DNA from: an uncultured bacterium
GTDB taxonomy: Bacteria > Patescibacteriota > Minisyncoccia > Phycocordibacterales > CAIZLB01
Length of the DNA: 64,000 nucleotides
Assembly (NCBI GenBank): GCA_903821355.1
Contig: CAIJKW010000018.1
Coordinates: 1,453 to 65,452 of the forward strand
Direction of reading: 5' to 3'
Shown: in pieces, positions 1 to 64,000 of the stretch
How positions within the stretch are numbered: the stretch's first letter is position 1
Layout: every line of letters starts with the position of its first letter
Program-made: the position numbers and the translations under genes
Notes under the pieces: model-generated
The model's database searches: none
The model's input: the letters and a program-made list of their open reading frames with translations, nothing else
Told to the model about the DNA's origin: nothing

Positions 1-19
1 TTATTAATAATCAATCAAC

Positions 20-379
20 ATGGATCAAACACAAAACAATTCGAATCATTTAACAGCTGACGAAATAGCTTCTCTTCATGGTGAGGATTTAAAAAGAGCT
101 CTCAGTGAAAGATTGCAGGGGTTTAAAGATGGGGTTGCTCAAATAGATTCTTCACTTGAAAGTGTTAAAGAAGAGGTTGATAACATGCCGGAAGTTGATG
201 AAAAAAAGGTTAATAAAGAAGATGATGTGGTGATTGCTGAAATGGTAAAGAAGTTAGACGAAGACTTAAATTCTGCAGCGGTTGACTTGGCCACGGATGA
301 CCAAATACTAGAGGATGTTAACAGTGTTGATGAAAACGAGGGTGACTCCGAAGATTTGGATACGGAGCCAATAGCCTAA
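20..379 (+). CDS. Hypothetical, strongly acidic (D/E-rich) 119-aa protein
   Basis: Complete ORF with ATG at 20; highly acidic composition and no recognisable motif; hairpin plus T-run terminator at about 405-440. Confidence 0.4.
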   Translation: MDQTQNNSNHLTADEIASLHGEDLKRALSERLQGFKDGVAQIDSSLESVKEEVDNMPEVDEKKVNKEDDVVIAEMVKKLDEDLNSAAVDLATDDQILEDVNSVDENEGDSEDLDTEPIA

Positions 380-507
380 ATATATATTTTACTTCTGGGG
401 CTATAAGAAAGCAGGGCACACTCCCTGTTTTCTTTTTGCCCTGTTTTTTATCCCATAAAGGTATATAATATCGATATAAATTATACAGTTAATAACCAAT
501 AAGAAAT

Positions 508-1815
508 ATGTTTGAATTTTTAAAACACAAGAATGTTGTGGAAGAGGCTAACAAAGAGACTTTAACAACTAATTCTTCCGAAACCGTAAATGATTTGGGT
601 TTAGAAACTGAAGGTGAAAATAATCTAGAGTTGTTCTACAAAACACCAGGATATGAAGAAGCTAAGGGTGTGTATGATATTGTTGGCCAAGAAGATTTTC
701 TTATCGAATTACAGAGCCAGATTACAGAAGCAGGCTCTCAAGATGAAGATATAAATAATATACTCGTCGAGACAGACTTGGGTGCTGAAAATACAGAACT
801 TATCATGGAAGTAAAGCCAGAAGATGTTGCTGATTCTATTTTGGCAGAACAAACAGGACAAGTTGTCGGCGCTGAAGACGTCGGAGCAACACAAGGTCTT
901 GTTCATTTTGGAAAGAACATAGGAAAAAACCTACTAGTGCCAGCTGCTGCAGCCTTAACCCTTGCTTTCATTTCCTGCGACAATTCAAGAGATAAATACC
1001 CTCGTTATAAGGCAGATGCAGATGAAAAAGAAAACGTAGAAGGTGGTGTTACAAAGCAAGCAGAAACTTCGTCAAAAACAGAAACATCAACAACACAAAC
1101 TGAGTCAACAAAGACTGTTGAAAAGACTACAGATGTAAAGCCAGAAGAGGTAAAACCAGCAGAAATAAAACCTCAACCCCAAACTGAGAACGCTGTTCCA
1201 ACATCACCAGCTGTTGAAAAAGTTAGAGGACAAACAGTAGAGTCAACACTCCCAACAAGAAGAGGGGTGGCGGAGGTTTATGAAAAATTTGCTCCAGAAA
1301 TGTTGCCTTCAGGCGATCCTGTTTATGGTTATTTAACATTGAATGATGCGACAGCTGAGGCTGCAGCCAAGGGTGGTTTGAAACCCCTTCCAGAGCTTGG
1401 TATATATTCACTAGAGGTTGCAAAAAATCCAGAAAAACAAGGCATACCATTTAAATCGGTTTGGATTTTAAAGTTGAGCGAAGGAAAACTGCCAAAACCT
1501 CTAATAAAAGATGCGTCCTTTACTAGTTATATAAGTAAAACTCCCAATGGTGTTTTTCATATAAAAAATGAGAATCTTGCTAAATATAAAGCAGATTTAG
1601 CAAAAAGTATTAAAGCATCATCTGTAGACAGGGCAGGAAAATTTAGCCAAGAAGTATACAGAAGAAAGATGGAAGAAACGGCTGGTTTTTCAACAGATGA
1701 ATTGAACACAATTCTTAAATGGCTAAATGCCAAAGAAGCAGAAAGGGCGAGTCTTGTAGATAAGTGGGTTAAACCATATCAAAACAGGACGGGTACTATA
1801 AAAGATAATAAATAA
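508..1815 (+). CDS. Hypothetical membrane-anchored protein: acidic N-terminal region, internal TM segment, Thr-rich linker, C-terminal domain
   Basis: 435-aa ORF; hydrophobic stretch NLLVPAAAALTLAFIS; TETSTTQTESTKT low-complexity linker. Confidence 0.45.
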   Translation: MFEFLKHKNVVEEANKETLTTNSSETVNDLGLETEGENNLELFYKTPGYEEAKGVYDIVGQEDFLIELQSQITEAGSQDEDINNILVETDLGAENTELIMEVKPEDVADSILAEQTGQVVGAEDVGATQGLVHFGKNIGKNLLVPAAAALTLAFISCDNSRDKYPRYKADADEKENVEGGVTKQAETSSKTETSTTQTESTKTVEKTTDVKPEEVKPAEIKPQPQTENAVPTSPAVEKVRGQTVESTLPTRRGVAEVYEKFAPEMLPSGDPVYGYLTLNDATAEAAAKGGLKPLPELGIYSLEVAKNPEKQGIPFKSVWILKLSEGKLPKPLIKDASFTSYISKTPNGVFHIKNENLAKYKADLAKSIKASSVDRAGKFSQEVYRRKMEETAGFSTDELNTILKWLNAKEAERASLVDKWVKPYQNRTGTIKDNK

Positions 1816-1858
1816 AGACATTCTCGTTACAATCAACGGGTTTTGACATCACTAATTC

Positions 1859-2362
1859 ATGTATAAGACAACATCGTACTCACTTGAAGAAACCAAAAAA
1901 TTTGCAAATCTTGTTTTAAGTGAGGTTTTTCAAATTAGAAAAGAAAAACCAGAAAATAAGGCTCTATTGCTAGTTTTAAGGGGAGACCTTGGATCTGGAA
2001 AAACAGCTTTTACAAAATGTATTGGAGAAATTCTGGGAATTAAGGATGAAATAACAAGCCCGACATTTACCATAGAAAAGAGGTATAATATAAAAGGTGG
2101 AGACAGAGATCTTTGTGGTGTAGAGTCATTGATTCATATCGACGCTTTTAGACTAGAGTCTGGCAATGAAATTTTGGGAATAGATTTTAGTGAAACCCTG
2201 AAAGACCCCAAAAATCTTATTTGTTTTGAATGGCCAGAGATGGTTTCCGATATTGATATTCTGCCAACAAACGCTCCTATTGTTGAGTTTGAGTTTGTTG
2301 ATGAAAATACAAGAAAAATGTATTTCAGCCCATCACCAAACACCACACTAGAGGAGTTGTAA
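1859..2362 (+). CDS. tsaE: tRNA threonylcarbamoyladenosine biosynthesis ATPase TsaE (YjeE)
   Basis: P-loop RGDLGSGKTAF followed by SPTFTI, characteristic of TsaE; size 167 aa. Confidence 0.75.
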   Translation: MYKTTSYSLEETKKFANLVLSEVFQIRKEKPENKALLLVLRGDLGSGKTAFTKCIGEILGIKDEITSPTFTIEKRYNIKGGDRDLCGVESLIHIDAFRLESGNEILGIDFSETLKDPKNLICFEWPEMVSDIDILPTNAPIVEFEFVDENTRKMYFSPSPNTTLEEL

Positions 2363-2367
2363 AAATA

Positions 2368-4902
2368 ATGATAAAAAAAACCAAGATATTAGAAAAAATA
2401 AAAAAAGATGACAGCGTGAAAGAAAAGGTGGTGGATGGTAAAAAGAAAACCTTGGTACTGCTTGATTCGCATGCGATTATTCATCGTGGTTATCATGCGT
2501 TGCCAGATTTTGCCACATCCAAGGGTGTGCCAACTGGCGCGCTCTATGGTCTTTCGTCAATGTTAATTGGAATCATTGAAAAATTTAGCCCAGATTATAT
2601 TGTTGCTTGTTATGATTTGCCTCAGCCTACCTATAGACATGAAGCTTACAAGGACTACAAGGCAGGTAGAAAAAAGAGCGATGGGGAATTGGTGGAACAG
2701 CTGAAATCATCTCGTAAAATTTTTGAGAATTTTAACATTCCAATGTACGACAAACCTGGGTTTGAGGCGGATGACATACTTGGAACTATCGTTGAGCAGA
2801 CAAAAGATATATCAAATCTAAATATTGTTATTGCATCAGGGGATATGGACACACTACAACTTGTTCGTGACAAAGAGGTTCAAGTTTTTACTCTAAAGAA
2901 GGGGATTAAGGATACTGTGACATATGATGAAGACGCTGTGGTTGAGCGATTTGGTTTTTTGCCAAAATATTTGCCAGATTACAAGGGACTTAGGGGTGAT
3001 ACATCTGATAATATTATTGGAATTGTTGGCATTGGAGAAAAAACAGCTACAACTCTAATTTCCCATTTCAAAACCATAGAAAATATTTATAAGGTTTTGA
3101 ATGATCGTAAAAAAGATGGCGCTCAAGAGTTTAAAAAACTTGGTATTACCGATAGAATAATTGAACTTCTAAAAAATGGAGAAGATGAAGCTGTATTTAG
3201 TAAAATGCTCGCGACAATCAGACGCGATGCTCCAATTAAGTTTGAATTGTTGGAGAAAACATGGAAAGAGTCTTTTGATATTAATAAAGCTGAGCAGATT
3301 TTTGACGAATTTGAATTTCGTACACTTGGCGCAAGATTAAAAAACATTATGCAGAAGCAGGGTGTTGATGTTTCTGGTAATAACGCATCAGGCGGTGGTC
3401 TATTTGATGCGACCGTTGACGGCAATATTAATTCTACAATACCAACATCGGTTGAAGTTCTAGAAGACATCAGTGATGAGCAAAAGAAAAAGGTTTGTAT
3501 TGCTTTGTGGGTTTTAAATTCCAGTCTAACAAATCCATCGTATGAGGATGTCTTAAGGTATACAAAATCAAAAAAATATGAAGATATAGAAAAATATCTT
3601 CTAAAAGAGATTGAAAAACAAGGATTAAATAGGGTTTTAAATGAGATTGAATTACCACTAATCCCTGTGATTTCAAAAATGGAGGAAGATGGAATTTTGC
3701 TTGATAAAAAATATCTAAAAAAACTATCTGAAGATTATCATGTTGAATTGAGTAGATTGGAAAAAGAAATTTGGAAAATGGCCGGAAGAGAGTTTAATAT
3801 TGATTCACCAAAACAACTCGGTGTTGTAATTTTTGAAGAAATGAATTTGGGAGATGGAATGGGTGCAAAACGTCTCAAAAAAACCGCGTCGGGTGCTCGT
3901 TCGACAAAAGAATCTGAATTGGAAAAATTAAAAGGTGTTCATCCTGTGATTGATAAAATTTTGGAATATAGAGAATTAGCAAAACTACTCTCTACCTACA
4001 TTGACCCATTACCACTTCTTACGGATTCAAAAAATAGGCTACATGCAAAATTTCTACAAGCAGGCACAACAACAGGGAGAATGTCATCGCAAAATCCTAA
4101 TTTACAAAACATTCCAACAAAGACTGATTTAGGAAGGAGGGTTAGGGGCGGATTCATTGCAGACAAAGGTTCTGTCTTGCTTGCTTTTGATTATTCTCAA
4201 ATAGAACTTAGAATTGCTGCAATAATGTCTGGCGATAAAAACTTGATAGAAATTTTCAAAAAAGGACAAGATGTTCACACCGGTGTCGCTTCAAAAGTTT
4301 TTAAGGTCAAAGAAAATGAGGTGACTAAAGACATGCGAAGACAAGCAAAGGTTATTAACTTTGGAATATTGTACGGGATGGGGGTAAACGCACTTAAAAC
4401 AAATCTTGGAAGCACTAAAGATGAAGCTCAAACTTTTTATAATGAATATTTTAAAACTTTCTCACGTGTCGCTGAGTTTTTGGAAGAGACAAAAAGATTT
4501 GCTGAGCAAAATGGTTACACAGAGACACTGTTTGGTCGCAGGCGTTATTTTGAGGGTATTAGGTCTAAACTACCGTTCATTAGAGCTGCTGCTGAGCGTA
4601 TGGCCATTAACGCGCCAATTCAAGGTACTTCTGCTGATATAATTAAAATAAGTATGCGTAAGATATTTGATTATATTAATGATTCCAAAAACAAAGAGGT
4701 TTATGGTCGAGTTAAAATGCTTTTGCAGGTTCATGATGAATTGGTTTTTGAAGTTGTAGATGATAAAGATTTTATAAAGAACATATCAAAACAAATTCAA
4801 AATCTTATGCAGGATGTTTTGAGTGTGGAGCAATCCAAGGGCGTGCCGATTGTAACATCGTCAAATATTGGATTAAATTGGGGAGAAATGAAGGATTTGT
4901 AA
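2368..4902 (+). CDS. polA: DNA polymerase I (5'-3' exonuclease plus polymerase domains)
   Basis: 844 aa; N-terminal 5'-nuclease region; polymerase motifs RRQAKVINFGILYG and LLQVHDELVFEV. Confidence 0.9.
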   Translation: MIKKTKILEKIKKDDSVKEKVVDGKKKTLVLLDSHAIIHRGYHALPDFATSKGVPTGALYGLSSMLIGIIEKFSPDYIVACYDLPQPTYRHEAYKDYKAGRKKSDGELVEQLKSSRKIFENFNIPMYDKPGFEADDILGTIVEQTKDISNLNIVIASGDMDTLQLVRDKEVQVFTLKKGIKDTVTYDEDAVVERFGFLPKYLPDYKGLRGDTSDNIIGIVGIGEKTATTLISHFKTIENIYKVLNDRKKDGAQEFKKLGITDRIIELLKNGEDEAVFSKMLATIRRDAPIKFELLEKTWKESFDINKAEQIFDEFEFRTLGARLKNIMQKQGVDVSGNNASGGGLFDATVDGNINSTIPTSVEVLEDISDEQKKKVCIALWVLNSSLTNPSYEDVLRYTKSKKYEDIEKYLLKEIEKQGLNRVLNEIELPLIPVISKMEEDGILLDKKYLKKLSEDYHVELSRLEKEIWKMAGREFNIDSPKQLGVVIFEEMNLGDGMGAKRLKKTASGARSTKESELEKLKGVHPVIDKILEYRELAKLLSTYIDPLPLLTDSKNRLHAKFLQAGTTTGRMSSQNPNLQNIPTKTDLGRRVRGGFIADKGSVLLAFDYSQIELRIAAIMSGDKNLIEIFKKGQDVHTGVASKVFKVKENEVTKDMRRQAKVINFGILYGMGVNALKTNLGSTKDEAQTFYNEYFKTFSRVAEFLEETKRFAEQNGYTETLFGRRRYFEGIRSKLPFIRAAAERMAINAPIQGTSADIIKISMRKIFDYINDSKNKEVYGRVKMLLQVHDELVFEVVDDKDFIKNISKQIQNLMQDVLSVEQSKGVPIVTSSNIGLNWGEMKDL

Positions 4903-4918
4903 AACAACAATACACAAC

Positions 4919-5641
4919 ATGCTTTATTTACTACACGGTACAAACACAAACAAAGTCAGGGCTAAACAAAAAGAGCTTATTGGTATTATGCAAAGCAAGC
5001 AACCTGATGTTTCTTTGTATAAAATAGCGCAGGAAAATTGGAATGAAAATATTTTGGACGAACTTCTAGGAAGCCAGGGGTTGTTTTTGGCCAAGTACAT
5101 TGTAACCCTTGACGGGCTTCTGGAGAATAAGGAAATTGCACCATCTATCATCGGTATTTTAAACGATTTAAAGGAAAGTGATCATGCTTGGATAATTATA
5201 GAAGAAAAAATTAGTGCACCCAATCTTAAAAAGTTAGAGAAGTTTGTTTTTAAGACTTTTGATTTTAATAACAGTAGTGGCACAGATGAAAAGAAACAAA
5301 GAATAAATGCCTTTAATTTTGCAGAACAGTTTGCTTCCAAAAATAAAGTAGGAGCTTGGAATGAGTTTTTAAAATTAAAAGAAGCTGAACTTGCGGGGGA
5401 GGAGATACATGGAGTGTTGTGGTGGCAGATGAAGTCTGTTTATTTAGCAAAATTTTGTAAAACGGTTGATGATACTGGGTTGACCCCATATTCCTATCAG
5501 AAAGCGCTTAGGTTCTCCAAGGCTTGGGAAATAAAAGAAATAAATACGATATTAGATAGGTTAGTTGAAATGTATCATGAGGCACACAGAGGGAACTCTG
5601 ATTTGTTGGTCAACCTTGAAAAAGTGTCTCTGCAGCTTTAA
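4919..5641 (+). CDS. Hypothetical; weak resemblance to DNA polymerase III delta subunit (HolA-like)
   Basis: N-terminal LYLLHG pattern and position directly after polA; similarity judged by eye only. Confidence 0.3.
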   Translation: MLYLLHGTNTNKVRAKQKELIGIMQSKQPDVSLYKIAQENWNENILDELLGSQGLFLAKYIVTLDGLLENKEIAPSIIGILNDLKESDHAWIIIEEKISAPNLKKLEKFVFKTFDFNNSSGTDEKKQRINAFNFAEQFASKNKVGAWNEFLKLKEAELAGEEIHGVLWWQMKSVYLAKFCKTVDDTGLTPYSYQKALRFSKAWEIKEINTILDRLVEMYHEAHRGNSDLLVNLEKVSLQL

Positions 5642-5705
5642 CTCCTAAATATAGAAAATTTTAATATTGGAACTAAAAGGTGAAAACCATTAGACTTTGT
5701 AATTT

Positions 5706-5781
5706 GTCCGCTCGGTAGGAATCGAACCTACGACCCTCTGCTTAAAAGGCAGGTGCTCTACCGACTGAGCTACGAGCGGAT
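5706..5781 (-). tRNA. tRNA-Lys (anticodon TTT)
   Basis: Cloverleaf on the minus strand; 7-bp acceptor TCCGCTC/GAGCGGA, T-arm GGTTCGATTCC, anticodon loop CTTTTAA. Confidence 0.8.
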
Positions 5782-5851
5782 ATATTTGATCAAACTAACA
5801 TTCTTGTCTGTATTATCAAATAATGTTAAAACTATATCAAATAATCAAAAA

Positions 5852-6418
5852 ATGTCTAATATTAAGAACGATAAAGATTTAAAAAGCCATGATTCAACAA
5901 ATGGCCTGGTGGCAAAAGGTTCACGCCATCATGATTTTGAGGCTGTCGTTGTTTTGCCTGACATAAGGAGTGCCCATAATGTTGGCTCTATTTTCAGGAC
6001 ATCTGACGCTTCTGGGGTAAGTAAGATCTATCTTTCTGGCTATACCCCAACGCCTTTAAATAAATTTCATAGACCCCAACCCCAAATTACCAAGACCGCA
6101 CTTGGTGCAGAAAAAACAATTCCTTGGGAATATTTTGAGAGCCATATCGTTTTGTTAAATAAATTAAAAAAGGAAGGGTTTAAGATTATTGCTGTTGAAC
6201 AAACAATAAAATCTGTAAATTATAAAGATTTAAAAAATGACGATTTGTTTGGTGTGAATAAAAAAGTCGCGTTTGTTTTTGGGAACGAGGTTGATGGTTT
6301 GCCAAAGGTAATATTAAACAAAACAGATGTTTGTGTAGAGCTACCAATGAATGGGGCGAAAGAGTCTCTAAATGTTTCCGTGACAGCGGGAATTGTGTTA
6401 TTTCAATATTTGACTTGA
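5852..6418 (+). CDS. SpoU/TrmH-family RNA 2'-O-methyltransferase
   Basis: SpoU motifs VVLPDIRSAHNVGSIFRTSDASG and C-terminal VELPMNG..SLNVSVTAGI; the ORF-track start 5753 overlaps tRNA-Lys, so the start was moved to ATG 5852 (MSNIKND). Confidence 0.7.
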   Translation: MSNIKNDKDLKSHDSTNGLVAKGSRHHDFEAVVVLPDIRSAHNVGSIFRTSDASGVSKIYLSGYTPTPLNKFHRPQPQITKTALGAEKTIPWEYFESHIVLLNKLKKEGFKIIAVEQTIKSVNYKDLKNDDLFGVNKKVAFVFGNEVDGLPKVILNKTDVCVELPMNGAKESLNVSVTAGIVLFQYLT

Positions 6419-7398
6419 TGTTTGTCACAGTAATGAGTGCTTCTTCCTCCTACCACAATTCTTTTTATAATCGTATCTTTTTTCCCAAAGCATTCTTTTT
6501 TGCTACATTTTTGTCCTGTTTTTCTATAAGCATTATGTTTTTCTTGGAAAGAACCCTTCTCCCCATCGATGTTTCTATAATCGGACATGGAGTCGCCACC
6601 AAAATCTATTCCATTTTTTAAAACTAACAGAATGGAATCAAAGAGATTCTTTAAGGCTTTTGATTTTATTTTTTTAACAACACTTTCAGGGTGAATGTCT
6701 GCAAGCCACAGAGCTTCATCGGAATAAATATTTCCAATACCGGCAATAATTGTCTGATCAAGTAAAACCGTTTTTATTTTTCCGTTTGGTTTTTTGTTGA
6801 TTTGAGTTTTGAATATTTCAAAATCAAAATCTTTAGTTAAAGGTTCAGGTCCTAAGTGTGCCAAATCAGGGGAGTGAAAAATATTATCAGTTTTAATAAC
6901 CGTAACCTTTGCGAATTTTCTGGTATCAGAGAGAACGAGATGTTTTTCTTCGTCTGATTTTTTTGTATTTTTAGCACCATCAATTTGAAGGCTAAAAACA
7001 AGCCTGATATGGGAGTTAAAGGGGTCGTTCAGTGCTTTGTTGTTTTTGTCGGCTGGTTTCCAGGGATCCTCTTTGTTTTTGCTTTTCTGAGCATTGTTGC
7101 TTACATGGGTGTTTATATATTTACCAAACATTAGATGTCCAGTCATCTTCATGTGTATAAGAATTGTTTCTTTGTTATCAAGGTGGATTAAGATGTTTTT
7201 TGCACGACGCTCTGCTTTTAAAACTTTTGCACCAATAATTCTTTTCTTAAACTCTGTAAAAAATACTGGATCTTTTATATTTTGTTTGGATTTATAGTAT
7301 GGGCTGTTGTAAATACTCCAAATATCGATGACTTTTGCACCTTTAACTTTTTTATTTAATCCATCAACAGTTGTTTGTACTTCAGGTAGTTCTGGCAT
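6403..7398 (-). CDS. mutM: Formamidopyrimidine-DNA glycosylase (Fpg/MutM)
   Basis: N-terminal MPELPEVQT (catalytic Pro2/Glu3); C-terminal zinc finger C..C..C..C; H2TH region. Confidence 0.85.
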   Translation of the reverse strand: MPELPEVQTTVDGLNKKVKGAKVIDIWSIYNSPYYKSKQNIKDPVFFTEFKKRIIGAKVLKAERRAKNILIHLDNKETILIHMKMTGHLMFGKYINTHVSNNAQKSKNKEDPWKPADKNNKALNDPFNSHIRLVFSLQIDGAKNTKKSDEEKHLVLSDTRKFAKVTVIKTDNIFHSPDLAHLGPEPLTKDFDFEIFKTQINKKPNGKIKTVLLDQTIIAGIGNIYSDEALWLADIHPESVVKKIKSKALKNLFDSILLVLKNGIDFGGDSMSDYRNIDGEKGSFQEKHNAYRKTGQKCSKKECFGKKDTIIKRIVVGGRSTHYCDKHQVKY

Positions 7399-7457
7399 TT
7401 GATTAAATTGGTTCGTTTGTGTGTTAAAGATTACTTCAAAAATTTGGGACGTTAACT

Positions 7458-8075
7458 TTAGCTTAACATTTTAAGCGTCGCTTTTATTATTGCGCCAACA
7501 TCTTTGCTGTCTTTAGTTTCTTTAGAAACATTCTCAAGAGCCTCTCTTGCTTCTCTTTGTGTATAGCCCAGAGATTTAAGTGCCTCTAATGCTTCCACTT
7601 CAACACTTCTACCTTGCTTGTTGTATTGAGAAAGTCCTTCATCATCAGAACCTTCCTCTGTGCTCCCCAAGATTTTTCCCTTAAGTTCTAGTATAATTTT
7701 TTCAGCTATTTTTTTACTTATGCCAGACACACTCGTTAAATATGACGAATCTTGGGAAACGATAGCTTGTCTTAATTTAGTTGTGGTTGCTAAACCTAAA
7801 ATATTTAAAGCCGATTTTGGCCCTATTCCGGAGACACTGAGAAGGAGATCGAAAAAATCTAAGGATCCTTTGTTTTTAAATCCGTATAAGTCTATAGCAT
7901 CGTCCTTGACGACTGTGTGAATCCAGAGGTTTGCATGTTCACCAATACCCACTTCTGATATAAAATCAGGTGTTGTGTAAACCTTATACCCAACACCACT
8001 TAAGCCATCTCCAGTGTTTACAATCAAGAATTTATCATCTTTATAAAATATTTCTCCCTTTAGGTATCCTATCAT
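7458..8075 (-). CDS. ruvA: Holliday junction branch-migration protein RuvA
   Basis: MIGYLKGEI start; helix-hairpin-helix GIGPKSA; C-terminal domain III; 205 aa. Confidence 0.85.
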   Translation of the reverse strand: MIGYLKGEIFYKDDKFLIVNTGDGLSGVGYKVYTTPDFISEVGIGEHANLWIHTVVKDDAIDLYGFKNKGSLDFFDLLLSVSGIGPKSALNILGLATTTKLRQAIVSQDSSYLTSVSGISKKIAEKIILELKGKILGSTEEGSDDEGLSQYNKQGRSVEVEALEALKSLGYTQREAREALENVSKETKDSKDVGAIIKATLKMLS

Positions 8076-8127
8076 TCTTGTATTGTAGCATAAAAAGGCT
8101 TGTTAATTAATCAAAAGAATTGTAGTA

Positions 8128-8880
8128 TTTTATTGGAATTGGGCGGGTGCCTAATTTTTGAACAATTTGAACCCATAACACCGAAGTAACAAATGAAAAG
8201 TCTAGTTAGTTCTAGTTCTCAGGTTTTGATGAGTGGCCACGCACTAAGGAGGATGGATCAATGGAGATTGTCGCCTTGGCAAGTCGTCGACAGCTTGGCT
8301 TACGGGAGGGCTTTGGAGATAGAGTCTGGGCGGGACGATTTCCTTGCCGGCATCAAAAAGTATGGAATTTGGAATTTTGCACTTGGTCAAAGCATGACAA
8401 CTGTTGTTGCGCCAGACCATTGTATTATCACCATGTACCCGACCAGACATTTTTTCCTAGGCAAGGACCGGGTTAGATCCATATCACACCTCTCAAGAAG
8501 CCCCTACTTCTTACCAGAGCTCTCCCTTTCCATGAGCTCAAAGTTTGAGGTTTCTGTTTTGGCGCAAGAGCGGGGTGCTCCACGCTTTGCGTGCCCCAAC
8601 ACTTTTGTTGCTAGCAGAATTTGCAAATCAAACAAGACGCCCCAGGTCTTGCAACTACTCAGGTCTCGATGTTTGAAGAAGATGGTAACTTCAATTTGCA
8701 ACGAGGAGTTGGAGGGGTTAATCCCGATTGACATTCGTATAGGAGACGGGGTCAAGATTCCTCTCTCCGCTGTGTTTGAACGGCAGGACCACCAAGGCAG
8801 GACTATTTTGCCGTGGACATCCAGGAGGGATTGATGTTTCAGCCTAGATGGCCCCGCGCGTTTTACGCGCGGGGCCATTC
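8128..8880 (+). other. GC-rich island 1 (about 50% GC): no credible protein, ending in a perfect GC hairpin; candidate structured RNA or decayed foreign insert
   Basis: Sharp GC jump against about 35% flanks; overlapping ORFs on both strands (213 aa on +, 126 aa on -) with Ser/Arg/Leu/Cys/Trp-rich composition typical of non-coding GC-rich DNA; ends in ggccccgcgcg-tttta-cgcgcggggcc. Confidence 0.4.
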
Positions 8881-8940
8881 TCAATTAATCCACTCAAAAT
8901 TTGTCAAAACAACTCTTTTCTGCTATTGTTTCAAATACAT

Positions 8941-9201
8941 ATGCCAATAACCAAATCAGCAAAAAAAGCACTTAGAGGTTCAGAGAGAAAGAGAGTTGTT
9001 AATGTTCGTCGTAAGAAAAAAGTAGATACAGCCGTTAAGGATGTAAAGAAACTTACAACTACAAATAAAGCTGATGCTCAATCAGCACTTTCTAAGGCTT
9101 ACAAGGAATTAGACAAAGCTGCAAAAAACGGTCTTATAAAGAAAGGCGCAGCAGATAGAAAGAAATCAAGATTAAGTAAGATGGTAAAGAAGTTAGGATA
9201 A
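8941..9201 (+). CDS. rpsT: 30S ribosomal protein S20
   Basis: MPITKSAKKALRGSERKRVVNVRRKK matches the S20 N-terminus; start set to ATG 8941 rather than the ORF-track start 8848, which lies inside the GC island. Confidence 0.8.
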   Translation: MPITKSAKKALRGSERKRVVNVRRKKKVDTAVKDVKKLTTTNKADAQSALSKAYKELDKAAKNGLIKKGAADRKKSRLSKMVKKLG

Positions 9202-9223
9202 TATTTTTATAATCTATAAAAAC

Positions 9224-9262
9224 AAAAACCTTAGACATGGATGTCTAAGGTTTTTGTTTTGT
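9224..9262. terminator. Bidirectional rho-independent terminator between rpsT and the convergent membrane-protein gene
   Basis: aaaaccttagacat-gg-atgtctaaggttttt hairpin with T-runs on both sides. Confidence 0.6.
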
Positions 9263-9277
9263 TTGTTGAGTAAAATC

Positions 9278-9979
9278 TTACTGATTTGTGTTTAAATCAA
9301 AGGATTCCTTTTCATGAATATTTTTAAATTCATTTGAATTACCGTTTCCTTCGTCAGCATCTATTACTGTGAGGGGTGTGGGTACACCATTGTCTTCAAC
9401 TAAGACATGATTTTCCGTGCCTCTATGGTTGTTTAAACCAACATCAGCATTTTCTTCTTCTATGATCAATTCCATAATAATATCTTTTACCCTTTGTGGA
9501 TCAGAGACTTGTTCAAAGAAAAACTTATGGTCTTTACCTGCGGTTTGTATTTCTACAACGCCGTAGTTAAAAAAGGTAGGTATTAAACCCTCAATTCTAT
9601 AAGACACATCTTGTATTTTATCTAACTGTAGTTCCGCCACGTTTCTGTTAAAGAACCCTCCTTGCAAACTATCAATGATTCTTTTTGTCGTTACAATCCA
9701 ATTATCCAAAGTGTACATTGTGATTGTATAGAATAACCAAAACCACAAAACAAGATAGTATGTAACCCAAAAGAAAGAAAAAATAGATATTAGATTATAA
9801 TTTACGATAAAAGAACTTAGTACCACTAATAATACAATAGGTAAAAAGATGTAGATAATCACAAGTAATATTTGTACACTCAATGTAAACCAATGCCTGT
9901 GTAAAACCAAAACAACATCCTCTGTGTCTTCTTTTCCTTCGAAAAACCAATTTTGTTTTTTAAGTATAATTCTTGCCAT
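9278..9979 (-). CDS. Membrane protein with bacterial PH-like domain (YdbT/YdbS-like)
   Basis: Two N-terminal TM helices followed by a soluble domain; pattern VVLVLHRHWFTLS typical of bPH_2 proteins. Confidence 0.45.
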   Translation of the reverse strand: MARIILKKQNWFFEGKEDTEDVVLVLHRHWFTLSVQILLVIIYIFLPIVLLVVLSSFIVNYNLISIFSFFWVTYYLVLWFWLFYTITMYTLDNWIVTTKRIIDSLQGGFFNRNVAELQLDKIQDVSYRIEGLIPTFFNYGVVEIQTAGKDHKFFFEQVSDPQRVKDIIMELIIEEENADVGLNNHRGTENHVLVEDNGVPTPLTVIDADEGNGNSNEFKNIHEKESFDLNTNQ

Positions 9980-9980
9980 A

Positions 9981-10223
9981 TTATTTTAGGTTAGCTTTTG
10001 GGGTGTTATTTTGAATTCCTGTAAAGATACTTTGCCAATTTATCTGTGTAAAAAGCATAAAACTTAATATGCTTAATACAATTGATCCCGCTAAAAAGAC
10101 GGTAGCAATCTTTTTGGGCCAAGATGTGATTCCATATTTAATAAGGTGGTAAACAATAAAGAATGCTCCTATCCAGTAGATAGCCAAGTATATTAGAGGT
10201 ATTGAAATCAGTATGCCTTTCAT
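9981..10223 (-). CDS. Small integral membrane protein, hypothetical
   Basis: 80 aa with 2-3 predicted TM helices; start is 2 nt from the upstream ORF stop, suggesting co-transcription. Confidence 0.35.
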   Translation of the reverse strand: MKGILISIPLIYLAIYWIGAFFIVYHLIKYGITSWPKKIATVFLAGSIVLSILSFMLFTQINWQSIFTGIQNNTPKANLK

Positions 10224-10292
10224 GTTTATAGTTTATCACACAAACATGACGTTTTGGTAGTGTCTCGATCGAGAATTTCTTATGAAATATTT

Positions 10293-10367
10293 TGGTGCTC
10301 CCGGTAGGAATCGAACCTACATTTTAACTTCCGCAAAGTCATGTCCTATCCATTGAACGACGGGAGC
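10293..10367 (-). tRNA. tRNA-Arg; anticodon reads GCG, CCA encoded, 4-nt variable loop
   Basis: Acceptor GCTCCCG/CGGGAGC, D-stem GTTC/GGAC, anticodon loop TTGCGGA, T-arm GTAGGTTCGATTCCTAC, 3' ACCA; isotype assigned by hand folding. Confidence 0.6.
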
Positions 10368-10442
10368 GTCTTTAAAGCCGTATACCGCAAACCTAACCCT
10401 TGTGAGTCATGGTGGCTTGATATAGAAAATACCACATAATCG

Positions 10443-10925
10443 TTAAAAACCCAAGCTTTCCAGTACCGCATGAGAAAAAGATTCATCCATCTCTTTTTCT
10501 AATAAATTATATAACAAGAAGTCTCTGACATCCTCCGTTTCCACTCCATCAAGTGGGATAATCAATAACGGAACCATTGTTTTTCTGGATTTTATAAAAA
10601 GTTGCGACATTCTGTCGTGCTCGCTATTATCTTGTACCCAAAAAGCCTCCAATGTTGCATATGGAAAAAGCTTGTTATTAATTCTCACCCCCATCTTGTT
10701 TAGTTCAAAGATAATAAGTTTGGGATGTCTGGAGCCAGCAATACTAAGGGTAACACCCATAACAACAAGTAATACCCCAAAGATATAATTACCAAAAATG
10801 ATTGATAGAAATGAAGCTGTGATGACTAAAATTCCAAGAGACCAATACCAGTCTTTACTTTTTTCACGATGCTCGTGCTCATAAGCTTCCCATGTTATTG
10901 ATTTTACTTGAGTATCTTCATTCAT
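10443..10925 (-). CDS. Membrane protein, hypothetical (two TM helices plus PH-like soluble domain)
   Basis: 160 aa; hydrophobic segments WYWSLGILVITASFLSIIFGNYIFGVLLVVMGV. Confidence 0.4.
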   Translation of the reverse strand: MNEDTQVKSITWEAYEHEHREKSKDWYWSLGILVITASFLSIIFGNYIFGVLLVVMGVTLSIAGSRHPKLIIFELNKMGVRINNKLFPYATLEAFWVQDNSEHDRMSQLFIKSRKTMVPLLIIPLDGVETEDVRDFLLYNLLEKEMDESFSHAVLESLGF

Positions 10926-11022
10926 GTTTGTAATGATTATACCACAAATGTTTTAAATAAAAAGATTTGTAAACATAAAGTGTCATACTTGGAATTATAT
11001 TTCTATATGCTAATCTTTAACT

Positions 11023-11697
11023 ATGAAAACCGTACTTATTACCGGGGTCTCAAAAGGGATAGGGGAGGCTTTGTTTAGAAAATTTACCAAAGAGGGGTTT
11101 TGTGTCTTGGGAACGGTGTATTCTGGAGATTCGATAAATAGAGGAGGTGAATCGTTAATCTTTAAATTGGATCTCTCATCGCCAGAGAGTATTTCTAGTT
11201 GTACCAGTGAAATTATTGCTACTGGAAAGAAAATAGATATTTTGATTAACAACGCCGGTGTTCTTTTTGACGAAGATGAAACGAGCGTCGTTGTTGATAA
11301 GCTACGCAAAACACTGGAGATTAATTTAATTGGCCCAATAGATTTTACAGAAAGACTTATTTCTTCCATTAACCCAGGTGGACATATTGTTAATATTTCA
11401 TCTTCCGCCGGCTCACTTGAAAAAGCAACACACGCAGAGAGTCATCACCCTTATCATTACCCGAGCTACAAGATATCAAAAACAGCTTTAAATATGTACA
11501 CGTGCACTCTCGCACTTAGACTTAAGGATTCAGATATTACCGTATCCTCAGTTCATCCTGGTTGGGTAAAGACAGACATTGGGGGACAAGAAGCGGACAT
11601 TACTCCAGACCAAGCGGCAGAGGGTATATTTGATGTAGCTGTGTCTAGACCTGAAACTGGTAAATTTTGGTTTGGAAAGGAAAAATTACCTTGGTAG
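11023..11697 (+). CDS. Short-chain dehydrogenase/reductase (SDR) family oxidoreductase
   Basis: Rossmann motif VLITGVSKGIGEAL, NNAG motif, catalytic YKISK (YxxxK). Confidence 0.75.
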   Translation: MKTVLITGVSKGIGEALFRKFTKEGFCVLGTVYSGDSINRGGESLIFKLDLSSPESISSCTSEIIATGKKIDILINNAGVLFDEDETSVVVDKLRKTLEINLIGPIDFTERLISSINPGGHIVNISSSAGSLEKATHAESHHPYHYPSYKISKTALNMYTCTLALRLKDSDITVSSVHPGWVKTDIGGQEADITPDQAAEGIFDVAVSRPETGKFWFGKEKLPW

Positions 11698-11765
11698 CAA
11701 AAAGAGCGACCTAGTCGCTCTTGCTTACTATTCTGCACTCTAGATGAAACTGTGTGATTGTATTG

Positions 11766-11852
11766 CGGAGGAGGTGAGATTCGAACTCACGGTCCCCGTA
11801 AAGAGACTCTTGTTTTCAAGACAAGTGCATTAGACCTCTCTGCCACTCCTCC
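11766..11852 (-). tRNA. tRNA-Ser (anticodon TGA), long variable arm
   Basis: Acceptor GGAGGAG/CTCCTCC, anticodon loop CTTGAAA, long extra arm, T-arm GAGTTCGAATCTC; 87 nt. Confidence 0.8.
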
Positions 11853-11985
11853 GTGCTTGCTATACTATCAAAGATTAATAAAAAAACAATAGTGCTAATG
11901 TTACCTGACCATCGTCGAGCCATTTTTGTGACGCTGACACGGTATTGGCTACAAACCATTCTTTTTGCTAGACTATGATTAATAT

Positions 11986-12822
11986 ATGATAGAAAATAGT
12001 ACAGAAAGCAACAAAAGGGTCGTCGGCATAGATTTTGGTTCAAAAAGGATTGGTATTGCTGTGTCTGATGAATTAGGCTCATTAGCTTTTCCTCTTACAA
12101 CCGTCGTAGGCTTTGGCCACGATACAGAGAAAAAGGAATCAAAAAAAGAGCAGGCGGAACAAGAAATTATGGAAATTTTAAAAGACAAAGATGTCAAGAT
12201 CGTCATAATTGGACATTCCGTCAATTTAAAAGGTGAAGATAATGCCATAATGGAGGATGCTAAGTGTTTGGGTAATAAATTAGAATCGAACGGCTTTAAT
12301 GTCATTTATGAGCCGGAAATGTTTTCCACAGTCCAGGCCAGAAGGTTTCAAACTGAGAACAAGCAGGTTGATGCTTCAGCGGCGGCAATTATTTTACAAA
12401 GTTATTTAGATAGAGTTAAATTTAAAAACATGAATATACAAACAGAGTTAGACAACAATAAGGAAGCAGGTAATAAAGAAGCTGAGGTTGAAAAAAGTTA
12501 CATAACAATAGATGATTTTATAAAAGTTGAAATAAGGATAGGTCAAATTTTGAGTGCAGAAAGAATTGAAGGATCTGATAAGTTATTAAAACTAGCTGTT
12601 GATTTTGGCGAAGAGTCTCCAAGGCAGGTTCTTTCTGGAATTGCAAAGCTTGTCGAAATGGAGGAAATTGTTGGAAAAAAGTTTCCCTTCGTAACAAATC
12701 TTGCCCCAAGAAAAATGATGGGTATGGAAAGTCAGGCTATGATACTGGCCGGAAGTTTTGGTGATGATCTTGCTCTGTTAAATCCTAGCAAAGACTTACC
12801 TAATGGCACAAAACTAAAATAA
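11986..12822 (+). CDS. Fusion protein: RuvX/YqgF-like putative Holliday junction resolvase (N-terminal) plus Myf/EMAP/CsaA-type tRNA-binding domain (C-terminal)
   Basis: N-terminus VVGIDFGSKRIGIAVSD (YqgF/RuvX signature); C-terminus DFIKVEIRIGQILSAERIEGSDKLLKLAVDFGEE...QVLSGIAKL matches the OB-fold tRNA-binding domain of MetRS C-terminus/Trbp111/CsaA. Confidence 0.65.
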   Translation: MIENSTESNKRVVGIDFGSKRIGIAVSDELGSLAFPLTTVVGFGHDTEKKESKKEQAEQEIMEILKDKDVKIVIIGHSVNLKGEDNAIMEDAKCLGNKLESNGFNVIYEPEMFSTVQARRFQTENKQVDASAAAIILQSYLDRVKFKNMNIQTELDNNKEAGNKEAEVEKSYITIDDFIKVEIRIGQILSAERIEGSDKLLKLAVDFGEESPRQVLSGIAKLVEMEEIVGKKFPFVTNLAPRKMMGMESQAMILAGSFGDDLALLNPSKDLPNGTKLK

Positions 12823-12877
12823 AAAGTTAAGTGGTGATAATTAATCATAACAAAACTATTTTGTTATGGTAGAATAG

Positions 12878-14008
12878 TTGTACATGTCGTACTTAGAGTT
12901 ATTTAATAAATATTTTCCAACACCACACTATTTGGAGATGTCTCATGCCGGAATAGACATCAGCTCTTCAGTAGTTCGTATGGCAGAAATAATAAGAACA
13001 TCTAAAGGTTTGAAGCTAAGGTCTCATGCAGAAGAAAAATTAGAATCTCCAATTCTACCAAATCAGTCTTTGTTATCTCATCAAAATTTGATAGAAGTTT
13101 TAAAAAAAATACAAAAAGATCACAAATTGAAGTTTGTAGAGGTCTCTATACCTGAAGAAAAAGCCTATTTGTTTACAATAGAAATATTGGATGGTTCTAA
13201 GGAGGAGATTAGAACTAGGGTTGAAATGCATATTGAGGAAAATGTGCCAATATCAATAGATGAGGCTGTTTTTGATTATCATAGAATAAAAAAGAACGAA
13301 AAGACCGGAATGCAATTTTTGGCCGTATCCGTTGTCCCATTGGCTGTTATAGAAGAATACATTGCGTTGTTTGAGTTGTGTAAAATGACCCCTATTTCTT
13401 TTTTAATAGAAAATCAAGCGCTATCTAGGGCTATAATCAAAAAAGACGATCGAGAAAACTATTTGATTGTAAATGTCAGTCACAAAAATACAGTTTTATC
13501 CATTGTTAATGATGGTGCCGTCCAATTCACATCAACAGTTTCAATTGGATCTGAAAACTTTACCAACGCGGTTGCAACTAAACTTTCTATCGATGAAAAA
13601 CAAGCTGAGTTTTTGAAGTACGACAAGGGTTTTTCTAGGAGCGATGATAACAAAGATGCATCTATCGCTTTAATTGAAACGGCAAATATTTTGGTTGAAG
13701 AAATTAAAAAAGTTTTCGTTTATTGGAATAGTATAAACAGTTTTAAGAACACAAAAACAGATTCATTAAATTTAACAGATGAGGCCGAAGCTTCTTTTGT
13801 TGGAGTCAAGAAGGTATTAATTGCAGGAAAAGAGGCTGGTATAATAGGTTTTAGGGATTTTTTGACAATATCTTTAAAAATACCCGTTGAAGTTGCAAAT
13901 GTTTGGATGAATATCATGTCTTTCGAAAATGAGATACCAGAGATTTCAATGAAAGAATCTCTAAGCTACGGCACTGCTTTTGGCCTAGCTTTATTAAAAG
14001 ACCAATAA
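12878..14008 (+). CDS. pilM: Type IV pilus assembly ATPase-fold protein PilM
   Basis: N-terminus GIDISSSVVRMAEI resembles the PilM actin-like fold; followed by PilN/PilO-like genes. Confidence 0.55.
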   Translation: MYMSYLELFNKYFPTPHYLEMSHAGIDISSSVVRMAEIIRTSKGLKLRSHAEEKLESPILPNQSLLSHQNLIEVLKKIQKDHKLKFVEVSIPEEKAYLFTIEILDGSKEEIRTRVEMHIEENVPISIDEAVFDYHRIKKNEKTGMQFLAVSVVPLAVIEEYIALFELCKMTPISFLIENQALSRAIIKKDDRENYLIVNVSHKNTVLSIVNDGAVQFTSTVSIGSENFTNAVATKLSIDEKQAEFLKYDKGFSRSDDNKDASIALIETANILVEEIKKVFVYWNSINSFKNTKTDSLNLTDEAEASFVGVKKVLIAGKEAGIIGFRDFLTISLKIPVEVANVWMNIMSFENEIPEISMKESLSYGTAFGLALLKDQ

Positions 14009-14012
14009 AACC

Positions 14013-14564
14013 ATGTTACATTTATTAAGCGATCAACAAAAAAATAAGGTAATCAAAGAGTATAGAATGAGGCTTGTTGTTGTTGTTTGTTGGTTGATTG
14101 TCTTTTTGTCTCTTGCGGGGGTTGCAATGCTTATTCCTAGTTATTTAACAGCAATCGGCAAGGTTAATTCGATCAAAAGCGAAAACCTTCAAAAAGAGAA
14201 TTCAATTCAGTCTCTAAATGCACAAAATTTTACAGAAAAAATAAAACAAGTTGATTCCGACTTAAATGCACTTAAGATTTCAGTGGTCATCTTATCGCCT
14301 AGAGAAGCTTACGATAAAATATTAAGCAGTCTTCCCGTTGGTGTTGTTGTTGGTAGATATACTTACAGCTTAATTGATAACAATATGGCTTCAATCAGTA
14401 TTGATGGAACGGCTCCTGACAGAGAAAAATTAGTAGAATTGCAAAATCAATTAAAGTTAAATCAAGAATTTACCGGAATTGATATTCCAATTACAAATTT
14501 TGCAAAGAAAAAAGATTTGACTTTTTCTCTAAAATTTAATTTAACTAAAATTACTAAAAAATAA
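14013..14564 (+). CDS. PilN-like single-pass membrane protein
   Basis: 183 aa; N-terminal TM helix then periplasmic domain; position in the pilM operon. Confidence 0.4.
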   Translation: MLHLLSDQQKNKVIKEYRMRLVVVVCWLIVFLSLAGVAMLIPSYLTAIGKVNSIKSENLQKENSIQSLNAQNFTEKIKQVDSDLNALKISVVILSPREAYDKILSSLPVGVVVGRYTYSLIDNNMASISIDGTAPDREKLVELQNQLKLNQEFTGIDIPITNFAKKKDLTFSLKFNLTKITKK

Positions 14565-14566
14565 TT

Positions 14567-15136
14567 ATGTTAAAAAGTACTATTTATACATTAGTTATAG
14601 CGATACTTTTAGCAATAACCTCAATTGCCGGGTATCTTTATTCTGTTATGTATGTTGGAAGTATGGGTAGTGATTTGGGTGACATGTACAGAAAATCTAA
14701 TGATTTAAGTAAAGAAGAGGACAGGCTTAATTCGATAAAAAGAGTCGCTCAAAACGCAGGCCAGAGAAACGCTGAACTTTCAAAGTATATAGTACCGATA
14801 GAGAATGAGGGCTCCATTGAGTTTGTGAAGACAATAGAAAATACAGCAGATAAATATGGACTTAGTTCAAATACAAATTCGATAGAAATAGTTTCCGATG
14901 ATAATTTGTCAAAAATTAATAAGGAATATCTTAGTGTTAAAATGACCATTTCTGGCTCTGATATCTCAATTGCAAATTTTGTAAAAAAGATTGAATCTAT
15001 TCCTTTTAATATTAAAATCACAAGTTACTCTTTAACAAACCTTGGTGGTGGGTCGATTGGTTCTTTAGCAAAAAATAAAAATACATTTAATAATCAACAG
15101 TTAGATTTCGGAATAATGGTTATTAAAGAAAAATAA
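14567..15136 (+). CDS. PilO-like single-pass membrane protein
   Basis: 189 aa; N-terminal TM helix and predicted coiled coil; synteny. Confidence 0.35.
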   Translation: MLKSTIYTLVIAILLAITSIAGYLYSVMYVGSMGSDLGDMYRKSNDLSKEEDRLNSIKRVAQNAGQRNAELSKYIVPIENEGSIEFVKTIENTADKYGLSSNTNSIEIVSDDNLSKINKEYLSVKMTISGSDISIANFVKKIESIPFNIKITSYSLTNLGGGSIGSLAKNKNTFNNQQLDFGIMVIKEK

Positions 15137-15137
15137 T

Positions 15138-15419
15138 ATGAAAATAGAACTAGGACAATTTGGAGACAAATTTAAAAAAGTTTATGTTTTGGGTAGTAGG
15201 CCAATTCAAGACTGGCCTAGGATAATATGCGTATGGTTTTCCATTATGCTAGGAGTTTTTATTTGGAGTTACTTCTTTTATTTTTCTGTGCAGGCGGAGT
15301 TTAAATCAGATTTTAGTACAAACTCGGAAGTGGCGCCGGTTAAAGATAAAGAATCGGAAATCAAAGATGTGGTAGATAAGTACCAAGCAAAAGAAGTGGA
15401 TTTCAATACGGGGAATTAA
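15138..15419 (+). CDS. Small membrane protein, hypothetical (pilus operon tail)
   Basis: 93 aa; one TM segment; start 2 nt after the upstream stop. Confidence 0.3.
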   Translation: MKIELGQFGDKFKKVYVLGSRPIQDWPRIICVWFSIMLGVFIWSYFFYFSVQAEFKSDFSTNSEVAPVKDKESEIKDVVDKYQAKEVDFNTGN

Positions 15420-15469
15420 AAAAGAAGGGGGCTAGTAAAATCTATAAATATCTGCTATCGTATTGTCAC

Positions 15470-15541
15470 GCTCTCGTAGTTCAATGGATAGAACTGCGGA
15501 CTTCTAAGCCGTTAATGTAGGTTCGATTCCTACCGAGAGCA
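15470..15541 (+). tRNA. tRNA-Arg (anticodon TCT)
   Basis: Acceptor GCTCTCG/CGAGAGC; anticodon loop CTTCTAA, identical to E. coli tRNA-Arg(UCU); T-arm GTAGGTTCGATTCCTAC. Confidence 0.75.
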
Positions 15542-15659
15542 CAAGAATTAAAACGCCCTTCTGGGCGTTTTAATTTTGGGCGCGAGAGCAAGCCAATTGA
15601 TTGGCTTGCGTGTGAAAATCAAGATATTCTTGATTTAAAAGAAATAAAGAGTAATATCT

Positions 15660-16855
15660 TGATTGGGCGGATTGGCTTAATCGCTAATCCAAATGGACAA
15701 ACACAAACTCGCAAAAAATATGCAAATGATGTCAGATGTTTATAAAGCGTGGGAGCTCAAGTTCAAGGGGTTGCCTGTTCCGCTGGAGACTGTGACGGTT
15801 AAGGGTCCGGGGAATGTTTGTTGGCAGTATGCTTTTGGTCAGGACTGCGAGAAGCTTGTTTGTTCAAGAGATTCTTCAGGTCATGTCAGAAAAGTTCGGA
15901 ACGAAGAGATCCTCTACCCAAGCTCGATTCATGGCAGGGCCAAAGAGCTGAGGGATATTGACGCCCTCAGTGAATATGGTTTTAACAATAAGGGTCCAGC
16001 AGACCATGTTGCCGTTGGCAAGAACGGTTCCCCAGATGTTCACAAGATCTTTGCCTTCAGTCACAGAAGATTTTCCAAATCAAAATATTCCAGAAATATC
16101 ATCAAGACGGCTGCGGAGGATCTAACGACCCTAATGCTCGCCAAGTGCATGGTTCTTCCCAAGAGTAAAAAAAATCTTCGTCAGAGCAAATGGATTTCTG
16201 GCCAAGGCTTTCAAAATACGATGGGGTGGGAATTTGCGCCGACGTTTTGTTGGATGAGGAAAGTCGGAAGTGTTACATTGATGTGGACTCAACGGTTTTG
16301 TTGGCAGTCGACGCTTTACTGATTAAGGAGCGAGACGACAAAAACGCCTTCAGTTTGATGAAGATTAATTGTGAGTTAAAAGATGGAAAAAGTGCCTTAC
16401 CCGCCCCTAAACCATCTTTACTCGTCGTCGATATAAGACGGGGAGGATTTACAAGATATCAGACGCTGACAGGCAGGAGTTTTTTGGAGACCGTGGAGGA
16501 CCACTTTTTGAGGGAATTTTCAGGATGTTGGACAACTTGGAATATGGAGGGAGAATTGAAGTTGAGGAGTCAGAGAAAAAAATCCAAGGAAAGTATTTCT
16601 TGATGACTACAAAAATGGAAACTCACTCGCATAGAAAAGCTTGTTCCACAGACTTATGTTTGAGGGATGTATCCATGGTTGCATCCCTGCTGGACAGTTC
16701 CTTGTCGTCTCTGGTTGGTGTAGCAATACATGTCAACCTGTCAGGCCTAACTTCTTTTGAGGGGGTAGAACTCCTATCAGTTGTGTGGCGTCCGCAAGGT
16801 TCTTTTGCAGCCGAGGATTGTCCTCTGTGCAAACTCAAACCTTAGCGGCAAAACG
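15660..16855 (+). pseudogene. GC-rich island 2 (about 48% GC) between tRNA-Arg and tRNA-Val: three consecutive same-strand ORFs in different frames with no recognisable domains
   Basis: ORFs 15693-16322, 16190-16603 and 16525-16845 overlap in different frames; composition differs from the host; GC-clamp terminator immediately downstream. Confidence 0.35.
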
Positions 16856-16876
16856 TTTTTAAACTAAACAACGTGA

Positions 16877-16908
16877 AAACCCGCTCGGCATCGCCGAGCG
16901 GGTTTCTC
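16877..16908. terminator. Bidirectional GC-clamp terminator serving tRNA-Val (minus strand) and island 2 (plus strand)
   Basis: cccgctcggc-atc-gccgagcggg hairpin flanked by T-runs on both strands. Confidence 0.6.
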
Positions 16909-16914
16909 TGTGTT

Positions 16915-16990
16915 TGGTGGGCGATAAGGGACTCGAACCCCTGACCTTCTCAGTGTAAATGAGTTGCTCTACCAACTGAGCTAATCGCCC
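16915..16990 (-). tRNA. tRNA-Val (anticodon TAC), CCA encoded
   Basis: GGGCGATTAGCTCAGTTGGTAGAGC...anticodon loop TTTACAC...GGTTCGAGTCC...CGCCCACCA; close to E. coli tRNA-Val(UAC). Confidence 0.8.
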
Positions 16991-17041
16991 TCATTTGCTC
17001 CAATAATATATACTATAATTGAAATAATATCAATATCAGGT

Positions 17042-17881
17042 ATGATGACGATAATGTTATCCATAATATATCAAGATAATGACGTACTGGTCATAAATAA
17101 GCCTGCTGGAATTATTGTGCACGGCGATGGTAAGACCCAAGAAAAAACCTTGGCGGATCTTGTTGCTGATGAATTTCCGAGTGTTATAAACGTAGGTGAA
17201 CCAATGGTAATTTCACATGGTCCAAATAAGGAACCTACAGTTCTCCCAAGGCCGGGTATAGTTCATAGGCTAGACAAAGAGACATCTGGAGTCATGATCG
17301 TGGCCAAGACTCAAGCCGCGCATGCAATTCTTAAAAAGCAGTTTCAAGATCATACAATAAAAAAGACTTACAATACTTTTGTTTGGGGGCTCGTAAAAGA
17401 AGATGAGGGGATAATTGACAGGTTCATAGGGAGAAGTAAAGGAGACTTCAGAAAATGGAGCGCCCAACGTTTTGCACGAGGTGATCTTCGTCATGCTATA
17501 ACTGAATACAAGGTCGTCACCAGATTTGAAGGAGATCCTGTTATGAATAGGGGAAGTATTATGGTTGGAAAGGGTAATTCAAAAATTCCGCTAGCTTTTA
17601 CTTTGCTAGATGTGTATCCCTTGACCGGAAGAACCCATCAGATAAGAGTGCATTTTAAGGCTATAAATCATCCTTTGGTAGGTGACAGCCTCTATGCGGA
17701 GAATCACCCATTCGCATTGGGGTTCTCTCGCCTGGCGCTTCACGCACGAAAGATTAAGCTGGTTTTGCCTTCCGATGCAATTATTGACGATGAAGGTGGG
17801 GTAAGCGGTAAAATAAGCGAATTTGAGGCGGAGCTACCAGCCGATTTTAAGTTGGCTACAGATAAGGTGGTCTTAAAATAG
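17042..17881 (+). CDS. RluA-family pseudouridine synthase
   Basis: VLVINKPAGIIVHG, catalytic HRLDKETSGVMIVAK, and HQIRVH motifs. Confidence 0.8.
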   Translation: MMTIMLSIIYQDNDVLVINKPAGIIVHGDGKTQEKTLADLVADEFPSVINVGEPMVISHGPNKEPTVLPRPGIVHRLDKETSGVMIVAKTQAAHAILKKQFQDHTIKKTYNTFVWGLVKEDEGIIDRFIGRSKGDFRKWSAQRFARGDLRHAITEYKVVTRFEGDPVMNRGSIMVGKGNSKIPLAFTLLDVYPLTGRTHQIRVHFKAINHPLVGDSLYAENHPFALGFSRLALHARKIKLVLPSDAIIDDEGGVSGKISEFEAELPADFKLATDKVVLK

Positions 17882-17918
17882 GGATAATTGCAAAATGACA
17901 ACATAAGGTCGTGTTGAT

Positions 17919-18473
17919 TTGCAAAAAGCCTGCATCTCTGCTATATTGCTCCCTATGACAGCAGCTAAAAAAACAGCAACAAAGACTCCCGTGGTGGCTA
18001 AAACAGATGCTACTAGAAAGGATTTTGATATGCGCGTAGGGGATACCGTTAAGGTATACCAAAAAATTCAAGAAAAGGGTAAGACTCGTCTTCAGGTTTT
18101 TGAAGGTCTTGTTCTTGCAAGAAAACACGGAAGTGAAGCTGGCGGTACTTTTACCGTTAGAAAAGTTTCTGGCGGATATGGAGTAGAAAGAATCTTTCCA
18201 TTGTTTTCACCCAATATTGATAAAATAGAAGTTACAAAACGTGCCAAAGTTCGTCGTGCTAAACTTTATTATATTAGAGACAAGGCAGCTAAGGAAATAA
18301 GTAAGAGAATGAAAATGGAAATGACAAAGCGTGATTCATCTCATCTAACAAAGGCAGAGGCGGCAAGACTAGAGGCAGAAGAAGCTGCGGCTGAAGCAGC
18401 AAACGCAGTAGCTGAGCCAGAGGTTGTAGCCGAGGTTGCAACTCCGGAGGTTGTGGAAACTGCAACTGAATAA
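17919..18473 (+). CDS. rplS: 50S ribosomal protein L19 with an Ala/Glu-rich C-terminal extension
   Basis: Core [66 protein letters not shown] matches L19; true start may be an internal ATG (MTAAKK). Confidence 0.8.
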
Positions 18474-18494
18474 ACTATTTCAAATAAGATATCA

Positions 18495-18528
18495 AAAAAC
18501 AAGACCAGCAAAAGCTGGTCTTGTTTTG
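18495..18528 (+). terminator. Rho-independent terminator after rplS
   Basis: caagaccagc-aaaa-gctggtcttg followed by TTTTGT. Confidence 0.6.
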
Positions 18529-18557
18529 TATGCACCTTTTGTGCATAATATGTTTAA

Positions 18558-18641
18558 GCGCGAGTGTTGAAACTGGTAGACAAGCACCCTTGAGGTGGGT
18601 GTGCCCGTAAGGGTGTGGAGGTTCAAGTCCTCTCTCGCGCA
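18558..18641 (+). tRNA. tRNA-Leu (anticodon GAG), long variable arm
   Basis: Acceptor GCGCGAG/CTCGCGC, anticodon loop TTGAGGT, long extra arm, T-arm GGTTCAAGTCC. Confidence 0.75.
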
Positions 18642-18669
18642 CATTAAAAAGTATTGCCTGTCGATATTC

Positions 18670-19983
18670 CTATTTAATCTTTCCCTTGAATTCTTCTGGA
18701 ATAGTTAGTTCTGTAAAAGCGTCTTCCTTCTTAAAATGCAAAGATAGGTGTTTTACAGCTTTGTTGTAATCAGCCTTAGATATACCATTCAAATAGTCAT
18801 TTAATTTTTCAATTTCTCTACCAGAAGCGATTTGTCTTTCCGCCGACTCTGCTATGCTGCCACTCAAATATTCGCTCGCTAATATTTTGTCAATTTCTAC
18901 AACCCTCTCTCTTTCTGTATCCTCTTTGTATTCTCCCTTTATAAATCGATCAATTGTATCCCATATAATTTCCTCTGCCTCTTTTACATTTTCAGGCGCA
19001 ACTTTCACCCAAATATTTTGAGAGATAAATTTTGGATTTTGATTAAAACTTACTCCAACGCCATAGCACCAACTATTATCGTGACGCAATCTTCTAAATA
19101 ATATTTCCCGCAATGTGCTTTCTATCAAACCTAGCGTGTATCTATCAGTCCTTTTACGCTCAAGAAGTCTGTCTATTTCAAGGACCGCTTGTTTTGTCTC
19201 TGTTCTACCAATTTCTGTATAACTTTTTACCCACCTCCTTTCTTTTGGCAAGTTTATTTTTGAAGGTATTTTCAAGGGCTTACGTTTCTTTCCACCAGGA
19301 ACTTTGTCAATTATTTTCTTGATTTCTTTAATGATTGAATCATTGACTACTCCTGCCAAGACAATGCTGGAGTTTTCACGAACATAGTTTTTATGTGCGC
19401 TAAGAATATCTTTTTTTGTGATATTTGCTACAGTATCAATCCATCCAAGTGGGGAACTCATTCTGACTCTTTCGGGAATATCTTGGTAAACATTTTCATT
19501 CCACTTTTTCATGTAGGCGATGTGTTTTTCGTTTAACAGAAAACCCCAACCTTCTTGGGTTATGACCTTTCTTTCATGTTCGATATCTTCCGGCTTTATT
19601 AGTGGTTTAAATATTAGATTGTATATTCCATCCAGTGCAGGATGTGCTTTTTGTGGTAAAAACTTGCAAACAAAGCATGTGTCTGTAAAGCGGGTGTGAG
19701 CGTTTAAGGAATCAAGCAAGTATTCTTTTGAGAATAGGTCTATTGATTTTTTATCTGGATAAAGAGGGTTTCCGTCAAAAGTCATGTGTTCTAGAAAGTG
19801 TGCCGTACCTTCTTTTCCTGCTTTGTCATCTTGGGCACCATTATTTATTATCCATTTTAGAAACGTGCAATTAGCCCAAGGCAGTGGTTTGGTATAGATA
19901 TTAACCCCTTTGTATGTTTGTTTTTTAAAATCATAAGGGTCAAAGTGAAGTTTGGGGAGATTTATTTTGTTCTTTTTGCTCAT
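18670..19983 (-). CDS. M16 (pitrilysin/insulinase) family zinc peptidase
   Basis: Inverted zinc-binding motif HFLEHMTF (HxxEH) near the N-terminus; 437 aa. Confidence 0.7.
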   Translation of the reverse strand: MSKKNKINLPKLHFDPYDFKKQTYKGVNIYTKPLPWANCTFLKWIINNGAQDDKAGKEGTAHFLEHMTFDGNPLYPDKKSIDLFSKEYLLDSLNAHTRFTDTCFVCKFLPQKAHPALDGIYNLIFKPLIKPEDIEHERKVITQEGWGFLLNEKHIAYMKKWNENVYQDIPERVRMSSPLGWIDTVANITKKDILSAHKNYVRENSSIVLAGVVNDSIIKEIKKIIDKVPGGKKRKPLKIPSKINLPKERRWVKSYTEIGRTETKQAVLEIDRLLERKRTDRYTLGLIESTLREILFRRLRHDNSWCYGVGVSFNQNPKFISQNIWVKVAPENVKEAEEIIWDTIDRFIKGEYKEDTERERVVEIDKILASEYLSGSIAESAERQIASGREIEKLNDYLNGISKADYNKAVKHLSLHFKKEDAFTELTIPEEFKGKIK

Positions 19984-20012
19984 GGTTGATATGATATCAT
20001 TATATCGATTTA

Positions 20013-20039
20013 TTAAAAGAGACGCCCGGCGCGCGAAGC
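20013..20039. repeat. Perfect GC-only hairpin/palindrome in a divergent promoter region
   Basis: cgcccggcgcgc-gaa-gcgcgccgggcg; 12-bp all-GC stem in a 35% GC genome. Confidence 0.6.
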
Positions 20040-20073
20040 GCGCCGGGCGGACAGGTAACTAACTTAAAAAGCC

Positions 20074-20640
20074 ATGACATTATTCACGGGAAAAGGAGAC
20101 GATGGAACAACTAAAACCTTTGGCTGTGACCAAAGAATTTCAAAAAGTTCAAAAATAGCTGAAGCCCTTGGCTCACTTGATGAGACCAACTCGTTTCTAG
20201 GTTTGATTAAAGTCAAATCAGATGGGCTAGTTGGACTAGTCGGCGATTTTGAAATACTGGGAAAAAGTTTTACGGAAATAGTTAACAATATTCAACAGAA
20301 CCTTTTTATAATTCAAGCGGAGGTTGCAGGATCAAAAATGACAATTTCTGAAGAAAAGCTAAGAGAATGTGAAAACTACGTTAATGAGGCTGAAAAAATT
20401 CTTCCCCCAATCAAAACCTTTTTTGTATCAGGTGGTACAGAACTCGCGTCGCTCTTTGATGTTTCAAGAACATTAGCCAGAAAAGCTGAGAGAAGAGTGG
20501 TCTCTGCCTTTGATGGAGATTTAGAATTTGGAAAAATTAGTCTAGCTTATTTAAATAGACTTTCATCACTTCTATATGCTATGGCAAGATTATCAAACCA
20601 TGTTTTTGGAGTAGCAGAAGATGCACCTTCTTATAAATAA
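20074..20640 (+). CDS. PduO-type ATP:cob(I)alamin adenosyltransferase family protein
   Basis: N-terminal FTGKGDDGTT motif (PduO/MMAB signature) and size 188 aa. Confidence 0.6.
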   Translation: MTLFTGKGDDGTTKTFGCDQRISKSSKIAEALGSLDETNSFLGLIKVKSDGLVGLVGDFEILGKSFTEIVNNIQQNLFIIQAEVAGSKMTISEEKLRECENYVNEAEKILPPIKTFFVSGGTELASLFDVSRTLARKAERRVVSAFDGDLEFGKISLAYLNRLSSLLYAMARLSNHVFGVAEDAPSYK

Positions 20641-20684
20641 TGTATTATTTATAAAAATATTACAAAAAATTGAACCACAAATAA

Positions 20685-22031
20685 ATGGATCCAAACGCCA
20701 AATCAAACACGACAGAGGAAAATAAAACAGAAAAAGCTATACAAAAGTATTCAAAATCTAAGGATTTAATCATTGCAATCTTAGGAATAATAATTTTTGT
20801 AATAATAGTATCGCTACTTATATATGAAGGTGGTAATTCGCTTTTTAAATACTATGCAAAACATAATCCCAACTCAATCGCCGCATCTAATGGTGAATTA
20901 GACTCTATATCCACTGGAGACGCTGATATATCTTCTGTGGTTGATGGTATTGGCAATAGAATTAATAATATACTCGGAGGAAAAGATGAATTTGATAGTA
21001 AGAACAAAGACAGTTTGGTTTTATTAGATCAATCCACCACTACAGCATCAAGCACGCTAATTACAAAACCAGATACTCAATATGTAATAATATCTTTCGA
21101 TGGATCGAGATCTATTCCAATGTGGAATGAGACTCGTCAGTTCGCAAAAGATATGGCTTCTAAAGGAAAGCCTGTTCATTTTACTTATTTTATAAATCCA
21201 ATTTATTTAATTACAAAAGATGTTGCCAAAAAGCTTTATCAACCACCTACATCAAAGATTGGTGATTCACTCATTGGTTATGCCGATAGTGAACAGGATG
21301 TCAAATCAAGGGTTGAGCAAATAAATCTAGCTTATTCAGAAGGTAATGAAATTGGCTCCCACAACGTAGGACATTTCAATGGCTCAAAATGGAGTCTTGA
21401 TCAATGGCTACAAGAGTCTAATTCTTTCGATTCTATAATTGCTAATGTTCAAAAAAATAATCCAGATGTCGTAATTCAACCTTGGATATCTGGATTAACA
21501 AATGTTGTTGGTTTCAGGGCGCCAGAGCTTGGGGTTAATAGCGATTTATATAAAGCTTTGTCTGAAAAGAAGTATCTTTATGACGCTAGTGGAATTAGGA
21601 TGCCAAATAAATATCCAGTAAAAGACAAGAATGGTATTTGGCATATTGGTTTGGGTATTGTAAAAATGAAGGATTTAACATCTGATGGAATTGCCAGTGT
21701 TGGTAAACCTCATTACGTTTTATCCATGGACTATAATTTTTGGATGTTGCAATCTAGGGTCAAAAATATTGCCACAAAAGGAACACCGCTTTGGAACACC
21801 TACTTTGCTGAAATGAAAGACTCGTATTTAAATTATTTTAATAATAATTACGAAGGGAATCGTGCTCCAGTTGTTATCGGTCATCATTTTTCAGCATGGA
21901 ACGACGGCGTTTATTGGGAGGCTCTAAAGTCTTTTGCGGAAGATGTTTGCGGTAAGCCAAACGTTAAGTGCGTGACATTTAGAGAATATGTAGACTATTT
22001 GAATTCAGCTTCAAAACAAGACGCAAAATAG
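20685..22031 (+). CDS. Membrane-anchored protein, possible divergent polysaccharide deacetylase (NodB-like) domain
   Basis: N-terminal TM helix; VIISFDGSRS and GSHNVGHF resemble degenerate NodB motifs 1 and 2; weak. Confidence 0.35.
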   Translation: MDPNAKSNTTEENKTEKAIQKYSKSKDLIIAILGIIIFVIIVSLLIYEGGNSLFKYYAKHNPNSIAASNGELDSISTGDADISSVVDGIGNRINNILGGKDEFDSKNKDSLVLLDQSTTTASSTLITKPDTQYVIISFDGSRSIPMWNETRQFAKDMASKGKPVHFTYFINPIYLITKDVAKKLYQPPTSKIGDSLIGYADSEQDVKSRVEQINLAYSEGNEIGSHNVGHFNGSKWSLDQWLQESNSFDSIIANVQKNNPDVVIQPWISGLTNVVGFRAPELGVNSDLYKALSEKKYLYDASGIRMPNKYPVKDKNGIWHIGLGIVKMKDLTSDGIASVGKPHYVLSMDYNFWMLQSRVKNIATKGTPLWNTYFAEMKDSYLNYFNNNYEGNRAPVVIGHHFSAWNDGVYWEALKSFAEDVCGKPNVKCVTFREYVDYLNSASKQDAK

Positions 22032-22119
22032 GCTCAAAAGTAACTCATGAGTAAAATTCGTCAAAAGACGATATTTGTGATATATATAGAGGGCATTAAA
22101 ACAAGATAATGCAACACAT

Positions 22120-22191
22120 GGTGCCCATAGCTTAGTGGTAAAGCTCCGGTCTGTGGATCCGGCTACGAGAGTTCGATCCTCTCTGGGCACC
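22120..22191 (+). tRNA. tRNA-His (anticodon GTG) with genome-encoded G-1
   Basis: G-1 plus acceptor GTGCCCA/TGGGCAC, discriminator C, anticodon loop with GTG, T-arm GAGTTCGATCCTC. Confidence 0.75.
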
Positions 22192-22258
22192 CAATTAGCC
22201 AACAAAAAAGCGATGCGAGAGCGTCGTTTTTTTGTTGGTGCTAATTGGTTGTGCTTTG
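22192..22258. repeat. 19-bp inverted repeat flanking a 17-nt core directly after tRNA-His
   Basis: ccaattagccaacaaaaaa ... ttttttgttggtgctaattgg flanking gcgatgcgagagcgtcg; terminator or protein-binding site. Confidence 0.4.
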
Positions 22259-22311
22259 AGCTTCTGAAAGAAGCGAGCAGTGCACCTATAATTAGATGAT
22301 ATAATCATATT

Positions 22312-22569
22312 ATGTTCTCCGTTTATATACTAGAATGTTCTGATAAAAGCCTTTACGTTGGCTGTACTAATGATTTAGAAAAAAGATTAAATCAACATAA
22401 TAATCTAAAGTCTGGTGCGCATTACACAAAAATCAGACGACCTGTTGTTTTGAGGTACTCGGAAAACTTTCCTACACTATTGGAAGCAAGAGGTAGGGAG
22501 GCGGAAATTAAAAGATGGAAAAGGGAGGAAAAGATGAAATTAATACGTGTTACAACACTAAAAATATAG
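22312..22569 (+). CDS. GIY-YIG nuclease family protein (UPF0213/YhbQ-like)
   Basis: VYILECSDKSLYVGCTNDLEKRLNQHN GIY-YIG signature; 85 aa. Confidence 0.7.
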   Translation: MFSVYILECSDKSLYVGCTNDLEKRLNQHNNLKSGAHYTKIRRPVVLRYSENFPTLLEARGREAEIKRWKREEKMKLIRVTTLKI

Positions 22570-22578
22570 TACAATGGT

Positions 22579-23193
22579 ATGATGAATTTAATATCGGATC
22601 CAGTCGTTTTTCTAACCAGCATACTAGGCTTTGCCTCATATTTTAGATATCCATTAATTGCCATTGGTACTATTATAGAGGGACCGATATTGATGATTGC
22701 TTCAGGTTTTTTTTACAGAACAGGCTTTTTTGAAATAGTCCCTCTATTTATAGCAATATTAATAGGAGATTTGATTGGCGATGTTTTCTGGTATGTTGTT
22801 GGTAGGTATTTTGCTGAGCCGGTTTTAAATAGGCATGGAAAATTTGTTGGAATTACACCTGAGAGATTTGAAAAGATAAAAGAATTGTTCAAAAAATACC
22901 ACGAAAGAATATTACTTTTTTCTAAATTGACTATAGGGCTTGGATTTGCCCTCGGAGTCTTGATTGTGGCTGGAGCTACAAAAGTTTCTTTTAAAAGATA
23001 TATGATCATTAATCTTTTAGGAGAAGTTTTCTTGGTCGCTATAATGCTTACTATCGGATACTTCTTTGGGGAAGTTTATTCTAATATATCGGATAACTTT
23101 AAAGCCGGATTCCTGATAATAGTCGCTTTGCTTATTTTATCTTTCTCTTACTTCTTCTCTCGATATGTTAAAAAGAAGAGCGAAGAGTTATAA
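22579..23193 (+). CDS. DedA/TVP38 family membrane protein
   Basis: Multi-TM protein with a glycine-rich reentrant region typical of DedA; 204 aa. Confidence 0.55.
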   Translation: MMNLISDPVVFLTSILGFASYFRYPLIAIGTIIEGPILMIASGFFYRTGFFEIVPLFIAILIGDLIGDVFWYVVGRYFAEPVLNRHGKFVGITPERFEKIKELFKKYHERILLFSKLTIGLGFALGVLIVAGATKVSFKRYMIINLLGEVFLVAIMLTIGYFFGEVYSNISDNFKAGFLIIVALLILSFSYFFSRYVKKKSEEL

Positions 23194-23230
23194 TATTAAT
23201 TAAATAAACAACACACAAAAACACAAACAT

Positions 23231-23944
23231 ATGATTTCCTTTATTATTCCGACGCTGAACGAAGAAAAAACCATAGAAAACACTCTTAAATCAATAGGTG
23301 TTTTTTCTGGAGAGAAGGAAATTATAATTTCCGATGGAAAAAGTGGGGACAAAACAGTTGAGATTGCCAAAAAATACACAGATAAAATTGTTGTGCATAA
23401 TGGTTTTGGAAGACAAAATATTCCACAAGGTAGAAACGATGGTGCAAAGATAGCGACGGGCGAGTACATCGTCTTTGTTGATGCTGACGTAACCATTTTG
23501 GATATTAATAATTTTATAGCGCGTGGTGAAAATTATTTTAAAAAAGACAAAAAACTAGTTGCTATTACCGCTGGATGCATCGTCTTTGAAGATGTTGCGA
23601 CAATCTTTGATAAAATAATTTTTAAGATTCTAGCCCTATACTTTACATTCCTTAATTTTATTGGACTTGGGGCAGCGGGAGGGGAGTTTCAAATGATTAA
23701 AAGAGAGGCCTTTCTTAAGGTTGGGGGTTTTAATGAAAAACTTGCAGCAAGTGAAGACATGGATTTGTTTTGGCGCTTAGCCAAAATCGGTAGAACTAAA
23801 TTACCCATCGGATTTAACGTCTATCACACAGGAAGAAGAGCTCATAAAATTGGTTGGCCAAAACTTTTGTGGCAATGGTCATCTAATACAATAAAGGTTT
23901 TTTTCTTTAAAAAAGCCCCTAGTGAGTGGAAGGAGATAAGATAA
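23231..23944 (+). CDS. Family 2 glycosyltransferase
   Basis: ISFIIPTLNEE start, DxD motif (VDADV); 237 aa. Confidence 0.7.
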   Translation: MISFIIPTLNEEKTIENTLKSIGVFSGEKEIIISDGKSGDKTVEIAKKYTDKIVVHNGFGRQNIPQGRNDGAKIATGEYIVFVDADVTILDINNFIARGENYFKKDKKLVAITAGCIVFEDVATIFDKIIFKILALYFTFLNFIGLGAAGGEFQMIKREAFLKVGGFNEKLAASEDMDLFWRLAKIGRTKLPIGFNVYHTGRRAHKIGWPKLLWQWSSNTIKVFFFKKAPSEWKEIR

Positions 23945-24045
23945 AAAGTCTTAATAGTAAAATAGTCCGAAAAATAATTGGAAATGTTTTTAAATGTATC
24001 ATTATCGGTATGGATTTATATTTGTAAGTCAGTATAATTAGTGAG

Positions 24046-24723
24046 ATGAAACTTCACATAGTCTTCAACAAAGAAACTTGGTATTCGAGATTACTTTCTA
24101 TCATTTTTTTACTCGGCGTATTTCCTTGCCTTGTGTTCTATATTGGCCAAAGATATCAAGAGTATATTGATTTTATGGACGGCACAGCATATACGTCATT
24201 AGATTGGCATAATTCTGACTATCTCCAAGATTACAATCCTCGTAATAATCAACAGTATATATTAGAAAATAAAATAGAAGGGAAATGGAAGAGCGTTAAT
24301 GACCCCAAGTTTACCCTAATATTTATTGACCTAAATAGATATTTTGAATATTACGATGGTTCGATAGTCAATTCTGGGGCTTGGTTTCTAAAGCAGAGTT
24401 TGATCAATACAAAATTTGCAAATATGCCATCATCAAGTTTTGTGATTGGATCTAGTACAAAATCAGACGATGTAAACACCTATTTATATGAAAGACTAAT
24501 AGACAGTAATCAAAGTCTTGCCCAGAAACAACAAGTACAGAAAGAGTTGATATCCAAAAAAACCGACAAGGGTCTTCTAAATTTATATAAAAATGATTTT
24601 ATTTATAAAATCTCTTTTTCTTCTGACTACAATAAATTAACCTTATTATTTCTTGAGACGGGTGAGACATTGAATTTTACGAGAGAATTTTATAACCCCG
24701 GAAGTTTGGATGATCTAAATTAA
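24046..24723 (+). CDS. Hypothetical membrane-anchored protein
   Basis: 225 aa; N-terminal TM helix; no recognisable motif. Confidence 0.35.
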   Translation: MKLHIVFNKETWYSRLLSIIFLLGVFPCLVFYIGQRYQEYIDFMDGTAYTSLDWHNSDYLQDYNPRNNQQYILENKIEGKWKSVNDPKFTLIFIDLNRYFEYYDGSIVNSGAWFLKQSLINTKFANMPSSSFVIGSSTKSDDVNTYLYERLIDSNQSLAQKQQVQKELISKKTDKGLLNLYKNDFIYKISFSSDYNKLTLLFLETGETLNFTREFYNPGSLDDLN

Positions 24724-24738
24724 GATTTAAAATATACC

Positions 24739-25992
24739 CTAGAGAAAACGAGCCGTAGTGGTCGCAATCATGTCGTTAACCCCACTCGGTTCTGTACCCG
24801 TTCCCTCGGAGGTTACGTTGATGGTACTGGTCGATGTTGTTGGTGTTGTTGATGATGAGGTTGTTGTTGCTGTAGAAAAATTTAAGAAATCTTGAATAGT
24901 TATCTTATCGGTAAAAATATCTTTTGCATTGTCTACTCCTATATATCTAAAATGCCAAGGCTCATAAATATAGCCAGTTTCTTTTTGTTTTTTATCAGGA
25001 TAACTCATTATAAAACCATATTTATAACTGTTTTGCGCCATCCATTTTCCTTCTTTACTATTTGCAAAACTCGGGCTAACCCCAGCATATCCAATACTTT
25101 TTCCGCTCACATCTATTGTTGTACCTAGTTGATGCTCAGAGTGTCCCGCTTCTGCAATACCTGCTTTTGCGGCATTACCACTTTTATTTATCCAAAGAGA
25201 ATAAAGAAACTTTTGCATTTCAGCACTTCTATAGGAAGATGTAATAGCAATGTCTAACTTTTGTTTTTTTGCATCGCCAATCATTTCATCTAGGTGCCTA
25301 ACTATTCTTTCAGAAACACACATTACGCCAATGGTTTTTATTGGATTTAAAACCCTAGTCAAATCTTGAGGAATATAATCAAGTGGTACAGACGTTGATC
25401 TATTTAGGTTCTCAAAAACCTTATTGAAATCACTTTCTACCATATTATCAACCCCAATTTTTCTAACAGCTGTTGGGCAAAGTTCCTTGTACACCAACTC
25501 GTTGACGACAGATTTTGTTACAGTGTCTAATTCTCCCGTTATTGGGACGTTAAGCTTTGCCTGTAAACTTCTGAGGGCGGATTCTGTTTTTGGTCCAAAA
25601 TTATTGGTCATAGTCCATTTTGTTTTATCATTTAACAAAGATTTTAATATAATTTGAAGAACCATAACATCATTGCCTTTTGACCCCCTTTTTAATTTTC
25701 TGTTGAAATCGCCATTTTCTTGCCAAACCTTTATTGCATTGATTGCTATTGTTGGAGAGGCTGTATTTTCTAAAAGGCTAACCGCGTCTGTGCTTGTTGC
25801 CGTGTTTGCTGCCGTGTTTGTTGTCGTACTTGTACTCGTTGAAGCATTCATCATCGAGTTTGTATTCAAAATATCAATTTGTGGGGAATAGGGGATGGTT
25901 ACTGATGCTTGTGCCGGAGATATAGCCCAAATACTTCCTGAAATCAGAAAAACAGCAATGACAATATTTGGTTTGTGGATATTTGAAATCAT
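24739..25992 (-). CDS. Secreted peptidoglycan-binding D,D-carboxypeptidase (VanY/M15B family)
   Basis: Signal peptide; PG_binding_1-like segment (GSKGNDVMVLQIIL); VanY motifs SSYRSAEMQ, SEHQLGTTIDV, EPWHFRY. Confidence 0.7.
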   Translation of the reverse strand: MISNIHKPNIVIAVFLISGSIWAISPAQASVTIPYSPQIDILNTNSMMNASTSTSTTTNTAANTATSTDAVSLLENTASPTIAINAIKVWQENGDFNRKLKRGSKGNDVMVLQIILKSLLNDKTKWTMTNNFGPKTESALRSLQAKLNVPITGELDTVTKSVVNELVYKELCPTAVRKIGVDNMVESDFNKVFENLNRSTSVPLDYIPQDLTRVLNPIKTIGVMCVSERIVRHLDEMIGDAKKQKLDIAITSSYRSAEMQKFLYSLWINKSGNAAKAGIAEAGHSEHQLGTTIDVSGKSIGYAGVSPSFANSKEGKWMAQNSYKYGFIMSYPDKKQKETGYIYEPWHFRYIGVDNAKDIFTDKITIQDFLNFSTATTTSSSTTPTTSTSTINVTSEGTGTEPSGVNDMIATTTARFL

Positions 25993-26022
25993 ATTATTTT
26001 ATATAAGTAGTATACTATAAAT

Positions 26023-26406
26023 ATGACAAATTCTAACAATGAACAAGGTATGTGGTCTCTTGGTCTAGTCTTTAAATCTTTCGGATATGCCTTAAACGGC
26101 ATCAAACATGTTTTTAAAAATGAAAGAAACTTTAGGTTGCATGTTCTAAGCTCCATTTTGGTTCTGATTTGCGCATTCTATTTTAACTGTGATTTAATCG
26201 AATTTGCCCTTTTGGTAATTGTCATGTCTGTGGTCTTGATAACAGAAATAATTAACAGCGCCATTGAATACACTTGGGACAAATTAGAACCCAATCATCA
26301 TCCTGTCATTGGAATTATAAAAGACGCCATGTCTGGATCGGTCTTAATTGCATCCCTCTCTGCTCTAATCGTTGGTATAATGGTAGTGCTTAGACATTTA
26401 ATTTAA
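26023..26406 (+). CDS. dgkA: Prokaryotic diacylglycerol/undecaprenol kinase (DgkA family)
   Basis: 127 aa, three TM helices, ERNFRLH motif region. Confidence 0.65.
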   Translation: MTNSNNEQGMWSLGLVFKSFGYALNGIKHVFKNERNFRLHVLSSILVLICAFYFNCDLIEFALLVIVMSVVLITEIINSAIEYTWDKLEPNHHPVIGIIKDAMSGSVLIASLSALIVGIMVVLRHLI

Positions 26407-26441
26407 GATCGTATTATTATATTCAGACAATTTCTACCAAA

Positions 26442-27008
26442 ATGAATTCAACTATACTTTTATTTGCACAAAAACTAGATATAAATGTTCTGCACTTCAT
26501 ATCTAGTCACACAAGTCCTTTTGGTATTAAATTAGCAATATTCGCCAGCAGTATTGGTAGTCCGTTGTCTTTCTTTTTGATTACGATTGGTATGTGCTTA
26601 ATATTTTGGCTACATAAAAAACCTTACCATTTACTTCAGTTTTTAATTACATTAGCTTCTGGATTCATCGTTGTTTACTTAATAAAGATATTTACAGCAA
26701 GACCAAGACCCGCGGAAGCGTTAATTGAAGTTAGTGGATATTCCTTTCCAAGCGCGCATGCCACAATTGCAACTTTGTTCTGTTTTATAATTATATTTGC
26801 TTACAAGAGTCATATAAAAAACCGTTTATTAAAATTTATTTTTATACTATTTTTCATAATTTCAGCATTAGCCATATCTTTTAGTCGAATATATTTGTCG
26901 GCTCACTATATGAGCGACGTTGTCGTTGGGATCACTATTGGTTTGCTTATTTCCTCAATCTCTGTCTTCATATTTGAAAACTTTTTTGGGAAGGAGAATC
27001 TGATATAA
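26442..27008 (+). CDS. PAP2-family lipid phosphatase
   Basis: PAP2 motifs KIFTARPRP, SFPSAHA, SRIYLSAHYMSDV. Confidence 0.7.
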   Translation: MNSTILLFAQKLDINVLHFISSHTSPFGIKLAIFASSIGSPLSFFLITIGMCLIFWLHKKPYHLLQFLITLASGFIVVYLIKIFTARPRPAEALIEVSGYSFPSAHATIATLFCFIIIFAYKSHIKNRLLKFIFILFFIISALAISFSRIYLSAHYMSDVVVGITIGLLISSISVFIFENFFGKENLI

Positions 27009-27016
27009 TTCTTTCT

Positions 27017-27811
27017 ATGAACATAATACATGCAATAATTTTGGGTGCAGTTGAGGGAATTACGGAGTTTTTACCAATATCTTCAACTGGACACATGATC
27101 TTGGTTTCAAGGTTGCTTGGTTTAAAAGACACAGATTTTTTAAAAACTTTTGAAATATTTATTCAACTTGGAGCTATTCTTGCTGTTGTGGTCCTATACT
27201 TCAAAAGGTTAATAACCTCAGTAGATACCATCAAAAAAGTTATAATTGCATTTATCCCAACAGCTATTATAGGCCTAATTCTTCATGATTTCGTTAAAAA
27301 ATATTTATTAGCAAGTCCTGTCGTTGTTTCTGTCGCTCTAATCGTCGGCGGTGTCTTGATCATTTGGTTTGAAAAATGGAATGCAAAACAACACGTAGGT
27401 CCAAGTATTAAACAGGGTGATAAAATAAATATCAGTTATATGCAAGCTGTGAAAGTTGGATTGTATCAATCAATTGCTATGATTCCTGGAGTTTCAAGAT
27501 CTGCTGCAACAATTGTTGGAGGTCAAATTTCTGGTATCTCGAGAATTGAAATTGTGGAATTTTCTTTCTTCCTAGCTATTCCTACAATGGTCGCTGCATC
27601 TGCTTTGGATTTATATAAAGGAGTAGGGGAGATTGGGTCTAATGAAATAATACTTTTATCCGTTGGTTTTGTCTCTGCTTTTGTGGTTGCCATCCTTGCG
27701 ATTAAAAGCTTCTTAAATTATATTAAGAAACATAATTTTGTAAATTTTGCCATATATAGAATAATTGTAGGTATTTTGTTTTTGATTTTGTTATACACTA
27801 TTGGTTTCTAA
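27017..27811 (+). CDS. uppP: Undecaprenyl-diphosphatase UppP (BacA)
   Basis: AIILGAVEGITEFLPISSTGHMIL N-terminal signature and second conserved block PGVSRSAATI. Confidence 0.85.
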   Translation: MNIIHAIILGAVEGITEFLPISSTGHMILVSRLLGLKDTDFLKTFEIFIQLGAILAVVVLYFKRLITSVDTIKKVIIAFIPTAIIGLILHDFVKKYLLASPVVVSVALIVGGVLIIWFEKWNAKQHVGPSIKQGDKINISYMQAVKVGLYQSIAMIPGVSRSAATIVGGQISGISRIEIVEFSFFLAIPTMVAASALDLYKGVGEIGSNEIILLSVGFVSAFVVAILAIKSFLNYIKKHNFVNFAIYRIIVGILFLILLYTIGF

Positions 27812-27908
27812 TCTAATAGATAGATAAAAATTATATTATACATTGTTGTTGTTTCGTTTTTTAAAAAAATATTTGAATCTTTTTATAATACTCTGCTATA
27901 ATATATGT

Positions 27909-28907
27909 ATGGTAATTAAAAAACAACTTAAGAAAGATGGAGGAGATATAAAAAGTTTTCTAGAATTGAACTCAATACTAAAAATTGTTTCAATATTATT
28001 TATTTTATCAATAACTGTATTGGCTATCGTAAATATTTTTGATGGAAAAGAAAATAAATCAGATGCACAAAATGTAATAAGTGTTTCTGGTCATGGTGAA
28101 ATTAGTTTGAAGCCTGACACAACTAAATTTACAATTTCTGTAACGGAGACAGGTAAAGACATGAAGACTTCTCAAGATGCTGCAAAAGCTAAGATAAATA
28201 GTGCAATTGCAATTCTTAAACAAAACGGTGTTCCTGATAAGAACATTAAGAATATAAATTATGATACGTACCCAAAGTACAGTTCAAGAACTTCCACCTG
28301 CTCTCCCTCCTCGGTCATTAAGGGTGCTCCCATAGCGGCTCCTGCTCCAGCCCTAAAATCATTAAACACATCTTCATCAAGTGTTGTTAAGAGCCGTGTT
28401 GTTTCAAAGACCAGCACCACAAAAACTAATGTCGCCAGTGTTGCCGTTGCCGGAAGCGCAGGGGTTGCTGGATCGGTTTCTCCAAATTGTATAGACAGAA
28501 CTTCTGAAATTATTGGATATGAAACTAATCAATCTATAGAGGTTAAAATTACAGATATAAGCAAAAATCCAGATTTGGCTGGAGTATTGATCTCCGCTGT
28601 TGGGGCTATTGGGGTACAAACAAGTGGACTAACAAGCTTTATTGATAATATTGACTTATCGAAACAATATGCCAGAGAACAAGCTATATTAAAGGCAAAA
28701 ACTCAAGCTAAAGACATTGCTGAGTCTTTAGATATAAAGCTTGGTAAAATAACTTCTTTCTCTGAAAATACTAATGGTGGTGGATATCCATATCCAATGA
28801 TGATGAACGCAAAGGTGACTGGGCCTGCTGATTCAGCTCCAATTAGTCTACCAACAGGGGAGACTACGGTTACATCCGATGTCAATATTACCTATAGTAT
28901 TAGGTAA
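27909..28907 (+). CDS. SIMPL/DUF541-like secreted protein with an inserted Ser/Ala-rich low-complexity segment
   Basis: ISVSGHGEISLKPDTTKFTISV core; ORF-track start 27843 contains a TATAAT (about 27893), so the start was moved to ATG 27909. Confidence 0.5.
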   Translation: MVIKKQLKKDGGDIKSFLELNSILKIVSILFILSITVLAIVNIFDGKENKSDAQNVISVSGHGEISLKPDTTKFTISVTETGKDMKTSQDAAKAKINSAIAILKQNGVPDKNIKNINYDTYPKYSSRTSTCSPSSVIKGAPIAAPAPALKSLNTSSSSVVKSRVVSKTSTTKTNVASVAVAGSAGVAGSVSPNCIDRTSEIIGYETNQSIEVKITDISKNPDLAGVLISAVGAIGVQTSGLTSFIDNIDLSKQYAREQAILKAKTQAKDIAESLDIKLGKITSFSENTNGGGYPYPMMMNAKVTGPADSAPISLPTGETTVTSDVNITYSIR

Positions 28908-28947
28908 GTTAGAGCTCAGGGTGCCAGGAAGATAACCCTCGCTCTAT

Positions 28948-28976
28948 TTGACAGAATCAGATTGAGACTATATACT
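28948..28976 (+). promoter_or_regulatory. Sigma70-like promoter for the secE-nusG-rplK operon
   Basis: TTGACA-17-TATACT upstream of secE. Confidence 0.4.
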
Positions 28977-29036
28977 CATAAACGTTAAAATAACATCTTA
29001 AAACGCCCGAAAGGGTGTTTTAAAATACCAAAATAT

Positions 29037-29222
29037 ATGTCAATAAAACAATATATAAGCGAAACAAAATCAGAAATGAAGCACGTAAGTTGGCCAACAA
29101 GAAAGCAGACTATTGTTTACACAACATTAGTTATCGTCGTCTCATTGGTCGTAGCTTTATACGTTTCAGGCCTTGATACTGTCTTTACAAGTTTGTTCAC
29201 ACAATTTGTATTGCGTTCTTAA
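29037..29222 (+). CDS. secE: Preprotein translocase subunit SecE
   Basis: 61 aa; ETKSEMKHVSWPTRKQT followed by a single TM helix; upstream of nusG. Confidence 0.75.
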   Translation: MSIKQYISETKSEMKHVSWPTRKQTIVYTTLVIVVSLVVALYVSGLDTVFTSLFTQFVLRS

Positions 29223-29242
29223 AAGTTAATTTTTAAATAACC

Positions 29243-29785
29243 ATGTCAAAACAAGAACAAGGAGAAAGAAATTGGTATGCCATTCATACCTATGCTGGAT
29301 ATGAAAATGCTGTTATGAGAAATCTCAAACAGCGTACTGAGTCTCTTTGCATGGATGATCGCATATTCAATGTAATTGTTCCCACAGAAAAGAAGATTAA
29401 AATAAAAGGCAGCAAGAGAATAGAGGAGGAAGAAAAAATCTACCCAGGTTACATCTTGGTAGATATGATTGTAAACGATGATACATGGTACATGGTTAGA
29501 AACACTCCTAGAGTTACTGGCTTTGTTGGTTCAGGTACAATTCCTGTTCCTCTAGACAAGAAAGAAGTGGAGGAGTTGTTTAGAAGAATGTCCAACGATA
29601 ACGTTAAGCATACAATTAATCTTAACATTGGTGACCTGGTTAAGGTTGTAGACGGTCCATTTAAGGACTTGGAAGGTAAGGTCTCCGAGATTGATACAGA
29701 GAAGGGAAGAGTCCGTGTCCTTGTATCGATGTTTGGTAGAGAGACACCGGTTGAGCTCGACTTCTTGCAAGTTAAGCCGATATAG
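29243..29785 (+). CDS. nusG: Transcription termination/antitermination factor NusG
   Basis: NWYAIHTYAGYENAV NGN domain and C-terminal KOW (GDLVKVVDGPFKDLEGKV). Confidence 0.85.
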   Translation: MSKQEQGERNWYAIHTYAGYENAVMRNLKQRTESLCMDDRIFNVIVPTEKKIKIKGSKRIEEEEKIYPGYILVDMIVNDDTWYMVRNTPRVTGFVGSGTIPVPLDKKEVEELFRRMSNDNVKHTINLNIGDLVKVVDGPFKDLEGKVSEIDTEKGRVRVLVSMFGRETPVELDFLQVKPI

Positions 29786-29872
29786 GGTATTTTATAAGAA
29801 CCTTGGCCAGAGACGTCTTCGCTTCTTAGGCGGTTATGGCCATAAATAAAGAAAAACAATTAATATATATTT

Positions 29873-30298
29873 ATGGCAAAAAAAATAATCAAATCATTAA
29901 AGTTAGAAATTCCTGCTGGAAAAGCAAATCCTGCTCCTCCAGTTGGTCCTGCACTTGGTCAGGCTGGTGTTAACATTGGAGAATTTGTTAAAAGATTCAA
30001 CGACGCAACAGCTCCTATGGCAGGGGATATTATACCTGTAGTTATAACAGTTTTTGAAGATAGAACTTTTGACTTCGTTCTTAAAACTCCTCCAGCAGCA
30101 AGTTTGGTGCTTAAGGCAACTGGAGTAGAAAAAGGATCAGGTCACCCAAATACAAAGAAAGTTGGAAAAATCACAAAAGCTCAAGTTCAAAAAATTGCGG
30201 AGCAAAAGATGCCAGATCTAAACGCAAAAGATTTAGCTGGTGCAATGAAGATGATAGAAGGAACATGTGCTTCTCTAGGGATAGAGGTAATTGCATAA
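29873..30298 (+). CDS. rplK: 50S ribosomal protein L11
   Basis: [24 protein letters not shown] signature. Confidence 0.9.
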
Positions 30299-30325
30299 CT
30301 CAAAGAGGGTCATTTGGTATCAAGC

Positions 30326-30365
30326 AAAACCTCATGGATAAAACCATGAGGTTTCGTGTGTTTTA
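30326..30365 (+). terminator. Rho-independent terminator after rplK
   Basis: aaaacctcatgg-ataaaa-ccatgaggttt plus T-run. Confidence 0.6.
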
Positions 30366-30491
30366 TATATAAACCTTTGTTGCCAGTATCATTTGTCTGT
30401 TTGGGGGTATTTACAAAAGCCAGTATTTGTTGTAGTCTATGTCGGCTACAAAGTGTAGTTTGAACATTCAACCCCCACCACCCAGAATCCC

Positions 30492-31031
30492 ATGAACACC
30501 AATGAAGTTTTCGAAGATCTTTTGAAACTGCCGACCCCTAAAATTATCTTGTCGGGCAAGGTAGATCGGGAGATGCGTAATCGTGTATTCAGGTCTCTTA
30601 CTTTTCTCACAACCAAAGGCTCTCCGGATGTGGAAATCATCATTGAGTCTAGTGGCGGTGAGGTGAGTCACGGCCTCGACATCTATGATGCACTCCGCTT
30701 GTATCAAGGCAAGAAGAAAGGGATTGTCATCTCAGAGGCAGGATCTATGGCGGCAATCATCCTCCAGGCTTGTGACACTCGCCAGTGCGCTTCACACGCC
30801 TACATCCTTGTTCACAATGGAGATTGTCGGATAAAATTTGATGTCCTCTTTGACGATGCCGCTTTGGCTGCATTCAAAAAAGAAAAGCAAGAAACCCTGT
30901 CTCTGCTCCACACAATCCTTTCGACCAAGACCGGCAAAGAGGATCGTGAAGTTGTTGAGATGTGTAAGCCCGATAAATGGATAACGGCACAAAAGGCCTT
31001 AGAACTAGGATTGATCGATGAGATCGTCTGA
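30492..31031 (+). CDS. ClpP-like (S14) serine protease on GC-rich island 3
   Basis: IIESSGGEVSHGLDIYDAL (like ClpP INSPGG...GLAIYDTM), GSMAA catalytic Ser context, ILVHNG His context; about 48% GC against 35% flanks. Confidence 0.55.
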   Translation: MNTNEVFEDLLKLPTPKIILSGKVDREMRNRVFRSLTFLTTKGSPDVEIIIESSGGEVSHGLDIYDALRLYQGKKKGIVISEAGSMAAIILQACDTRQCASHAYILVHNGDCRIKFDVLFDDAALAAFKKEKQETLSLLHTILSTKTGKEDREVVEMCKPDKWITAQKALELGLIDEIV

Positions 31032-31134
31032 GTCCAAAACCTCTCCCTCCTCCATTTTCACAAACAGCGTTGCCCAGACGGGCGGCGCTGTTTTTTCTGT
31101 TGTGATTATTTTATTGCATGATAATATACAAACC

Positions 31135-32910
31135 ATGAAGAAAGTTATTACTAAAGCCATATTGGAAGCTGTTAAGGATGATAGTTCTGTTGATTTCTTA
31201 GAGAACAGAGAGTTGTTGGACAGACCAGCGGATTTATCTCACGGAGACTATTCTACAAACGTTGCTATGATCTTAGCCCCAAAACTTGGTGTTAAGCCTT
31301 TAGATTTAGCCAATAAAATTGTTATAAAACTTCAAGATAAGATCTCTGGTGTTAAAAAAGTAGAAGTCGCAGGCCCTGGATTTATCAATTTTCACCTTGA
31401 AGAAGAATCCAGTTTAAAATTAATAAAAGAAATTTTTGACGAAAAGATTGGCGGGTTGAATTATGGAAAGTCAGATTTGCACGCCGGAAAAAGGATTGTC
31501 TATGAATATACTGATCCAAATCCATTTAAGCAATTTCATATTGGACATTTGATGTCTAACGCAATAGGGGAATCAATGTCTCGTCTTGCTGAATGGTCCG
31601 GGGCAGAGGTAAAAAGATATTGTTATCAGGGAGATGTTGGTAGGCATGTCGCTCTTACATTCTACGGTTTTGATTTACTGAAAAGTGAGGAAGGAGCGGT
31701 TTGGCCAAGTGATGAAATAACTCTTAGCGAAAAGGTGGCTTTTTTGGGAAAGATATACGCAAAGGGGGCGACTCATTTCAAGGATCACCCAGAAGATGAA
31801 GAAAAAGTTCAAGAGATAAATAAGAAAATTTACGATAAGTCAGATGAAGAAATAAACAGACTATATGATTTGGGAAAAAAATGGAGCCTAGAACATTTTG
31901 AAGAGCTTTATAAAATTCTTGGAACAAAGTTTGATCAGTACTTCTTTGAGAGTGATAGTTCAGCGATCGGACTTGAAGAAGTGAAGAAAGCACTAAAGTC
32001 AGGCGTATTTGAGGAGAGTGAAGGCGCCGTTATTTTCAAAGGAGAAAATTATGGGTTGAACACTCGTGTTTTTATAAATAAATTTGGATTGCCAACTTAT
32101 GAGGCTAAAGAACTTGGACTTGCTTTGCTTAAAAGCAAGAGAGAACCGTTTGATATTTCTTATACAATAACGGCCAATGAACAAGATAATGTCTTGGCGG
32201 TTTCCTATAAAGCAATTGAACAAATATATCCAGAAATTGCAAAAAAGAATTTCCATATTTCTCATGGGATGTTAAGACTCACCACAGGCAAGATGGGATC
32301 AAGGACTGGTAATGTGATTACAGGGGAGTCGATGATTGACGATATGACAGAAATGGCTCTTGAGAAGATGAAAGAAAGAGAAATTCCTGAAGTAGAGAGA
32401 AAAGAAATTGCACAGCAGATTGCTGTTGCCGCAATTAAATATACAATTCTACGTCAAACAATTGGAAGAGATATAATTTTTGATGCGCAAAAGTCATTAT
32501 CATTTGAGGGTGACTCTGGTCCATATCTTCAATACTCTTGTGTTCGTGCCAAGTCAGTCTTGGACAAAGCGGAGAAACAAGGTTTGTCTGCTGAGCTTCA
32601 TAATCTATCCGTTGATAAATTAAAGGAGTTAAATATTTGCAGCCTTGGTTGGGCTGGTGGAAAGTTAGAAAAAATGCTGATTAGATTTCCAGAAATACTT
32701 TTACGCTCTGAAAAAGAGCATGCCCCACATCATGTTGGACAATATCTATTAGATTTGGCGTCTGAATTTAATTCGTTCTATGCAAACACTCAAATTATTT
32801 CTGAGAATGATGAGCTTACCCCATATAAATTATCTCTGACAAAAGCTTTGTTAATAGTTTTAACTAATGGATTGGATGTTCTAGGAATCAAGGTACCAAG
32901 CAGGATGTAA
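31135..32910 (+). CDS. argS: Arginine--tRNA ligase
   Basis: HIGHLMSNAIG (HIGH) and C-terminal DALR anticodon-binding region; start set to ATG 31135 (MKKVITKA) rather than 31018, which overlaps the ClpP-like gene. Confidence 0.9.
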   Translation: MKKVITKAILEAVKDDSSVDFLENRELLDRPADLSHGDYSTNVAMILAPKLGVKPLDLANKIVIKLQDKISGVKKVEVAGPGFINFHLEEESSLKLIKEIFDEKIGGLNYGKSDLHAGKRIVYEYTDPNPFKQFHIGHLMSNAIGESMSRLAEWSGAEVKRYCYQGDVGRHVALTFYGFDLLKSEEGAVWPSDEITLSEKVAFLGKIYAKGATHFKDHPEDEEKVQEINKKIYDKSDEEINRLYDLGKKWSLEHFEELYKILGTKFDQYFFESDSSAIGLEEVKKALKSGVFEESEGAVIFKGENYGLNTRVFINKFGLPTYEAKELGLALLKSKREPFDISYTITANEQDNVLAVSYKAIEQIYPEIAKKNFHISHGMLRLTTGKMGSRTGNVITGESMIDDMTEMALEKMKEREIPEVERKEIAQQIAVAAIKYTILRQTIGRDIIFDAQKSLSFEGDSGPYLQYSCVRAKSVLDKAEKQGLSAELHNLSVDKLKELNICSLGWAGGKLEKMLIRFPEILLRSEKEHAPHHVGQYLLDLASEFNSFYANTQIISENDELTPYKLSLTKALLIVLTNGLDVLGIKVPSRM

Positions 32911-32987
32911 GCCCTGATGCTTTTTGTTTTGGCCTATGTGGTCTTAATGGAACTAACAAAATTGGTTTTTTGTGATAGTATACTTCC

Positions 32988-35900
32988 ATGACTTCAAAAC
33001 AAAATGATTTGGCCGAAGATAAAGGTCAAAACGGGGTAGGGCTACCCGTTCAAGACAAGTCCGAAACTATCAAAAAAGAAGAAACTGCAGAAAGTACCAT
33101 ATCAATTAAAGAAAAGGCTGTTTTGTCTTTTTGGAATGAGAATAAAATTTTTGAGCAATCTCTAAAAAAAGACTCTCCACTTGGAAATTTTGTGTTTTAC
33201 GATGGACCTCCATACGCTACAGGGCTTCCTCATTATGGGCATATTTTGCCAAACTCGTTAAAAGATTTATTGCCTAGATACAAGACGATGAGGGGTTTTC
33301 ATGTTGATAGAAAATGGGGGTGGGACTGTCATGGACTACCAATTGAAAACTTGATAGAGAAAAAGCTTGGTCTCAAAGATAAAAAAGCTATTGAGGAATA
33401 TGGGGTTGATAAATTTAATAAAGCTGCCAAAGAAAGCGTCCTAGTTTATGCAGAAGAGTGGAGAGAAAGAATTCAAAGGATTGGTAGATGGGTTGATATG
33501 GATAATGATTACAGAACAATGGATTCAAGTTATACAGAATCTGTTTGGTGGTCTTTTTCTGAATTAAATAAAAAAGGTCTTGTTTTTGAAGATTACAAGG
33601 TAATGCAGGTCTGTCCTAGATGCGGAACCCCTCTTTCAAATTTTGAGGTTGCTCAAGGGTATAAAGATATTGCTGACATTTCTGTTTATGCAAAGTTTGA
33701 AATTAAAGATCAATCTCTCGCTTCAATAAAAAGTTATTACGATATAGATGCTGACTCAAAAACATATTTCCTTGCTTGGACAACAACCCCATGGACACTT
33801 CCAGGAAACGTTGCTCTTGCAGTTAATCCAGAGTTAACATACGTTTGTGTTTCTGTTAAGACAGGATCAGATGCAGTTTTGACAAGAGAAAATTATATTA
33901 TTGCCGAAAGTCTCTTTGAAATATTAAAATCCAAAAAAATACTTCCTGATGATGCGGAGTTGCTTGTTGCCAAGAAAGCTCTGACAGGAAATGGTTTGAC
34001 CGGTCTTTCATATGAACCCGTATTTGACTACTACAAAAAAGAGGGAACACTAGAGTTGCATGAAAAGGAAAGAGGAAATATTTGGAAGGTTTATACCGCG
34101 CCCTTTGTCACAGCAGAAGACGGAACGGGGATTGTTCACATTGCTCCCGCTTATGGAGATGATGACATGAAGTTGTCTAAGACATATTCTCTACCTGTAA
34201 TTAAGCATGTTGGTTTTGATGGACTATTTGTTGATTTAATAACTGAGATGAAAGGTAAGTCAGCAAAGCCTAAAGAAGATCACCAAAGCGCTGATATCGA
34301 AATCATTAAAATTCTTGCACAAAAAGGAGTGTTGCTTGCTAAGGAAAAAATGACTCACTCGTATCCTCATTGTTGGAGATGCGAGACTCCACTGATTAAC
34401 TTTGCAACAACAAGTCTTTTTGTTAGGACAACATCTCTGAAAGATAAACTAATTGAAGAGAATAATAAAATAAACTGGGTACCAAAAGAGATTGGATCTG
34501 GACGTTTTGGTGAGTGGTTGGAAAACATAAGAGACTGGGCAATTTCAAGAACAAGATATTGGGGTGCACCTGTTCCCATGTGGAAGTCAGATAGTGGAAA
34601 AATAGAAATACTTGGGTCGTATGCTGATCTTAAGGAAAAAATTCGTCAAAACTCTAATAACAACGGATACATTTTAATGAGACATGGAGAGGCTGAGTCA
34701 AACGTAAAAAATATTATCAATGCTCACGATTTAAATCTTTATGGATTAACAGAGAAGGGTGTTGAGCAAGTAAAAGAATCGGCTTTGAAGTTGAAAGAGG
34801 CTGGAGTTATGGCAGGGGATATAACAAGTGATCCTGTAAAAGAAGATGTTGGTAGAAAAACTGGTCCAATCACAAAAATTTATTGTTCTGATTTCAGGAG
34901 AACAAAAGAGACCGCTAAAATTGTAGCAGAGGTACTTGGTCTTGATGAATCAAAAATAATATATGATCCACGTATTAGAGAATGCGACAATGGTGAATTG
35001 GAAGGCCATAATGGCGATGAGAGAACTGCTTGCTTTAAATCGGAAGAACAAAGATTATATTTTGGTCCAGGTGGAGGGGAATCTGCTTATGAAATTAAAA
35101 AGCGAGTCGCAGGTTTTCTATATGACATAGACTCACTAAACAAAGATGAAAACATCCTTATTATAACTCATGGATTGCCATTGAGAATGATCAAGGAGGC
35201 ATCTAAAGGGAGAACTGCTAGAGATATGTATAGAAGTGGTTGGCAGGATGTCTCTGATCCAAACGCCTCACTTCACTCCATCGATTTTGTCCAAATGCCA
35301 CATGATGAAAATTTTGAGCTTGATGTCCATAGACCATTGATTGACGCAATTACTTGGAAAAACGAAGACGGAGAACTCATGAAGAGAATCCCTGACGTCT
35401 TTGATGTTTGGTATGACTCTGGGTCAATGCCTTTTGCTTCTCAACATTATCCATTTGAAAACAAAGAAGAGTTTGAAAAAGCTGATAGTAAAATATTCCC
35501 CGCTGATTTCATCGCTGAAGGTTTGGATCAAACTAGAGGTTGGTTTTATTCATTACTCTGTCTTGGCGTTAGTTTGTTTGGAAAATCTCCATTCAAGAAT
35601 GTTTCCGTTAATGGTTTAATTTTGGCAGAAGACGGAAGGAAGATGGCAAAGAGTCTGAATAACTATCCTGAGCTTATGGGCGTCATTGAAAAATACGGCG
35701 CTGATTCATTAAGATATTTTTTGGTTACATCTCCCGCTGTTACAGCAGAGGAGGTTGCCTTTTCGGAAAAATCTTTAGATGAGATTAATAAAAAAATATT
35801 CAACAGACTAGATAATGTTTATACATTCTATAAAACATATTCAGAAATGTTTGGGAAAGACTCTTCCGACGTTTTACACTCACTCAAATCAGAAAATGTG

Positions 35901-36737
35901 TTAGACCAATGGATTTGGGCAAAACTTAAAAAGTTGAACAGAGACATGACCAGAGATTTTGATTTATATTTAATATCAAAAGGAGCTCGTCCTATCGCTC
36001 AGTTTGTCGATGAACTATCTACTTGGTATCTAAGAAGGTCCAGAGATAGGTTTAAGGGGGACAATACAGTTGATAGAGATTTTGCAATTGCAACACTTAG
36101 GTCTGTATTATTAAATCTATCAAAACTAATCGCTCCAATTATTCCTTTCTCTGCAGAGGATTTATATCAAAAAGTTAAAGATGCAAACTCTAAATTGAGT
36201 GTGCATTTGGAGGACTGGCCAGAACTCGGAGAGCTTTCTGAAAAGGAAGAGTTGTTGCTTGTTAATATGGATGCGGCCAGAAATTTAGTAGAAACGGGTC
36301 TATCTCTTCGTGCTAAATCTCAAATAAAAGTTAGGCAGCCTCTTTCATCTTTTATCTATACAAATAAGGAAGGTAAGGGACTGCATTCAGAAATAGAAGA
36401 AATTATTAAAGATGAGCTGAATGTAAAGTCAGTAGCAATCGGTGAGGCGGTTTTTCTCGACACAGCTATAACCCCAGAATTAAAAGAAGAAGGAATGTCT
36501 AGAGATTTAATTAGAGCAATACAGGAAGCTAGAAAAGCATTTGGTTTTTCTCCAAATGATAAGATTATTTTACTTATCGAAAATAATTCTGCTGGTAAGT
36601 TGATGGTAGAAAAATATTATTCATCAATCGCCAAAACTGTATTAGCTGAAAATATAAGTCTATCTGATTTTGAGGGAGGTGAGGCGGTTTCAATTGGTGA
36701 TCAAGAGGTCAGATTCATCGTAAAATCAGTAAAATAA
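32988..36737 (+). CDS. ileS: Isoleucine--tRNA ligase with an inserted histidine-phosphatase (phosphoglycerate-mutase family) domain
   Basis: HYGH (HIGH), WAISRTRYWGAPVPMW, DVWYDSGS, KMAKS (KMSKS); about 200 inserted aa bearing LMRHGEAESN, RRTKETAKIVA and ITHGLPLRM (RHG...H catalytic dyad) between the WxISRxRxWG and DxWxDSG blocks; 1249 aa total. Confidence 0.9.
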   Translation: MTSKQNDLAEDKGQNGVGLPVQDKSETIKKEETAESTISIKEKAVLSFWNENKIFEQSLKKDSPLGNFVFYDGPPYATGLPHYGHILPNSLKDLLPRYKTMRGFHVDRKWGWDCHGLPIENLIEKKLGLKDKKAIEEYGVDKFNKAAKESVLVYAEEWRERIQRIGRWVDMDNDYRTMDSSYTESVWWSFSELNKKGLVFEDYKVMQVCPRCGTPLSNFEVAQGYKDIADISVYAKFEIKDQSLASIKSYYDIDADSKTYFLAWTTTPWTLPGNVALAVNPELTYVCVSVKTGSDAVLTRENYIIAESLFEILKSKKILPDDAELLVAKKALTGNGLTGLSYEPVFDYYKKEGTLELHEKERGNIWKVYTAPFVTAEDGTGIVHIAPAYGDDDMKLSKTYSLPVIKHVGFDGLFVDLITEMKGKSAKPKEDHQSADIEIIKILAQKGVLLAKEKMTHSYPHCWRCETPLINFATTSLFVRTTSLKDKLIEENNKINWVPKEIGSGRFGEWLENIRDWAISRTRYWGAPVPMWKSDSGKIEILGSYADLKEKIRQNSNNNGYILMRHGEAESNVKNIINAHDLNLYGLTEKGVEQVKESALKLKEAGVMAGDITSDPVKEDVGRKTGPITKIYCSDFRRTKETAKIVAEVLGLDESKIIYDPRIRECDNGELEGHNGDERTACFKSEEQRLYFGPGGGESAYEIKKRVAGFLYDIDSLNKDENILIITHGLPLRMIKEASKGRTARDMYRSGWQDVSDPNASLHSIDFVQMPHDENFELDVHRPLIDAITWKNEDGELMKRIPDVFDVWYDSGSMPFASQHYPFENKEEFEKADSKIFPADFIAEGLDQTRGWFYSLLCLGVSLFGKSPFKNVSVNGLILAEDGRKMAKSLNNYPELMGVIEKYGADSLRYFLVTSPAVTAEEVAFSEKSLDEINKKIFNRLDNVYTFYKTYSEMFGKDSSDVLHSLKSENVLDQWIWAKLKKLNRDMTRDFDLYLISKGARPIAQFVDELSTWYLRRSRDRFKGDNTVDRDFAIATLRSVLLNLSKLIAPIIPFSAEDLYQKVKDANSKLSVHLEDWPELGELSEKEELLLVNMDAARNLVETGLSLRAKSQIKVRQPLSSFIYTNKEGKGLHSEIEEIIKDELNVKSVAIGEAVFLDTAITPELKEEGMSRDLIRAIQEARKAFGFSPNDKIILLIENNSAGKLMVEKYYSSIAKTVLAENISLSDFEGGEAVSIGDQEVRFIVKSVK

Positions 36738-36805
36738 TTAGGGCCAATAAATATTCCTCTAATATTCACGTAATAGGGTCTAATCGGAAAAAATAAATTA
36801 AAATT

Positions 36806-37402
36806 GTGTCATATAGAATTTACCACACGGAAGGTTATATTATAGACAGTTCGACCTCTGGAGAATCAAATAAGGTCTTTACGATTTTAACATCGGAACT
36901 TGGAACTATTATTGCAACTGCTCAAGGTGTTCGAAAGTTAGAGTCCAAGCTAAGGTACAGTTTACAAGACTTAACCTATGCCAAATTTGCTTTAGTTAGA
37001 GGAAAAGAAATTTGGAGAATTACGGGCGCTGAAAAAATCGTAAATATTTACGATAAGAAAATCCCTGTCCAAATTAGACAGTTTTTGGCACGCACGCTCT
37101 CTTTTATTAAGAGACTTTCGCCTGGAGAGGCTGTGAACAAAAGGGTTTTTGAAGAGTTCGACAATTTACACAAAGCTGTAATATCTTCAAAAATGATAAG
37201 AGACAACAGTGATTTGAATGCCGTTGAAAATTTGATGTATCTCAGAGTTGCTCATCATTTTGGCTACGGAACACCAAGTGAAAAACTGAAAGCTATTGTT
37301 TACTCTCCTTCTTGGAACATTGAGATTAGAGACAATGCGATAGATTTGATTGAAGAGACAAAAAAAGAGCTAGCTTCAATACTTTCTGAGACTCAATTGT
37401 GA
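36806..37402 (+). CDS. recO: DNA repair protein RecO (short form)
   Basis: N-terminal OB-fold pattern EGYIID...GESNKVFTILTSELGTIIATAQGVRK; C-terminal LRVAHHFGYG matches the RecO hLGY motif. Confidence 0.6.
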   Translation: MSYRIYHTEGYIIDSSTSGESNKVFTILTSELGTIIATAQGVRKLESKLRYSLQDLTYAKFALVRGKEIWRITGAEKIVNIYDKKIPVQIRQFLARTLSFIKRLSPGEAVNKRVFEEFDNLHKAVISSKMIRDNSDLNAVENLMYLRVAHHFGYGTPSEKLKAIVYSPSWNIEIRDNAIDLIEETKKELASILSETQL

Positions 37403-37483
37403 TTCAGCAGACGATTCAGCAGAATCGCCACGGGCTCGCCACGGGCTCATCCAAACGACGATTCTGCTGAATCGCCTACTGGG
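37401..37483. repeat. Palindromic intergenic repeat, copy A (two GGCGATTC-N4-GAATCGCC-type palindromes, tandem ACGGGCTCGCC, then TACTGGG)
   Basis: acgattcagcagaatcgcc / acgggctcgcc acgggctc / acgattctgctgaatcgcc tactggg; TATAAT at 37540-37545 sits 7 nt before ATG 37553. Confidence 0.7.
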
Positions 37484-37552
37484 TAGTCTTTCGGTTTCTT
37501 GTCTGTGGTCGTCTACTCATTTTTCTATACACAATATGCTATAATTTAAACC

Positions 37553-39487
37553 ATGAATGATGACGAAGGAAAAATCGAAGAATTAAAAAAGAAGCTTTAC
37601 TCGCACACTGAGAATCTACCAAAGATGAAGCATGTTAAACTGCATGAGCATCATGTTTTGGTTAACAGAGACTGGGATGAGAAGGTGGAACAAGAAGAAA
37701 TACCTAAAATAGAATATGGTAGAAATAGATTTTACAAAGTCCTAAAGGGCTTGATAGTTTTTTCTATTATTTTTCTTGTGTTTGCCATGGGTGTTGCGTA
37801 TTACTACTTCAATATCAATCCTAACGTTATTTCTGGTGCAAATATTGACATAAGCGTTTCTGGTCCAGTTGTTGTTTCATCTGGCCAAGAATTGTCATTG
37901 GATGTTAACATTTTTAACAATAATCCTTCAGTGATACAATCGGCGGATTTAATTGTGACATATCCAGATGGAACAAGAAGAGCTGATGATAAGGTAACAA
38001 GCTTGATCACAGACAGAATTTCAATTGGTGATATACAGGCCGGTGCAACAAGTAGGACTACAATTAAATCAATTATTTTGGCAGAAGAAGGTTCTACAAA
38101 AAATATTAATATTGCCCTAGAGTATAAAATGCCGGGGACAAACAGTCTTTTTGTAAAAGAAAAATCTTATCCGATGGGTATCAGTTCTGGTCCAGTTTCT
38201 ATTTCTGTCGATTCAATCAAGGAAATTACGCCAGAACAAAATACAAAGTTTCTAGTCTCTGTTAAATCAAATTCAGATAGTGTTATAAAAAATGTCGTAC
38301 TTAAGGCTGAATATCCATTTGGTTTTGATTTTACTTCATCTTCTCCGGTCCCATCCTCATCTAATATTGGATGGAGATTGGGAGATATTGCGCCAGGGGA
38401 GATAAAGAAGATAGAAATTACCGCAAAGATTTTTGGCCAGGCAAATCAAGAGAGGACAGTTAGATTTTTTGCAGGCACGGCTCAGACTAAGGATCCAAAT
38501 GAAATCGATACAATTTTTGCTTCAGCTGATCAGACCTTTAATCTAAAGGCTCCATTCCTTGGTGCTGATATTGCAATAAATGGTAATGGTAGTGAAATCG
38601 TTGTTGTTAATAGTGGTCAGTTTATACGAGGGGAAGTTTTGTGGAAAAATAATCTTGATGTCTCAATTCACGATGTTGCAATTGAAGCTAAACTAGGTGG
38701 TGTTAGTGCGGATAGGACGAGTGTTAATGCGGAAAATGGATTTTATAATTCAACTAACGATACATTGTATTGGGAGAAGAGTAATAATCCAGAACTTGAA
38801 GATGTTGCCCCAAACAAAAGTGGAACTTCTTATTTCAATATGAAAGTCTTTGATTTGACGAAAGATTTAGCCTCAAACCTAAGAAGGCCTGAAATTACTC
38901 TGAATTTTACAGTTAAGGGAAACAGATTAAATGAAAACAAAGTTTCAGAAGAAGTGACTTCACAAGCTTCTCGTAAAATTAGAGTTGCAACTGATATGGG
39001 GTTAGATACTAGACTTCTTTATAATGATGGCCCATTTCAGAATACTGGACCAATGCCTGCAAAGGTGGACAGCAGGACCACATACACTGTAAATGTTAAG
39101 GTCTACAATTCATATAACAATGTAAAGAATGCAATCTATACAGCAAAATTACCGATCTATGTTAATTGGCTTGGGGTAGTTAATCCTGTAACAGCAAGCT
39201 CAACGGTTGTTTATAATTTGGAAAATAGGACGATAACATGGAACGCGGGGGATGTTGCTCCAGGAGCTGGTTATATTTCTAATCCAAAAGAGATGTCCTT
39301 TCAGGTTGAATTTTTACCAAGTCTATCTCAACAGAATCAATCGCCAATTATAATTAATGGTCAAAGAATTGCTGGAACAGATAGTTTTACAAATACCGTA
39401 GTTAGTGCAGATGGATATTCCTTGAATACTCAAATAACTTCTGACTCCAAATATGATATGTCATTGGATAAAGTTGTTGGCAAATAG
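37553..39487 (+). CDS. Large membrane-anchored surface protein, hypothetical (N-terminal cytoplasmic segment, one TM, repetitive beta-rich ectodomain)
   Basis: 644 aa; TM LIVFSIIFLVFAMGVAYYYF; repeated V/S/T/N-rich beta-strand-like segments; promoter geometry implies a leaderless mRNA. Confidence 0.45.
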   Translation: MNDDEGKIEELKKKLYSHTENLPKMKHVKLHEHHVLVNRDWDEKVEQEEIPKIEYGRNRFYKVLKGLIVFSIIFLVFAMGVAYYYFNINPNVISGANIDISVSGPVVVSSGQELSLDVNIFNNNPSVIQSADLIVTYPDGTRRADDKVTSLITDRISIGDIQAGATSRTTIKSIILAEEGSTKNINIALEYKMPGTNSLFVKEKSYPMGISSGPVSISVDSIKEITPEQNTKFLVSVKSNSDSVIKNVVLKAEYPFGFDFTSSSPVPSSSNIGWRLGDIAPGEIKKIEITAKIFGQANQERTVRFFAGTAQTKDPNEIDTIFASADQTFNLKAPFLGADIAINGNGSEIVVVNSGQFIRGEVLWKNNLDVSIHDVAIEAKLGGVSADRTSVNAENGFYNSTNDTLYWEKSNNPELEDVAPNKSGTSYFNMKVFDLTKDLASNLRRPEITLNFTVKGNRLNENKVSEEVTSQASRKIRVATDMGLDTRLLYNDGPFQNTGPMPAKVDSRTTYTVNVKVYNSYNNVKNAIYTAKLPIYVNWLGVVNPVTASSTVVYNLENRTITWNAGDVAPGAGYISNPKEMSFQVEFLPSLSQQNQSPIIINGQRIAGTDSFTNTVVSADGYSLNTQITSDSKYDMSLDKVVGK

Positions 39488-39558
39488 CTTTTCGTACAAG
39501 ATTTATATCAGACAGGATTATCTTTTGATATTCCCGTAAAAGCTGATACTATATTGCT

Positions 39559-40914
39559 ATGGAAGAAATAATTGCTTTAGCTAAAAGACGTGGCTTTATA
39601 TATCAAGGCTCAGAAATATACGGCGGCCTTGCTGGAACTTGGGACTATGGACATTTAGGCCTAGCCCTTAAAAACAACATAAAAAATACCTGGTGGAGAC
39701 GTTTCGTTTTAGACAGAGAAGATATGTATGGCGTTGACGCTGCAATTCTCATGAATCAAAACGTTTGGAAGGCAAGTGGTCACGTTGCTGGTTTCTTTGA
39801 CCCGCTAGTTGATGACTTGAAAACCAATAAAAGATATAGAGCTGACTCTCTGCTTGAAGAGGCAGGCCTTAGCATAAAAGGCATGTCTATTGAAGACATG
39901 AATAACTTGATCAAAGAGAAGGGAATTAAAAGTCCTGAAGGAAATCCCCTTGGAGAAGTTAGGCAATTTAGAATGATGTTTACAACTCACGTTGGAGCAA
40001 ATCAAGATGAGGCTTCTGTTTCATACTTGCGACCTGAGACTGCACAAGGAATGTTCGTTAACTTTAAAAATATTTTAGATTCTTTCCATCCAAAGATTCC
40101 TTTTGGTATGGCTCAAATTGGAAAGGCATTTAGAAATGAGATTGCTCCTAGAGATTTTATATTTAGAACTCGTGAATTTGAACAAATGGAGATCGAGTAT
40201 TTTGTTAATCCAAAAGCGTGGGAGACATCCTTCGATCATTTTAGAAATGAAATGCATGCATTTGCATCTGATGTTGGACTCAATCCAGCAAAAGTCCATG
40301 AACATGAAATTGCTCCAGAAGACTTGGCACACTATTCTAAGAGAACAATAGACTTCGAGTTTGATTTTCCAATGGGTATAAAAGAACTTTATGGATTGGC
40401 TTACAGAACTGATTTTGATTTGAAGAGTCATAGTGATGCGTCCGGTGTTGATTTGTCTTTTTTTGACGAAGAAACAAAAGAGCGATACATCCCTCATTGT
40501 ATAGAGCCTTCCCTTGGAGTCGACAGAACTGTTTTGGCGGTTTTAACAGATGCCTATTCTGAGGATGATGTTGGTGGGGAAAAAAGGGTTTATTTAAAAC
40601 TTTCTCCAAAGATTGCACCCGTTTTGATTGCGGTTTCACCGTTGCTTAAGAATAAGACTCAATTGGTTGAGAAGGCTAGGGAGGTCTATGGAATTTTACG
40701 AAAGGAATTTCCTGGTAGAATAATGTTTGACGATAATGGAAATATTGGAAAGAGATATAGAAGACAAGATGAAATTGGTACTCCATTTTGTATAACTATA
40801 GATTTTGATACGGTAGAGAAGGATCAGACAATGACACTTAGATATAGAGACTCTGCCACACAAGACAGACTTTCAATTGAGCAAATTGTTAAGGTTGTGA
40901 AGGAGGCGATTTAG
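39559..40914 (+). CDS. glyS: Glycine--tRNA ligase, alpha2 (archaeal/eukaryote-like) type
   Basis: N-terminus IIALAKRRGFIYQGSEIYGGLAGTWDYGHLG characteristic of alpha2 GlyRS; class II motifs. Confidence 0.85.
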   Translation: MEEIIALAKRRGFIYQGSEIYGGLAGTWDYGHLGLALKNNIKNTWWRRFVLDREDMYGVDAAILMNQNVWKASGHVAGFFDPLVDDLKTNKRYRADSLLEEAGLSIKGMSIEDMNNLIKEKGIKSPEGNPLGEVRQFRMMFTTHVGANQDEASVSYLRPETAQGMFVNFKNILDSFHPKIPFGMAQIGKAFRNEIAPRDFIFRTREFEQMEIEYFVNPKAWETSFDHFRNEMHAFASDVGLNPAKVHEHEIAPEDLAHYSKRTIDFEFDFPMGIKELYGLAYRTDFDLKSHSDASGVDLSFFDEETKERYIPHCIEPSLGVDRTVLAVLTDAYSEDDVGGEKRVYLKLSPKIAPVLIAVSPLLKNKTQLVEKAREVYGILRKEFPGRIMFDDNGNIGKRYRRQDEIGTPFCITIDFDTVEKDQTMTLRYRDSATQDRLSIEQIVKVVKEAI

Positions 40915-40928
40915 CAAAATCTCCCCAT

Positions 40929-40985
40929 GGCGATCCTGCTGGATCGCCTACTGGGCGATTCAGTAGAATCGCCTACACCGGCTCG
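40929..40985. repeat. Palindromic intergenic repeat, copy B
   Basis: ggcgatcctgctggatcgcc tactggg cgattcagtagaatcgcc tacaccggctcg; TATAAT at 41032-41037. Confidence 0.7.
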
Positions 40986-41060
40986 ACTATCGGGCGTTCT
41001 GTAGACACTGCACCCTGGCTGGGCTTTGCAGTATAATCAATCTGGTGCTATTCTTTAGGT

Positions 41061-42134
41061 GTGCCAGATAAAAGTAATTCGTTAAATCTAAATATAAGCT
41101 TCACTACGCTCTTTAAGATAGCGGTCTTTTTGCTTGGGGTATATCTATTATTTGTTCTAAGGGGTCTCGGTTTGATAATACTTACAGGTATTGTGATTGC
41201 TTCTGTTGTGGAACCTGCGGTTAAATGGTTTGTAAAAAGAAATCTTCCCAGAGCCCTTTCTGCTATATTGGTCTACGCTTTAATTATAGGTTCGCTCACT
41301 TTGGTGTTCTCCTTTGCAGTTCCTCCTCTTTTAGGAGAGATGGTTTCAGCTGTTAATAGTATTCCTAAATACGTTAAGACCATTGATATATTCACTCCTA
41401 TAAACAAAAATGCTTATAGCGGTACAAAGTTGTTTTTCCCAGATATCCCTACAACAATCTCAGTCGGCGATGTTATTTCAAATACAACCGGTGCAATCTC
41501 AAATTTCTCTGGTGGTATGTTTGATACTGTGGCAGGATTCTTTGGTGGAATCATTAGTTCTATTTTAGTTCTGGTTATATCTTTCTACCTTTCCGTTAGA
41601 GAGGATGGGGTTGGAGAATTTTTATCTATTGTTACTCCGCCTGAGAAAGAAAAATATGTTAGAGGCTTGTGGCAAAGAGCTGAAACCAAAATTGCTAGAT
41701 GGATGCAAGGTCAGGTAATGTTGGGGCTAGTTGTTTTTGTCTTTATATATATCGGATTGGTTTTAATTGGTGTGAAGCATCCATTGCTTCTTGCTATGAT
41801 TGCTGGAATATTTGAATTAATTCCAGTTGTGGGAATGACTCTATCCGCAATACCCGCATTCTTTATGGGGGTATTAGATGGAGGAATAGGAGTCGGATTG
41901 TTTATCGTCGGACTTTACTTGATAGTGCAACAAATAGAGGCACATGTGTTTTATCCTTTGGTTGTTAAGAAATTAATTGGAGTTCCACCACTTCTGGTTA
42001 TTATTTCACTTGTTGCCGGCGCTGAACTTGCCGGAATTGTTGGTGCGATACTTGCTATTCCGGTCTCTGTTGCACTCATGGAATACATAGATGATGTAGA
42101 GAGACGAAAGAAAGATGATTTGGTGAAGGGGTAG
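41061..42134 (+). CDS. AI-2E family (PerM/YhhT-like) transporter
   Basis: 357 aa polytopic membrane protein with the AI-2E topology; apparent GTG start. Confidence 0.5.
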   Translation: MPDKSNSLNLNISFTTLFKIAVFLLGVYLLFVLRGLGLIILTGIVIASVVEPAVKWFVKRNLPRALSAILVYALIIGSLTLVFSFAVPPLLGEMVSAVNSIPKYVKTIDIFTPINKNAYSGTKLFFPDIPTTISVGDVISNTTGAISNFSGGMFDTVAGFFGGIISSILVLVISFYLSVREDGVGEFLSIVTPPEKEKYVRGLWQRAETKIARWMQGQVMLGLVVFVFIYIGLVLIGVKHPLLLAMIAGIFELIPVVGMTLSAIPAFFMGVLDGGIGVGLFIVGLYLIVQQIEAHVFYPLVVKKLIGVPPLLVIISLVAGAELAGIVGAILAIPVSVALMEYIDDVERRKKDDLVKG

Positions 42135-42149
42135 AAAAAATACAGGATA

Positions 42150-42177
42150 CCGCCGCAGGCAGGCCTGCCTGCGGCGG
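42150..42177. repeat. Perfect 28-nt GC-rich palindrome between the AI-2E gene and metG
   Basis: ccgccgcaggcaggcctgcctgcggcgg equals its own reverse complement. Confidence 0.6.
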
Positions 42178-42181
42178 GGGT

Positions 42182-43708
42182 ATGAAAATCGATAATAAAA
42201 ATAATAGAATGTCACAAACTCAAAAAACTTTTTATATTACTACGACTCTGCCTTATGTAAACGCAGATCCTCATATTGGATTCGCGATGGAGATAATCAG
42301 AGCTGATGTCATAGCTAGATACAAGAAATCATTAGGATATGATGTGTTTTTTAATACTGGCACTGATGAACACGGTTTAAAATTATTTGAAACAGCAAAA
42401 GAAAAAAAGATGGATATCATGGATTTTTTGAATGAAGTTTCCTCAACTTACAAAAATCTTCTGGTGGATCTGAATATTTCTAGAGACGTGCATTTTATAA
42501 GAACTACAGATGAACATCACAAAAAAAGCGCACAAGCACTTTGGAAAAGGGTTAAAGACAACGGTTATATTTATAAGAAAAACTATCAAACAAAATATTG
42601 TGTTGGGTGTGAAGAAAATAAGACTGACTCAGAACTAGTTGACGGCAAGTGTCCATTGCACCCTAATCGTGAACTAGAAATTATCGATGAAGAAAACTAT
42701 TTTTTTAAACTCTCCGCACTCGCCGATGATCTGTTTACTCTTTTTGAGTCTAATCCAAAACTAGTTATTCCAGAGACAAGACTAAATGAAATGAAGGAGT
42801 TTGTGAGAAGAGGTCTGGAGGATTTTAGTATTTCAAGGCTTAAATCAAAGATGCCATGGGGAATCGATGTTCCAGATGATACAGAACATGTCATGTATGT
42901 TTGGTTTGACGCTCTTACAAACTACATCTCTACTTTAGGTTGGCCAGAAAATGAAAATGACGATGGGAAAAACGGCACTGACAACGGAGATTTTAATAAG
43001 TATTGGGTCACGGGATCGCCTGTTCAGTATTGTGGAAAAGATAACACAAGGTTTCAATCAATTACATGGCAGTCGATGCTTTTGGCTGCAAAGTTGCCTA
43101 CCACACATAGTATTATTATAAATGGTTGGATTACAGGGGAGGGTGGGGTGAAGATGTCTAAATCGTTAGGAAACACCATTAATCCAAGTGAAGTCGCGAA
43201 AGAATATGGGGCCGACGCGTTAAGATTTTTTGTAACAAAAGAATTGCAACCATTTGAAGATTCTCCTTTCGCAATAAATAAATTCAAAGAAGTCTATAAT
43301 GCCCACTTGGCAAACGGAATTGGCAATCTAGTTTCTAGGACAATGAAGATGGCGACTTCCTATGAAGCCAAACTTTCTGAGGAGGACATTAAGGCTGTAC
43401 ATCTTTCAGTAGACATTTTAAATGGTACAGAAAATAAAGATGTAGAAAACTTTAGATTAGATTTGTATGTTCAAGAAATTTTTGACGAATTTACAAAACT
43501 AGACCAGTTCATCCAAGAAGAGCAACCATTTAAAAAGTTTAAGGTAAATCCAGAAGAGGCTCGCAATGATTTGGTGTACATACAAAAACAATTGCTGACG
43601 GGTGTTTATAAGTTGTCTGTTGTAATGCCTGAGACATCAAAAGTTGTTGTTGATTGTATCGTAAATCACAAAATGCCAGAAGCCCCATTGTTTTTAAGAA
43701 AGGATTAA
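42182..43708 (+). CDS. metG: Methionine--tRNA ligase
   Basis: PYVNADPHIGF (HIGH-type), zinc-knuckle Cys cluster, VKMSKSLGN (KMSKS); true start may be MSQTQ at 42209. Confidence 0.85.
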   Translation: MKIDNKNNRMSQTQKTFYITTTLPYVNADPHIGFAMEIIRADVIARYKKSLGYDVFFNTGTDEHGLKLFETAKEKKMDIMDFLNEVSSTYKNLLVDLNISRDVHFIRTTDEHHKKSAQALWKRVKDNGYIYKKNYQTKYCVGCEENKTDSELVDGKCPLHPNRELEIIDEENYFFKLSALADDLFTLFESNPKLVIPETRLNEMKEFVRRGLEDFSISRLKSKMPWGIDVPDDTEHVMYVWFDALTNYISTLGWPENENDDGKNGTDNGDFNKYWVTGSPVQYCGKDNTRFQSITWQSMLLAAKLPTTHSIIINGWITGEGGVKMSKSLGNTINPSEVAKEYGADALRFFVTKELQPFEDSPFAINKFKEVYNAHLANGIGNLVSRTMKMATSYEAKLSEEDIKAVHLSVDILNGTENKDVENFRLDLYVQEIFDEFTKLDQFIQEEQPFKKFKVNPEEARNDLVYIQKQLLTGVYKLSVVMPETSKVVVDCIVNHKMPEAPLFLRKD

Positions 43709-43711
43709 TTT

Positions 43712-44536
43712 ATGAAATTTCAATATATAGATACTCACGCCCATGTAAATTTCCCAGAATTTGATGAAGATAGGGAAGTCGTTTTGAGAAATGCCTTGGA
43801 CGAAGGAGTTTTTGTTGTTAATGTTGGAACTAATTTAGAATCATCTAGACGGGCTATTTCTATCGCAGAACAATATAACGAAGGGGTTTATGCGATTGTT
43901 GGAATACATCCTCACGAGGTGATGGAATTAGAAAAAAACGGTTTGATTGATAGTACATTGGCAGAGCTTAAGGAGCTGGCAAAACACGGAAAGGTTATTG
44001 GAATAGGGGAATGTGGTTTGGACTTCTTCAAAATTGAAGAATACAACAAAGGCGTAACGGTTGAAGATGTGAAAAAAGTCCAAGAAAAAGTGTTCAGGGG
44101 TCAGATTGATATTTCCCTAGCTCTTGACAAACCTCTAATGTTACATTGTAGAGACAGCTACAGCGAAACTTTAGAAATTCTTTATAATTATTCAAGGGTA
44201 CCTAGTGTAAAGTTGCGAGGGAATGCACACTTCTTTGCTGGTTCATTAGAGCAGGCAAAGGCATTCATAAGTTGCGGATTCACAATATCTTTCACAGGGG
44301 TTATCACTTTTGCTAAGAATTACGAGCTTTTAATCAAAGAGATTCCTCTAGATAAGATTCTTTCTGAAACGGATTGTCCATATGTGGCGCCAGTGCCTTT
44401 TAGGGGTAAAAGAGCAGAACCTTTGCATGTTAAGTTGGTGGTTCAAAAAATAGCTGAAATTAAGGGTATTTCTACCGAAGAGGCTAGGGAACAGATAGAA
44501 AAGAACGTAAAACAGATGTTTTTTGACTCGGTCTAA
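43712..44536 (+). CDS. tatD: TatD-family metal-dependent hydrolase/DNase
   Basis: YIDTHAHVNF N-terminal metal-binding motif; 274 aa. Confidence 0.8.
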   Translation: MKFQYIDTHAHVNFPEFDEDREVVLRNALDEGVFVVNVGTNLESSRRAISIAEQYNEGVYAIVGIHPHEVMELEKNGLIDSTLAELKELAKHGKVIGIGECGLDFFKIEEYNKGVTVEDVKKVQEKVFRGQIDISLALDKPLMLHCRDSYSETLEILYNYSRVPSVKLRGNAHFFAGSLEQAKAFISCGFTISFTGVITFAKNYELLIKEIPLDKILSETDCPYVAPVPFRGKRAEPLHVKLVVQKIAEIKGISTEEAREQIEKNVKQMFFDSV

Positions 44537-44609
44537 TCTCTCTTTGTGGCCAAAGGAGTGGTTAGGGCATAAGGTTGCTCATATTAACCTTTTGTGTTAG
44601 TCTTCTGAC

Positions 44610-45209
44610 ATGGCAAAAAAAGTTGAACTTACACAAGAGGACCAACAGCTTGAGAACAGGGTTTATGAACTCGGTTTTCACTTCGTCTCAACAATAGTTG
44701 AGGATGAGGTCGCTGTACAATTCTCGCATCTTAAGTCACTTATTGAGAAACGCGGAGGACAATTTATCGCAGAAGAAATGCCTAAATTTAAAAACCTTGC
44801 ATATCCAATAAGTAAGACAGTTAAGACGGATAGAAAGAATCATTTATCATCATATTTTGGATGGGTTAAGTTTGAAATTAATCCTGAAGAGATAATTCCA
44901 TTAGAAAAAGAGATAAAGGCCTTTGGCCCAATGCTTAGATTTCTTTTGATAAAGACTGTTAAGGAAAATACTTTCCTTGGAGCAGTAGCAGAAATCAAAG
45001 TAGATTCATCAAAAATAGTTAAAATTGTTGATGAGCCTGCAGAGGACGTAGTTTCAGAGGGTGATTCTGAGGGATCTCATGCAGAGACAGCAAAAGCTGT
45101 TGAGGCCACTCCTGAAGTCGCTCCAAAAGACGTTTCTGAAGTTGAGTCTCTTGATGCTGTGAATGAGATTGTAGATACTGAAAAAATGGGTAATATCGCA
45201 ACTGAATAA
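44610..45209 (+). CDS. rpsF: 30S ribosomal protein S6 with an acidic C-terminal extension
   Basis: YELGFHF...NLAYPISK...MLRFLLIK matches the S6 core; first gene of the rpsF-ssb-rpsR operon. Confidence 0.7.
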   Translation: MAKKVELTQEDQQLENRVYELGFHFVSTIVEDEVAVQFSHLKSLIEKRGGQFIAEEMPKFKNLAYPISKTVKTDRKNHLSSYFGWVKFEINPEEIIPLEKEIKAFGPMLRFLLIKTVKENTFLGAVAEIKVDSSKIVKIVDEPAEDVVSEGDSEGSHAETAKAVEATPEVAPKDVSEVESLDAVNEIVDTEKMGNIATE

Positions 45210-45274
45210 GTGATCACCTACTGGGTGATTCTGCTGACGATTTAACAAAATCGTCACAGGGCTCGCCTACAGGG
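45210..45274. repeat. Palindromic intergenic repeat, copy C (degenerate)
   Basis: gtgatcacc tactggg tgattctgctga cgatttaacaaaatcg tcac agggctcgcc tacaggg; TATAAT at 45301-45306 sits 6 nt before ATG 45313. Confidence 0.6.
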
Positions 45275-45312
45275 TGGTATTAATCAAAACTAAAGTATTA
45301 TATAATATCACT

Positions 45313-45804
45313 ATGTATTTAAACAAAGCAATAATTATCGGAAATTTAACTCGTGATCCAGAAATGAAGGCATTGCCTTCAGGGATGAGTGTCACATCAT
45401 TCTCAGTTGCAACCAACAGAGTTTGGAAAGACAAGAACGGAGCAAAGCAAGAGGCAGCAGATTATCATAATGTGGTAGTCTTCGGTCGCCAAGCTGAAAC
45501 ATCTGCTCAATATTTAAAAAAAGGAAGTAGCGTATTGGTAGAAGGTAGAATGCAAACTCGTTCTTGGGACGGAGCCGACGGTAAAAAGCTATATAGAACA
45601 GAAGTTATAGCTGACAACATTCAATTTGGTTCAAGACCAACTGATGGTGGAGCTGGATCTTTTGGTGGAGGAGCATCAAATGGCGGAAATGCAGCCGCTG
45701 GAGCATCAGCTAAAAAAGCAGATGATACAGGTAACGCATTAAATCAATTAGATTCAATAGAATATCCAGAAGAAGAAATTAATCCAGAGGATATACCATT
45801 CTAA
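45313..45804 (+). CDS. ssb: Single-stranded DNA-binding protein
   Basis: MYLNKAIIIGNLTRDPE OB-fold start, Gly-rich linker, C-terminal acidic tail ending DIPF; start set to 45313 rather than the ORF-track start 45274. Confidence 0.85.
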   Translation: MYLNKAIIIGNLTRDPEMKALPSGMSVTSFSVATNRVWKDKNGAKQEAADYHNVVVFGRQAETSAQYLKKGSSVLVEGRMQTRSWDGADGKKLYRTEVIADNIQFGSRPTDGGAGSFGGGASNGGNAAAGASAKKADDTGNALNQLDSIEYPEEEINPEDIPF

Positions 45805-45837
45805 TCTAGTCACTTACAGGATAATTAAATTAAAATC

Positions 45838-46041
45838 ATGACAAAACATTGTTATTTCTCACAAAACAACATCAAACACGTTGATTATAAAGATACAGAA
45901 CTTATAAAAAAGTTTCTTAACCCTCACGCAAGACTTCTTTCAAGAAAGAAGACTGGTGTTGCGGCTAAAAATCAACGTAAACTGGCTCTAGCAGTAAAGA
46001 GAGCTAGATTTATGGCTCTATTGCCATTCATCGCTCAATAG
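45838..46041 (+). CDS. rpsR: 30S ribosomal protein S18
   Basis: CYFSQNNIKHVDYKDTELIKKFL...RKKTGVAAKNQRKLALAVKRARFMALLPF. Confidence 0.85.
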   Translation: MTKHCYFSQNNIKHVDYKDTELIKKFLNPHARLLSRKKTGVAAKNQRKLALAVKRARFMALLPFIAQ

Positions 46042-46116
46042 ACATAGTAAGCCCAATTAGGGCTATATTAGGGCTATATTGTAGCTACTCAGTTAGATTC
46101 GAAAAGTTGTATAAAT

Positions 46117-46150
46117 AACAAAACACCGGAGCTGTAATAAGCCTCGGTGT
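46117..46150. terminator. Bidirectional terminator between rpsR and efp
   Basis: aaaacaccggag-ctgtaataagc-ctcggtgtttt. Confidence 0.55.
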
Positions 46151-46232
46151 TTTGTTATGTTTGAATTTTGTATTTAATTTGGCCGACTGACTTTAGAATT
46201 CTAAACCCTTCAAAAAATACCCGCCTTCAAAC

Positions 46233-46817
46233 TTATTTAACTCTTTCTACGTATTCTCCTGTTTCTGTATTTATTCTGACGATGTCTCCTTCTACAACGA
46301 ACATTGGAACATTAAGCCCCGCTCCAGTTTCAAGTACAACAAGCTTGTTGCCACTTTTTGAGGAGTCACCACGTAGTACTGGGGGAGCCTCCTTAACCAT
46401 AAGTTCTATTTTGATAGGTAAATCAATTCTGAAGATTTGTTCATCAAAAAGAGATGCTTCAACTATTGAGTTTGGTTTTAGGAATTTTCCACTATTTCCA
46501 AGAACACTTTCATCTATCTTAAAACGAGCCGCTGGATTGTTTTCTTCACAAAACCACCACTCACCTTTGTTTGCATACAAAAATTTGATCTTCTTTGAAT
46601 CAATTTCAGCTGTATGAACCTTGTCAGTAGCTCCAAAGGAGTGTTCCACAATCCTACCGTTTAATAAATTTTTTAATTTTGTATCGTTAACAGGCTTTCT
46701 CATTTGCTTTCTGAAAATGTGAGAACTCATAACTTCATATGGCTCACCCTCAAAAACGATAAACTTTCTTACTGTAATTTCATTATAATCGTACATAATA
46801 TGGCCATTGTAGACCAT
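46233..46817 (-). CDS. efp: Elongation factor P
   Basis: EFP blocks FRKQMRKPVNDTKLKNLLNGRIVEHSF and C-terminal GDIVRINTETGEYVERVK; ORF track extends to 46874, an internal Met was chosen as start. Confidence 0.75.
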   Translation of the reverse strand: MVYNGHIMYDYNEITVRKFIVFEGEPYEVMSSHIFRKQMRKPVNDTKLKNLLNGRIVEHSFGATDKVHTAEIDSKKIKFLYANKGEWWFCEENNPAARFKIDESVLGNSGKFLKPNSIVEASLFDEQIFRIDLPIKIELMVKEAPPVLRGDSSKSGNKLVVLETGAGLNVPMFVVEGDIVRINTETGEYVERVK

Positions 46818-46969
46818 AAGAGGGGAGATGTCCATGTCAGGGTGCGATTTTTTGGGTTCTTGTTTTGCAGGCAAATATAGTTGAAAAAATTATAATTTCT
46901 TTGGGATTTCTTTAGAAATTCTTTACAGGAAATTTGGGGTTGGTTTGTTAGAATGGGTAAAGCAAAAAA

Positions 46970-47344
46970 ATGGAAATAAAGAACGATTTTAATACTGAAA
47001 ATAAATATCCACCTAAAAATCCTGCTGTAGGGCGGGGTGAAGTTTTTTGGTGCTATCTTGGTATGAATATTGGATCTGAACAAAACGGGGCAGGCAGTGA
47101 TCTGATGAGACCTATGTTGATAATAAACATATTTTCGGAAAATTTCTTTTTGGCCGCGCCACTGACCACTAAAAAACATACTGGTAACTGGTATATAAAG
47201 GTTTCGCTTAATGATTCTTATGTTATTTTAAATCAGATAAGACCAATTGACATAGATAGGTTGAGAGAAAGTATAGGCTACCTACCTGAAGATGAACTAA
47301 GAAATATAATCGATAGTTATATTCAACTTATTAAATATGTATAA
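46970..47344 (+). CDS. MazF/PemK-family endoribonuclease toxin-like protein, no adjacent antitoxin ORF
   Basis: GRGEVFWCYLGMNIGSEQNGAGSDLMRPMLIINIF...LAAPLTTKK...VILNQIRPIDIDRL matches the MazF/PemK fold motifs (GDIxxVDFxPxxGSEQxGxRPxLVxS...TS...DQIRTID..RL). Confidence 0.6.
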   Translation: MEIKNDFNTENKYPPKNPAVGRGEVFWCYLGMNIGSEQNGAGSDLMRPMLIINIFSENFFLAAPLTTKKHTGNWYIKVSLNDSYVILNQIRPIDIDRLRESIGYLPEDELRNIIDSYIQLIKYV

Positions 47345-47554
47345 GGTATAGAACGAAAAAAACACCAAACAAATGGTGCTTTAATCGCTAAATAAAAGTA
47401 TTTGCATACTTTCGGCTGGGTTTCCCCAAAACTGTCCTTAATAAATTGTCATCTGTTGCCTAACGAGTAGGTCAGAATCGAAAAGATTAACATTGAGCTA
47501 ATCTATAAGGTATCTAAAGTTTATCAAAAAGCTTTTGGCTGTCAAGTAAAAGTG

Positions 47555-47590
47555 AAAGTAAAAAACACCATTGATTTGGTGCTTTTTACC
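47555..47590 (-). terminator. Rho-independent terminator downstream of recA
   Basis: aaaaacaccattgatttggtgcttttt; reverse complement is a hairpin plus T-run. Confidence 0.55.
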
Positions 47591-47615
47591 GTCCAGATTA
47601 TTACCTGAAATGTTT

Positions 47616-48863
47616 CTACAGCTCCTTCAAATGCTCTCTGATTTTCTTCAATATCTCATTACTAATCTTTGTATTAGCACGCAAAAATTGACGAGTAGCA
47701 TCATATCCGCGTCCCAATTTTTCTTCTCCGTAAGAATAACTTGTTCCGCTTTTGTTGATAATATCTAGCTTCTCACCAAGTGCAATTATCTCTCCCTCTT
47801 TTGAAATACCCTCATTGTACATAAGGTCAAATTCAGTTTGTCTAAATGGAGCTGCAACTTTATTTTTTACAACCTTAACCCTGACGCGTCCACCCATAAT
47901 TTCTTCACCCTTTTTGATTTGAGCGATCCTTCTAATATCCAATCTAACAGAAGTGTAAAACTTAAGAGCCTTTCCTCCTGGGGTAGTCTCAGGGTTACCA
48001 AACATCACACCAATTTGCATTCTAATTTGATTGATGAATATAACAATAGTTTTACTTCTTGCGACAATTGCAGTCAGCTTTCTTAGAGCTTGAGACATCA
48101 ATCTTGCTTGCTTACCCATGTGAGATGCTCCCATGTCTCCTTCAATCTCATCTTTTGGGGTAAGTGCGGCAACTGAGTCAATAACAATAACATCGAGTTT
48201 TCCTGATCTAACAAGACTTTCAACAATTTCCAGCGCCTGCTCTCCAGTATCTGGCTGGGAAATTAAAAGTTCATCTATTTGAACACCAAGTCTCTTTGCA
48301 TATTCAGGATCCATTGCATGCTCTGCATCAATGAAGGCACAGATTCCATCCTTCTTTTGTGCCTCCGCGATAACATGAAGGGACAAAGTTGTCTTACCAG
48401 AAGACTCCGGTCCAAATATCTCTATAATACGTCCACGAGGAAGACCTCCGACGCCAAGCGCTGCATCTAGCCCAATTGAACCAGTTGATATTGCATTAAC
48501 ATCAACTCTTGGCTTTTCTCCAAGGCGCATAATTGCGTCATCGCCAAATTTTGTTTTGATTTGTGCGATAGTGTCTTTGATTGATGAATTATTATCTTTT
48601 TCTTTGGATTTCTTTTTTGAAGAACCAAAGGATGATTTAGAAGACGATGAAGACCCCGAAGAAGGGGATTCATCATCTCCATCCTCATCATCATTTTCCT
48701 CACGAGCCTCTGGATTTCCCAATACTGCTTTTTTTGTTTCTTCCTCCACATCACCCTTAGGGGTTTTTGGTGCCATTTCTTTTGCTGACACCTTTTTTGT
48801 TTCCTTTTCTTCTTTCTTTTTTACCACATCTTTTTTAATAACTACTTCTTTCTTCTTTGCCAT
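47616..48863 (-). CDS. recA: Recombinase RecA with a lysine/glutamate/serine-rich N-terminal extension of about 95 aa
   Basis: [25 protein letters not shown] (Walker A), [10 protein letters not shown], full RecA core; low-complexity N-terminal extension absent from canonical RecA. Confidence 0.9.
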
Positions 48864-48954
48864 AATATTGATAAATTAATTTAATTTATAAAAAACCGAT
48901 TCTTATTCTTATTAATGAGACCGATGATTTTACTACTTAAAATAATTTTATTAT

Positions 48955-49449
48955 TTAAATAGTTTTACCATTAGATTTACTACTAGTTGCATTGTCAGAT
49001 TTGTCGCTAAGTTTAACAGCAGGCTTGTCTACAGGCTTGGCCGCGAGATTATCCACGGACTTATCAGTAGTTTTATCGTCATCACTACCATTGTAGACCA
49101 TCTGTAGTTCTTTTTTTACATGAGCTCCAAATTTATCCGTAGCTTCTAGTTTAATGACATTATATCCCGGATAGAGAAGGACTTTTTCTTTAAATTGCCC
49201 AGTCTCATCTATAGGTATCAACCTGTCATTTAATGTAACCACCGAGACATTTTTGACGATACCGGAAACATCTACTGCACTGTCTTTGGCACTAGTTGTG
49301 CTTGGACTTTGTATTGTGATTTGAGGACCACTAATTATTTTTTTTGATTGAAATCCTGCGTATCCGCCAATTGCGCAAATTATAATGACGACAAGAACAT
49401 TTCTAATTATTGTTTTTCCTTCTTTTATACTTTTGCGCGTTCCTATCAT
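48955..49449 (-). CDS. Hypothetical secreted or membrane-anchored protein
   Basis: 164 aa; N-terminal TM/signal helix; no motif. Confidence 0.35.
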   Translation of the reverse strand: MIGTRKSIKEGKTIIRNVLVVIIICAIGGYAGFQSKKIISGPQITIQSPSTTSAKDSAVDVSGIVKNVSVVTLNDRLIPIDETGQFKEKVLLYPGYNVIKLEATDKFGAHVKKELQMVYNGSDDDKTTDKSVDNLAAKPVDKPAVKLSDKSDNATSSKSNGKTI

Positions 49450-49513
49450 ACAATTGTTGTTTAAAGTTTCTATAAAGAATTTCTAAAGAAATCCCAAATA
49501 TTTAATGTAATAA

Positions 49514-52048
49514 TTAATCTTCCTCGACCTTATTTTCTATTATATCAGAGTTTCCTGAAGAAGTGTTATATTCTGTGCTTTCTGCTTCGGACGACCTTGT
49601 CATGTTGCCGTTTGCATTACTATTGTAGCTGTTGTCTAAAATATCATTTCCATTTGAGCCTCCATTCTGGGTGTTGTTTTGGCCACCATTTTGACCACCC
49701 TGCTGATTTCCGCCATAGCTTAGTATTTCTCTTGGTTTCGAGCCGTCAGAAGCCCCGATAACTCCCTTATCTTCAAGAATATCCATAAGCCTAGCTGCAC
49801 GAGCATATCCAATCCTCAACTTTCTTTGAAGATATGAAGTTGAAGCGCGCCCCGCTTCTATAACAAGCTGTTTTGCTTCATCGTACAAATCATCCTCGTC
49901 CTCATCATCAGATCCTCCAAAAGATGAACTAAATACAGCATCTGGAGTAGGGGATGCACCTTGCTCGCCATTAAATGATATTTCTTGAGGCAATGAATCA
50001 GTGGAATCTATTAAGTATTTAACCAATTTCTTTGTCTCGTTCTCTGTAACATAGGCACATTGAATTCTAATTGGTGTTGGTATATCTCCTGAAAGATAAA
50101 GCATATCTCCAGCACCCAAGAGTTCTTCAGCTCCTCTCATATCAAGAATGGTCCTTGAGTCAATTTGCGATGCAACCTGAAGTGCGATACGCGCAGGAAC
50201 GTTTGCCTTAATAAGACCTGTAATAACGTTAACAGAGGGACGCTGTGTTGAAATAATAAGGTGAATTCCAACAGCTCTAGACATTTGAGCTAGCTTAACG
50301 ATCCCAGACTCTAATTCTCTAGGATATGCTTGCATAATATCTGCCAACTCGTCCAAAACAATAACTATATAAGGCATTGTTTCAGGCGCTTCTTCACCTG
50401 CAATATAGCCATCGCTCTTCCTTCTGTCTAAAAGAGGTTTCAATATGTTCTTATGATATGAATCGATGTCTCTGATCCCGTTCTTTTCTAGTATATTGTA
50501 TCTCCTTTCCATTTCTTTTGCCGCCCATTTAAGTGAAAGGATAGACTTCTTAGCGTCAGTAATAACAGGAGTTAGAAGATGGGGAATCTTGTTATACATT
50601 GTCAACTCAACTCTCTTAGGGTCAATCATGATGAATTTAAGATTGTCAGATGAGTTCTTGTACAAAAGGGAAGCGATAATTGCGTGAATTGTAACTGATT
50701 TTCCAGACCCTGTTGCTCCAGCGATAAGCATGTGAGGTGCTTTGGCGAGGTTGGTAAAATATGACCTTCCCGAGATACCTTTTCCTAAGGCAACCATAAG
50801 AGGCTTTTCTGATTTTTGATATTCCTCTTGGGCCAAAAGAGAGCCAAGTCCAACTGTTGTTTTGATGGTGTTTGGAATTTCAATTCCGACAAGTGACTTA
50901 CCAGGGATTGGCGCTTCAATTCTTATTGGGTGTGCAGCGAGTGCAAGGGAGAGGTTGTTCTGAAGTCCTAGAATTTTTGAAAGCTTAACACCTTCTGCTG
51001 GCTTAAGAGCATATCTTGTAACTGATGGTCCGATTGAAACTTCATCCATCTCTACATCTATTCCAAAGTTTTGCAGAGTTCTTTTTATTATATTTGCATT
51101 TGCTTTGATGTCTCCAACTCCAGGCTTACCTTTGTCTTGTTCTAATATAGAAAGTGGGGGAGGAACAAAAGCTTTTCCACTCCATGTGCTTTTTGCTTTT
51201 AGATCAATTGAGTCATCTTCTTTTTCTTTTGACGATTTTCCATCCGCTCCATTTACTTTATTTTGATCTTGATGGTTTATGTTTCCTGAGGCTCCATCTT
51301 TGCCACTATCTGCATTTCCTGGTTTTGATGTCGCAGCATCCAGTACCGCCTTGTTTCCAATAGCACTAGCTTCCGCATCTTTAATTGATTTAGAAATCTT
51401 CTCATCTTCCGTCGCTTTTATTACCCCATCAGCTGAGCCTGCCTCTGCTTCAATATTTGATTTTTTGCTAAACAATTTCCAAAACATTAAGTGCTCTTTT
51501 TTGATTGATGAGTCATATATAATGAGTATTGATATCAATGAAAGTGCGATTGTGATTACATAGCTAGTTGGATAATCAAAAAGCTTAACTAGGGGAATTG
51601 CAACTATCTTTCCAATGAAACCTCCGCTGTCTAGGTTGATCAAACTTATTATACCCAAAGATGATAGTAGGAATAGTAGGGCACCTAGTGATTTTGATAG
51701 ATAAAACTTCCTGTTTCTCTCTCCAAAAAAGGCAACAGATAGTAGTATAAAGGTTAATGGTATTAGATAGTATCCAAGACCTAGAAGTTGGGACAATGCA
51801 TTGTATATTGCGCTCCCTGCAGATCCACCTCTGTTCAATGAAGCAAAAAGAAAGAATATTGCCAATACAAACATGGTAATACCCCAAACACTTTGTATAG
51901 TGCTGGATTTAAGTACTTTTTGCTCCACCACTCCTTCTTCTGTGGACAACTTATAAGGACCCCTTTTGTTATCTCTGGTGGTATCCCTTGAGTTATCTCT
52001 TTTGTATTCATTATCTTTTTTGTATTTTTTCTTATCTCGATTTGCCAT
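49514..52048 (-). CDS. ftsK: DNA translocase FtsK/SpoIIIE
   Basis: N-terminal TM helices; Walker A AGATGSGKS; C-terminal gamma (winged-helix) domain LVIEAGRASTSYLQRKLRIGYARAARLMDILEDKGVIG. Confidence 0.85.
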   Translation of the reverse strand: MANRDKKKYKKDNEYKRDNSRDTTRDNKRGPYKLSTEEGVVEQKVLKSSTIQSVWGITMFVLAIFFLFASLNRGGSAGSAIYNALSQLLGLGYYLIPLTFILLSVAFFGERNRKFYLSKSLGALLFLLSSLGIISLINLDSGGFIGKIVAIPLVKLFDYPTSYVITIALSLISILIIYDSSIKKEHLMFWKLFSKKSNIEAEAGSADGVIKATEDEKISKSIKDAEASAIGNKAVLDAATSKPGNADSGKDGASGNINHQDQNKVNGADGKSSKEKEDDSIDLKAKSTWSGKAFVPPPLSILEQDKGKPGVGDIKANANIIKRTLQNFGIDVEMDEVSIGPSVTRYALKPAEGVKLSKILGLQNNLSLALAAHPIRIEAPIPGKSLVGIEIPNTIKTTVGLGSLLAQEEYQKSEKPLMVALGKGISGRSYFTNLAKAPHMLIAGATGSGKSVTIHAIIASLLYKNSSDNLKFIMIDPKRVELTMYNKIPHLLTPVITDAKKSILSLKWAAKEMERRYNILEKNGIRDIDSYHKNILKPLLDRRKSDGYIAGEEAPETMPYIVIVLDELADIMQAYPRELESGIVKLAQMSRAVGIHLIISTQRPSVNVITGLIKANVPARIALQVASQIDSRTILDMRGAEELLGAGDMLYLSGDIPTPIRIQCAYVTENETKKLVKYLIDSTDSLPQEISFNGEQGASPTPDAVFSSSFGGSDDEDEDDLYDEAKQLVIEAGRASTSYLQRKLRIGYARAARLMDILEDKGVIGASDGSKPREILSYGGNQQGGQNGGQNNTQNGGSNGNDILDNSYNSNANGNMTRSSEAESTEYNTSSGNSDIIENKVEED

Positions 52049-52243
52049 ATTCCCTTTATTTTAACACGTATTATCTTAGGTTAAAAATTAATGCAAATTA
52101 AAACACGATGTCCTATACTATGGGACTTGTCAGATGTGCTGACTTATATATAATGTCTTTGAACTTGCCAGTCAGTTTTGACTTTTTGGGCAAATCTATT
52201 AAAGACAAAATTGAGGGGTAGTTAAAAGACATAATAAAAGACT

Positions 52244-53170
52244 ATGAATAACCTATCAGACAATGATTCAAATAAGGGGGTGGACAAGACACTAGATTTA
52301 ACTTCTTTGAGTTTTTTTAATTCTGACCCATATTTCAACTTTGTATATAAGAAATCAGAAAGGCTTTGCATGGCAATCTATTTGATAACAGACTTCTTTC
52401 CCGTTAAAGATTCTATAAAGGACAATATGAGAAAGGCTGGTACAGATCTAATTAAAATTTCATTGTCCTTAATAACAGCGTCATCTTCCTACAGGAAGGA
52501 CATCTTAAATGATATTAGTCGTATTTGTTTGGAGGTTGTTTCTTTATCTAAGGTGGCATCTAACTTAGGTATGACATCATTACCAAATCACAATGTACTA
52601 GAAAGTGAAATTAAAAATTTTATTGGAGTTATAGAAGAGAGGGAAATGCCAAGTACAACAGGACAAGGTTTTGTCCTTAATGAAGAAATACTTGGAACAA
52701 GAACATGTGATATTTCTGATATAACTCAAATTGCAAGACAAGATCCTTTACCACAATCTTACACGTCAAAATCCTACTATCATGTTGAAGAAAAAACTGA
52801 GGTCAAAATGAACACTCAAGTAGGGGATTCATCGGGATTGGATAAGAAGGTTGTACAAGTTAAAGATCTGTCAAAACCGCAAGATGTTTCAAAACATGGA
52901 AATGTGGTAAAAACTCAAAATAATCTAGGTAGCACAGGTAGTGGTACAAATACTGTTGTTGGTACAAAGTCTGTAATGCAAAAAAATGAGAGACAGCAAA
53001 TCATATTGGATATAATTAAAGAAATAGGAGAGTCTTCAATTAAAGACATATCTGACAATATAAAGGATTGTAGTGAAAAGACTATTCAAAGAGAGCTTAA
53101 TACTCTTATATATGACGGTGTCCTTAAAAAGATAGGGGAAAGGCGTTGGAGCAAATATGTTTTAGCTTAG
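52244..53170 (+). CDS. Hypothetical protein with C-terminal winged-helix DNA-binding-like domain
   Basis: 308 aa; C-terminus ILDIIKEIGESSIKDISDNIKD.SEKTIQRELNTLIYDGVLKK resembles a wHTH. Confidence 0.35.
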   Translation: MNNLSDNDSNKGVDKTLDLTSLSFFNSDPYFNFVYKKSERLCMAIYLITDFFPVKDSIKDNMRKAGTDLIKISLSLITASSSYRKDILNDISRICLEVVSLSKVASNLGMTSLPNHNVLESEIKNFIGVIEEREMPSTTGQGFVLNEEILGTRTCDISDITQIARQDPLPQSYTSKSYYHVEEKTEVKMNTQVGDSSGLDKKVVQVKDLSKPQDVSKHGNVVKTQNNLGSTGSGTNTVVGTKSVMQKNERQQIILDIIKEIGESSIKDISDNIKDCSEKTIQRELNTLIYDGVLKKIGERRWSKYVLA

Positions 53171-53317
53171 TTTTATATAAAACTTACTATGGCGATGGGT
53201 AAAAACTGATAGTAATTGAGAGACCGTGTCTTTTATGGTTCAAAAAGTCATATAAAAGACATGGTGATTTTTGCTTTGAGTTTCAAAAAGTCCTTAATTG
53301 AAAAGCTTAAACAGAAT

Positions 53318-53347
53318 TTGACACTTTTAATAATTGTTGACTATATA
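53318..53347 (+). promoter_or_regulatory. Sigma70-like promoter inside a 577-bp intergenic region
   Basis: TTGACA-17/18-TATATA followed by an 8-bp stem hairpin ctgtacac...gtgtacag. Confidence 0.35.
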
Positions 53348-53783
53348 GGCGTTTTTCTGTAATATTACTGACTGTACACCGTCATTATGTGTACAGGCGC
53401 AGATTGGGGCTTATTTTAGTAACCATGTTGCAAACTAAGGCCCTTAAGGATATCGTTAAATAGCCTGGTACTTTGACAAATCAATAGATAGTTTCTCATA
53501 ATCAGTAATTCCGCCAATTATCCTCCAATTCAGACTGACGGCATCCCAAATGACATAGTCCAGTTATTCCGTTGATTCCTGTGAAAACAGTGGGTCAACA
53601 AGTGCGAATCCGTAGAGATACTCAATTTAAATTTAATTACTAAAAATATTTAACTTTTTGTTTAGTGTCTTTACGGGTTCGTACGGTTAGTATTAAAAAC
53701 CCGAGGATATTCTATTCCACACATTATTAATTTTAAAAGTTAAGTGGATGAAAATATCTTTAATAAATTTTATAAAAATTCAT

Positions 53784-55655
53784 ATGAAAAAGATTTCTTC
53801 AATAATCGTAATGTTGGCTCTTGCATTCGCTCTTACTGTTACAGTATCAGCTGATTCAGGATACTCATTTACAAAGACTCTTAAATTAGGCTCAAGAGGT
53901 GCAGATGTTTCTGCTCTTCAAACAGTTCTAGTTTCCAAAGGTCTTCTAACTATGCCTGCAGGTGTAGCTATGGGATACTACGGATCATTAACAGTGTCAG
54001 CTGTAAAGGCATACCAAGCTTCAAAGGGTATCTCAACAGTAGGACAAGTTGGACCAGCTACTCGCGCAGCATTGAATGCTGAAGGAGCAGTTGTTTCAAC
54101 TAACGTTGCAGGTTGTGTTGCAGGTGCATTGTTCAGTTCAGTAACTGGACAACCTTGTACTACAACTTCAACAGGTGGAACAACATCTACAGTAGGAATC
54201 ACAACTCCTGGAGTTGCAGGAACACTTGATATTGCAAGAGGTTCAGCTGTAGGAAATGGAACAACATACAATGATGGTCAATCAGGTTCTATTATATCTT
54301 ATGACCTTAAGGCTGGAGCTTCAGATGAAGCTGTTACAGCTTTGAGTGTTGATTTCAGTGTAAGACCATGGTTGTACGTATCATCACTTTCTTTTGTTAA
54401 TCAACAAACTGGTGCAACAATTGCAACAGTTTCAGGCCTAACAGCTGCTAATTTCACAGAAATTACAGTAGGAAGTGAGTACAGAATAACTGTTCCTGTA
54501 ACAGGAATGATTGTTCCAAAAGGACAAAGAGTTACTGTAATAGTAAATGCTACTATGGCAGGCTCAAACAGAACTGGCCCAGTTAATGTTTTTATGACAA
54601 GAGCTGAGGCTAGAGCTGTTGATGGAACAGGGGTTACAACTACAAGTCAATTACTTGCACAAACAGATAAATTTGTTTATGGAGGTGTATCAAACTCAGC
54701 TTTGATTACAACTCTTGATGTAAGTTCACCACAATCATCAATTATCCAAACAAGTGTTTCTGCTGTAACAAACAATGTTTCTCTTGCGGTATATAGCTTC
54801 AAGTCACAAAACATTGCTTCTACATTGCAACAAATTGCTATGAAGATTAGTACAGCTACTTCAGGTGCTGCTTATGCTCCAGAAAATGTATTCCAAAACG
54901 TACAATTGGTTTCAGGATCAACTGTTCTTTCTAATGGTACATTCGGAACATCTGCAAATGGTTCAACCACTGTAACATTTAACAACTTCAACCTAAATCT
55001 TCCACAAGATGTTTATGTTCCTGTTAAAGTTATAGCTTCAGTACAAAAGAATGTAAGTGGCGTTACAGCTTCAACAAGTCTTACTGTAAACAGTACAAAT
55101 CTTGTTGGAATTGATGCTAACTCAAATAGTTTGACTGTTAATAGTTCAGGAACTGTAATCTCAAGTGCGATATTACAATTCTCAGCTTCAGGAGCTACTT
55201 TGACAGCACCTTCATTCAGTATTACACCTCCATTATCTAACAGTACTGGAATCTACAAGACAGCAATCTTTAGTGGTGCATTTACTCTTACAGCTGGAAA
55301 CAATCCAATCTATGTAAGTAGAACACCTGCAACTGCTTTGACTGCAACTTCATCAAACGTAGCTTCTTCAACAGCTACTCTTGACAGTATCGGAGCTGGA
55401 AATGTTTTGAGTAACGATCCAACAGGATTCTACCAAATAACTCCAGGTCAATCACGTACATTTAGTTTCAGTGGTACATTGACAAACACTTCGACAACTA
55501 CAGGAAATGTATCTAATGCCACAGCTGGTATTACTACAATATACTTTACTGACGATACAGGTACAGCACAAAAGTCATCTATATCAACTGGTCTAGATGC
55601 ACTTAATGCATACTTTGGTGTTGTTAACTCACGTGTAACTCTAGGAACTCTATAG
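53784..55655 (+). CDS. Secreted peptidoglycan-binding-domain protein with a long Ser/Thr/Val-rich beta-rich region
   Basis: Signal peptide MKKISSIIVMLALAFALTVTVSA; PG_binding_1-like LKLGSRGADVSALQTVLVSKGLL...AVKAYQASKG; start set to the signal-peptide Met rather than 53748. Confidence 0.5.
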   Translation: MKKISSIIVMLALAFALTVTVSADSGYSFTKTLKLGSRGADVSALQTVLVSKGLLTMPAGVAMGYYGSLTVSAVKAYQASKGISTVGQVGPATRAALNAEGAVVSTNVAGCVAGALFSSVTGQPCTTTSTGGTTSTVGITTPGVAGTLDIARGSAVGNGTTYNDGQSGSIISYDLKAGASDEAVTALSVDFSVRPWLYVSSLSFVNQQTGATIATVSGLTAANFTEITVGSEYRITVPVTGMIVPKGQRVTVIVNATMAGSNRTGPVNVFMTRAEARAVDGTGVTTTSQLLAQTDKFVYGGVSNSALITTLDVSSPQSSIIQTSVSAVTNNVSLAVYSFKSQNIASTLQQIAMKISTATSGAAYAPENVFQNVQLVSGSTVLSNGTFGTSANGSTTVTFNNFNLNLPQDVYVPVKVIASVQKNVSGVTASTSLTVNSTNLVGIDANSNSLTVNSSGTVISSAILQFSASGATLTAPSFSITPPLSNSTGIYKTAIFSGAFTLTAGNNPIYVSRTPATALTATSSNVASSTATLDSIGAGNVLSNDPTGFYQITPGQSRTFSFSGTLTNTSTTTGNVSNATAGITTIYFTDDTGTAQKSSISTGLDALNAYFGVVNSRVTLGTL

Positions 55656-55709
55656 TAACTAAGGTTTAACGTTTGCTAAAATACTAATTAAGTATCTAAG
55701 TAAATTAAC

Positions 55710-55740
55710 AAAAACCACCTCGCAAGGGGTGGTTTTTGTT
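55710..55740 (+). terminator. Rho-independent terminator
   Basis: aaaaccacc-tcgcaa-ggggtggttttt. Confidence 0.6.
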
Positions 55741-55935
55741 ATGTCAAAAATTACGACAATTAATATTCTATAGATAATATTTTTCACAATATCCCATTGC
55801 TAAGATTATTGTCATTACTACTTATGGGTATATAATTAATTAGGCATAGATCTTTACAAGATTCTTTATTGTATTAATTGAAAGATTAAGACAATAAATT
55901 TGCCAAATTTTCGAAGTATGTGTCTAGGTTAGTTT

Positions 55936-56235
55936 TTGAAATTCAAACCAATTGCAATCAAACAATCAGAAAACATGAAATATCTATTACTGCCGGTGGT
56001 AATGCTGATTAAGTTGTATACATTGGGCGTCGTGAGACTTTCCGAGTATATCCTTGGACATTCAAAATCTTTGGTGCCTTGGTCAGAGCTTGGCTGGCAC
56101 GATGTTCACGATTTCTTTATCAGCTGTCTCGTTTCTGCTTTCACTGTCTTTTCGATTTTCTTCATCGCCTTTATCTGCATGTTGACTATTGAAGATATAG
56201 ACATCGCTGGAGATTTGGAAAAACCCAAAATCTAG
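55936..56235 (+). CDS. Small membrane protein, hypothetical
   Basis: 99 aa, two hydrophobic helices. Confidence 0.3.
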   Translation: MKFKPIAIKQSENMKYLLLPVVMLIKLYTLGVVRLSEYILGHSKSLVPWSELGWHDVHDFFISCLVSAFTVFSIFFIAFICMLTIEDIDIAGDLEKPKI

Positions 56236-56295
56236 AACCTCTAACTCTTTCTTAATTCCAACCCACTGCCGACCATCGTGTCGGCAGTAATTTTT

Positions 56296-56354
56296 GTGAT
56301 TATGCATAATCACCCCGTGGCGATTTTGAAGAATCGCCTACCGGGTGCTATAAT
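56296..56354. repeat. Palindromic intergenic repeat, copy D, with an extra upstream palindrome and a TATAAT box
   Basis: gtgattatgcataatcac cccgtg GGCGATTTTGAAGAATCGCC TACCGGG tgc TATAAT; the palindrome overlaps a TTGAAG -35-like hexamer. Confidence 0.7.
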
Positions 56355-56362
56355 ATCAAGTA

Positions 56363-56455
56363 ATGTTTGATAAAACTTCATTCACATTAATCATAGGATT
56401 CTTGTTAATTCTACTCTTTGGCTTCGGCATCTTTATTGCTTCAGCAAATCTTTGA
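56363..56455 (+). CDS. Possible leaderless 30-aa hydrophobic peptide (MFDKTSFTLIIGFLLILLFGFGIFIASANL)
   Basis: ATG 8 nt downstream of the TATAAT at 56349-56354 (leaderless geometry); single TM-like peptide; not in the ORF track because of its length. Confidence 0.3.
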   Translation: MFDKTSFTLIIGFLLILLFGFGIFIASANL

Positions 56456-56529
56456 GGTTGAATGTGTCTAAATTTAGAATTTAGAATTTTAAATTTGACA
56501 GATAAATTGTTTTTGATATTATATAGATA

Positions 56530-56691
56530 CAAATGGGATGTCCCACCCGCCCGAGCTCCAAAAGAGCTCGGGCTTAAGGTTTGTCTATTTTATAAGATTT
56601 CTTACGGACGTTCCCGTTTTCCCTTTGTTAACTGGAATTTGCAAGAAAGGGCCTTCACTTGTAAATAGTTATTTACAAGTCGTCTTTTTTT
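56530..56691 (+). ncRNA. Candidate small RNA of about 160 nt, class unknown
   Basis: Promoter TTGACA (56495-56500) -16/17- TATTAT; internal 9-bp hairpin cccgagctc-caaaa-gagctcggg; terminal cttgtaaatag-ttatttacaag hairpin plus TCGTCTTTTTTT; preceded by AATTTAG tandem repeats; only short overlapping ORFs. Confidence 0.4.
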
Positions 56692-56953
56692 ATAAAATAA
56701 CCAAGAAAATAAGGGTTGTTTAGAATTTGACTTGTTTCTATGACTCAATAAATGAATAAGTCTTATTATCAAAAATGGGTAATAATAAAAAATACCAGTC
56801 TTTAGACCTTTGTTCATAGAGGTTTAAAGAATGTCGCATTATCAAAGGCTATGATAATAGAAAAATAGACCTAGTCAATTATAGTGAAACGTAGTTCTAT
56901 AGAAGTCACTCGTTGACTTGGCATTTCAGATATGATACACTATTGTTATAATT

Positions 56954-57568
56954 ATGAAAAGCAAGAATAACCTTATAGAACAGTTAAAAACCTTACCCCA
57001 CTTCAATAAAAACACCATTCATCAGCTTGGGGTACGGTTGGGGTTAAGGGATTCAACGATTGATGTTTATATTAGTCGCTTTTTGAAGTATAAGGAAATT
57101 TATAAGCTTAAAAATGGATTATATGTATCTACTGATTTCTTTGACAAGAATAAAAATGATATTTCTTATTCATTTTACCTTGCTAATATACTTCGTACAC
57201 CATCGTATGTAAGTTCATGGGCAGCACTTCAGTATTATAATTTAACCACAGAAGCTATTCATTCAATTACTTCAGTTACACAGAAAGTGACAAAAGAATA
57301 TCAGACAAGAGCAGGAAATTTTGCATACCAGTCTATAAATAAAGAATTTTTTTCTGATTTCTCGCTTGTAAAAGGAAAGTTTGATTTTTTCATTGCGTCT
57401 CCTTCAAAGGCATTGTTTGATCTATTGTATTTCAGAACTAATCAGTTTAGAGGGCTTTCAATACAAAATATTAAAGCAATAGTAGAGGAGTTACGGATAG
57501 ATATCGATGAGATGGACAAAGAAGAACAGTCAAAATTTTATTTAATGATTAAAAAAACAAATGAGTAA
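56954..57568 (+). CDS. AbiEi-like antitoxin/transcriptional regulator (type IV TA / abortive infection)
   Basis: 204 aa; N-terminal wHTH-like region with LKNGLYV (AbiEi_4 pattern); overlaps the downstream gene by 8 nt. Confidence 0.45.
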   Translation: MKSKNNLIEQLKTLPHFNKNTIHQLGVRLGLRDSTIDVYISRFLKYKEIYKLKNGLYVSTDFFDKNKNDISYSFYLANILRTPSYVSSWAALQYYNLTTEAIHSITSVTQKVTKEYQTRAGNFAYQSINKEFFSDFSLVKGKFDFFIASPSKALFDLLYFRTNQFRGLSIQNIKAIVEELRIDIDEMDKEEQSKFYLMIKKTNE

Positions 57569-58844
57569 ACAAATTAAGACAATTTTAAAGAAAAAACTTG
57601 ATGACCTTGCCTCTTATGGTGAGATTGGCGCAGAGACACGTCGTAATGCACTTAAAGAAGACTTGCAGTTTTATGTTCTCAATTTTATCTATCATCATCC
57701 AGAATACAATAAATGGATTATGTATGGTGGTTCTGCACTCCGTATCGTTCATGGTCTTGATAGAATGTCGGTTGATTTAGATTTTGAAATTTTTCATTCA
57801 ATAACAGATAAATTTTTAGAAGAATTTAAGAAAGAAATTGAAGACCATTTTACAAATACATATGGCGCTGGAGCAGACTTTCTTAATATTAAAATAACCA
57901 CCGGTAGAGGATTGATTCTAAAATTCTATGTTGGCGATGAGTTAAGTTTTGGACATCCTTCAAAACAGGTTCATATAAAAATTGATCTAAATCATTTTGT
58001 AGCGCCTAAAATTGTGACTGAACGTAGACCAATAAATCAGGATCAGCTTTCTTTTGTTATTCTAACTTATAACATGTCGGCTCTTATGGCGAGCAAGCTT
58101 GCCGCCATCTTTCTAAGAGGGACTCGGGGTATTGGTTCTGCTATATATGAGGAAAAAGGGCGTGATATATATGACCTTCTCTGGTACATGAATAAAAAGA
58201 TTGTGCCTGACTTAGATTATCTAGTAGCTAAAGGAATTGACGTAAAGGATCCTCGGATGATCTTTGATAAACTTACAATTCAGATGAGTAAAGTTAGCGA
58301 TGAAAATCTCAAACAGGATCTTCTACCTCTATTTGTCAACAGGGGTTTTATTGAGAGTTGGCTTAAAAATTGGCGTGAAAGTTATTTTAGACTTCTTAAC
58401 GATTATAAAATTCGTACAGTAGCAGGATTAGAAAAAATCGGAATTTATCAGGATTTTTCCTCAGGTAACTTTTCTTTTGTTTATTGGTACAAAACAGAGA
58501 ATGGTGAATTAATTAGAGTTTACTACACTATAAGTGACTACTGGATTGATCTTGCTGAAGGTAATTTGCTAATTGAATCAGATTCAGAATTGGAAAATAA
58601 GATGGAATTTGGTAATAATGCTGGAAGTGGTCGTACATCTTTACAAGATAAGATTAAGCAATATGCAACTTTATTTTATCAGAAAACGGAAAGATACTTA
58701 AAGAAGACGAATAGAATTATGCTTGGAGACAATGTTATTACTAAGGTGATTCGCATGACAGCTGACGGTTTAAATCAGAAAGAACAGATTGTACTTAATA
58801 AATCAGCCCTATTTTCATGTGAGTTAGATGATCTATTGAAGTAA
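57561..58844 (+). CDS. AbiEii/DUF1814-family nucleotidyltransferase toxin-like protein with a C-terminal extension
   Basis: MYGGSALRIVHGLDRMSVDLDFEIF matches the AbiEii GGTAL...R.S.DlDf signature; 427 aa against about 300 aa for typical AbiEii. Confidence 0.6.
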   Translation: MSKQIKTILKKKLDDLASYGEIGAETRRNALKEDLQFYVLNFIYHHPEYNKWIMYGGSALRIVHGLDRMSVDLDFEIFHSITDKFLEEFKKEIEDHFTNTYGAGADFLNIKITTGRGLILKFYVGDELSFGHPSKQVHIKIDLNHFVAPKIVTERRPINQDQLSFVILTYNMSALMASKLAAIFLRGTRGIGSAIYEEKGRDIYDLLWYMNKKIVPDLDYLVAKGIDVKDPRMIFDKLTIQMSKVSDENLKQDLLPLFVNRGFIESWLKNWRESYFRLLNDYKIRTVAGLEKIGIYQDFSSGNFSFVYWYKTENGELIRVYYTISDYWIDLAEGNLLIESDSELENKMEFGNNAGSGRTSLQDKIKQYATLFYQKTERYLKKTNRIMLGDNVITKVIRMTADGLNQKEQIVLNKSALFSCELDDLLK

Positions 58845-58914
58845 AGCAAATCTTTGATTTTTCTTTAGAAATTCTTTATAGAAACTTCATATCTTTTTTC
58901 TATGATGTGAGGAT

Positions 58915-61900
58915 ATGAATAAAAGATATAATATATTGGCTAAATTAGTTTTTCTAATTTTCTTGATTTTAATAATAATTGGGATTATTTTTGGTAATTT
59001 TGGTAATAAAAAAGTTATTGCCTCAGATCTGCCACCTGGCGTTTCTTGTGGGGGAGTAATCAAACAAATTAGGTATATCAGTACACCAATTACAATACAG
59101 AGTAATCAATTTTGGTCAGCTGATTTTGATTATGAAATAACCGCTCAAGTCACAATACTAGCAAGCACCTCTTTAAGTATTGAAAATGGTGCAAGTATAT
59201 CAATAAGTAATAATGCATATTTTGATATTGAGGGTGGTGTTTTGAATATCGGGTTTGCAACAGGTACATCTGGCGTGTCCACAACTTCTGTACCCGCACC
59301 ATCTGCATCAACTGATTTTTTGTCTGATATTAATTCAGTGAGCAATTCTTTAAGCGGTGGTTTGATGGATCTTTTTGCGGTGGACAATGTTTTTGATTCA
59401 ACACAATACAAATCACAGCCAACACTTAACTCTCAGATTAATATTTCTGGAGTTGGCTATAATAACATCTTCAATATTAATAATGGCGGAGTAGTTAATA
59501 TCAGAAAAACAAATATTGAGGGGTGGAAAAATTCAATCGTTTCAGGCGATGGAACTGCTACGAGTGGATATAATGATCTAGAAAGAACACTTTTTGGTGT
59601 ATATAGAAAATCAAAACTGAATATTTTTGAAACAAATATTAATAATGTTGAGGTCAAAGGAACTCAGGCTTTTTATGCCTATGATAACAGTCAAATTATT
59701 TTATATAGAAGTAACGTAAATGGATTTGCAGGAAATGAGTTTTCAAATATATTCAAAAGCTCAAGCCTAAATATCTTTAGGACAAAAATAACTGATGCTA
59801 GGGTAAATAATGGGGTAGGTGTTTATTCAAAAAGCATCTTAAATTTTCAGAAATCCTCAATATCTGCTAATCCTTTAGTTTTGGCTAGTTCTGGTTCAGG
59901 AACGTGTTTCTCTGGTTATAGCGGCACAACAGTTAATGTTTTAAATTCTGACATTGGTCCATGTTTTAAGGCTTTTAATTTTAGTGGAACAGGCAACTTT
60001 AAAGTTAATCAAAATAATTTTTCTGGCAACGGAGATGTCGTTTTGAATTTTAGCCCATACGTTGATTTCAAAAATAATTGGTGGGGAAGAAGTGATGGTC
60101 CAAGACCTTTGGATTTATCAAGCTTAGATCCTGATGGTAATTATTCTAACGATGATTATATAAAGGCAATTAAGAACCAAAATGCTGTAGAGGATTATTC
60201 AAACGGTGTGGTATCTGTTCCTTTTTCGCCCACTCCTTTTAGAGAAGCAGTTCCATGTTGCTCTTCAGTCTTGTTTATTCCAGGAATTCAGTCTAGCCGG
60301 CTTTACAAAAGAGGTTTGTTTGGAACAGAAAATCAACTATGGGAGCCAAATAGAAATAAGGATGCAGAGTCTTTGTTTTTAAATTCAAGCGGTCAGACCA
60401 AAGACTCGTCAATTTATACCAGAGATATTATCGCAAAGACTAATTTTTTTGGACCAATTGGCGCTATCGATATTTATCAAAGTCTCATTGATTTTTTCGC
60501 CAAAGAAAAATCTGATAAAAATATTAACGATTTTCAAACCCTCGCCTACGACTGGCGAATGCTCCCTTCTAATATTCTATCCTCTGGAATCAAGACTGAT
60601 TCTTATACTGTGATGTTGAAAGATAAGATTAAGGAGATGGCAAAGGCGGCTCCATCTGGAAAGGTTATTATTGTTGCGCATAGCTATGGCGGTCTTTTGG
60701 CAAAATCATTAATGGAAGATCTTGAGAAAGAAGGTCAAGATGACTTGATTGAATCTGTTGCTCTTGTTTCTGTCCCTGAATACGGTACACCGCAAGCTAT
60801 TCCATCACTTTTCTATGGAGATAATGAAGATTTGCTTGGAGGTTTGATATTAAGTAAATCGACGGCGATTTCTTTGGGTAAAAACATGTTATCAGCACAT
60901 TTGCTTTTGCCATCATCGTCATATTTTACGGAATCTTATGGAGTGCAAGATGGAAGCCAGGCTGGTGCGCAGACTGGAGGACAGACTGGATCGCAGGTTG
61001 GATCGCAGGCCTTGAAAAATATAATAAGTTTTGACAATTGGGTTTCTTCTAAATACAAACTAGGTCTAACAAAAATTGACTCTTATTCAGAGACGGCAGA
61101 TTTTTTGAAAAATAAGAATATTGTTTCATCTAGTGGTATAAATTCTTCCTTATATGACAGAGCTGAAACGGAGCATGATTTGATAGATAATTATTCTGCT
61201 AATTTATCAGCAAAAACTTATTCAATTGTTGCTGTTGGCATACCAACGCTCTCTAGTATGACCTATGTAAAACCAAAATGTAGGGGCTTTTTCTTCTGCT
61301 CATCAAGCAATACCAGCTTGCCAGATTTTACTAGAAAGTATTCTTTAATGGGCGATGGTGTTGTCATCGCACATAATCTTGGCAGAAGGACGGGGTCTGT
61401 CTTTACTGTTGATATCGGAAAAGAAAATGAGATTAAAAAGACAGCTCCGGTATATTTTAGAGAAGATCCAATTAGTCACAAAGATGTATTCAGATCTTCT
61501 GGTGTTAAGGACGTATTGCACGCAATATTGAGTCGGTCAAAAAAGGAATCAGAAATGGTCAATTCTTTTGGCTTACTTTCAAACCCTTATGTTTCTTACG
61601 TTTCCGGTTCGCTTTCCAAGCCTGGTCCAATTCTTGGGGCTTATGGAAATTCTTCAATCTTCTCTGGAATATCCAAGATTGCAGAAGATGCTGCGGACTC
61701 TGATTTTATGCAGAGATTTAATAACAGCAAGATGTTTACCATAGAAGCATATGGTCCCATAATTTTAAAAACAAATTATCAAAACATTAGCGATTTGCAG
61801 AACAAGCCGTTTGACCAACTGAATTTAGAAAATAGGATTGTCAATTACACTAAATATTCTGATAGTAATAGGGTTGGTGTCGTGTCGGCTGTATATAGTG

Positions 61901-62610
61901 GCACTAATAGCGGCACTAGTGGAGTTGGTACAAATATCTTTGGGCAGGGAAGCGGGGTTGGTACTGTGCAGATTGTGACGAAAATCGATAATAAAGAAGT
62001 TATTTATCCAAATACTTCAATTACTCCTTCAACTGTCGTTGGTGTTGATTCTTCCACAACGACTATTGCCATAGATAATAACGGCGATGGTACGGCTGAT
62101 AAAATAATCAAACCGCTTCAAATAAATGATGGGACATCGACTGATTCCATGAACGCGTCTACTAGTTCAGAATCTATAGACGATCTTTTTGTGAAAGCAA
62201 AAGTAAGAATACAAAAATTTGTAAGTGGAGGAGGGACAACTGGAACTGCTGGAATTTCAACACCTGTGAGTGCACCCTTTGCAACATCGTCAGTCTATTT
62301 GGCAAATAAGTATATAGAAAAGTTGGATGTTGCACAGAGAAGATATCAAAAGTTTGGCGTGTTTCAGTCTTTGAATCAATTGAAATCTTTCTACGGCACA
62401 ATGGAGTCAAACATGAACGTAATTTCTAATCTGATTATTACCTATAACAAGGAACAGGGTTTTTATGTTTTAAATAACTTTTTGGAAACCAATAAAAAGG
62501 TTCTATTTCTAAACCAACGTCAAAAAGAAATTAGAGAAGAAATTCTTGTCTACTTGGAAATTCACGATGCTTTTGCCGAGCTGATGCAAAAGATGGGAGA
62601 GGGTCTATAA
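58915..62610 (+). CDS. Giant membrane-anchored protein: parallel beta-helix repeat region plus alpha/beta-hydrolase (lipase/esterase, GxSxG) domain plus C-terminal domain of unknown function
   Basis: 1231 aa; N-terminal TM anchor; PbH1-like repeats with NNWWGRSDGP; YDWRML and IIVAHSYGGLLAKS (AHSxG nucleophile elbow) as in PGAP1/LCAT-like lipases. Confidence 0.5.
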   Translation: MNKRYNILAKLVFLIFLILIIIGIIFGNFGNKKVIASDLPPGVSCGGVIKQIRYISTPITIQSNQFWSADFDYEITAQVTILASTSLSIENGASISISNNAYFDIEGGVLNIGFATGTSGVSTTSVPAPSASTDFLSDINSVSNSLSGGLMDLFAVDNVFDSTQYKSQPTLNSQINISGVGYNNIFNINNGGVVNIRKTNIEGWKNSIVSGDGTATSGYNDLERTLFGVYRKSKLNIFETNINNVEVKGTQAFYAYDNSQIILYRSNVNGFAGNEFSNIFKSSSLNIFRTKITDARVNNGVGVYSKSILNFQKSSISANPLVLASSGSGTCFSGYSGTTVNVLNSDIGPCFKAFNFSGTGNFKVNQNNFSGNGDVVLNFSPYVDFKNNWWGRSDGPRPLDLSSLDPDGNYSNDDYIKAIKNQNAVEDYSNGVVSVPFSPTPFREAVPCCSSVLFIPGIQSSRLYKRGLFGTENQLWEPNRNKDAESLFLNSSGQTKDSSIYTRDIIAKTNFFGPIGAIDIYQSLIDFFAKEKSDKNINDFQTLAYDWRMLPSNILSSGIKTDSYTVMLKDKIKEMAKAAPSGKVIIVAHSYGGLLAKSLMEDLEKEGQDDLIESVALVSVPEYGTPQAIPSLFYGDNEDLLGGLILSKSTAISLGKNMLSAHLLLPSSSYFTESYGVQDGSQAGAQTGGQTGSQVGSQALKNIISFDNWVSSKYKLGLTKIDSYSETADFLKNKNIVSSSGINSSLYDRAETEHDLIDNYSANLSAKTYSIVAVGIPTLSSMTYVKPKCRGFFFCSSSNTSLPDFTRKYSLMGDGVVIAHNLGRRTGSVFTVDIGKENEIKKTAPVYFREDPISHKDVFRSSGVKDVLHAILSRSKKESEMVNSFGLLSNPYVSYVSGSLSKPGPILGAYGNSSIFSGISKIAEDAADSDFMQRFNNSKMFTIEAYGPIILKTNYQNISDLQNKPFDQLNLENRIVNYTKYSDSNRVGVVSAVYSGTNSGTSGVGTNIFGQGSGVGTVQIVTKIDNKEVIYPNTSITPSTVVGVDSSTTTIAIDNNGDGTADKIIKPLQINDGTSTDSMNASTSSESIDDLFVKAKVRIQKFVSGGGTTGTAGISTPVSAPFATSSVYLANKYIEKLDVAQRRYQKFGVFQSLNQLKSFYGTMESNMNVISNLIITYNKEQGFYVLNNFLETNKKVLFLNQRQKEIREEILVYLEIHDAFAELMQKMGEGL

Positions 62611-62639
62611 AGGGTCATGCAGGAGGTAAATAGCAAAAA

Positions 62640-62924
62640 CAAACTTGCCTTTTTCTCTGCCGTGATGTAATATCTTGCCTAAGACTTCAGATACCATAGG
62701 TGGCGTGATATATCGATATATTAAGCTATAAAATCCTGTGCAGAGGTTGAGAAACAGGACTTACGTTCTATTTTTCAAATACTCCTAAAACTGAAGTCCA
62801 ATGCCAAAAGCGTTGGATTTCTGTTTTTTAGTCAAAGTCTTGGATTCGGCAGGTCTGGCAGGTTTTAAGGTCGAGCGGTTAATCGGTTTCAAATTACAAA
62901 ATAAAACGCATTGCGTTCATTGAT
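62640..62924 (+). promoter_or_regulatory. Putative rplJ leader (L10/L12 autoregulatory leader-like 5' UTR)
   Basis: 285-nt untranslated region upstream of rplJ containing hairpin tccaatgc-caaaa-gcgttgga followed by TTTCTGTTTTTT (attenuator-like). Confidence 0.35.
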
Positions 62925-63419
62925 ATGCCTATACAAAGAGCAAAAAAAGAAGAAATAGTTTCAAAGGTTAAGGAGATTCTTGATTCCCAAAAAAGCTTGG
63001 TGTTTGTGAATTTTCACAAATTGCCAGTTATTGAAACAGGAGAGGTAAGACGTGAACTTAGAGCTCATGAGCTTGGATACTATGTAGCAAAAAAGACCCT
63101 CGTAAAAAAGGCTCTTGCTGACGCAGGTATTAAGGGTGAGCAACCATCATTTGATGGCGAGCTAGCACTAGTTTATGGTAAAGATCTTTTGGCACCAGCC
63201 AGAGAAATTTATGCCTTTCAGAAAAAGATGGATAAAAGAGTTTCAATCTTGGGTGGTATCTTTGATGGAGAATACAAAAACAAGGAAGAGATGGAGTCAA
63301 TTGCTACCATCCCTTCAAAAGAAGGTCTATTGTCTATGTTCCTCAACGTTATCAACTCTCCAATTCAAGGTTTTGTTGTCGCAATAAATGCTATAGCAGA
63401 AAAGAAGGAGTCAAATTAA
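62925..63419 (+). CDS. rplJ: 50S ribosomal protein L10
   Basis: MPIQRAKKEEIVSKVKE start and L10 fold pattern; followed by rplL. Confidence 0.85.
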   Translation: MPIQRAKKEEIVSKVKEILDSQKSLVFVNFHKLPVIETGEVRRELRAHELGYYVAKKTLVKKALADAGIKGEQPSFDGELALVYGKDLLAPAREIYAFQKKMDKRVSILGGIFDGEYKNKEEMESIATIPSKEGLLSMFLNVINSPIQGFVVAINAIAEKKESN

Positions 63420-63466
63420 ATCGCAGAGATTAAAGTTAAAAATTAAAAGTAATTAAAATAAATATT

Positions 63467-63973
63467 ATGGACGAATTAAATACAACAGGAGCTGACGTTA
63501 CAACTGATGTTGCAACAGAAGAAGTTGCCGTAGAGGCAGAGCCTAAGGCAGAAGCTAAGGTTGAGGCGAAAGCTGAAGCTAAGGCAGAAGTAGCAGAGAA
63601 AGTAGAGACACCTGCACATTTTAAAGCTATTGTTGATTCAATAGAAAAAATGACAGTTCTAGAACTTCACGAGCTTGTGAAATTCCTAGAGAAGAAGTTT
63701 GGAGTATCAGCTGCAGCAGTTGCTGTTGCTGGTCCTGCAGCTGGTCCTGCAGCTGAAGAGAAGACATCTTTTGATGTTAATCTAAAGGATGCTGGAGCAA
63801 ACAAGATTTCTATTATTAAGGTTGTTAAGGAAGTTCTAGGACTTGGCCTAAAAGAGGCAAAGGATCTAGTTGACGCTGCTCCTTCAACTCTTAAGTCTGG
63901 AATGAAGAAAGAGGATGCTGAGGCTCTTAAGAAGCAAGTAGAAGAGGCTGGTGGAACTGTAGAGCTTAAATAA
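63467..63973 (+). CDS. rplL: 50S ribosomal protein L7/L12
   Basis: N-terminal dimerisation region, Ala/Glu-rich hinge, C-terminal [22 protein letters not shown]...[11 protein letters not shown]. Confidence 0.9.
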
Positions 63974-64000
63974 GCCACAAAAGCTAAACAAAAGCCTACA

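Follow-up and report, generated by a model that had tools for sequence, protein, structure and literature searches.

A GC-rich slot between two tRNA genes

The window, that is, the whole 64-kb stretch of DNA that was analysed, is AT-rich (36.4% GC), and positions 15660-16855 rank highest in GC content among all of its 1.2-kb windows (mean 36.3%, sd 2.8). An earlier reading made from the letters alone, referred to here as the sequence-only reading, had described this segment as a GC-rich island of roughly 48% GC; the island is real, but the figure is 45.2%. It lies between two tRNA genes that had also been recognised at that stage and were recovered by both ARAGORN and Rfam. The left border of the slot is formed by tRNA-Arg(TCT) at 15470-15542 on the plus strand, and the right border by tRNA-Val(TAC) at 16915-16990 on the minus strand. 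The 1.37 kb separating them hold a single gene, which belongs to an unnamed protein family.

Directly 3' of tRNA-Arg, at 15546-15575 on the plus strand, is a perfect 13-bp hairpin (AATTAAAACGCCC/GGGCGTTTTAATT) that looks like the terminator of this tRNA, and the folding z-score for 15500-15699 was strongly negative. Further along, still 5' of the family gene, is a 12-bp inverted repeat with an AT-rich loop (15617-15664), inside which lies a weak promoter-like pair, TTGATT-16 nt-TAATAT, that fell under the scan threshold. At the other end of the slot, in the gap that separates the gene from the 3' end of tRNA-Val, a hairpin at 16877-16905 with a 13-bp stem and nine G-C pairs was scored as an intrinsic terminator on both strands, in agreement with the GC-clamp terminator proposed previously. 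No integrase or recombinase gene was present among the ORFs between the two tRNA genes, and a search of the slot borders for tRNA-derived direct repeats or att-like repeats returned only short direct repeats of 12-22 nt, none of them derived from a tRNA.

Three overlapping plus-strand ORFs in three different frames had been reported within the island, and the ORF list contains exactly these: ORF1 (209 aa, frame 0, 15693-16322), ORF2 (137 aa, frame 2, 16190-16603), and ORF3 (106 aa, frame 1, 16525-16845). It had been stated that their translations hold no recognisable domain, and Pfam, PHROG, NCBIfam and PADLOC likewise gave no match to any of the three. When the region was shuffled 2000 times, no shuffle contained an open run of 213 codons, or three open runs of 100 codons or more on the same strand. 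Codon-position composition in the proposed frames is coding-like, with G1 at about 0.31, G2 at about 0.17, and GC3 at about 0.5.

When 1.84 billion cluster representatives were searched exhaustively with HMMER, the matches were the three ORFs themselves (P0001-P0003) and eight homologues (P0004-P0011), some of which are partial; P0004-P0008, P0011, and a further member, P0012, are single-frame proteins of 321-367 aa. A profile was built from seven intact homologues, leaving out the window sequence, and was run against the stop-to-stop pieces of the whole window, where it matched only three pieces, and these were colinear. Segment 1, the N-terminal part (15693-16166, plus strand, frame 0), corresponds to profile positions 22-128, matched in piece 15681-16319 with E 2e-18, and to P0004 residues 4-123. 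Segment 2 (16187-16432, plus strand, frame 2), reading QMDFWPR...LLVVD, covers positions 132-217 (piece 16169-16600, E 6e-16), and segment 3 (16435-16845, plus strand, frame 1), reading KTGRIYKISDADRQEFFGDR ... NLSG ... RPQG ... CPLC and then a stop, covers positions 217-344 (piece 16411-16842, E 3e-42). Using tblastn, P0004 matched at 15792-16151, 16190-16432, and 16435-16830, and when the three translations were joined, P0004 (344 aa) aligned to residues 34-381 in a single stretch (HMMER, E 9e-39). The three ORFs are colinear parts of one protein-coding gene, and homology to intact members places the entire gene at 15693-16845 on the plus strand, as a frame of about 384 codons with two 1-base deletions. 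The reading to which the evidence points, with a probability of about 0.8, is that a protein-coding gene was recently inactivated here and turned into a pseudogene by these two deletions. The suspicion of a frameshift-riddled pseudogene was therefore sound as to the pseudogene, given the colinear pieces and the intact homologues, but overstated the damage, as there are two frameshifts and not many. On this reading, the hypothetical proteins P0001-P0003 in public collections should be merged as one pseudogene.

The same slot in related genomes

As judged from its ArgRS, the host falls within the Patescibacteria, the best named matches being Paceibacterota/Pacebacteria at 49-54% identity; in closer relatives, for instance GCA_037127815.1 (contig JBAXXP010000001.1), ArgRS identity is 81-87%. 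Gene order around the island is shared with relatives. On L003, a 30.8-kb contig that carries P0004, the order is as in the window, running from pilM through genes of 183, 180, and 92 aa to tRNA-Arg(tct), the intact family gene, tRNA-Val(tac), RluD, L19, tRNA-Leu, and an M16 peptidase. The order in L029 (P0012) is S20 ... RuvX, tRNA_bind, pilM, genes of 182, 184, and 91 aa, tRNA-Arg(tct), and an intact family gene, downstream of which the contig end falls within tRNA-Val. The tRNA-Arg of the window is 100% identical to that of L003 and of L004, and in L004 (P0005) it stands directly 5' of the family gene. The slot is thus filled by the same family in L003, L004, L029, and the window, and no empty slot was seen among these four genomes. 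A second lineage, represented by L005 and L027 (P0006) and L009 (P0008), has the gene between a 90-aa gene and a malic enzyme gene, and no tRNAs are near the family gene in L005 and L009. An intact single-frame homologue is therefore found in relatives, although not one of known function, and this would make the island an ordinary pseudogene, albeit of an unusual gene.

These occupied slots bear on the proposal of the sequence-only reading that the island is a short foreign segment which a tRNA integration hotspot acquired not long ago and which is now in decay. Composition is in its favour (45% GC against 36% for the window, and GC3 of about 0.5 against 0.16-0.39 for native genes), as is the pattern of DNA homology between the window and L003, which breaks off exactly at both tRNA genes, ending at the end of tRNA-Arg (15542) and restarting at tRNA-Val (16914). 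The encoded proteins diverge in the same way. Flanking proteins of the window share 52-85% identity with those of L003 and 44-84% with those of L029, whereas the family gene shares 40% and 25%, respectively, so that its divergence (25-40% identity) is far above that of its neighbours (44-85%). Such an excess could have arisen if foreign alleles replaced the gene in place, with the conserved tRNA genes as the sites of recombination. However, the presence of an intact homologue of the same family in the same slot of L003, L004, and L029 argues against a recent insertion; the slot has neither an integrase nor a direct repeat of tRNA origin; searches of phage, plasmid, and IMG/VR collections yielded no family member; and the second lineage carries the gene beside the malic enzyme gene, with no tRNAs near it. 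The locus resembles tRNA-linked genomic islands in its position between tRNA genes and in its deviant GC content and codon usage, but it differs from them in holding only one gene, in having neither integrase nor att repeats, and in the recurrence of one family in the slot of four genomes. A recent acquisition is accordingly an improbable explanation of this island.

Several smaller features of these contigs were recorded. The intact genes of L003 and L004 are each preceded, at a distance of 35-45 nt, by the motif AGGRGTASAGTTTT (2626-2639 in L003 and 134-147 in L004), and a similar sequence is found at about 7960-7975 in L029. Two extra copies in L003, at 3843-3856 on the minus strand and at 3924-3937, make up an inverted repeat of 33 nt on the downstream side of the gene. 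This motif may have a role in regulation or mark a boundary; neither the window nor any of the other 26 loci contains it. One 278-aa ORF of the window (11986-12822) encodes both RuvX and a tRNA-binding domain, which in L029 are divided between two adjacent 144-aa genes. At 18558-18642 of the window, ARAGORN predicted a tRNA-Leu(gag), for which the Rfam tRNA model was not above its gathering threshold, and a tRNA-Leu(gag) was predicted by ARAGORN in the same position in L003.

The two breaks in the reading frame

The first frameshift, with one base missing, is confined to 16167-16186 (plus strand), between a TAA stop of frame 2 (16166-16168) and the codon of an invariant Gln at 16187-16189. Its likeliest place is the run of eight A residues (A8) at 16167-16174, and it falls in an interdomain linker that has low pLDDT in the AlphaFold2 model of P0004 (residues 126-134). 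The second, again with one base missing, is at 16433-16434 (plus strand), where a codon is reduced to 'AT' between the GAT of an invariant Asp (16430-16432) and the AAG ACG of a conserved Lys-Thr pair (16435-16440). All homologues have exactly one residue at this position, and when the junction was set there, identity to P0004 rose to 40% and the motif KT..Y.L.DADR..F.GDR was regained. A run of seven A residues at 16576-16582 (A_AAA_AAA in frame 2, within the overlap of ORF2 and ORF3) was considered as the site of the second break and rejected, as the alignment puts the break about 145 nt upstream, and frame 1 matches the homologues already from KTGRIYKISDADRQEFFGDR onward. All homologues are single-frame through both break positions, and neither frameshift is shared by any of them.

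Under the pseudogene reading, a deletion at or beside the A8 run would move the frame from 0 to 2, and a second deletion, in the codon between Asp 16430-16432 and Lys 16435-16437, would move it from 2 to 1. A ribosome starting at 15693 would make the N-terminal part followed by 49 out-of-frame residues and would stop at 16322, and the conserved C-terminal two thirds of the protein could not be produced as a single chain. The gene shows no decay beyond the two frameshifts, having no in-frame stops and retaining 18 of 20 family-invariant residues, the two changes being conservative (E to D and Y to F). When the intact members were left out one at a time as a control, they changed 0-6 of the 20 invariant residues, so that the pseudogene is no worse than they are. 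This preservation suggests that inactivation was recent, and the gene is presumably non-functional here, although the lack of other decay would fit an expressed gene as well.

Frameshifted pseudogenes are known from reduced, AT-rich bacterial genomes, and in endosymbionts they include frameshifts in poly(A) tracts that polymerase slippage can rescue in part. The present case is similar in being a single-copy gene with 1-base deletions, one of them at A8, and in having intact orthologues at the same position in relatives. It differs in that the second break is off any homopolymer, which means that slippage cannot rescue the product, and in that the host is a Patescibacteria-type MAG and not an insect endosymbiont.

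If the breaks were errors of sequencing or assembly, the gene would be intact in the organism. Homopolymers such as A8 are classic error sites, and the otherwise undecayed sequence would be expected of a working gene. Against this, contig L001 (ENA ERZ18662751, two samples) is 100% identical to the window over 15603-16734 and contig L002 (ENA ERZ27313559) over 16096-16623, so that three assemblies with different ENA/NCBI records are identical at both sites, and a contig of a fourth assembly, ERZ1426589, has the same ORF1 including the out-of-frame tail. By this comparison of sequences both frameshifts are reproducible across assemblies, which may, however, all represent one strain. The second site is not a homopolymer, which makes an assembly error unlikely there, and taken as a whole this explanation is very improbable.

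Recoding would keep the gene functional if both junctions were passed by -1 ribosomal frameshifting or by slippage during transcription. Both shifts are in the same direction, with one base missing at each, and the rest of the gene is undecayed; at the first site, the A8 run could allow slippage to restore the frame in some products, and in frame 0 it reads A_AAA_AAT, which resembles a slippery heptamer. The second site (GAT AT AAG, 16430-16437) lacks a homopolymer and does not fit the X_XXY_YYZ pattern of slippery sequences, while the slippery-looking A7 heptamer at 16576-16582 is not where homology changes frame. Since the second site is not slippery and every other family member is single-frame at both positions, programmed recoding has very little to recommend it. 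Equally hard to credit is a split gene whose fragments work separately, namely ORF1 as the N-terminal domain and ORF2 translated from Met 16190. The first break does fall in the interdomain linker, and the ATG of ORF2 is exactly at a conserved Q-[LM]-E/D-F-W-P motif, but the second break lies inside the conserved VDxKT motif, and the next start in frame 1 is at 16525, which would leave about 30 conserved residues (KTGRIYKISDADRQEFFGDR...) in no translatable fragment.

The idea that the island is a large structured non-coding RNA, or simply non-coding GC-rich DNA, with the ORFs as by-products of GC content, could appeal to a GC-rich segment in an AT-rich genome with RNA genes on both sides and a terminator of its own behind, but it has next to no chance of being correct, being refuted by the protein-level homology to intact genes. 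It is also opposed by the coding-like composition and the shuffles, by Rfam, which reported nothing besides the tRNAs whether run at gathering thresholds or with E up to 10, and by sliding 200-nt folding z-scores of -1.5 to +1.6 on both strands across 15700-16700, with strong structure only in the tRNA and terminator flanks.

The protein family, its fold, and its composition

The intact product is a cytoplasmic protein of about 320-370 aa that belongs to a rare, unnamed family. About ten members are known, so far only from AT-rich metagenomic contigs, and those that can be placed are from Patescibacteria of the Paceibacteria type. Conserved motifs of the family are QLExWPR..YDGFV, LPAxKPxxYFVDxKT..Y.L.DADR, DLCL, SLVG...NLSG.T, and RPQGxY....CPxC. 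No member matched Pfam, NCBIfam, PADLOC, PHROG, or the PDB sequence profile. A word-indexed protein search with the joined protein gave no match, and the same kind of search with the family profile gave only P0009 and the three ORFs of the window. One pattern-based scan of GTDB representative genomes found no family member, a synteny scan of GTDB genomes based on RluD found only distant RluD genes, and a JGI metagenome scan by protein found no match. A degenerate DNA pattern for NLSG...RP...CPxC recovered only the contigs with P0006 and P0007, which were already known.

An AlphaFold2 model of P0004, made from an alignment of eight sequences, had a pLDDT of 78 and a pTM of 0.81. When it was compared to the PDB with Foldseek, all 50 listed matches were proteins of the type I phosphoribosyltransferase (PRT) fold (OPRT, APRT, HGPRT, and the PRT-fold regulator PyrR), with a best E of 7e-5 and probability 1.0, TM scores of 0.5-0.6 per target and 0.33 when normalised to the query, and about 10% identity. 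The best matches among viral models (BFVD) were likewise PRTases. Assignment of P0004 to the PRT alpha/beta fold can be made with moderate confidence. The family stands apart from type I phosphoribosyltransferases in having no sequence similarity to them by Pfam or the PDB profile, in being about 150 residues longer, and in its conserved C-terminal CPxC and His residues. It also has no PRPP-binding signature, which consists of four hydrophobic and two acidic residues followed by ..[ST][ST]G.[ST] (PROSITE PS00103): none of the nine members examined matched, even with loosened patterns, while a control sequence, E. coli Apt, did match. Alignment of the family to this Apt sequence using hhalign was not significant (probability 1%). 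Without the PRPP loop the protein is probably not a canonical PRPP-dependent transferase. It can be suggested, with low confidence, that it binds nucleotides or phosphosugars by means of a type I phosphoribosyltransferase-like fold, and the conserved CPxC, DLCL, and His residues suggest a putative Cys/His metal site. A protein family that had no name before is delineated in this way: it has about ten known members, combines a predicted PRT-like fold and a CPxC C-terminus with the lack of a PRPP motif, and is linked to a tRNA-flanked slot that Patescibacteria of the Paceibacteria type have conserved.

The composition of the family gene sets it apart from its surroundings in more than one host. 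Native genes of the window have GC3 values of 0.16-0.39, and neighbours of the family gene have 0.16-0.36, whereas the family gene in the window, L003, L005, L007, L009, and L029 has a GC content of about 0.44-0.48 and GC3 of 0.43-0.52, with near-uniform use of the four bases at third positions in these host contexts. In L004, where the contig has no neighbouring genes, its GC3 is 0.48. Only three loci in the window reach a GC3 of at least 0.49. A foreign-looking composition is therefore kept across the family copies of the shared slot, and this is a puzzle, for vertical descent in a fixed slot would predict that GC3 drifts to the host value, while repeated import would predict a loss of synteny. 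Two candidate causes of the high GC were rejected: no antisense ORF is conserved across the homologues, and there is no excess folding inside the island. Candidate sources of the composition are selection acting on it and the replacement of alleles by way of the tRNA flanks, which are conserved. If the composition is maintained and not re-imported, it would call into question the customary view that GC islands are recent transfers.

It is possible, though unlikely, that the slot holds a new, fast-diversifying conflict gene, for example one for a defence- or toxin-like protein built on a degenerate PRT fold. PRTase-like effectors are known from anti-phage systems, such as the effector of type III-A3 retrons, e.g., Retron-Eco11 (PMC12746101), and ShosT of ShosTA (PMC11961720). 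The family is like these in placing a predicted PRT-like fold in a fast-evolving accessory gene, with the composition and divergence typical of conflict genes, but differs from them in that no reverse transcriptase, ncRNA, or antitoxin partner lies beside the family gene in five contexts, and PADLOC profiles of defence effectors matched no family member. If the gene is of this kind, its GC-rich, codon-unbiased composition would be actively maintained, or renewed by allele replacement through the tRNA flanks, and frameshifts would switch the gene off in some strains, with the A8 run serving as a contingency tract. Such a role would, if true, explain at once the identity of 25-40% beside flanks of 44-85%, the GC3 of 0.43-0.52 in every host, and the recent inactivation.

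The island was also seen by the sequence-only reading as the second of three repeated acquisitions of foreign DNA. All three islands are compositional outliers and the third varies in presence, but acquisition is not borne out for the second. Island 1 (8193-8884; GC 0.49, GC3 0.54) has a weak codon-position signature and contains a 213-aa ORF, the N-terminus of which matches DUF4258 only below threshold (E 0.023); a 126-aa antisense ORF overlaps it. No island occupies this place in L029, where an ABC transporter gene is followed by a 100-nt gap and then rpsT. Island 3 (30492-31031), between rplK and argS, encodes a ClpP-family protein (GC3 0.51; Pfam CLP_protease, E 1e-25). At the same place a 179-aa ClpP gene is present in L031 and L032 and missing in L030, which is from the L003 genome, and it is this distribution that shows island 3 to vary in presence. 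Another GC-rich orphan gene in an AT-rich host was noted in L005, 2.7 kb from the family gene, at 4033-5298 on the minus strand; it encodes 421 aa, with a GC content of 0.47, a GC3 of 0.47, and no Pfam match. Finally, L031 (4656-7121, minus strand) and L032 (1698-4163, minus strand), from a Patescibacteria relative, encode beside secE-nusG-rplK a protein of 821 aa, with precomputed Pfam matches to MVP_shoulder and, faintly, to Vault_3.

Follow-up and report, generated by a model that had tools for sequence, protein, structure and literature searches.

A histidine phosphatase domain nested in the CP3 loop of a type-2 isoleucyl-tRNA synthetase of Patescibacteria

The ileS gene within the 64,000-nucleotide stretch of patescibacterial DNA analyzed here (the window) most probably encodes a bifunctional enzyme (probability of roughly 0.8), in which a real histidine phosphatase, predicted to be active and captured from a partner, sits in the CP3 loop of an editing-competent type-2 isoleucyl-tRNA synthetase (IleRS). 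That a further domain is nested in this IleRS is far beyond chance. A first-pass annotation of the same DNA had proposed an in-frame histidine-phosphatase insert carrying all three signature elements of the superfamily, and this was borne out by the match to PF00300, the intact motifs, a confidently predicted fold, and more than 150 homologues. The open reading frame was found exactly as that annotation gave it, with every quoted string present in the translation, and the interval named for the insert (34600 to 35300) corresponds to residues 538 to 771 and covers the phosphatase domain. The features of the locus are listed in Table 1.

Table 1. Features of the ileS locus, with positions in the window and residue numbers of the window IleRS
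Feature	Position	Strand	Basis
argS, upstream neighbor of ileS	31018..32910	+	Pfam tRNA-synt_1d, DALR_1, Arg_tRNA_synt_N
ileS, type-2 (eukaryote-like) isoleucyl-tRNA synthetase with nested phosphatase, 1249 aa	32988..36737	+	ORF; TIGR00392
HYGH (class I HIGH signature), residues 82-85	33231..33242	+	153-sequence alignment
CP1 editing domain, residues ~224-461; WTTTPWT 264-270, GTGIVH 379-384	33657..34370	+	1wk8 match
CP2-CP3 linker DWAISRTRYWG, residues 516-526	34533..34565	+	Motif conserved in alignment
CP3 N-terminal half, residues 527-557	34566..34658	+	Comparison with 8c8u, L081, and 33 other IleS
Nested histidine phosphatase (His_Phos_1), residues ~558-769	34659..35294	+	PF00300; family HMM envelope 560-769
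R565-H566-G567 (phosphate-binding Arg, nucleophilic His)	34680..34688	+	153-sequence alignment
Lineage-specific disordered loop within the phosphatase, residues ~608-622	34809..34853	+	pLDDT
R638 (second phosphate-binding Arg, in FRRTKET)	34899..34901	+	153/153
E665 (general acid/base)	34980..34982	+	152/153
H728 (second catalytic His, in ITHGLP)	35169..35171	+	153/153
CP3 C-terminal half, residues 770-805, PHDENFELDVHRPLID...KRIPDVF	35295..35402	+	Comparison with 8c8u, L081, and other IleS
DVWYDSG, residues 806-812, start of second half of Rossmann fold	35403..35423	+	Conserved in alignment
KMAKS (class I KMSKS signature), residues 885-889	35640..35654	+	153-sequence alignment
Anticodon-binding domain (973-1121) and C-terminal DUF5915 (1154-1247)	35904..36728	+	Pfam
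recO-like gene, downstream neighbor of ileS	36806..37402	+	RecO_N

Judged by its sequence, the synthetase body is predicted to be that of a normal, editing-competent type-2 IleRS. The whole protein scored 873.9 bits against the NCBIfam ileS model TIGR00392 (cut-off, 621.4 bits), and its Pfam matches were tRNA-synt_1 (442 bits, in two pieces), His_Phos_1, Anticodon_1, and DUF5915. The best-scoring solved structures were IleRS2 of P. megaterium (8c8u; 701.9 bits) and the T. thermophilus enzyme (1ile; 699.2 bits), compared with 300 bits for the type-1 IleRS of S. aureus (1ffy); this difference, together with the DUF5915 C terminus, assigns the window IleRS to type 2. It aligns with 8C8U and 1ILE over the whole body, including the HIGH and KMSKS motifs, the CP core zinc site, CP1, the anticodon-binding domain, and DUF5915. 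The HYGH and KMAKS motifs had been described as intact, and rightly so: in an alignment of 153 sequences, H82, G84, and H85 were retained in 143, 143, and 149 sequences, respectively, and K885, M886, and K888 in 150, 142, and 151. The editing motifs are intact as well, being conserved in 152 to 153 of the 153 homologues, and the isolated editing-domain structure 1wk8 matched residues 224 to 461. The string WAISRTRYWGAPVP, which the annotation had quoted, corresponds to residues 517 to 530. In yeast IleRS, the homologue of the CP2-CP3 linker (453ARDWNVSRNRYWG465) lines the reveromycin-binding pocket, a pocket described in PMC7955072 as the site where tRNA-Ile binds. The models for the mupirocin-resistance IleRS MupA and MupB (NF000257 and NF000258) returned 671 and 718 bits, below the 1900-bit exception cut-off, and these identities were rejected.

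Where the type-2 structures have approximately 20 residues of the CP3 zinc knuckle (464 to 482 in 8c8u), the window protein has approximately 236, phosphatase included, and the CP3 cysteines have been lost. The first Cys pair of the knuckle (W.C..C) is replaced by MWKSDSGK and the second (C.C/C..C) by WKNEDG. In a BLASTP comparison with the insert-less IleS of a related locus (L081), query residues 42 to 535 aligned with 8 to 456 and residues 781 to 1210 with 478 to 912, giving an insert of 245 residues in the window against 21 in the relative. The first-pass annotation had located the domain in the editing or catalytic core of the enzyme; the domain is indeed nested within the IleRS, but it interrupts neither the editing domain nor the Rossmann (catalytic) strands, as the alignment maps the insertion point to the zinc-knuckle loop of CP3, a small subdomain at the periphery. 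CP3 varies in length and fold among IleRS.

It is extremely improbable that this layout stems from an error of assembly, frame, or gene calling, or from a mobile, intein-like element. The reading frame is unbroken, and upwards of 150 proteins share the nested layout; they are drawn from NCBI, JGI, ENA, and Logan assemblies, with contigs as long as 771 kb. The G+C content of the insert (0.36 to 0.39) is the same as that of its flanks, and the repeat search revealed no flanking or terminal repeats of note around the insert, such that neither composition nor repeats gave a sign of recent mobile insertion. Searching the window protein with Pfam, we found no Hint or endonuclease domain. Nothing in support of an artifact or mobile element was found beyond the case of one relative (P0247), which contains an in-frame IS200-like transposase domain and thereby indicates that foreign insertions into ileS do happen.

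The nested domain belongs to branch 1 of the histidine phosphatase superfamily, as judged from its PF00300 score, its catalytic set, and its alpha/beta fold. His_Phos_1 matched with an E value of 1.9e-27 and 96.6 bits (cut-off, 21.7 bits), and the three signature elements lie at residues 563 to 572 (LMRHGEAESN), 637 to 647 (RRTKETAKIVA), and 726 to 734 (ITHGLPLRM). R565 and H566 were identical in all 153 aligned homologues and G567 in 150 of them, and the catalytic positions stayed invariant when 11 stand-alone relatives were added to the alignment. AlphaFold modeled the domain alone with a pLDDT of 90.3 and a pTM of 0.88; in a model of residues 36 to 1235 (1,200 aa; pLDDT, 88.9; pTM, 0.82) the phosphatase domain was again confident, and the loop at residues ~608 to 622 was the sole segment with a pLDDT of <50 in both models. 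A Foldseek search of the PDB with the domain gave 290 matches at an E value of ≤0.001; the 50 best matches listed were all histidine phosphatases or mutases, led by PspA, PhoE, Rv2419c, TIGAR, and CobC-type phosphatases (E value of ~1e-12).

With the broad-specificity, short branch 1 enzymes PspA (a phosphoserine phosphatase; 4IJ5), PhoE (1H2E), Rv2419c (a glucosyl-3-phosphoglycerate phosphatase; 4PZ9), and CobC (6NRU), the domain shares the RHG/R/E/H set, a length of approximately 200 aa, and the fold (Foldseek E values of 1e-12 to 1e-10; target-normalized TM scores of 0.68 to 0.75). However, it is only 18 to 25% identical to these proteins and falls below every NCBIfam equivalog cut-off, and they are free-standing, whereas the window domain is nested in an IleRS and its relatives include the product of an adjacent gene. 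The equivalogs tried and rejected include the alpha-ribazole phosphatase CobC (TIGR03162; 65.7 bits versus 162.9) and PspA (NF045917; 46.4 bits versus 350) for the domain alone, and SixA (TIGR00249; 21.6 bits versus 74.5) for the whole protein.

A cofactor-dependent phosphoglycerate mutase serving glycolysis was also considered, as the archaeal-type dPGM model NF038349 was the best NCBIfam match of the domain (71.6 to 74.9 bits) and the phosphoglycerate mutase of S. pombe (1fzt) was its best PDB sequence match. These scores nevertheless lie far below the cut-offs, both for NF038349 (225 bits) and for TIGR01258 (26 versus 81.7 bits). Compared with 1fzt, ERYYG is changed to ECDNG, RRSY is missing, and HGLPLR takes the place of HGNSLR; across the family, E665 is followed by I, V, C, or L rather than by Arg. 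In the mutases, the carboxylate and the second phospho group are bound by the Arg and Tyr that follow the catalytic Glu, the RR pair, and the Asn next to the second His. A role as a mutase is accordingly most improbable, and the lack of the residues that define phosphoglycerate mutases predicts that the domain is a phosphomonoesterase acting via a phospho-histidine on H566.

The nested form is widespread among relatives of the window protein. PF00300 was present in all 120 of the best full-length homologues surveyed, and IleS sequence flanks the domain in 113 of the 150 best representatives of clusters at 50% identity, the other 37 being short proteins. Across these 150 representatives, nested fusions were seen only in IleS and never in ArgS. 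The architecture had been called unusual for IleS, a description that is apt for IleRS in general but fails within a large Patescibacteria/CPR clade, where the nested form is the rule; the taxonomy of this clade is based on the source names of the homologues ("Candidatus Paceibacterota/Pacebacteria," which map to Minisyncoccota) and on the labels of two loci, L001 and L002. Some variants carry two to four phosphatase copies at the one site, with each complete copy keeping the catalytic residues. NUDIX and GNAT enzymes are also nested in relatives of the window IleS, and in two proteins (P0247 and P0280) the phosphatase is accompanied by one or more GNAT domains; in this group of IleRS, CP3 and CP1 serve as landing pads for more enzymes.

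In other relatives, the same phosphatase is encoded by a separate gene of approximately 190 aa between argS and an insert-less ileS (P0001 in L081; P0199 in L085 and L086), and in L088 a further stand-alone gene (P0221) lies ahead of a fragment of a class I synthetase. A metagenome scan gave 53 stand-alone loci, 40 of which had ileS directly 3' of the phosphatase gene (median gap, 4 nt), a figure that is phylogenetically biased because the scan patterns were drawn from a four-sequence subset representing one subgroup of the stand-alone genes (the 14-sequence alignment was too diverse). The scan also yielded 16 loci with the nested form in the same argS-ileS-recO synteny as the window, and recO is kept downstream in split and nested arrangements alike. 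No such phosphatase gene was found within 6 kb of ileS in 78 IleS loci of other taxa, a control taken from a contig scan that was dominated by the pattern WLENIRDW and yielded largely insert-less IleS of other phyla, which also served to map CP3; in that scan, the insert was seen in L001 and L002 only. As relatives encode the same phosphatase directly in front of ileS, the two enzymes probably cooperate. The moonlighting or regulatory role suggested by the first-pass annotation is a candidate function, to which the data add the existence of this free-standing form just upstream of ileS.

Adjacency alone is no proof of shared function, given that argS is equally close to the free-standing gene (median gap, 3 nt) and that this housekeeping cluster includes functionally unrelated genes, namely, recO and one for a DUF11 protein. 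We therefore took seriously, while rating it below even odds, the alternative that the two activities are independent, with a housekeeping metabolite phosphatase (e.g., for phosphoserine or a sugar phosphate) that by chance neighbored ileS having been fused into a tolerant surface loop during genome compaction. The nearest folds and HMMs are indeed those of metabolite phosphatases (PspA, PhoE, Rv2419c, CobC, and archaeal-type dPGM), three other stand-alone relatives sit away from ileS (beside TGT, a methyltransferase, and recO), and the variability of CP3 among IleRS marks it as a permissive site. Independence of the two activities is harder to reconcile with the restriction of the fusions to IleS, with the absence of the gene near IleS in the 78 control loci, and with a pairing that is present in two IleS lineages whose bodies are just 37 to 44% identical to that of the window. 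The multiple copies at the same site, predicted to be active, and the nesting of other nucleotide-directed enzymes (NUDIX and GNAT) in the same IleS family likewise speak against it. On balance, we lean towards the phosphatase and the IleRS taking part in one process.

The nested form would have arisen by capture of the neighboring phosphatase gene into CP3. A minimum of 2+2 CP3 cysteines is present in each of the 28 insert-less partners that could be scored (exactly 2+2 in 26 of them), while among 178 nested forms approximately 75 keep the zinc-ligand cysteines and 92, including the window protein, have lost all four; the zinc knuckle may therefore have been kept at first after capture and then lost in the subclade of the window. 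In a neighbor-joining tree of IleS bodies, the nested forms were recovered as one clade in 0 of 50 bootstraps, and it is possible that they arose by repeated fusion and fission rather than by a single capture, or that the tree is poorly resolved. Capture of an adjacent gene into a zinc-knuckle loop, with later loss of the zinc site, would be an unusual evolutionary route.

The loss of the four CP3 zinc ligands in the subclade of the window could mean that the domain now stabilizes this region, as a noncatalytic structural or tRNA-binding module standing in for the zinc knuckle. Such a pseudo-enzyme is hardly credible, since R565, H566, R638, E665, and H728 show no or almost no substitution across 153 sequences, even though the phosphatase domains as a whole are only 31 to 52% identical between clusters, and since the nested forms that retain the zinc ligands have them alongside the domain.

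If a catalytically active phosphatase and the IleRS do act in one process, the mechanism that we prefer, although we regard it as rather unlikely in this specific form, is that the domain would unblock either the 3' end of tRNA-Ile or a ligand of the synthetic site resembling an adenylate, by taking off a phosphate or pyrophosphate; CP3 would then provide a second outpost for hydrolysis, comparable to the CP1 editing domain. The closest structures, which are small-metabolite phosphatases and not RNA enzymes, count against a role on RNA. [quoted passage not shown] The groups on the CCA end would be, for example, those that ribotoxins leave behind or that toxSAS-type toxins attach, and in either case the IleRS would be restoring its own substrate, by repair or de-blocking, ahead of charging; lineages with split genes would do likewise through a two-protein complex, and the NUDIX and GNAT variants would represent alternative countermeasures of this kind. 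A full-text literature search on toxins acting on the tRNA CCA end returned background papers only, and no anti-phage defense model of PADLOC-DB 2.0 matched the insert, P0001, or P0199.

Extra domains of aminoacyl-tRNA synthetases have mostly been gained in eukaryotes, and a second, unrelated enzyme nested in the catalytic body of a bacterial synthetase is, to our knowledge, rare. Our full-text search of the literature on IleRS with phosphatase or mutase, CPR, CP2/CP3, or GNAT insertions found no description of the present arrangement. For IleRS, the sole established precedent that we know of for nesting a second active site is CP1 editing. In class Ia synthetases, the CP1 editing domain is likewise hydrolytic and interrupts the Rossmann fold as a connective peptide; it differs in fold, site, and predicted chemistry, as CP1 hydrolyzes the ester of mischarged tRNA, whereas the insert, at CP3, is predicted to hydrolyze phosphomonoesters.

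A gene pair and a nested fusion spanning a deeply diverged Patescibacteria clade, with the catalytic residues kept, are a classic signature of functional partnership. This signature points to an unrecognized phosphate-removing step tied to isoleucine charging in minimal genomes, and the partnership is directly testable because nested and split versions can both be expressed. Should the two activities be unrelated, the protein would still be a clear natural case of an enzyme inserted within an enzyme and borne by an essential protein. Two curated families offer partial parallels. NF040702 (isoleucine--tRNA ligase, N-acetyltransferase domain-containing) is a precedent for an IleRS with an extra enzymatic domain, but the window protein scored 332.8 bits against its cut-off of 1999 and has no GNAT match. 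In the bifunctional RNase H/acid phosphatase NF005567 (PRK07238), a branch 1 phosphatase is fused to a nucleic acid enzyme; its phosphatase half matched the insert at 54 to 58 bits, under the cut-off of 326, and that fusion is end to end and with a different partner, whereas the phosphatase of the window is nested.

The first-pass annotation had described an IleS carrying a histidine-phosphatase insert, and this was borne out by the uninterrupted ORF, by a match to His_Phos_1 (PF00300; E = 1.9e-27, 96.6 bits, gathering score 21.7) and by the score for TIGR00392 (IleRS; 873.9 bits against a cut-off of 621.4); every string it quoted was recovered at its position in the IleS translation. Using Pfam, the class I synthetase catalytic domain (PF00133) was found in two pieces (442 bits), and an anticodon-binding domain and DUF5915 were also matched. 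The closest solved structures are both type-2 IleRS, namely P. megaterium IleRS2 (8c8u, 701.9 bits) and that of T. thermophilus (1ile, 699.2 bits), with type-1 S. aureus IleRS (1ffy) scoring 300 bits. As read from its sequence, the IleRS is intact and predicted to be editing-capable. A Lys/Glu-rich N-terminal extension of approximately 36 residues (MTSKQNDLAEDKGQNG..., window 32988-33095) precedes the residues alignable to solved IleRS.

To locate the insertion point, the protein was aligned with 8c8u, where residues 37 to 538 and 775 to 1151 correspond to 9 to 463 and 483 to 849, respectively, and with the insert-less IleS of a related genome (locus L081), where residues 42 to 535 and 781 to 1210 correspond to 8 to 456 and 478 to 912; thus, 245 window residues fill the place of 21 in this relative. 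In yeast and Candida IleRS structures, the stretch running from the W.(I/V)SR.RYWG linker to where the Rossmann fold resumes is the CP3 subdomain, which is variable in fold and contains a zinc motif in T. thermophilus IleRS (PMC7191050, PMC7955072). CP3 spanned 55 to 84 residues in 32 of 33 IleS proteins from other genomes (the exception, at L009, has 144), and many of the 33 displayed the pattern W.C..C, IGS..EL, DLH(K/R)P.(I/V)D, C.C. In the window protein, the phosphatase separates the IGS..EL helix from the LD.HRP element, and none of the four cysteines remains. Together, the alignments and the CP3 mapping place the domain in a peripheral connective peptide. The initial proposal of an insertion in the catalytic or editing region holds in that the domain is nested in the synthetase body; the site itself belongs to neither the editing domain nor the catalytic strands.

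From an alignment of 153 full-length homologues, whose phosphatase parts share 31 to 52% identity with that of the window, it was found that R565, H566, R638, and H728 are present in every sequence and E665 in 152, with the IleRS HIGH, KMSKS, and editing motifs likewise conserved. The same catalytic residues remained invariant after 11 free-standing relatives were added, and a pseudo-enzyme is considered unlikely. The fold was predicted confidently by AlphaFold2 both for residues 552 to 792 alone (pLDDT 90.3, pTM 0.88; 89-sequence alignment), where disorder is confined to a lineage-specific loop (residues ~610 to 621), and within a 1,200-residue model of residues 36 to 1235 (pLDDT 88.9, pTM 0.82), in which the phosphatase was equally confident. 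The first Foldseek matches in the PDB were histidine phosphatases of ~200 aa (E = 1e-12 to 1e-10), including a mycobacterial hydrolase (6s2q), PspA (4ij5/4ij6), TIGAR, Rv2419c, PhoE, and CobC. In the established mechanism of this superfamily, catalysis passes through a phospho-His intermediate. The IleRS thus harbors a complete phosphatase with strictly conserved predicted chemistry, which should hydrolyze a phosphomonoester through phospho-H566.

Identity as a phosphoglycerate mutase was examined and rejected, as all NCBIfam equivalog scores fell below cut-off and, relative to S. pombe PGM, ERYYG is replaced by ECDNG, RRSY is deleted, and HGNSLR is replaced by HGLPLR; mutase activity is accordingly an unlikely reading. 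Across the family, the catalytic Glu is followed by I, V, C, or L.

PF00300 and IleRS domains co-occurred in all 120 of the best full-length homologues (1,143 to 1,357 aa), which ranged from 100% to ~48% identity and were drawn from NCBI, JGI, ENA, and Logan, on contigs of up to 771 kb. When the insert alone was searched exhaustively against 1.84 billion cluster representatives, 359 matches at E <= 1e-10 were obtained, and IleS sequence flanks the phosphatase in 113 of the best 150 of these. Both counts indicate that the nested architecture is the norm in a large clade. The feature is real and widespread and lends itself to experiment; an artefact is unlikely. Source names included 'Candidatus Paceibacterota' and 'Pacebacteria', of the phylum Minisyncoccota (Patescibacteria/CPR). 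The layout is visible in precomputed domain tables, and the names that the sources give the homologues go no further than 'isoleucyl-tRNA synthetase' or 'class I tRNA ligase family protein'. IleRS and histidine phosphatases are both known families; full-text searches turned up no published description of this or a similar IleRS architecture, and within the searchable literature the nesting, the split-gene arrangement, and the evolutionary path all appear undescribed.

In four nested forms (P0196, P0205, P0271, and P0279), the phosphatase is present as two to four tandem copies at the same site in IleS, with R, H, R, E, and H kept in every complete copy. Others harbor further domains (see table); the NUDIX part of P0250 weakly matches the PADLOC candidate PDC-S07.

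Coordinates of the window ileS ORF (nt) and of additional domains in nested IleS relatives (aa)
Gene or protein	Feature	Position	Strand	Also present
Window ileS	ORF, 1249 aa, uninterrupted	32988-36737	+	
P0250	NUDIX domain	226-343		phosphatase
P0280	GNAT domain	~281-413		phosphatase
P0280	Second GNAT-like match, weak, sub-threshold	~965-1000		phosphatase
P0247	IS200/RAYT-like transposase domain	326-472		phosphatase
P0247	GNAT domain	935-1063		phosphatase

Among the free-standing relatives, the nearest is P0001 (196 aa, 33% identical); its gene lies on a 589-kb contig (L081), flanked by argS upstream and an insert-less ileS (954 aa) downstream, and recO, a CLIPPER/DUF11-like gene, and glyS come next. 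The window shares this order, with argS, the domain-bearing ileS, recO, a gene for a DUF11 protein, glyS, an AI-2E transporter gene, and metG. P0199 (195 aa; L085) is arranged like P0001, 5' of a divergent 984-aa IleS, and P0221 precedes a class I synthetase fragment; both partner proteins exceed the IleS equivalog cut-off. A metagenome scan was seeded with four stand-alone proteins and returned 69 loci. After our own ORF calling and HMM annotation, 53 of these contained a stand-alone phosphatase gene and a further 16 the nested form in the same synteny; the patterns came from one stand-alone subgroup, so the proportions are phylogenetically biased. Within this subgroup-biased set, ileS was immediately downstream in 40 of the 53 stand-alone loci (median stop-to-start gap, 4 nt), most had argS immediately upstream and recO downstream, and the gene was as close to argS (median, 3 nt) as to ileS. 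Stand-alone loci lacking ileS were mostly short contigs or distant homologues (27 to 34% identical) in unrelated contexts. As a control, 78 IleS-centred loci from other taxa were examined, and in none did the phosphatase family have a member within 6 kb. Throughout a large clade, the phosphatase is either physically nested in IleRS or linked to it genetically.

Three other stand-alone relatives adjoin a tRNA-guanine transglycosylase, a methyltransferase, and recO, respectively; at L083 (4668-6394), P0004 overlaps the end of the transglycosylase gene, another tRNA-related neighbour, by 4 nt. L092 (5001-7254) carries argS and the stand-alone phosphatase with no ileS in the 1.6 kb downstream, where a 324-aa ORF is without a Pfam match. 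At L143 (5585-8444), ileS is split into ORFs of 326 and 620 aa, reflecting either a sequencing frameshift or a pseudogene; it is intact at L140 (5585-8503), which has the same upstream ORF layout. Distant phosphatase relatives (29 to 34% identical) at L155 (4062-5045), L156, L157 (1469-2488), and L159 are fused to a cytidylyltransferase-like domain, and the neighbours of the L155 fusion, a TET-associated glycosyltransferase and a ParB_N protein, recall phage DNA-modification cassettes.

The CP3 cysteines are kept in all 28 scorable insert-less IleS proteins with a phosphatase neighbour (exactly 2+2 in 26). Among 178 nested forms, about 75 retain a cysteine pair on either side of the domain, and 92 retain none of the four; the window and its closer relatives belong to this second group. 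These counts point to an order in which a zinc knuckle with a neighbouring gene was followed by a domain within an intact zinc knuckle and then by loss of the zinc site, and suggest that the phosphatase structurally replaced this site in one subclade (window 34566-34658 and 35295-35402). In a neighbor-joining tree of IleS bodies, all nested forms fell into one large group along with several insert-less sequences and formed a clade in 0 of 50 bootstraps. The L085 IleS pairs with that of P0239, a nested form, and the phosphatase neighbouring the L085 IleS, P0199, is most similar to the P0239 insert; thus, more than one fusion or fission event may have occurred.

We slightly favor (probability roughly 0.55) a role for the IleRS and the phosphatase in one process, because the nested fusions seen all involve IleS, divergent IleS lineages maintain the pairing, some variants have several copies, this IleS family also accommodates nested domains of other nucleotide-directed kinds, and the CP2-CP3 linker shortly before the domain lines a pocket described as the tRNA-Ile binding site (PMC7955072). 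The main rival, which we judge appreciably less probable, holds that the two are unrelated and that a metabolite phosphatase became fused into a permissive loop as the genome was compacted. Under a shared process, our preferred mechanism, itself doubtful, is that the phosphatase might strip tRNA-Ile of a phosphate or pyrophosphate that blocks its 3' end, or might remove such a group from an adenylate-like ligand. toxSAS toxins are known to produce modifications of this kind at tRNA ends.

Elsewhere in the window, the listed argS ORF (630 aa; region considered, 31018-31135) overlaps the end of a ClpP-like ORF (30492-31031) and is 34 to 118 aa longer than the full-length argS ORFs of relatives; translation probably starts at the Met near residue 40 (MKKVITKAI...). 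A tRNA-Leu(GAG) at 18558-18642 was identified by ARAGORN and is absent from the Rfam gathering-threshold list (7 versus 6 tRNAs). As argS, ileS, glyS, and metG lie within 13 kb of each other in an order largely common to the L081 contig, synthetase genes are unusually clustered in this lineage (noted at window 39559-43708).

Follow-up and report, generated by a model that had tools for sequence, protein, structure and literature searches.

Patescibacteria (CPR) have tiny, tightly packed genomes. To our knowledge, almost no regulatory DNA or mobile small repeats have been described in them. We analysed 64,000 nucleotides of DNA from an uncultured member of this phylum (the window), in which short palindromes recur beside genes at four loci. 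What are these repeats, and how do they relate to the promoters that they adjoin? A preliminary description offered two answers: a shared operator marking a regulon, or a REP- or MITE-like element at promoters. On balance, we think it probable that the four loci belong to a REP-like family of Patescibacteria repeats at the DNA level, whose units form arrays at promoters and have in part been co-opted as -35 elements.

Anatomy of the repeat unit

A palindromic repeat family is indeed present at all four loci. The window holds about nine units, none of them elsewhere, and all are extragenic or overlap stop codons. The consensus is G[G/A]CGATTY-N4-RAATCG[C/T]C. This 20 nt unit comprises an 8-bp stem and a 4-nt loop, often with CTACTGGG directly 3'. 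Scanning the window for GGCGATTYNNNNGAATCGCC, with up to three mismatches, gave 14 strand-matches. These equate to seven palindromes (37410-37429, 37457-37476, 40905-40924, 40929-40948, 40954-40973, 45236-45255 and 56319-56338). Shuffled sequences gave a mean of 0.42 matches and a maximum of 4. Degenerate relatives lie at 45210-45218 and 56296-56313. When a covariance model of 71 family units searched the window without filters, its significant matches were confined to the same four loci.

The units form head-to-tail arrays with a period of 24-25 nt, and only the 4-nt loop varies. The motif TACYGGG occurs eight times on the forward strand of the window, four times directly 3' of a palindrome. 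CTAC (GTAG on the other strand) directly follows four of about eight units; untagged units end in CAAAC, CCGT or ACGGG instead. Read on the opposite strand, a tagged unit is GTAG and then a hairpin, which is the hallmark of GTAG-tagged REPs.

All features of the four loci are described on the forward strand. Locus A begins with a truncated unit remnant (TGATTCAGCA, 37400-37409), and its TGA is the stop codon of a RecO-like ORF (36806-37402). Unit A1 follows (GACGATTC-AGCA-GAATCGCC, 37410-37429). Next are the hairpin-less derivatives ACGGGCTCGCC and ACGGGCTCATCC, then an AAAC linker as in the arrays of relatives (37430-37456). Unit A2 (GACGATTC-TGCT-GAATCGCC with tail TACTGGG, 37457-37483) scores 47.4 bits with the covariance model. 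Its loop is the inverse of the A1 loop and, on the reverse strand, it reads CCCAGTAG and then hairpin. The sequence GGGCTCGCC is found at both 37432 and 45259.

At locus B, degenerate unit B0 (GGCGATTT-AGCA-AAATCTCC, 40905-40924) contains the TAG stop codon (40912-40914) of a class II aaRS (HisRS-like) ORF. Repeat units thus supply or overlap the stop codons of both the RecO and HisRS-like genes. Unit B1 (GGCGATCC-TGCT-GGATCGCC with TACTGGG, 40929-40955) is a compensated stem variant. Unit B2 (GGCGATTC-AGTA-GAATCGCC with TAC, 40954-40976) begins 25 nt after B1. Locus C starts directly after the rpsF stop codon (45207-45209) with decayed unit GTGATCACC, TACTGGG and half unit TGATTCTGCT (45210-45235). 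Unit C1 (GACGATTT-AACA-AAATCGTC, ACAGGGCTCGCC and TACAGGG, 45236-45274) adjoins TGGTATTAAT (45275-45284). Immediately upstream of locus D is a terminator-like hairpin with a T-run, which is not of the family (56265-56288). This suggests that the array sits between a terminator and a promoter. It consists of an X-type unit, GTGATTA-TGCA-TAATCAC, with a CCCGT linker (56296-56318), and a promoter-proximal unit, GGCGATTT-TGAA-GAATCGCC, running through TACCGGG to TGC-TATAAT (56319-56354). The ACCCCGTGGCG junction of the X-type unit also occurs in L103, L114 and L131.

Constraint on the hairpin was directly observed in 71 distinct units, chosen by their 3' arm and tail only. Changes on both sides of the stem numbered 35 cells, compared to 9.3 in shuffles (0/500), and fell at four stem pairs. 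Pairing was 88.9% in the true register and at most 53% in slid registers. The window alone contains four compensated stems: GATTC/GAATC, GATCC/GGATC, GATTT/AAATC and TGATTA/TAATCA. The arms change together within one genome and this indicates hairpin pairing rather than a fixed half-site. On both strands, all four loci also form much more stable folds than shuffled sequences do (z -3.8 to -8.6). Among the 71 units, which were anchored on the 3' arm and tail, 44 have A.C at stem pair 2/19 with CTAC next. On the sense strand, A.C outnumbers every other non-standard pair, including G.U; U.G is found at stem pair 8/13 in nine units.

Promoter geometry and turnover of the arrays

The preliminary description placed TATAAT 6-7 nt before an ATG at three loci. 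This is correct for two. At locus A, the extended -10 TGCTATAAT (37537-37545) lies 7 nt before ATG 37553, which starts a 644-aa DUF11/CLIPPER protein. At locus C, TATAAT (45301-45306) lies 6 nt before ATG 45313 of ssb (45301-45315). The spacing at locus D is 8 nt, from TGCTATAAT at 56346-56354 to ATG 56363, and that codon opens a 30-aa ORF only. At locus B the leader would be about 24 nt, before GTG 41061. On sequence comparison, the predicted promoters of loci A (37537-37555) and C are native. The former is found in relatives with or without the array and the latter is identical in relatives without it.

Promoter activity and leaderless transcripts are predicted from this geometry. Leaderless initiation had been proposed as coupled to the repeat. 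The proposal of leaderless promoters is reasonable; the coupling does not hold, since at a dozen or more further genes of the window a TATAAT-like hexamer stands 6-8 nt before the ATG. Such spacing at so many genes predicts widespread leaderless translation in this lineage.

What distinguishes the arrays is a fixed position. In approximately 12-18 distinct arrays, the distance from the end of the last hairpin to a TATAAT-like -10, itself preceded by TGn, is 9-11 nt and in most cases exactly 10; in most of these arrays the ATG is 6-8 nt past the -10. In this clade the unit ends exactly at the TGn of the extended -10. A promoter and ORF lie downstream of 17 arrays and on the far side of 3 (p=0.0026). 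Copies are biased towards promoters and do not sit mainly at convergent gene ends, an arrangement that the preliminary description would have taken to count against it. Most arrays are preceded by a co-directional gene. Several lie between divergent genes and are still oriented to the gene with the adjacent -10 (L083, L103, L112 and L113).

The loop closest to the promoter is also distinctive. TTG occupies hairpin positions 8-10 in 12 of 18 promoter-proximal units, compared to 2 of 90 others (p=5e-10). The TTGAAG hexamer earlier noted within the locus D palindrome is an example; TTGAAG-17 nt-TATAAT (56326-56354) was recovered by our promoter scan too. The promoter-proximal unit usually places its TTG loop exactly 17 bp from the -10. 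Hence, some units have apparently been co-opted as -35 elements, and we infer that a TTG unit would work as one.

Presence/absence polymorphism was evident when we compared orthologous spacers of the window, L139, L141, L143 and L145, relatives with SSB 86-91% identical. In that order, the RecO/CLIPPER spacer contains 2, 0, 3, 1 and 1 (decayed) units. The aaRS/AI-2E spacer contains 3, 0, 0, 0 and 0, and the rpsF/ssb spacer 1, 0, ~1 (decayed), 4 and 0. In addition, L063 has an array at a spacer of only 8 nt in the window. Orthologous promoters with no repeats retain the -10 and the ATG. Hence, close relatives differ by arrays that have been inserted, have expanded or have been lost since they diverged, and the arrays are dispensable for the promoter.

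A mechanism can be proposed. One strand of a unit is marked by stem pair 2/19, usually an A.C mismatch, and by the 3' tail. A folded single strand may be recognised by an enzyme, either a RAYT-like HUH transposase or another, and spread would also involve slippage. Units and truncated derivatives (GGGCTCGCC and similar) would then accumulate head-to-tail at their 24-25 nt period. They occupy the only free DNA of this compact genome, a few bases that separate one gene's stop codon from the extended -10 (TGnTATAAT) of its downstream neighbour. This neighbour is apparently transcribed without a leader, and surviving arrays are oriented towards it. The orientation bias could also fit a selected function rather than a selfish repeat, as could an array conserved at the xerC promoter in two species (L017 and L056). 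If units that turn over quickly land at the -35 site, they may offer a simple route to create or tune promoters, in a family shared by several CPR classes. Strain typing in metagenomes could use the family as a hypervariable marker, too.

Distribution in CPR and alternative explanations

The exact pattern occurs in many CPR MAGs (Taylorbacteria, Parcubacteria, Saccharibacteria, Paceibacterota and lake bins). In many Patescibacteria MAGs, hairpin and tail are found in non-promoter contexts as well. The fetched loci gave 368 strand-hits (184 palindromes), of which 149 are followed by CTAC, a frequency that is biased because most related loci were collected with a tag-containing pattern. Three isolated matches in viral contigs had no tail and were judged to be chance.

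In other CPR the family hairpin is stem P3 of a three-stem element, here called class 2. We assessed its outer helix, P1, using an anchored script and partner shuffling. P1 covaries, with 5.09 of 7 positions paired compared to 4.14 ± 0.19 with shuffled partners (0/2000). Eight different P1 helices were found and they differ even within one genome (JBDKKW01: L041, L070 and L073). P2 is variable and always paired, while P3 and the tail are invariant. When class 2 elements were aligned with MAFFT and folded with RNAalifold, P3 alone emerged because the length of P2 varies. Class 2 elements are multi-copy, have sharp ends (TTTATT...GAGGTAGTTTATT) and break assemblies. Hence, they look like mobile repeats. 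In KR5_bin-306 and Ga0265338, a related element of 175 nt is sharply bounded (TTTATT...TTTATT).

These elements suggest another explanation, which we consider unlikely. An undescribed non-autonomous element, spread CPR-wide, might have the invariant hairpin with CUACUGGG as its recognition module and the three-stem class 2 (~100-175 nt) as its full form. A non-RAYT enzyme would move it and favour promoter DNA immediately 5' of the -10 as the site of insertion, for instance where DNA is opened or exposed. If so, the -35 side of promoters would be routinely rewritten in these minimal genomes. The outcome of a search for a transposase weighs against the preferred, REP-like explanation. No RAYT-like catalytic-Tyr motif was found in the window or any CPR-type locus (~1 Mb of fetched loci). 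A phmmer search with the Y1_Tnp domain from an unrelated chance locus (L068) found no match in the window or in 138 loci, which are fragments of the relevant genomes. Pfam detected no transposase among 10 repeat-flanking ORFs by unusual arrays. If no RAYT is present, what mobilises the family becomes a question.

An RNA-level role is slightly less probable still. Transcripts of the upstream gene would have the hairpins at their 3' end, where these would act as terminators, insulators or 3' stabilisers, as some E. coli REPs do. The stability of sense-strand hairpins, the U.G pairs and the co-directional upstream genes are consistent with this, and GTAG REPs are thought often to act as RNA (PMC3733652). 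However, no unit is followed by a T-run; the tails are CTACTGGG or CAAAC. No unit is among 22 terminator-like sites and ordinary terminators occur elsewhere in the genome. We consequently rejected intrinsic termination. Locus D lies just past a canonical terminator and so may not be transcribed from upstream. Arrays between divergent genes, oriented to the adjacent -10, also argue against an RNA-level role, as does the predominance of A.C over G.U.

We regard the operator as improbable. Here, a dimeric helix-turn-helix regulator would bind the duplex 8-4-8 palindrome (centre ~-32.5) to repress a regulon of leaderless genes. The overlap with the -35 position, the fixed distance from the -10, the orientation bias and the conserved arrangement upstream of xerC are all as expected. 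However, the two arms covary in a single genome, whereas operator half-sites would each follow a fixed consensus. Close relatives carry 0-4 tandem units at their orthologous promoters, with the -10 and ATG intact at zero, and such gain and loss indicates that there is no shared repressor site. Downstream genes are functionally unrelated (ruvA, def, xerC, hpf, uppP, dsbA-like, helicase and ITPase). Units also overlie the 3' ends of coding regions, and the hairpin and tail recur in non-promoter elements of other CPR. The regulon marker proposed in the preliminary description is thus not sustained.

Equally doubtful is that the units are decayed or duplicated pieces of a functional structured ncRNA or ssDNA element, with the hairpin as its P3. 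In favour are the covarying P1, the always-paired P2, the invariant P3 and tail, and a class 2 junction motif (AAGTGAGGA) inside an L143 array. However, the mobile-repeat character of class 2 and its mixed orientation relative to genes count against this, and there is no full copy in the window. Rfam, searched at gathering thresholds with the window and 11 related loci and at E up to 10 with one class 2 element, returned only tRNAs and chance matches, and no Rfam family fits.

CPR are thought to depend on DNA uptake, and the tandem short palindromes recall guide RNAs. A DNA uptake sequence for competence is nonetheless very improbable, since the 8-mer arm, in contrast to uptake sequences, has no isolated copies inside genes of the window, and so is a TIGR-like or CRISPR-like guide-RNA array. 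TIGR arrays, of tandem, short, part-palindromic repeats, are reported in CPR genomes (Faure et al. 2025, PMC12045711). Their unit is ~36 nt, with two alternating 8-12-nt repeats, two 9-nt variable spacers and an adjacent Nop-domain (Tas) gene (PMC12045711). In contrast, the arrays described here have a 24-25 nt period, vary at 4 nt only and have neither 9-nt spacers nor a 36-nt unit. They are short and dispersed among housekeeping genes, next to RecO, aaRS genes, rpsF and ssb, with no adjacent Nop-domain gene.

Comparison with known repeat systems

A REP-like repeat family at promoters, our preferred explanation, has several precedents. BOX elements of Streptococcus pneumoniae are modular and intergenic, with an internal module tandemly repeated in variable number. 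Like the present arrays, they fold into stable structures and often lie near the 5' end of a gene. A BOX module measures 45-60 nt and has no sequence relationship to our family, and we know of no description of a GTAG tag or of fixed spacing to a -10. With their ends, the small, non-autonomous Correia elements (CREE) of Neisseria and "mobile promoters" generate sigma-70 promoter hexamers for a neighbouring gene, or complete them. A Correia element is a MITE of 100-150 bp that has terminal inverted repeats and duplicates TA. Compared to Correia elements as generally described, the -10 here is native and the repeat adds the -35 side only. MITEs have defined ends, inverted repeats at their termini and a target-site duplication. 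The window arrays show neither such inverted repeats nor duplications, and we rejected classification as MITEs.

The REP-like reading of the preliminary description gained support and can be sharpened. The anatomy is that of a GTAG-plus-hairpin REP, insertional and ending at TGn. GTAG-tagged REPs include E. coli REP/BIME, Pseudomonas GTAG-1 and Stenotrophomonas SMAG (Di Nocera et al. 2013, PMC3733652; Nunvar et al. 2010, PMC2817692). They are defined as palindromes 20-40 bp long, whose stem has 6-13 bp and whose loop has 2-4 nt, and over 90% of members conserve GTAG (or GTRG) at one end (PMC3733652). A genome typically carries many of them, scattered outside genes. They occur mainly as head-head or tail-tail dimers, downstream of ORFs and between unidirectional or convergent genes (PMC3733652). 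A RAYT (Y1/HUH transposase) gene flanked by repeats constitutes a REPtron, reported missing in some REP-bearing strains.

There are clear differences. Head-to-tail arrays, absent or rare in described REPs, are dominant here. Our units lie upstream of the next -10, at a fixed 10 nt, and point at that gene. Only about half of window units are tagged, and we saw no RAYT in the window or fetched loci. Patescibacteria are absent from the host phyla listed in PMC3733652, and our literature search on REP, MITE or leaderless transcription in Patescibacteria found nothing relevant. Conversely, many features are shared. Stem, loop and total length are within the range for GTAG REPs, and GTAG is directly 5' of the hairpin on one strand. 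Both have compensated stem sub-families and G.T pairs, and both have termini that overlap or donate stop codons. Copies are clustered and vary in number between related genomes. The comparison would extend GTAG-type palindromic repeats to a phylum without earlier reports of them.

Palindromic repeats folding as hairpins

The window is densely coding, with about 36% G+C and 7 tRNA genes. In the species collection, the lake MAG CAJBHC01 is closest to it (70–82% nucleotide identity), and MAGs of Patescibacteria, Paceibacteria and Taylorbacteria supply the closest SSB homologues with a named source. The organism is therefore taken as a probable member of the Patescibacteria. Four loci carry the repeat, as located in the preliminary description: A (37401-37483), B (40929-40985), C (45210-45274) and D (56296-56354). 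Nearby genes are housekeeping (IleRS, RecO, a HisRS-like class II aaRS, an AI-2E transporter, MetRS, TatD, rpsF and ssb), together with that for a DUF11/CLIPPER surface protein. The 8+4+8 palindrome gave 14 strand-matches in the window; 0.42 were expected from shuffles (maximum 4). Hence, the preliminary description correctly recognised a repeat family far above chance. When the 64 kb were searched with a covariance model for the unit, filters off, no significant match fell outside the four loci.

Locus A comprises a remnant (TGATTCAGCA), a unit at 37410-37429, ACGGGCTCGCC plus ACGGGCTCATCC, an AAAC linker and a unit at 37457-37476 followed by TACTGGG. Units at locus B start at 40905, 40929 and 40954, a spacing of 24–25 nt. 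Locus C contains decayed pieces, a unit (45236-45255), ACAGGGCTCGCC and TACAGGG. At locus D the order is GTGATTATGCATAATCAC, CCCGT, a unit (56319-56338), TACCGGG and TGCTATAAT. Perfect G+C-rich hairpins with 12–14-bp stems also occur in this A+T-rich genome (8848-8878, 16877-16905, 20023-20049 and 42150-42177). Their sequences are not related to that of the family. Among them are a hairpin overlapping the start of ORF 8848-9201 and another between AI-2E and MetRS.

To describe the unit we used 71 distinct copies, from the window and from loci fetched from other genomes, picked by anchoring on the 3' arm and tail only. At variable positions, the 5' arm was complementary to the 3' arm. At pair 3/18, 62 units had C-G and 7 had T-A, while at pair 7/14, 63 had T-A and 5 had C-G. 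Pair 8/13 was C-G (39), T-A (17), T.G (9) or G-C (3). Both sides had changed in 35 cells, compared with 9.3 in shuffles (0/500 shuffles), and sliding the register caused pairing to collapse. Four compensated stem variants are present in the window alone. The loop sequence is free and at times inverted (AGCA versus TGCT), and on either strand the loci form much more stable folds than shuffles do. The unit is best described as a hairpin rather than a fixed binding sequence. Pair 2/19 is mostly A.C and the tail is found on one side only; hence, the unit has a defined strand. The opposite strand reads GTAG, then the hairpin.

Distribution and turnover in Patescibacteria

Scanning 185,579 species genomes for GRCGATYYNNNNRRATCGCCTAC identified 99 loci, near the chance expectation for a pattern of such size. 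Low-G+C matches concentrate in MAGs of Patescibacteria (CPR), with several per genome: CAJBHC01, CAINHC01, CAIZVZ01, CAINCE01, JBDKKW01 (Parcubacteria) and PMZP01 (Taylorbacteria). More were found in Saccharibacteria, Tagabacteria and Paceibacterota bins, and a metagenome scan added 36 loci. The matches indicate that the family is widespread in CPR.

The collected loci have two architectures. Class 1, in the window's clade, consists of head-to-tail arrays, for example repeated GACGATTCTGGTGAATCGTCC-AAAC with a final ...GAATCGCC-TACTGGG. Class 2, multi-copy in other CPR genomes, is an element of ~100 nt with three stems: an outer helix (P1), a variable hairpin (P2) and the invariant family hairpin that, with its tail, forms P3. 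Examples include L054 7478-7573, L078 7413-7542 (minus strand), L046 3824-3928 (minus strand) and L073 6243-6365. The junctions RAGYGAGGA and CUACUGGGUUCGAAG are conserved. P1 covaries, with 8 different helices and 5.09 of 7 positions paired, versus 4.14 ± 0.19 with partners shuffled, and it varies even inside one genome (L041, L070, L073). No Rfam family matched class 2. The two classes are linked because an array in L143, a relative of the window, holds the class 2 junction motif AAGTGAGGA.

Two genomes have class 2 embedded in a larger, multi-copy repeat of ~175 nt that is sharply bounded and lacks an ORF (L092, L024, L055 and L098 in CAINCE01; L105, L109, L110 and L134 in Ga0265338). The ends of this repeat are TTTATTC...GCGAGGTAGTTTATT, and three additional small hairpins accompany class 2 within it. 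Conserved across the two genomes, the repeat is sometimes tandem. It is found at contig ends and therefore breaks assemblies.

Syntenic 20-kb regions from relatives (L139, L141, L143 and L145) were fetched via SSB homologues with 86–91% identity. The RecO-CLIPPER spacer has 2 units in the window, 3 in L141, 1 in L143, 1 (decayed) in L145 and 0 in L139, where TAA is directly followed by TGGTATAAT. The aaRS-AI-2E spacer has 3 units in the window and 0 in all four relatives. Between rpsF and ssb there is 1 unit plus remnants in the window, about 1 (decayed) in L141, 4 in L143 and 0 in both L139 and L145. No good unit was found across the 20 kb of either L139 or L145. The reverse case is L063, from CAJBHC01, where an array separates two genes orthologous to window ORFs 26442-27008 and 27017-27811; in the window these ORFs are 8 nt apart, and TGATATAAT extends over the stop codon. 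In every spacer compared, the -10 and ATG are homologous and intact. Hence, the promoter is independent of the repeat. The comparison indicates that the arrays are insertions gained and lost over time.

The window RecO (TGA) and aaRS (TAG) stop codons fall inside units. Comparing window 40900-41036 with L141 5769-5818 and L143 5495-5545, the aaRS ends ...KEAI* inside a unit in the window and ...TLQ* in both relatives. The last aaRS codons appear to have been replaced through repeat-associated insertion. The former C-terminal coding sequence (ctttgcagta) persists downstream of the window array, now as part of TATAAT.

Beyond locus D is an ORF-poor stretch (56360-56950). Here, a 120-nt segment (56490-56620) is 86% identical to relative L019 (2178-2296, minus strand) and had no match in Rfam. 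It has TTGACA-16 nt-TATTAT (with TG) and ATGGGATGTCCC..., after which come the G+C-rich hairpin GCCCGAGCTC-CAAAA-GAGCTCGGGC, whose stem is perfect, and a T-rich sequence. The segment is possibly a small RNA or else an ORF of 14 codons. At 56954-58844, two genes encoding 204 aa and 427 aa form a cassette with a counterpart in the relative CAJBHC01 (L063 416-2288), at 84–86% protein identity and with different neighbours there. It is absent at this position in L139 and L145 and may be a mobile two-gene module.

Predicted promoters downstream of the arrays

A TATAAT-like hexamer is found 6–8 nt upstream of ATG throughout the window, not only at repeat loci. Examples are at 11986, 22312, 24046, 26023, 27017, 27909, 58915 and 63467 (plus strand), and 8075 and 19983 (minus strand), among others; TGn precedes roughly half of them. 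Such gene starts have no Shine-Dalgarno spacing, and at 27001-27019 the -10 overlaps the upstream gene's stop codon. Leaderless geometry is therefore a genome property, which predicts that many mRNAs of this organism are leaderless. The preliminary description gave a -10 to ATG distance of 6–7 nt at three loci. We measured 7, 6 and 8 nt, so the third falls outside this range; its ATG, at locus D, opens an ORF of only 30 aa. The reported coupling of repeat and leaderless promoter is a real link, but the geometry is genome-wide and the -10 is native without the repeat. Insertion-tolerant intergenic DNA exists only upstream of the -10. Hence, repeats and promoters are predicted to be neighbours by that alone.

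Three results exceed mere neighbourhood: fixed spacing, array orientation and TTG units. In 12 distinct arrays from the tail-anchored set, the -10 starts 9–11 nt after the last hairpin (exactly 10 nt in 10/12), the 10-nt gap being the tail TACTGGG plus TGn. With a relaxed tail, arrays with this spacing rise to 18. The promoter and ORF are downstream of the array in 17 cases and on the other side in 3 (p = 0.0026), arrays between divergent genes included. The unit nearest the promoter is of a distinct type, GATTTTGNNGAATC. TTG occurs 17 bp from the -10 in 12/18 promoter-proximal units versus 2/90 other units (p = 5e-10). Locus D is of the TTG type; a promoter scan detects TTGAAG-17-TATAAT with TG. 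Separately, GGCGATTTTGAAATACTGGG (20241-20261, within ORF 20074-20640) resembles a promoter-type unit minus its 3' arm; it is only a weak model match (E=8.4) and may be chance. Genes downstream of promoter-type units, named only by reading their sequences, are unrelated: ruvA, def, xerC, hpf, uppP and those for a DsbA-like protein, a helicase, an ITPase and membrane proteins.

Interpretation and comparison with known repeats

We favour, with moderate confidence, a REP-like repeat family of Patescibacteria that is constrained to form hairpins and turns over rapidly. Its units occupy spacers between stop codon and promoter, and promoter-proximal units were apparently co-opted as -35 elements. 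Less likely, the hairpins have a role at the RNA level, in the sense transcript. No family unit is followed by a T-run, and ordinary terminators are used elsewhere in the genome. Furthermore, the array at locus D is flanked by a terminator-like hairpin plus T-run (56265-56288) immediately upstream and a -10 immediately downstream, so may not be transcribed at all. The operator or regulon reading proposed initially is not supported, given covarying stems, units that vary among relatives and unrelated downstream genes. TIGR arrays, known in CPR, were rejected on unit anatomy and neighbour genes.

The REP-like reading can be set beside GTAG-tagged REPs (repetitive extragenic palindromes). These have 6–13-bp stems, short loops, a GTAG end, compensated sub-families and G.T pairs; their tags donate stop codons and copy numbers vary (PMC3733652). 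The window unit fits this description closely, with the GTAG tag present on 4 of about 8 window units. Most GTAG families are accompanied by a gene for RAYT, the REP-associated Y1 (HUH) transposase, and REPtrons, in which repeats flank that gene, can be missing (PMC3733652). No RAYT gene was found in the window or fetched loci. The organisation differs: in GTAG families head-to-tail dimers are rare and location is mostly downstream of ORFs (PMC3733652), whereas the family here forms head-to-tail arrays upstream of the next gene's -10.

What the first reader, a model, noticed from the sequence alone, without database searches (positions are those of the whole stretch)
56470..56691. Promoter-to-terminator-bounded candidate sRNA (about 160 nt) upstream of an Abi-like module
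A sigma70-type promoter (TTGACA 56495-56500, 16-17 nt spacer, TATTAT) is preceded by AATTTAG tandem A-tract repeats acting as an UP-element-like feature. The predicted transcript folds into at least two strong hairpins (cccgagctc-caaaa-gagctcggg; acggacg/cccgt). It ends in a canonical intrinsic terminator (cttgtaaatag-ttatttacaag plus TCGTCTTTTTTT, 56658-56691). Only short overlapping ORFs of 61-71 aa with implausible composition cover it. It sits in a 718-bp non-coding gap, which is unusual in this compact genome. The size is compatible with 6S RNA or an unknown regulatory RNA. It lacks obvious SRP domain IV, tmRNA or RNase P signatures.
Basis: seen in the sequence. Interest (0 to 1): 0.55.

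Follow-up and report, generated by a model that had tools for sequence, protein, structure and literature searches.

The report
Orphan antisense RNA of MazF-like toxin module
The candidate small RNA looks real, but it is not 6S RNA: it is a stray copy of an undescribed structured RNA that in Saccharibacteria and related tiny bacteria always faces the end of a lone MazF-type toxin gene, so it is probably an RNA antidote whose toxin gene has been lost here.

Summary
The promoter at 56495-56522 is the only one in the 64-kb window with at least 11/12 consensus matches plus a TG extension. A GC-rich hairpin and a U7 terminator follow it. No Rfam family matches, including 6S and the pemK motif.

The promoter and the first ~55-75 transcribed bases belong to a conserved family. 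I found 23 distinct copies in Saccharibacteria/Patescibacteria contigs. Members share a fixed promoter-to-start spacing, a near-invariant 5' end (ACAAAUGGRUURUYCC) that forms a mini-hairpin P1, and a hairpin P2 whose sequence varies while pairing is kept. Seven pairs show compensatory changes. G·U pairs outnumber A·C 31-46 to 4, which places the structure on the promoter strand.

Every copy with enough flanking sequence lies convergent to the 3' end of a ~130-aa solitary PemK/MazF-like gene. Genomic contexts are unrelated and no protein antitoxin gene is present. The exceptions are the window copy and two extra tandem copies in one contig.

The window has no such gene and no DNA remnant of one. 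The neighbouring AbiEi/AbiEii pair is a separate, horizontally moving cassette.

Best reading: an orphan RNA-antitoxin-like antisense RNA in a toxin/defence hot spot. Function is inferred, not shown.

The parts
56471..56489 (+). AATTTAG heptamer repeat upstream of the -35 (A/T-rich; window-specific)
   Evidence: TRF reports period 7, 2.7 copies, 100% matches. Relatives do not share it and have an A-tract instead.
56495..56522 (+). Promoter: -35 TTGACA (56495-500), 16-nt spacer, extended -10 TGaTATTAT (56514-522)
   Evidence: 11/12 plus TG. It is the only such site in the 64 kb. The -35, the TG-extended -10 and the fixed spacing are conserved in all family members.
56529..56545 (+). Predicted transcription start (A56529, 7th base after the -10) and near-invariant 5' motif ACAAAUGGGAUGUCCCA. 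It includes mini-hairpin P1 (56534-37 paired with 56542-45).
   Evidence: Alignment A2. The P1 pair G9-C14 changes to A-U in 5 sequences and G-U in 1, with no broken pair. The motif is also present in the 12 copies retrieved through the toxin protein or synteny, not through the motif.
56549..56573 (+). Hairpin P2 (10-bp G+C-rich stem, A-rich pentaloop CAAAA)
   Evidence: 92% of cells are paired and 6 of 10 pairs show compensatory changes; slid controls give 19-58%. The G·U excess places it on this strand. Single-sequence folds reproduce it.
56574..56620 (-). Last trace of the lost MazF-like gene: stop-codon position (TAA, 56574-56576 on the minus strand) and about 10-15 degenerate C-terminal codons
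   Evidence: DNA homology with relatives ends at about 56598-56617. blastx gives only positional, non-significant matches to toxin residues 119-129. No toxin-gene DNA signal in 56400-57000.
56643..56691 (+). Intrinsic terminator: stem-loop 56657-56680, U7 56685-56691, with the A-rich run 56643-52 able to pair with the U-tract
   Evidence: (-15.5 kcal/mol, z = -3.8). No homologue in any fetched locus. It lies outside the AbiE cassette.
56529..56691 (+). Predicted full transcript, about 163 nt. Some early termination after P2, near 56590, is possible.
   Evidence: The leave-one-out profile hits 56529-56582 only, E = 1.4e-12. CM R1 scores it 67 bits.

Best explanation
The locus is a small-RNA gene that probably produces its own transcript. 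It is an orphan copy of an undescribed structured antisense RNA family found in Saccharibacteria and other Patescibacteria. In every complete module the RNA gene faces a solitary ~130-aa MazF/PemK-like endoribonuclease gene. The RNA starts 50-95 nt beyond the toxin stop codon and runs back through two conserved hairpins (P1, P2) into or up to the toxin's 3' end.

No terminator-like site was found on the toxin strand in the two relatives scanned, so in most modules the toxin mRNA probably reads through this region. The two transcripts would then be complementary. I take the RNA to be the antidote or negative regulator of the toxin: an RNA antitoxin with type I-like architecture. It would pair with the 3' end of the toxin mRNA and trigger its decay, and convergent transcription would add interference.

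In the window the toxin gene has been removed from a cassette hot spot. The RNA gene kept a near-consensus promoter, P1 and P2, and now runs to a private terminator. Any present activity must be in trans, on family toxins elsewhere in the genome or arriving on mobile DNA; otherwise it is a recently orphaned relic.

Shown: promoter, conservation, structure, strand, strict linkage to the toxin gene, absence of the toxin in the window.
Inferred: transcription, the antitoxin role, and the mode of action.
For: Conservation:
- Single-sequence nhmmer from the window finds the element in L005 (two copies) and L001 at E = 1e-15 to 1e-10, convergent to PemK-like genes.
- All 12 distinct toxin genes reached through protein homology or synteny carry it. 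They sit in unrelated contexts (GatB/GAPDH, EF-P/RecA, S9/GrpE, ABC/LepA, SecDF/GARS, GyrB/LexA-like) and have no conserved antitoxin ORF.
- Two held-out toxins (P0041, P0095) were correctly predicted by the CM.
- A toxin-blind DNA-pattern scan of metagenomes returned 12 loci. Every copy with enough flank abuts a toxin gene, except two extra tandem units in L023.

Structure and strand:
- 94-97% of cells are paired. Seven pairs have compensatory changes. 0/500 shuffles reach the covariation score, and slid controls give 19-58%.
- 31-46 G·U against 4 A·C, which places the structure on the promoter strand.

Non-coding:
- The AUG at +5 opens ORFs of 6 to 35 codons. Variation falls on 1st and 2nd codon positions and is compensatory in RNA terms.

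Antitoxin logic:
- No toxin lacks the RNA. Three RNAs lack a toxin, one toxin is frameshifted with an intact RNA (L005a), and L023 carries RNA-gene tandems.
- No terminator-like site is found on the toxin strand before the RNA promoter.
- The toxin family profile matches S. aureus and B. subtilis MazF structures at E ~1e-6, with the RP(V) arginine kept.

Orphan status in the window:
- tblastn, blastx and a DNA profile find no toxin gene at 56400-57000.
- The syntenic slot is empty in L003 and L004 and holds other cassettes in L001 and L005.
Against: - No expression data exist for any member, and toxicity of the MazF-like protein is untested.
- The window copy has no cis target and no complementary site elsewhere in the 64 kb, so it may do nothing.
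- In L017, L018 and L030 a terminator follows P2. There the overlap with the toxin transcript may be limited to a shared terminator, and P1/P2 would not be antisense to anything unless the toxin mRNA reads through.
- A cis-antisense mechanism does not by itself explain why the 5' 16 nt are nearly invariant across toxins only 53-80% identical.
- The sample is small (23 copies, several related). For the 9 pattern-retrieved copies the invariance of the 5' motif is partly built in by the search pattern.
- The shuffle controls are not probabilities.
Confidence: 0.6

Rival explanations
1. Same family and same antidote role, but the RNA neutralises the MazF-like protein directly (type III-like). The invariant single-stranded 5' ACAAAUGG plus P1/P2 would act as a bound pseudo-substrate or inhibitor. 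The convergent position would serve only for co-inheritance. Orphan copies such as the window's would then be trans-acting immunity (anti-addiction) RNAs.
For: - The 5' motif is nearly invariant while P2 varies only in sequence, a pattern typical of protein-recognised RNAs.
- The motif tracks the toxin subfamily: the paralogous toxins (33-44% identity) have convergent RNAs with a different 5' motif, UACCUUnUAGAUU.
- Orphan tandem units in L023 keep P1 and P2, including G·U pairs, although their P2 sequences differ from the cognate unit.
- In L017-type modules P1 and P2 lie outside the region of obligatory overlap.
- ToxN-type type III toxins share the Kid/MazF fold (my knowledge, not tested here).
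Against: - No repeat array lies upstream of the toxin on the same strand, which is the defining layout of type III systems.
- The toxin is in Pfam family PemK, not ToxN.
- Nothing here tests RNA-protein binding.
- The strict convergent abutment is more simply read as antisense control.
Confidence: 0.25
2. The window copy is a dead relic: a leftover of a deleted module with no present function, whether or not it is still transcribed.
For: - The toxin gene is gone.
- No target site in the window.
- Homology stops about 70-90 nt after the start, and the rest, including the terminator, has no relatives.
- The slot is a turnover hot spot.
Against: - The promoter is the best consensus match in 64 kb.
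- P1 and P2 are perfect, and the copy scores 67 bits, within the range of linked copies, while the adjacent toxin sequence has vanished completely.
- A strong terminator closes the unit.
- Toxin loss with RNA retention recurs in L023 and L005a.
Confidence: 0.3
3. The conserved element acts at the DNA level or for the toxin gene itself. It could be a cassette boundary or recombination site, or the toxin gene's 3' stabiliser/terminator, with a fortuitous outward promoter.
For: - It sits at the 3' end of mobile-looking cassettes.
- Arrays in L001 repeat a boundary sequence that includes the reverse -35.
- The hairpins would also form on the toxin strand in 81-84% of cells.
Against: - The G·U/A·C asymmetry (31-46 against 4) favours the RNA of the promoter strand.
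- The -35, the TG-extended -10 and the exact distance to the conserved start are kept in all copies.
- No recombinase lies next to the arrays.
- No U-tract follows the hairpins on the toxin strand.
Confidence: 0.07
4. It is a housekeeping RNA (6S, SRP, tmRNA or RNase P), a leader or regulator of the AbiE operon, or a small protein gene.
Against: - No Rfam hit at E<=10 in the window region, or at E<=1 in seven relatives' loci.
- Relatives carry several copies per genome in variable places.
- AbiE is never the neighbour elsewhere, and its cassette starts at 56923 with its own promoter.
- ORFs are unconserved, with no credible Pfam match and 0 homologues. Codon-position variation is anti-coding.
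Confidence: 0.03

Closest known systems
Type I toxin-antitoxin systems with convergent, 3'-overlapping antitoxin RNAs (B. subtilis txpA/RatA and bsrG/SR4; E. faecalis par RNA I/RNA II). Cited from my own knowledge.
   Same: - A strong independent promoter drives a small structured RNA convergent to the toxin gene.
- The transcripts overlap at their 3' ends or share a bidirectional terminator (L017-type modules).
- There is no protein antitoxin.
- Orphan and duplicated antitoxin RNA genes occur.
   Different: - The toxin is a ~130-aa MazF/PemK-fold RNase, not a hydrophobic peptide of fewer than 60 aa.
- The RNA 5' end is nearly invariant across lineages.
- The window copy has no toxin at all.
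Type I systems with non-peptide toxins: SymE/SymR (PMC1891008) and RalR/RalA (PMC4041452)
   Same: An antisense or partly complementary small RNA controls an enzyme-like toxin.
   Different: SymR overlaps the 5' end of symE and RalA acts in trans. The toxins (an AbrB/MazE-like fold and a DNase) are unrelated to MazF.
Type III systems (ToxIN, AbiQ/antiQ, CptIN, TenpIN). Cited from my own knowledge.
   Same: An endoribonuclease toxin of the Kid/MazF structural class is kept in check by an RNA. L023 carries a tandem array of RNA units.
   Different: - Type III antitoxins are short direct repeats (about 34-36 nt).
- They lie upstream of the toxin on the same strand, separated from it by a terminator.
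- They are processed by the toxin.
- Here each unit has its own promoter, lies downstream and is convergent.
Type II MazEF/PemIK, and the aMEF antisense RNA of mazEF (PMC8749433)
   Same: The toxin family is the same (Pfam PF02452; profile match to MazF structures). aMEF shows that antisense RNAs can tune mazF expression.
   Different: None of 14 contexts has a mazE/pemI-like gene. According to its abstract, aMEF stimulates a canonical two-protein operon; it does not replace the antitoxin.
pemK RNA motif (Rfam RF02913)
   Same: A structured RNA associated with pemK genes.
   Different: No match in the window at E<=10 or in relatives at E<=1. From my own knowledge, that motif lies in 5' UTRs on the same strand.
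6S RNA (RF00013)
   Same: Only the approximate length of the window transcript.
   Different: No CM match, no long rod with a central bubble, multi-copy and cassette-linked in relatives.

Membership tests
6S RNA | Match to the 6S covariance model; ~180-nt rod with a central bubble | tested here: not met
   No RF00013 hit at gathering score or at E<=10. The fold is P1 + P2 + spacer + terminator. Only about 55-75 nt are conserved.
   Leave-one-out profile hits 56529-56582, E = 1.4e-12. CM scores 67 bits (the window was in the training set). Single-sequence nhmmer is reciprocal.
   No toxin gene or DNA remnant at 56400-57000. The window copy is therefore an orphan member.
Type I toxin-antitoxin (RNA antitoxin) | Antitoxin RNA complementary to the toxin mRNA | tested here: inconclusive
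   In relatives this is met by gene arrangement: convergent overlap, and no toxin-strand terminator in the two relatives scanned. In the window there is no toxin mRNA. There is no trans complementarity to toxin 5' ends.
Type I toxin-antitoxin (RNA antitoxin) | Toxin is a small hydrophobic peptide | tested here: not met
   The partner is a 129-132-aa PemK/MazF-like protein.
Type I toxin-antitoxin (RNA antitoxin) | The RNA represses toxin synthesis or destabilises the toxin mRNA | not testable with these tools
   Needs expression and rescue experiments.
Type III toxin-antitoxin (ToxIN-like) | Array of short direct repeats upstream of the toxin on the same strand, separated from it by a terminator | tested here: not met
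   The RNA gene is downstream and convergent. The only repeat near the window copy is the 7-nt AATTTAG upstream of the promoter.
Type III toxin-antitoxin (ToxIN-like) | The RNA binds and inhibits the toxin protein | not testable with these tools
   The only evidence is indirect: the invariant 5' motif and the structured orphan units.
Type II MazEF/PemIK | MazF/PemK-fold toxin | tested here: met
   In relatives: PF02452 at E = 3e-13; the family profile matches MazF/EndoA structures at E ~1e-6 over the full domain. The window copy has no adjacent toxin.
Type II MazEF/PemIK | Co-transcribed protein antitoxin gene next to the toxin | tested here: not met
   Upstream neighbours differ in every context (GatB, S9, EF-P, ABC ATPase, LysE, SecF, GyrB and others), and there is no conserved small ORF.
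pemK RNA motif (RF02913) | Match to the Rfam model | tested here: not met
   No hit in the window at E<=10 or in seven relatives' loci at E<=1.

The most novel reading that the evidence does not exclude
Patescibacteria may carry a distinct class of toxin-antidote modules. In it, solitary RNase toxins of classical 'type II' families (MazF/PemK, possibly also NYN) would be neutralised not by a protein but by a convergently transcribed, structured small RNA. The RNA's invariant 5' motif would be recognised by the toxin itself, making a protein-binding RNA antitoxin with a type I-like gene layout. Orphan RNA genes such as the one in this window would then be trans-acting immunity elements against incoming toxin cassettes.
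Probability: 0.25. Interest if true: 0.85.

Novelty: new variant of a known kind. Interest (0 to 1): 0.66.

Why it matters
Toxin-antitoxin classes are defined by the nature of the antidote. MazF/PemK toxins are the textbook case of a protein antidote. A family of MazF-like genes that never has a protein partner but always has a convergent, covarying small RNA would show that this toxin fold has been captured by RNA-based control.

It would also give a first conserved regulatory RNA family for Saccharibacteria and the candidate phyla radiation. These organisms have tiny genomes, and I found no described example among their small RNAs.

The finding flags a chromosomal hot spot where MazF, NYN and AbiE cassettes are exchanged. 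It offers a simple experiment: express the toxin with and without the RNA in a heterologous host.

For genome annotation, it explains a recurrent ~100-250-bp 'empty' gap after these genes.

Tried and rejected
Searches that found nothing:
- Rfam at gathering score and at E-value thresholds on the window and on relatives: no family.
- blastn of the gap against plasmid and phage collections: no match.
- Exact-protein look-ups of the two upstream window proteins: not on record.
- A first, too strict DNA pattern in metagenome and viral contigs: 0 hits. The relaxed pattern found nothing in viral contigs.
- Literature searches for MazF with antisense RNA or solitary toxins, for Patescibacteria or Saccharibacteria TA systems and small RNAs, and for type III convergent systems: no description of this module.

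Targets in trans:
- Trans pairing of the RNA with toxin 5' ends is no better than shuffled controls.
- RNAduplex of the full RNA against the paralog mRNA and the AbiEi 5' region was uninformative. Long AU-rich duplexes score the same as or worse than shuffles.
- The reverse complement of the 5' motif occurs only at the locus itself.

Coding alternatives:
- A small protein starting at the AUG at +5 was rejected: lengths range from 6 to 35 codons, and changes are non-synonymous but compensatory in RNA terms.
- An antisense ORF of about 48-55 codons stays open opposite the conserved toxin core in relatives. It lacks a conserved start, mirrors toxin conservation and is absent from the window, so I do not take it as a gene.
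- The 71-aa minus-strand ORF has 0 homologues.

Origin of the element and its flanks:
- An integron-like attC reading was considered. No integrase lies nearby, the layout does not fit R''/R' boxes, and promoter conservation and the G·U asymmetry argue for an RNA.
- The idea that the RNA's terminator came in with the AbiE cassette was rejected: cassette homology starts at 56923.
- A decayed toxin pseudogene in 56600-56950 was rejected: protein and DNA profiles both find nothing.

Full report
OBSERVATION

The promoter is TTGACA (56495-56500), a 16-nt spacer, then TATTAT (56517-56522), preceded by TG. It scores 11/12. In my own scan it is the only site on either strand of the 64-kb window with >=11/12 plus a TG extension; 0.12 are expected in Markov-1 shuffles. 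The AATTTAG repeat is real but is not shared by relatives.

The hairpin at 56549-56573 and the terminator (stem 56657-56680, U7 56685-56691) fold as described. The whole transcript has z = -5.4. The second small hairpin (56604-56617) is weak and not conserved.

The 718-bp gap is not entirely non-coding. It contains a 30-aa hydrophobic peptide ORF (56363-56455) with its own promoter, conserved in four related genomes.

ORGANISM AND NEIGHBOURHOOD

A scan with the upstream 635-aa peptidoglycan-binding protein retrieved five contigs, all from uncultured bacteria. One is labelled Candidatus Saccharibacteria; the other four are unnamed. I take the window to come from this lineage.

Gene order is conserved: FtsK, p308, p635, the 30-aa peptide, then a variable slot, then a 1231-aa LCAT-like protein, then L10. 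The slot differs between genomes:
- L003 and L004: empty.
- L005: two MazF-like modules.
- L001: PemK, NYN and PemK cassettes.
- The window: the candidate RNA plus AbiEi/AbiEii.

THE RNA BELONGS TO A FAMILY TIED TO MazF-LIKE GENES

Single-sequence nhmmer with the window region hit L005 (twice) and L001. The hits were on the opposite strand to, and immediately after, a 129-aa gene with a PemK/MazF domain.

I then retrieved homologues of that protein (262 at E<=1e-10) and fetched their contigs. Every distinct toxin gene carried the same element convergent at its 3' end. The contexts were unrelated (GatB/GAPDH, EF-P/RecA, S9/GrpE, ABC/LepA, LysE and others), and no conserved antitoxin ORF was present.

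A toxin-blind DNA-pattern scan of metagenomes gave 12 more loci. All copies with enough flank abut a toxin gene. The exceptions are two extra tandem units in L023 and one copy at a contig end. Two held-out toxins (contexts SecDF/GARS and GyrB/LexA-like) were then predicted correctly by the covariance model.

The tally is as follows:
- About 19 distinct toxins of >=53% identity, all with the RNA.
- 0 toxins without the RNA.
- 3 RNAs without a toxin: the window copy and two units in L023.
- One toxin split by a frameshift with its RNA intact (L005a).

ANATOMY, STRUCTURE, STRAND AND CODING

All copies share these features:
- The -35 TTGACA.
- A TG-extended -10.
- Exactly six bases from the -10 to a near-invariant ACAAAUGGRUURUYCC.
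- Five variable bases.
- A hairpin P2 with an A-rich loop.
- The complement of the toxin stop codon.

The 5' motif is equally conserved in the 12 copies that were not retrieved through it. On the 21-sequence alignment, 94-97% of cells are paired across P1 and P2. Seven pairs show compensatory changes, and 0/500 shuffles reach the covariation score. Slid controls give 19-58% pairing.

G·U pairs on the promoter strand number 31-46, against 4 A·C. The structure is therefore selected in the RNA made from this promoter, not in the toxin mRNA.

The AUG at +5 opens ORFs of 6 to 35 codons. The variable positions are first and second codon positions that covary as RNA pairs, so the RNA is non-coding.

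No Rfam family matches the window or its relatives, including 6S and the pemK motif. Four literature searches found no description of this module.

THE WINDOW COPY IS AN ORPHAN

The leave-one-out profile hits 56529-56582 at E = 1.4e-12. Homology ends about 70-90 nt after the start. tblastn, blastx and a toxin-gene DNA profile find nothing in 56400-57000. The same profile does find the window's distant paralog at 46970-47344.

The terminator and the next ~230 nt have no relatives. The AbiE cassette is separate. It is 82% identical in DNA to contigs from other candidate-phyla bacteria from 56923 to 58845 only. There it lies near, and divergent from, mobile-element genes, including a serine recombinase about 2.3 kb away.

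The module in the window is also inverted relative to L001 and L005.

MECHANISM

What is shown is the architecture. A strong promoter faces a solitary MazF-fold RNase gene. The RNA is structured. No terminator-like site lies on the toxin strand before the RNA promoter, so the two transcripts would be complementary. The toxin mRNAs appear leaderless, because the -10 is followed by exactly 6 nt and then ATG. That leaves little room for 5' control.

The asymmetry of decay (toxins lost, RNAs kept or multiplied) is what is expected if the RNA is the antidote. I therefore favour an RNA antitoxin acting through 3'-end antisense pairing, plus convergent-transcription interference.

A direct protein-binding mode (type III-like) is a serious rival, for four reasons:
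- The 5' motif is nearly invariant.
- The motif changes with the toxin subfamily: paralogs have convergent RNAs with a different 5' motif.
- Orphan units keep their structure.
- Some modules place a terminator between P2 and the toxin.

For the window copy, function can only be in trans or absent.

COMPARISON AND NOVELTY

The layout is closest to type I systems with 3'-overlapping antitoxins, but the toxin is not a small peptide. The toxin class recalls type III, but the RNA is neither repetitive, nor upstream, nor on the same strand. The toxin family is type II, but there is no protein antitoxin.

I rate it a new variant of a known kind: RNA-controlled toxin modules.

CAVEATS
- There are no expression or toxicity data.
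- The sample is 23 copies, several of them related.
- The search pattern partly imposes the motif on nine copies.
- Only 64 kb of the genome was available.

Noticed in passing
window 56326-56455 (+): A conserved 30-aa hydrophobic peptide ORF (MFDKTSFTLIIGFLLILLFGFGIFIASANL, 56363-56455). It has its own TG-extended promoter (56326-56354) and almost no leader. It is 63-70% identical in L001, L003, L004 and L005, and always sits just upstream of the variable cassette slot. No Pfam or NCBIfam match.
   Followed up: partly
window 47352-47545 (-): A second candidate small RNA, convergent to the window's own solitary MazF-like paralog (46970-47344). It has the promoter TTGACA-16-TAAACT with TG, two GNRA-type hairpins and a terminator abutting the toxin stop codon. 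It is strongly conserved in L001, L004 and L005 (E = 1e-39 to 1e-20) and has a different 5' motif from the family studied here.
   Followed up: partly
L001 13150-15500; L005 10580-11800; window 56456-58914: The slot between the 30-aa peptide gene and the LCAT-like gene is a cassette hot spot. It holds PemK, NYN, PemK, or AbiE cassettes. In L001 and L005 each cassette is preceded by a copy of a promoter-like motif (…CTTTGG..TTCTTTAGAA…), and each of their RNase cassettes is followed by a convergent TTGACA/TG-10 promoter. The motif also precedes the LCAT-like gene. No recombinase lies adjacent.
   Followed up: partly
window 56923-58845 (+): The AbiEi/AbiEii cassette is 82% identical in DNA to contigs L035-L037 from other candidate-phyla bacteria, which also carry a serine recombinase gene about 2.3 kb away. 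AbiEi is 80-90% identical across many CPR phyla, which suggests recent horizontal spread. AbiEii is long, at 427 aa.
   Followed up: partly
L023 315-640 (-): Three tandem copies of the RNA gene follow a single toxin gene. Each has its own promoter and intact P1 and P2, but the P2 sequences differ.
   Followed up: partly
L001, L005, L006, L010, L013, L017-L019, L028-L030 (toxin starts): In nearly all of the family's MazF-like genes examined, a TG-extended -10 is followed by exactly 6 nt and then the start codon (ATG, GTG in one). This implies leaderless toxin mRNAs.
   Followed up: no
window 62611-62924: No Rfam L10-leader match upstream of rplJ (62925-63419), although the gathering-score scan covered the whole window. 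The only Rfam hits in the 64 kb are six dispersed tRNA genes.
   Followed up: no
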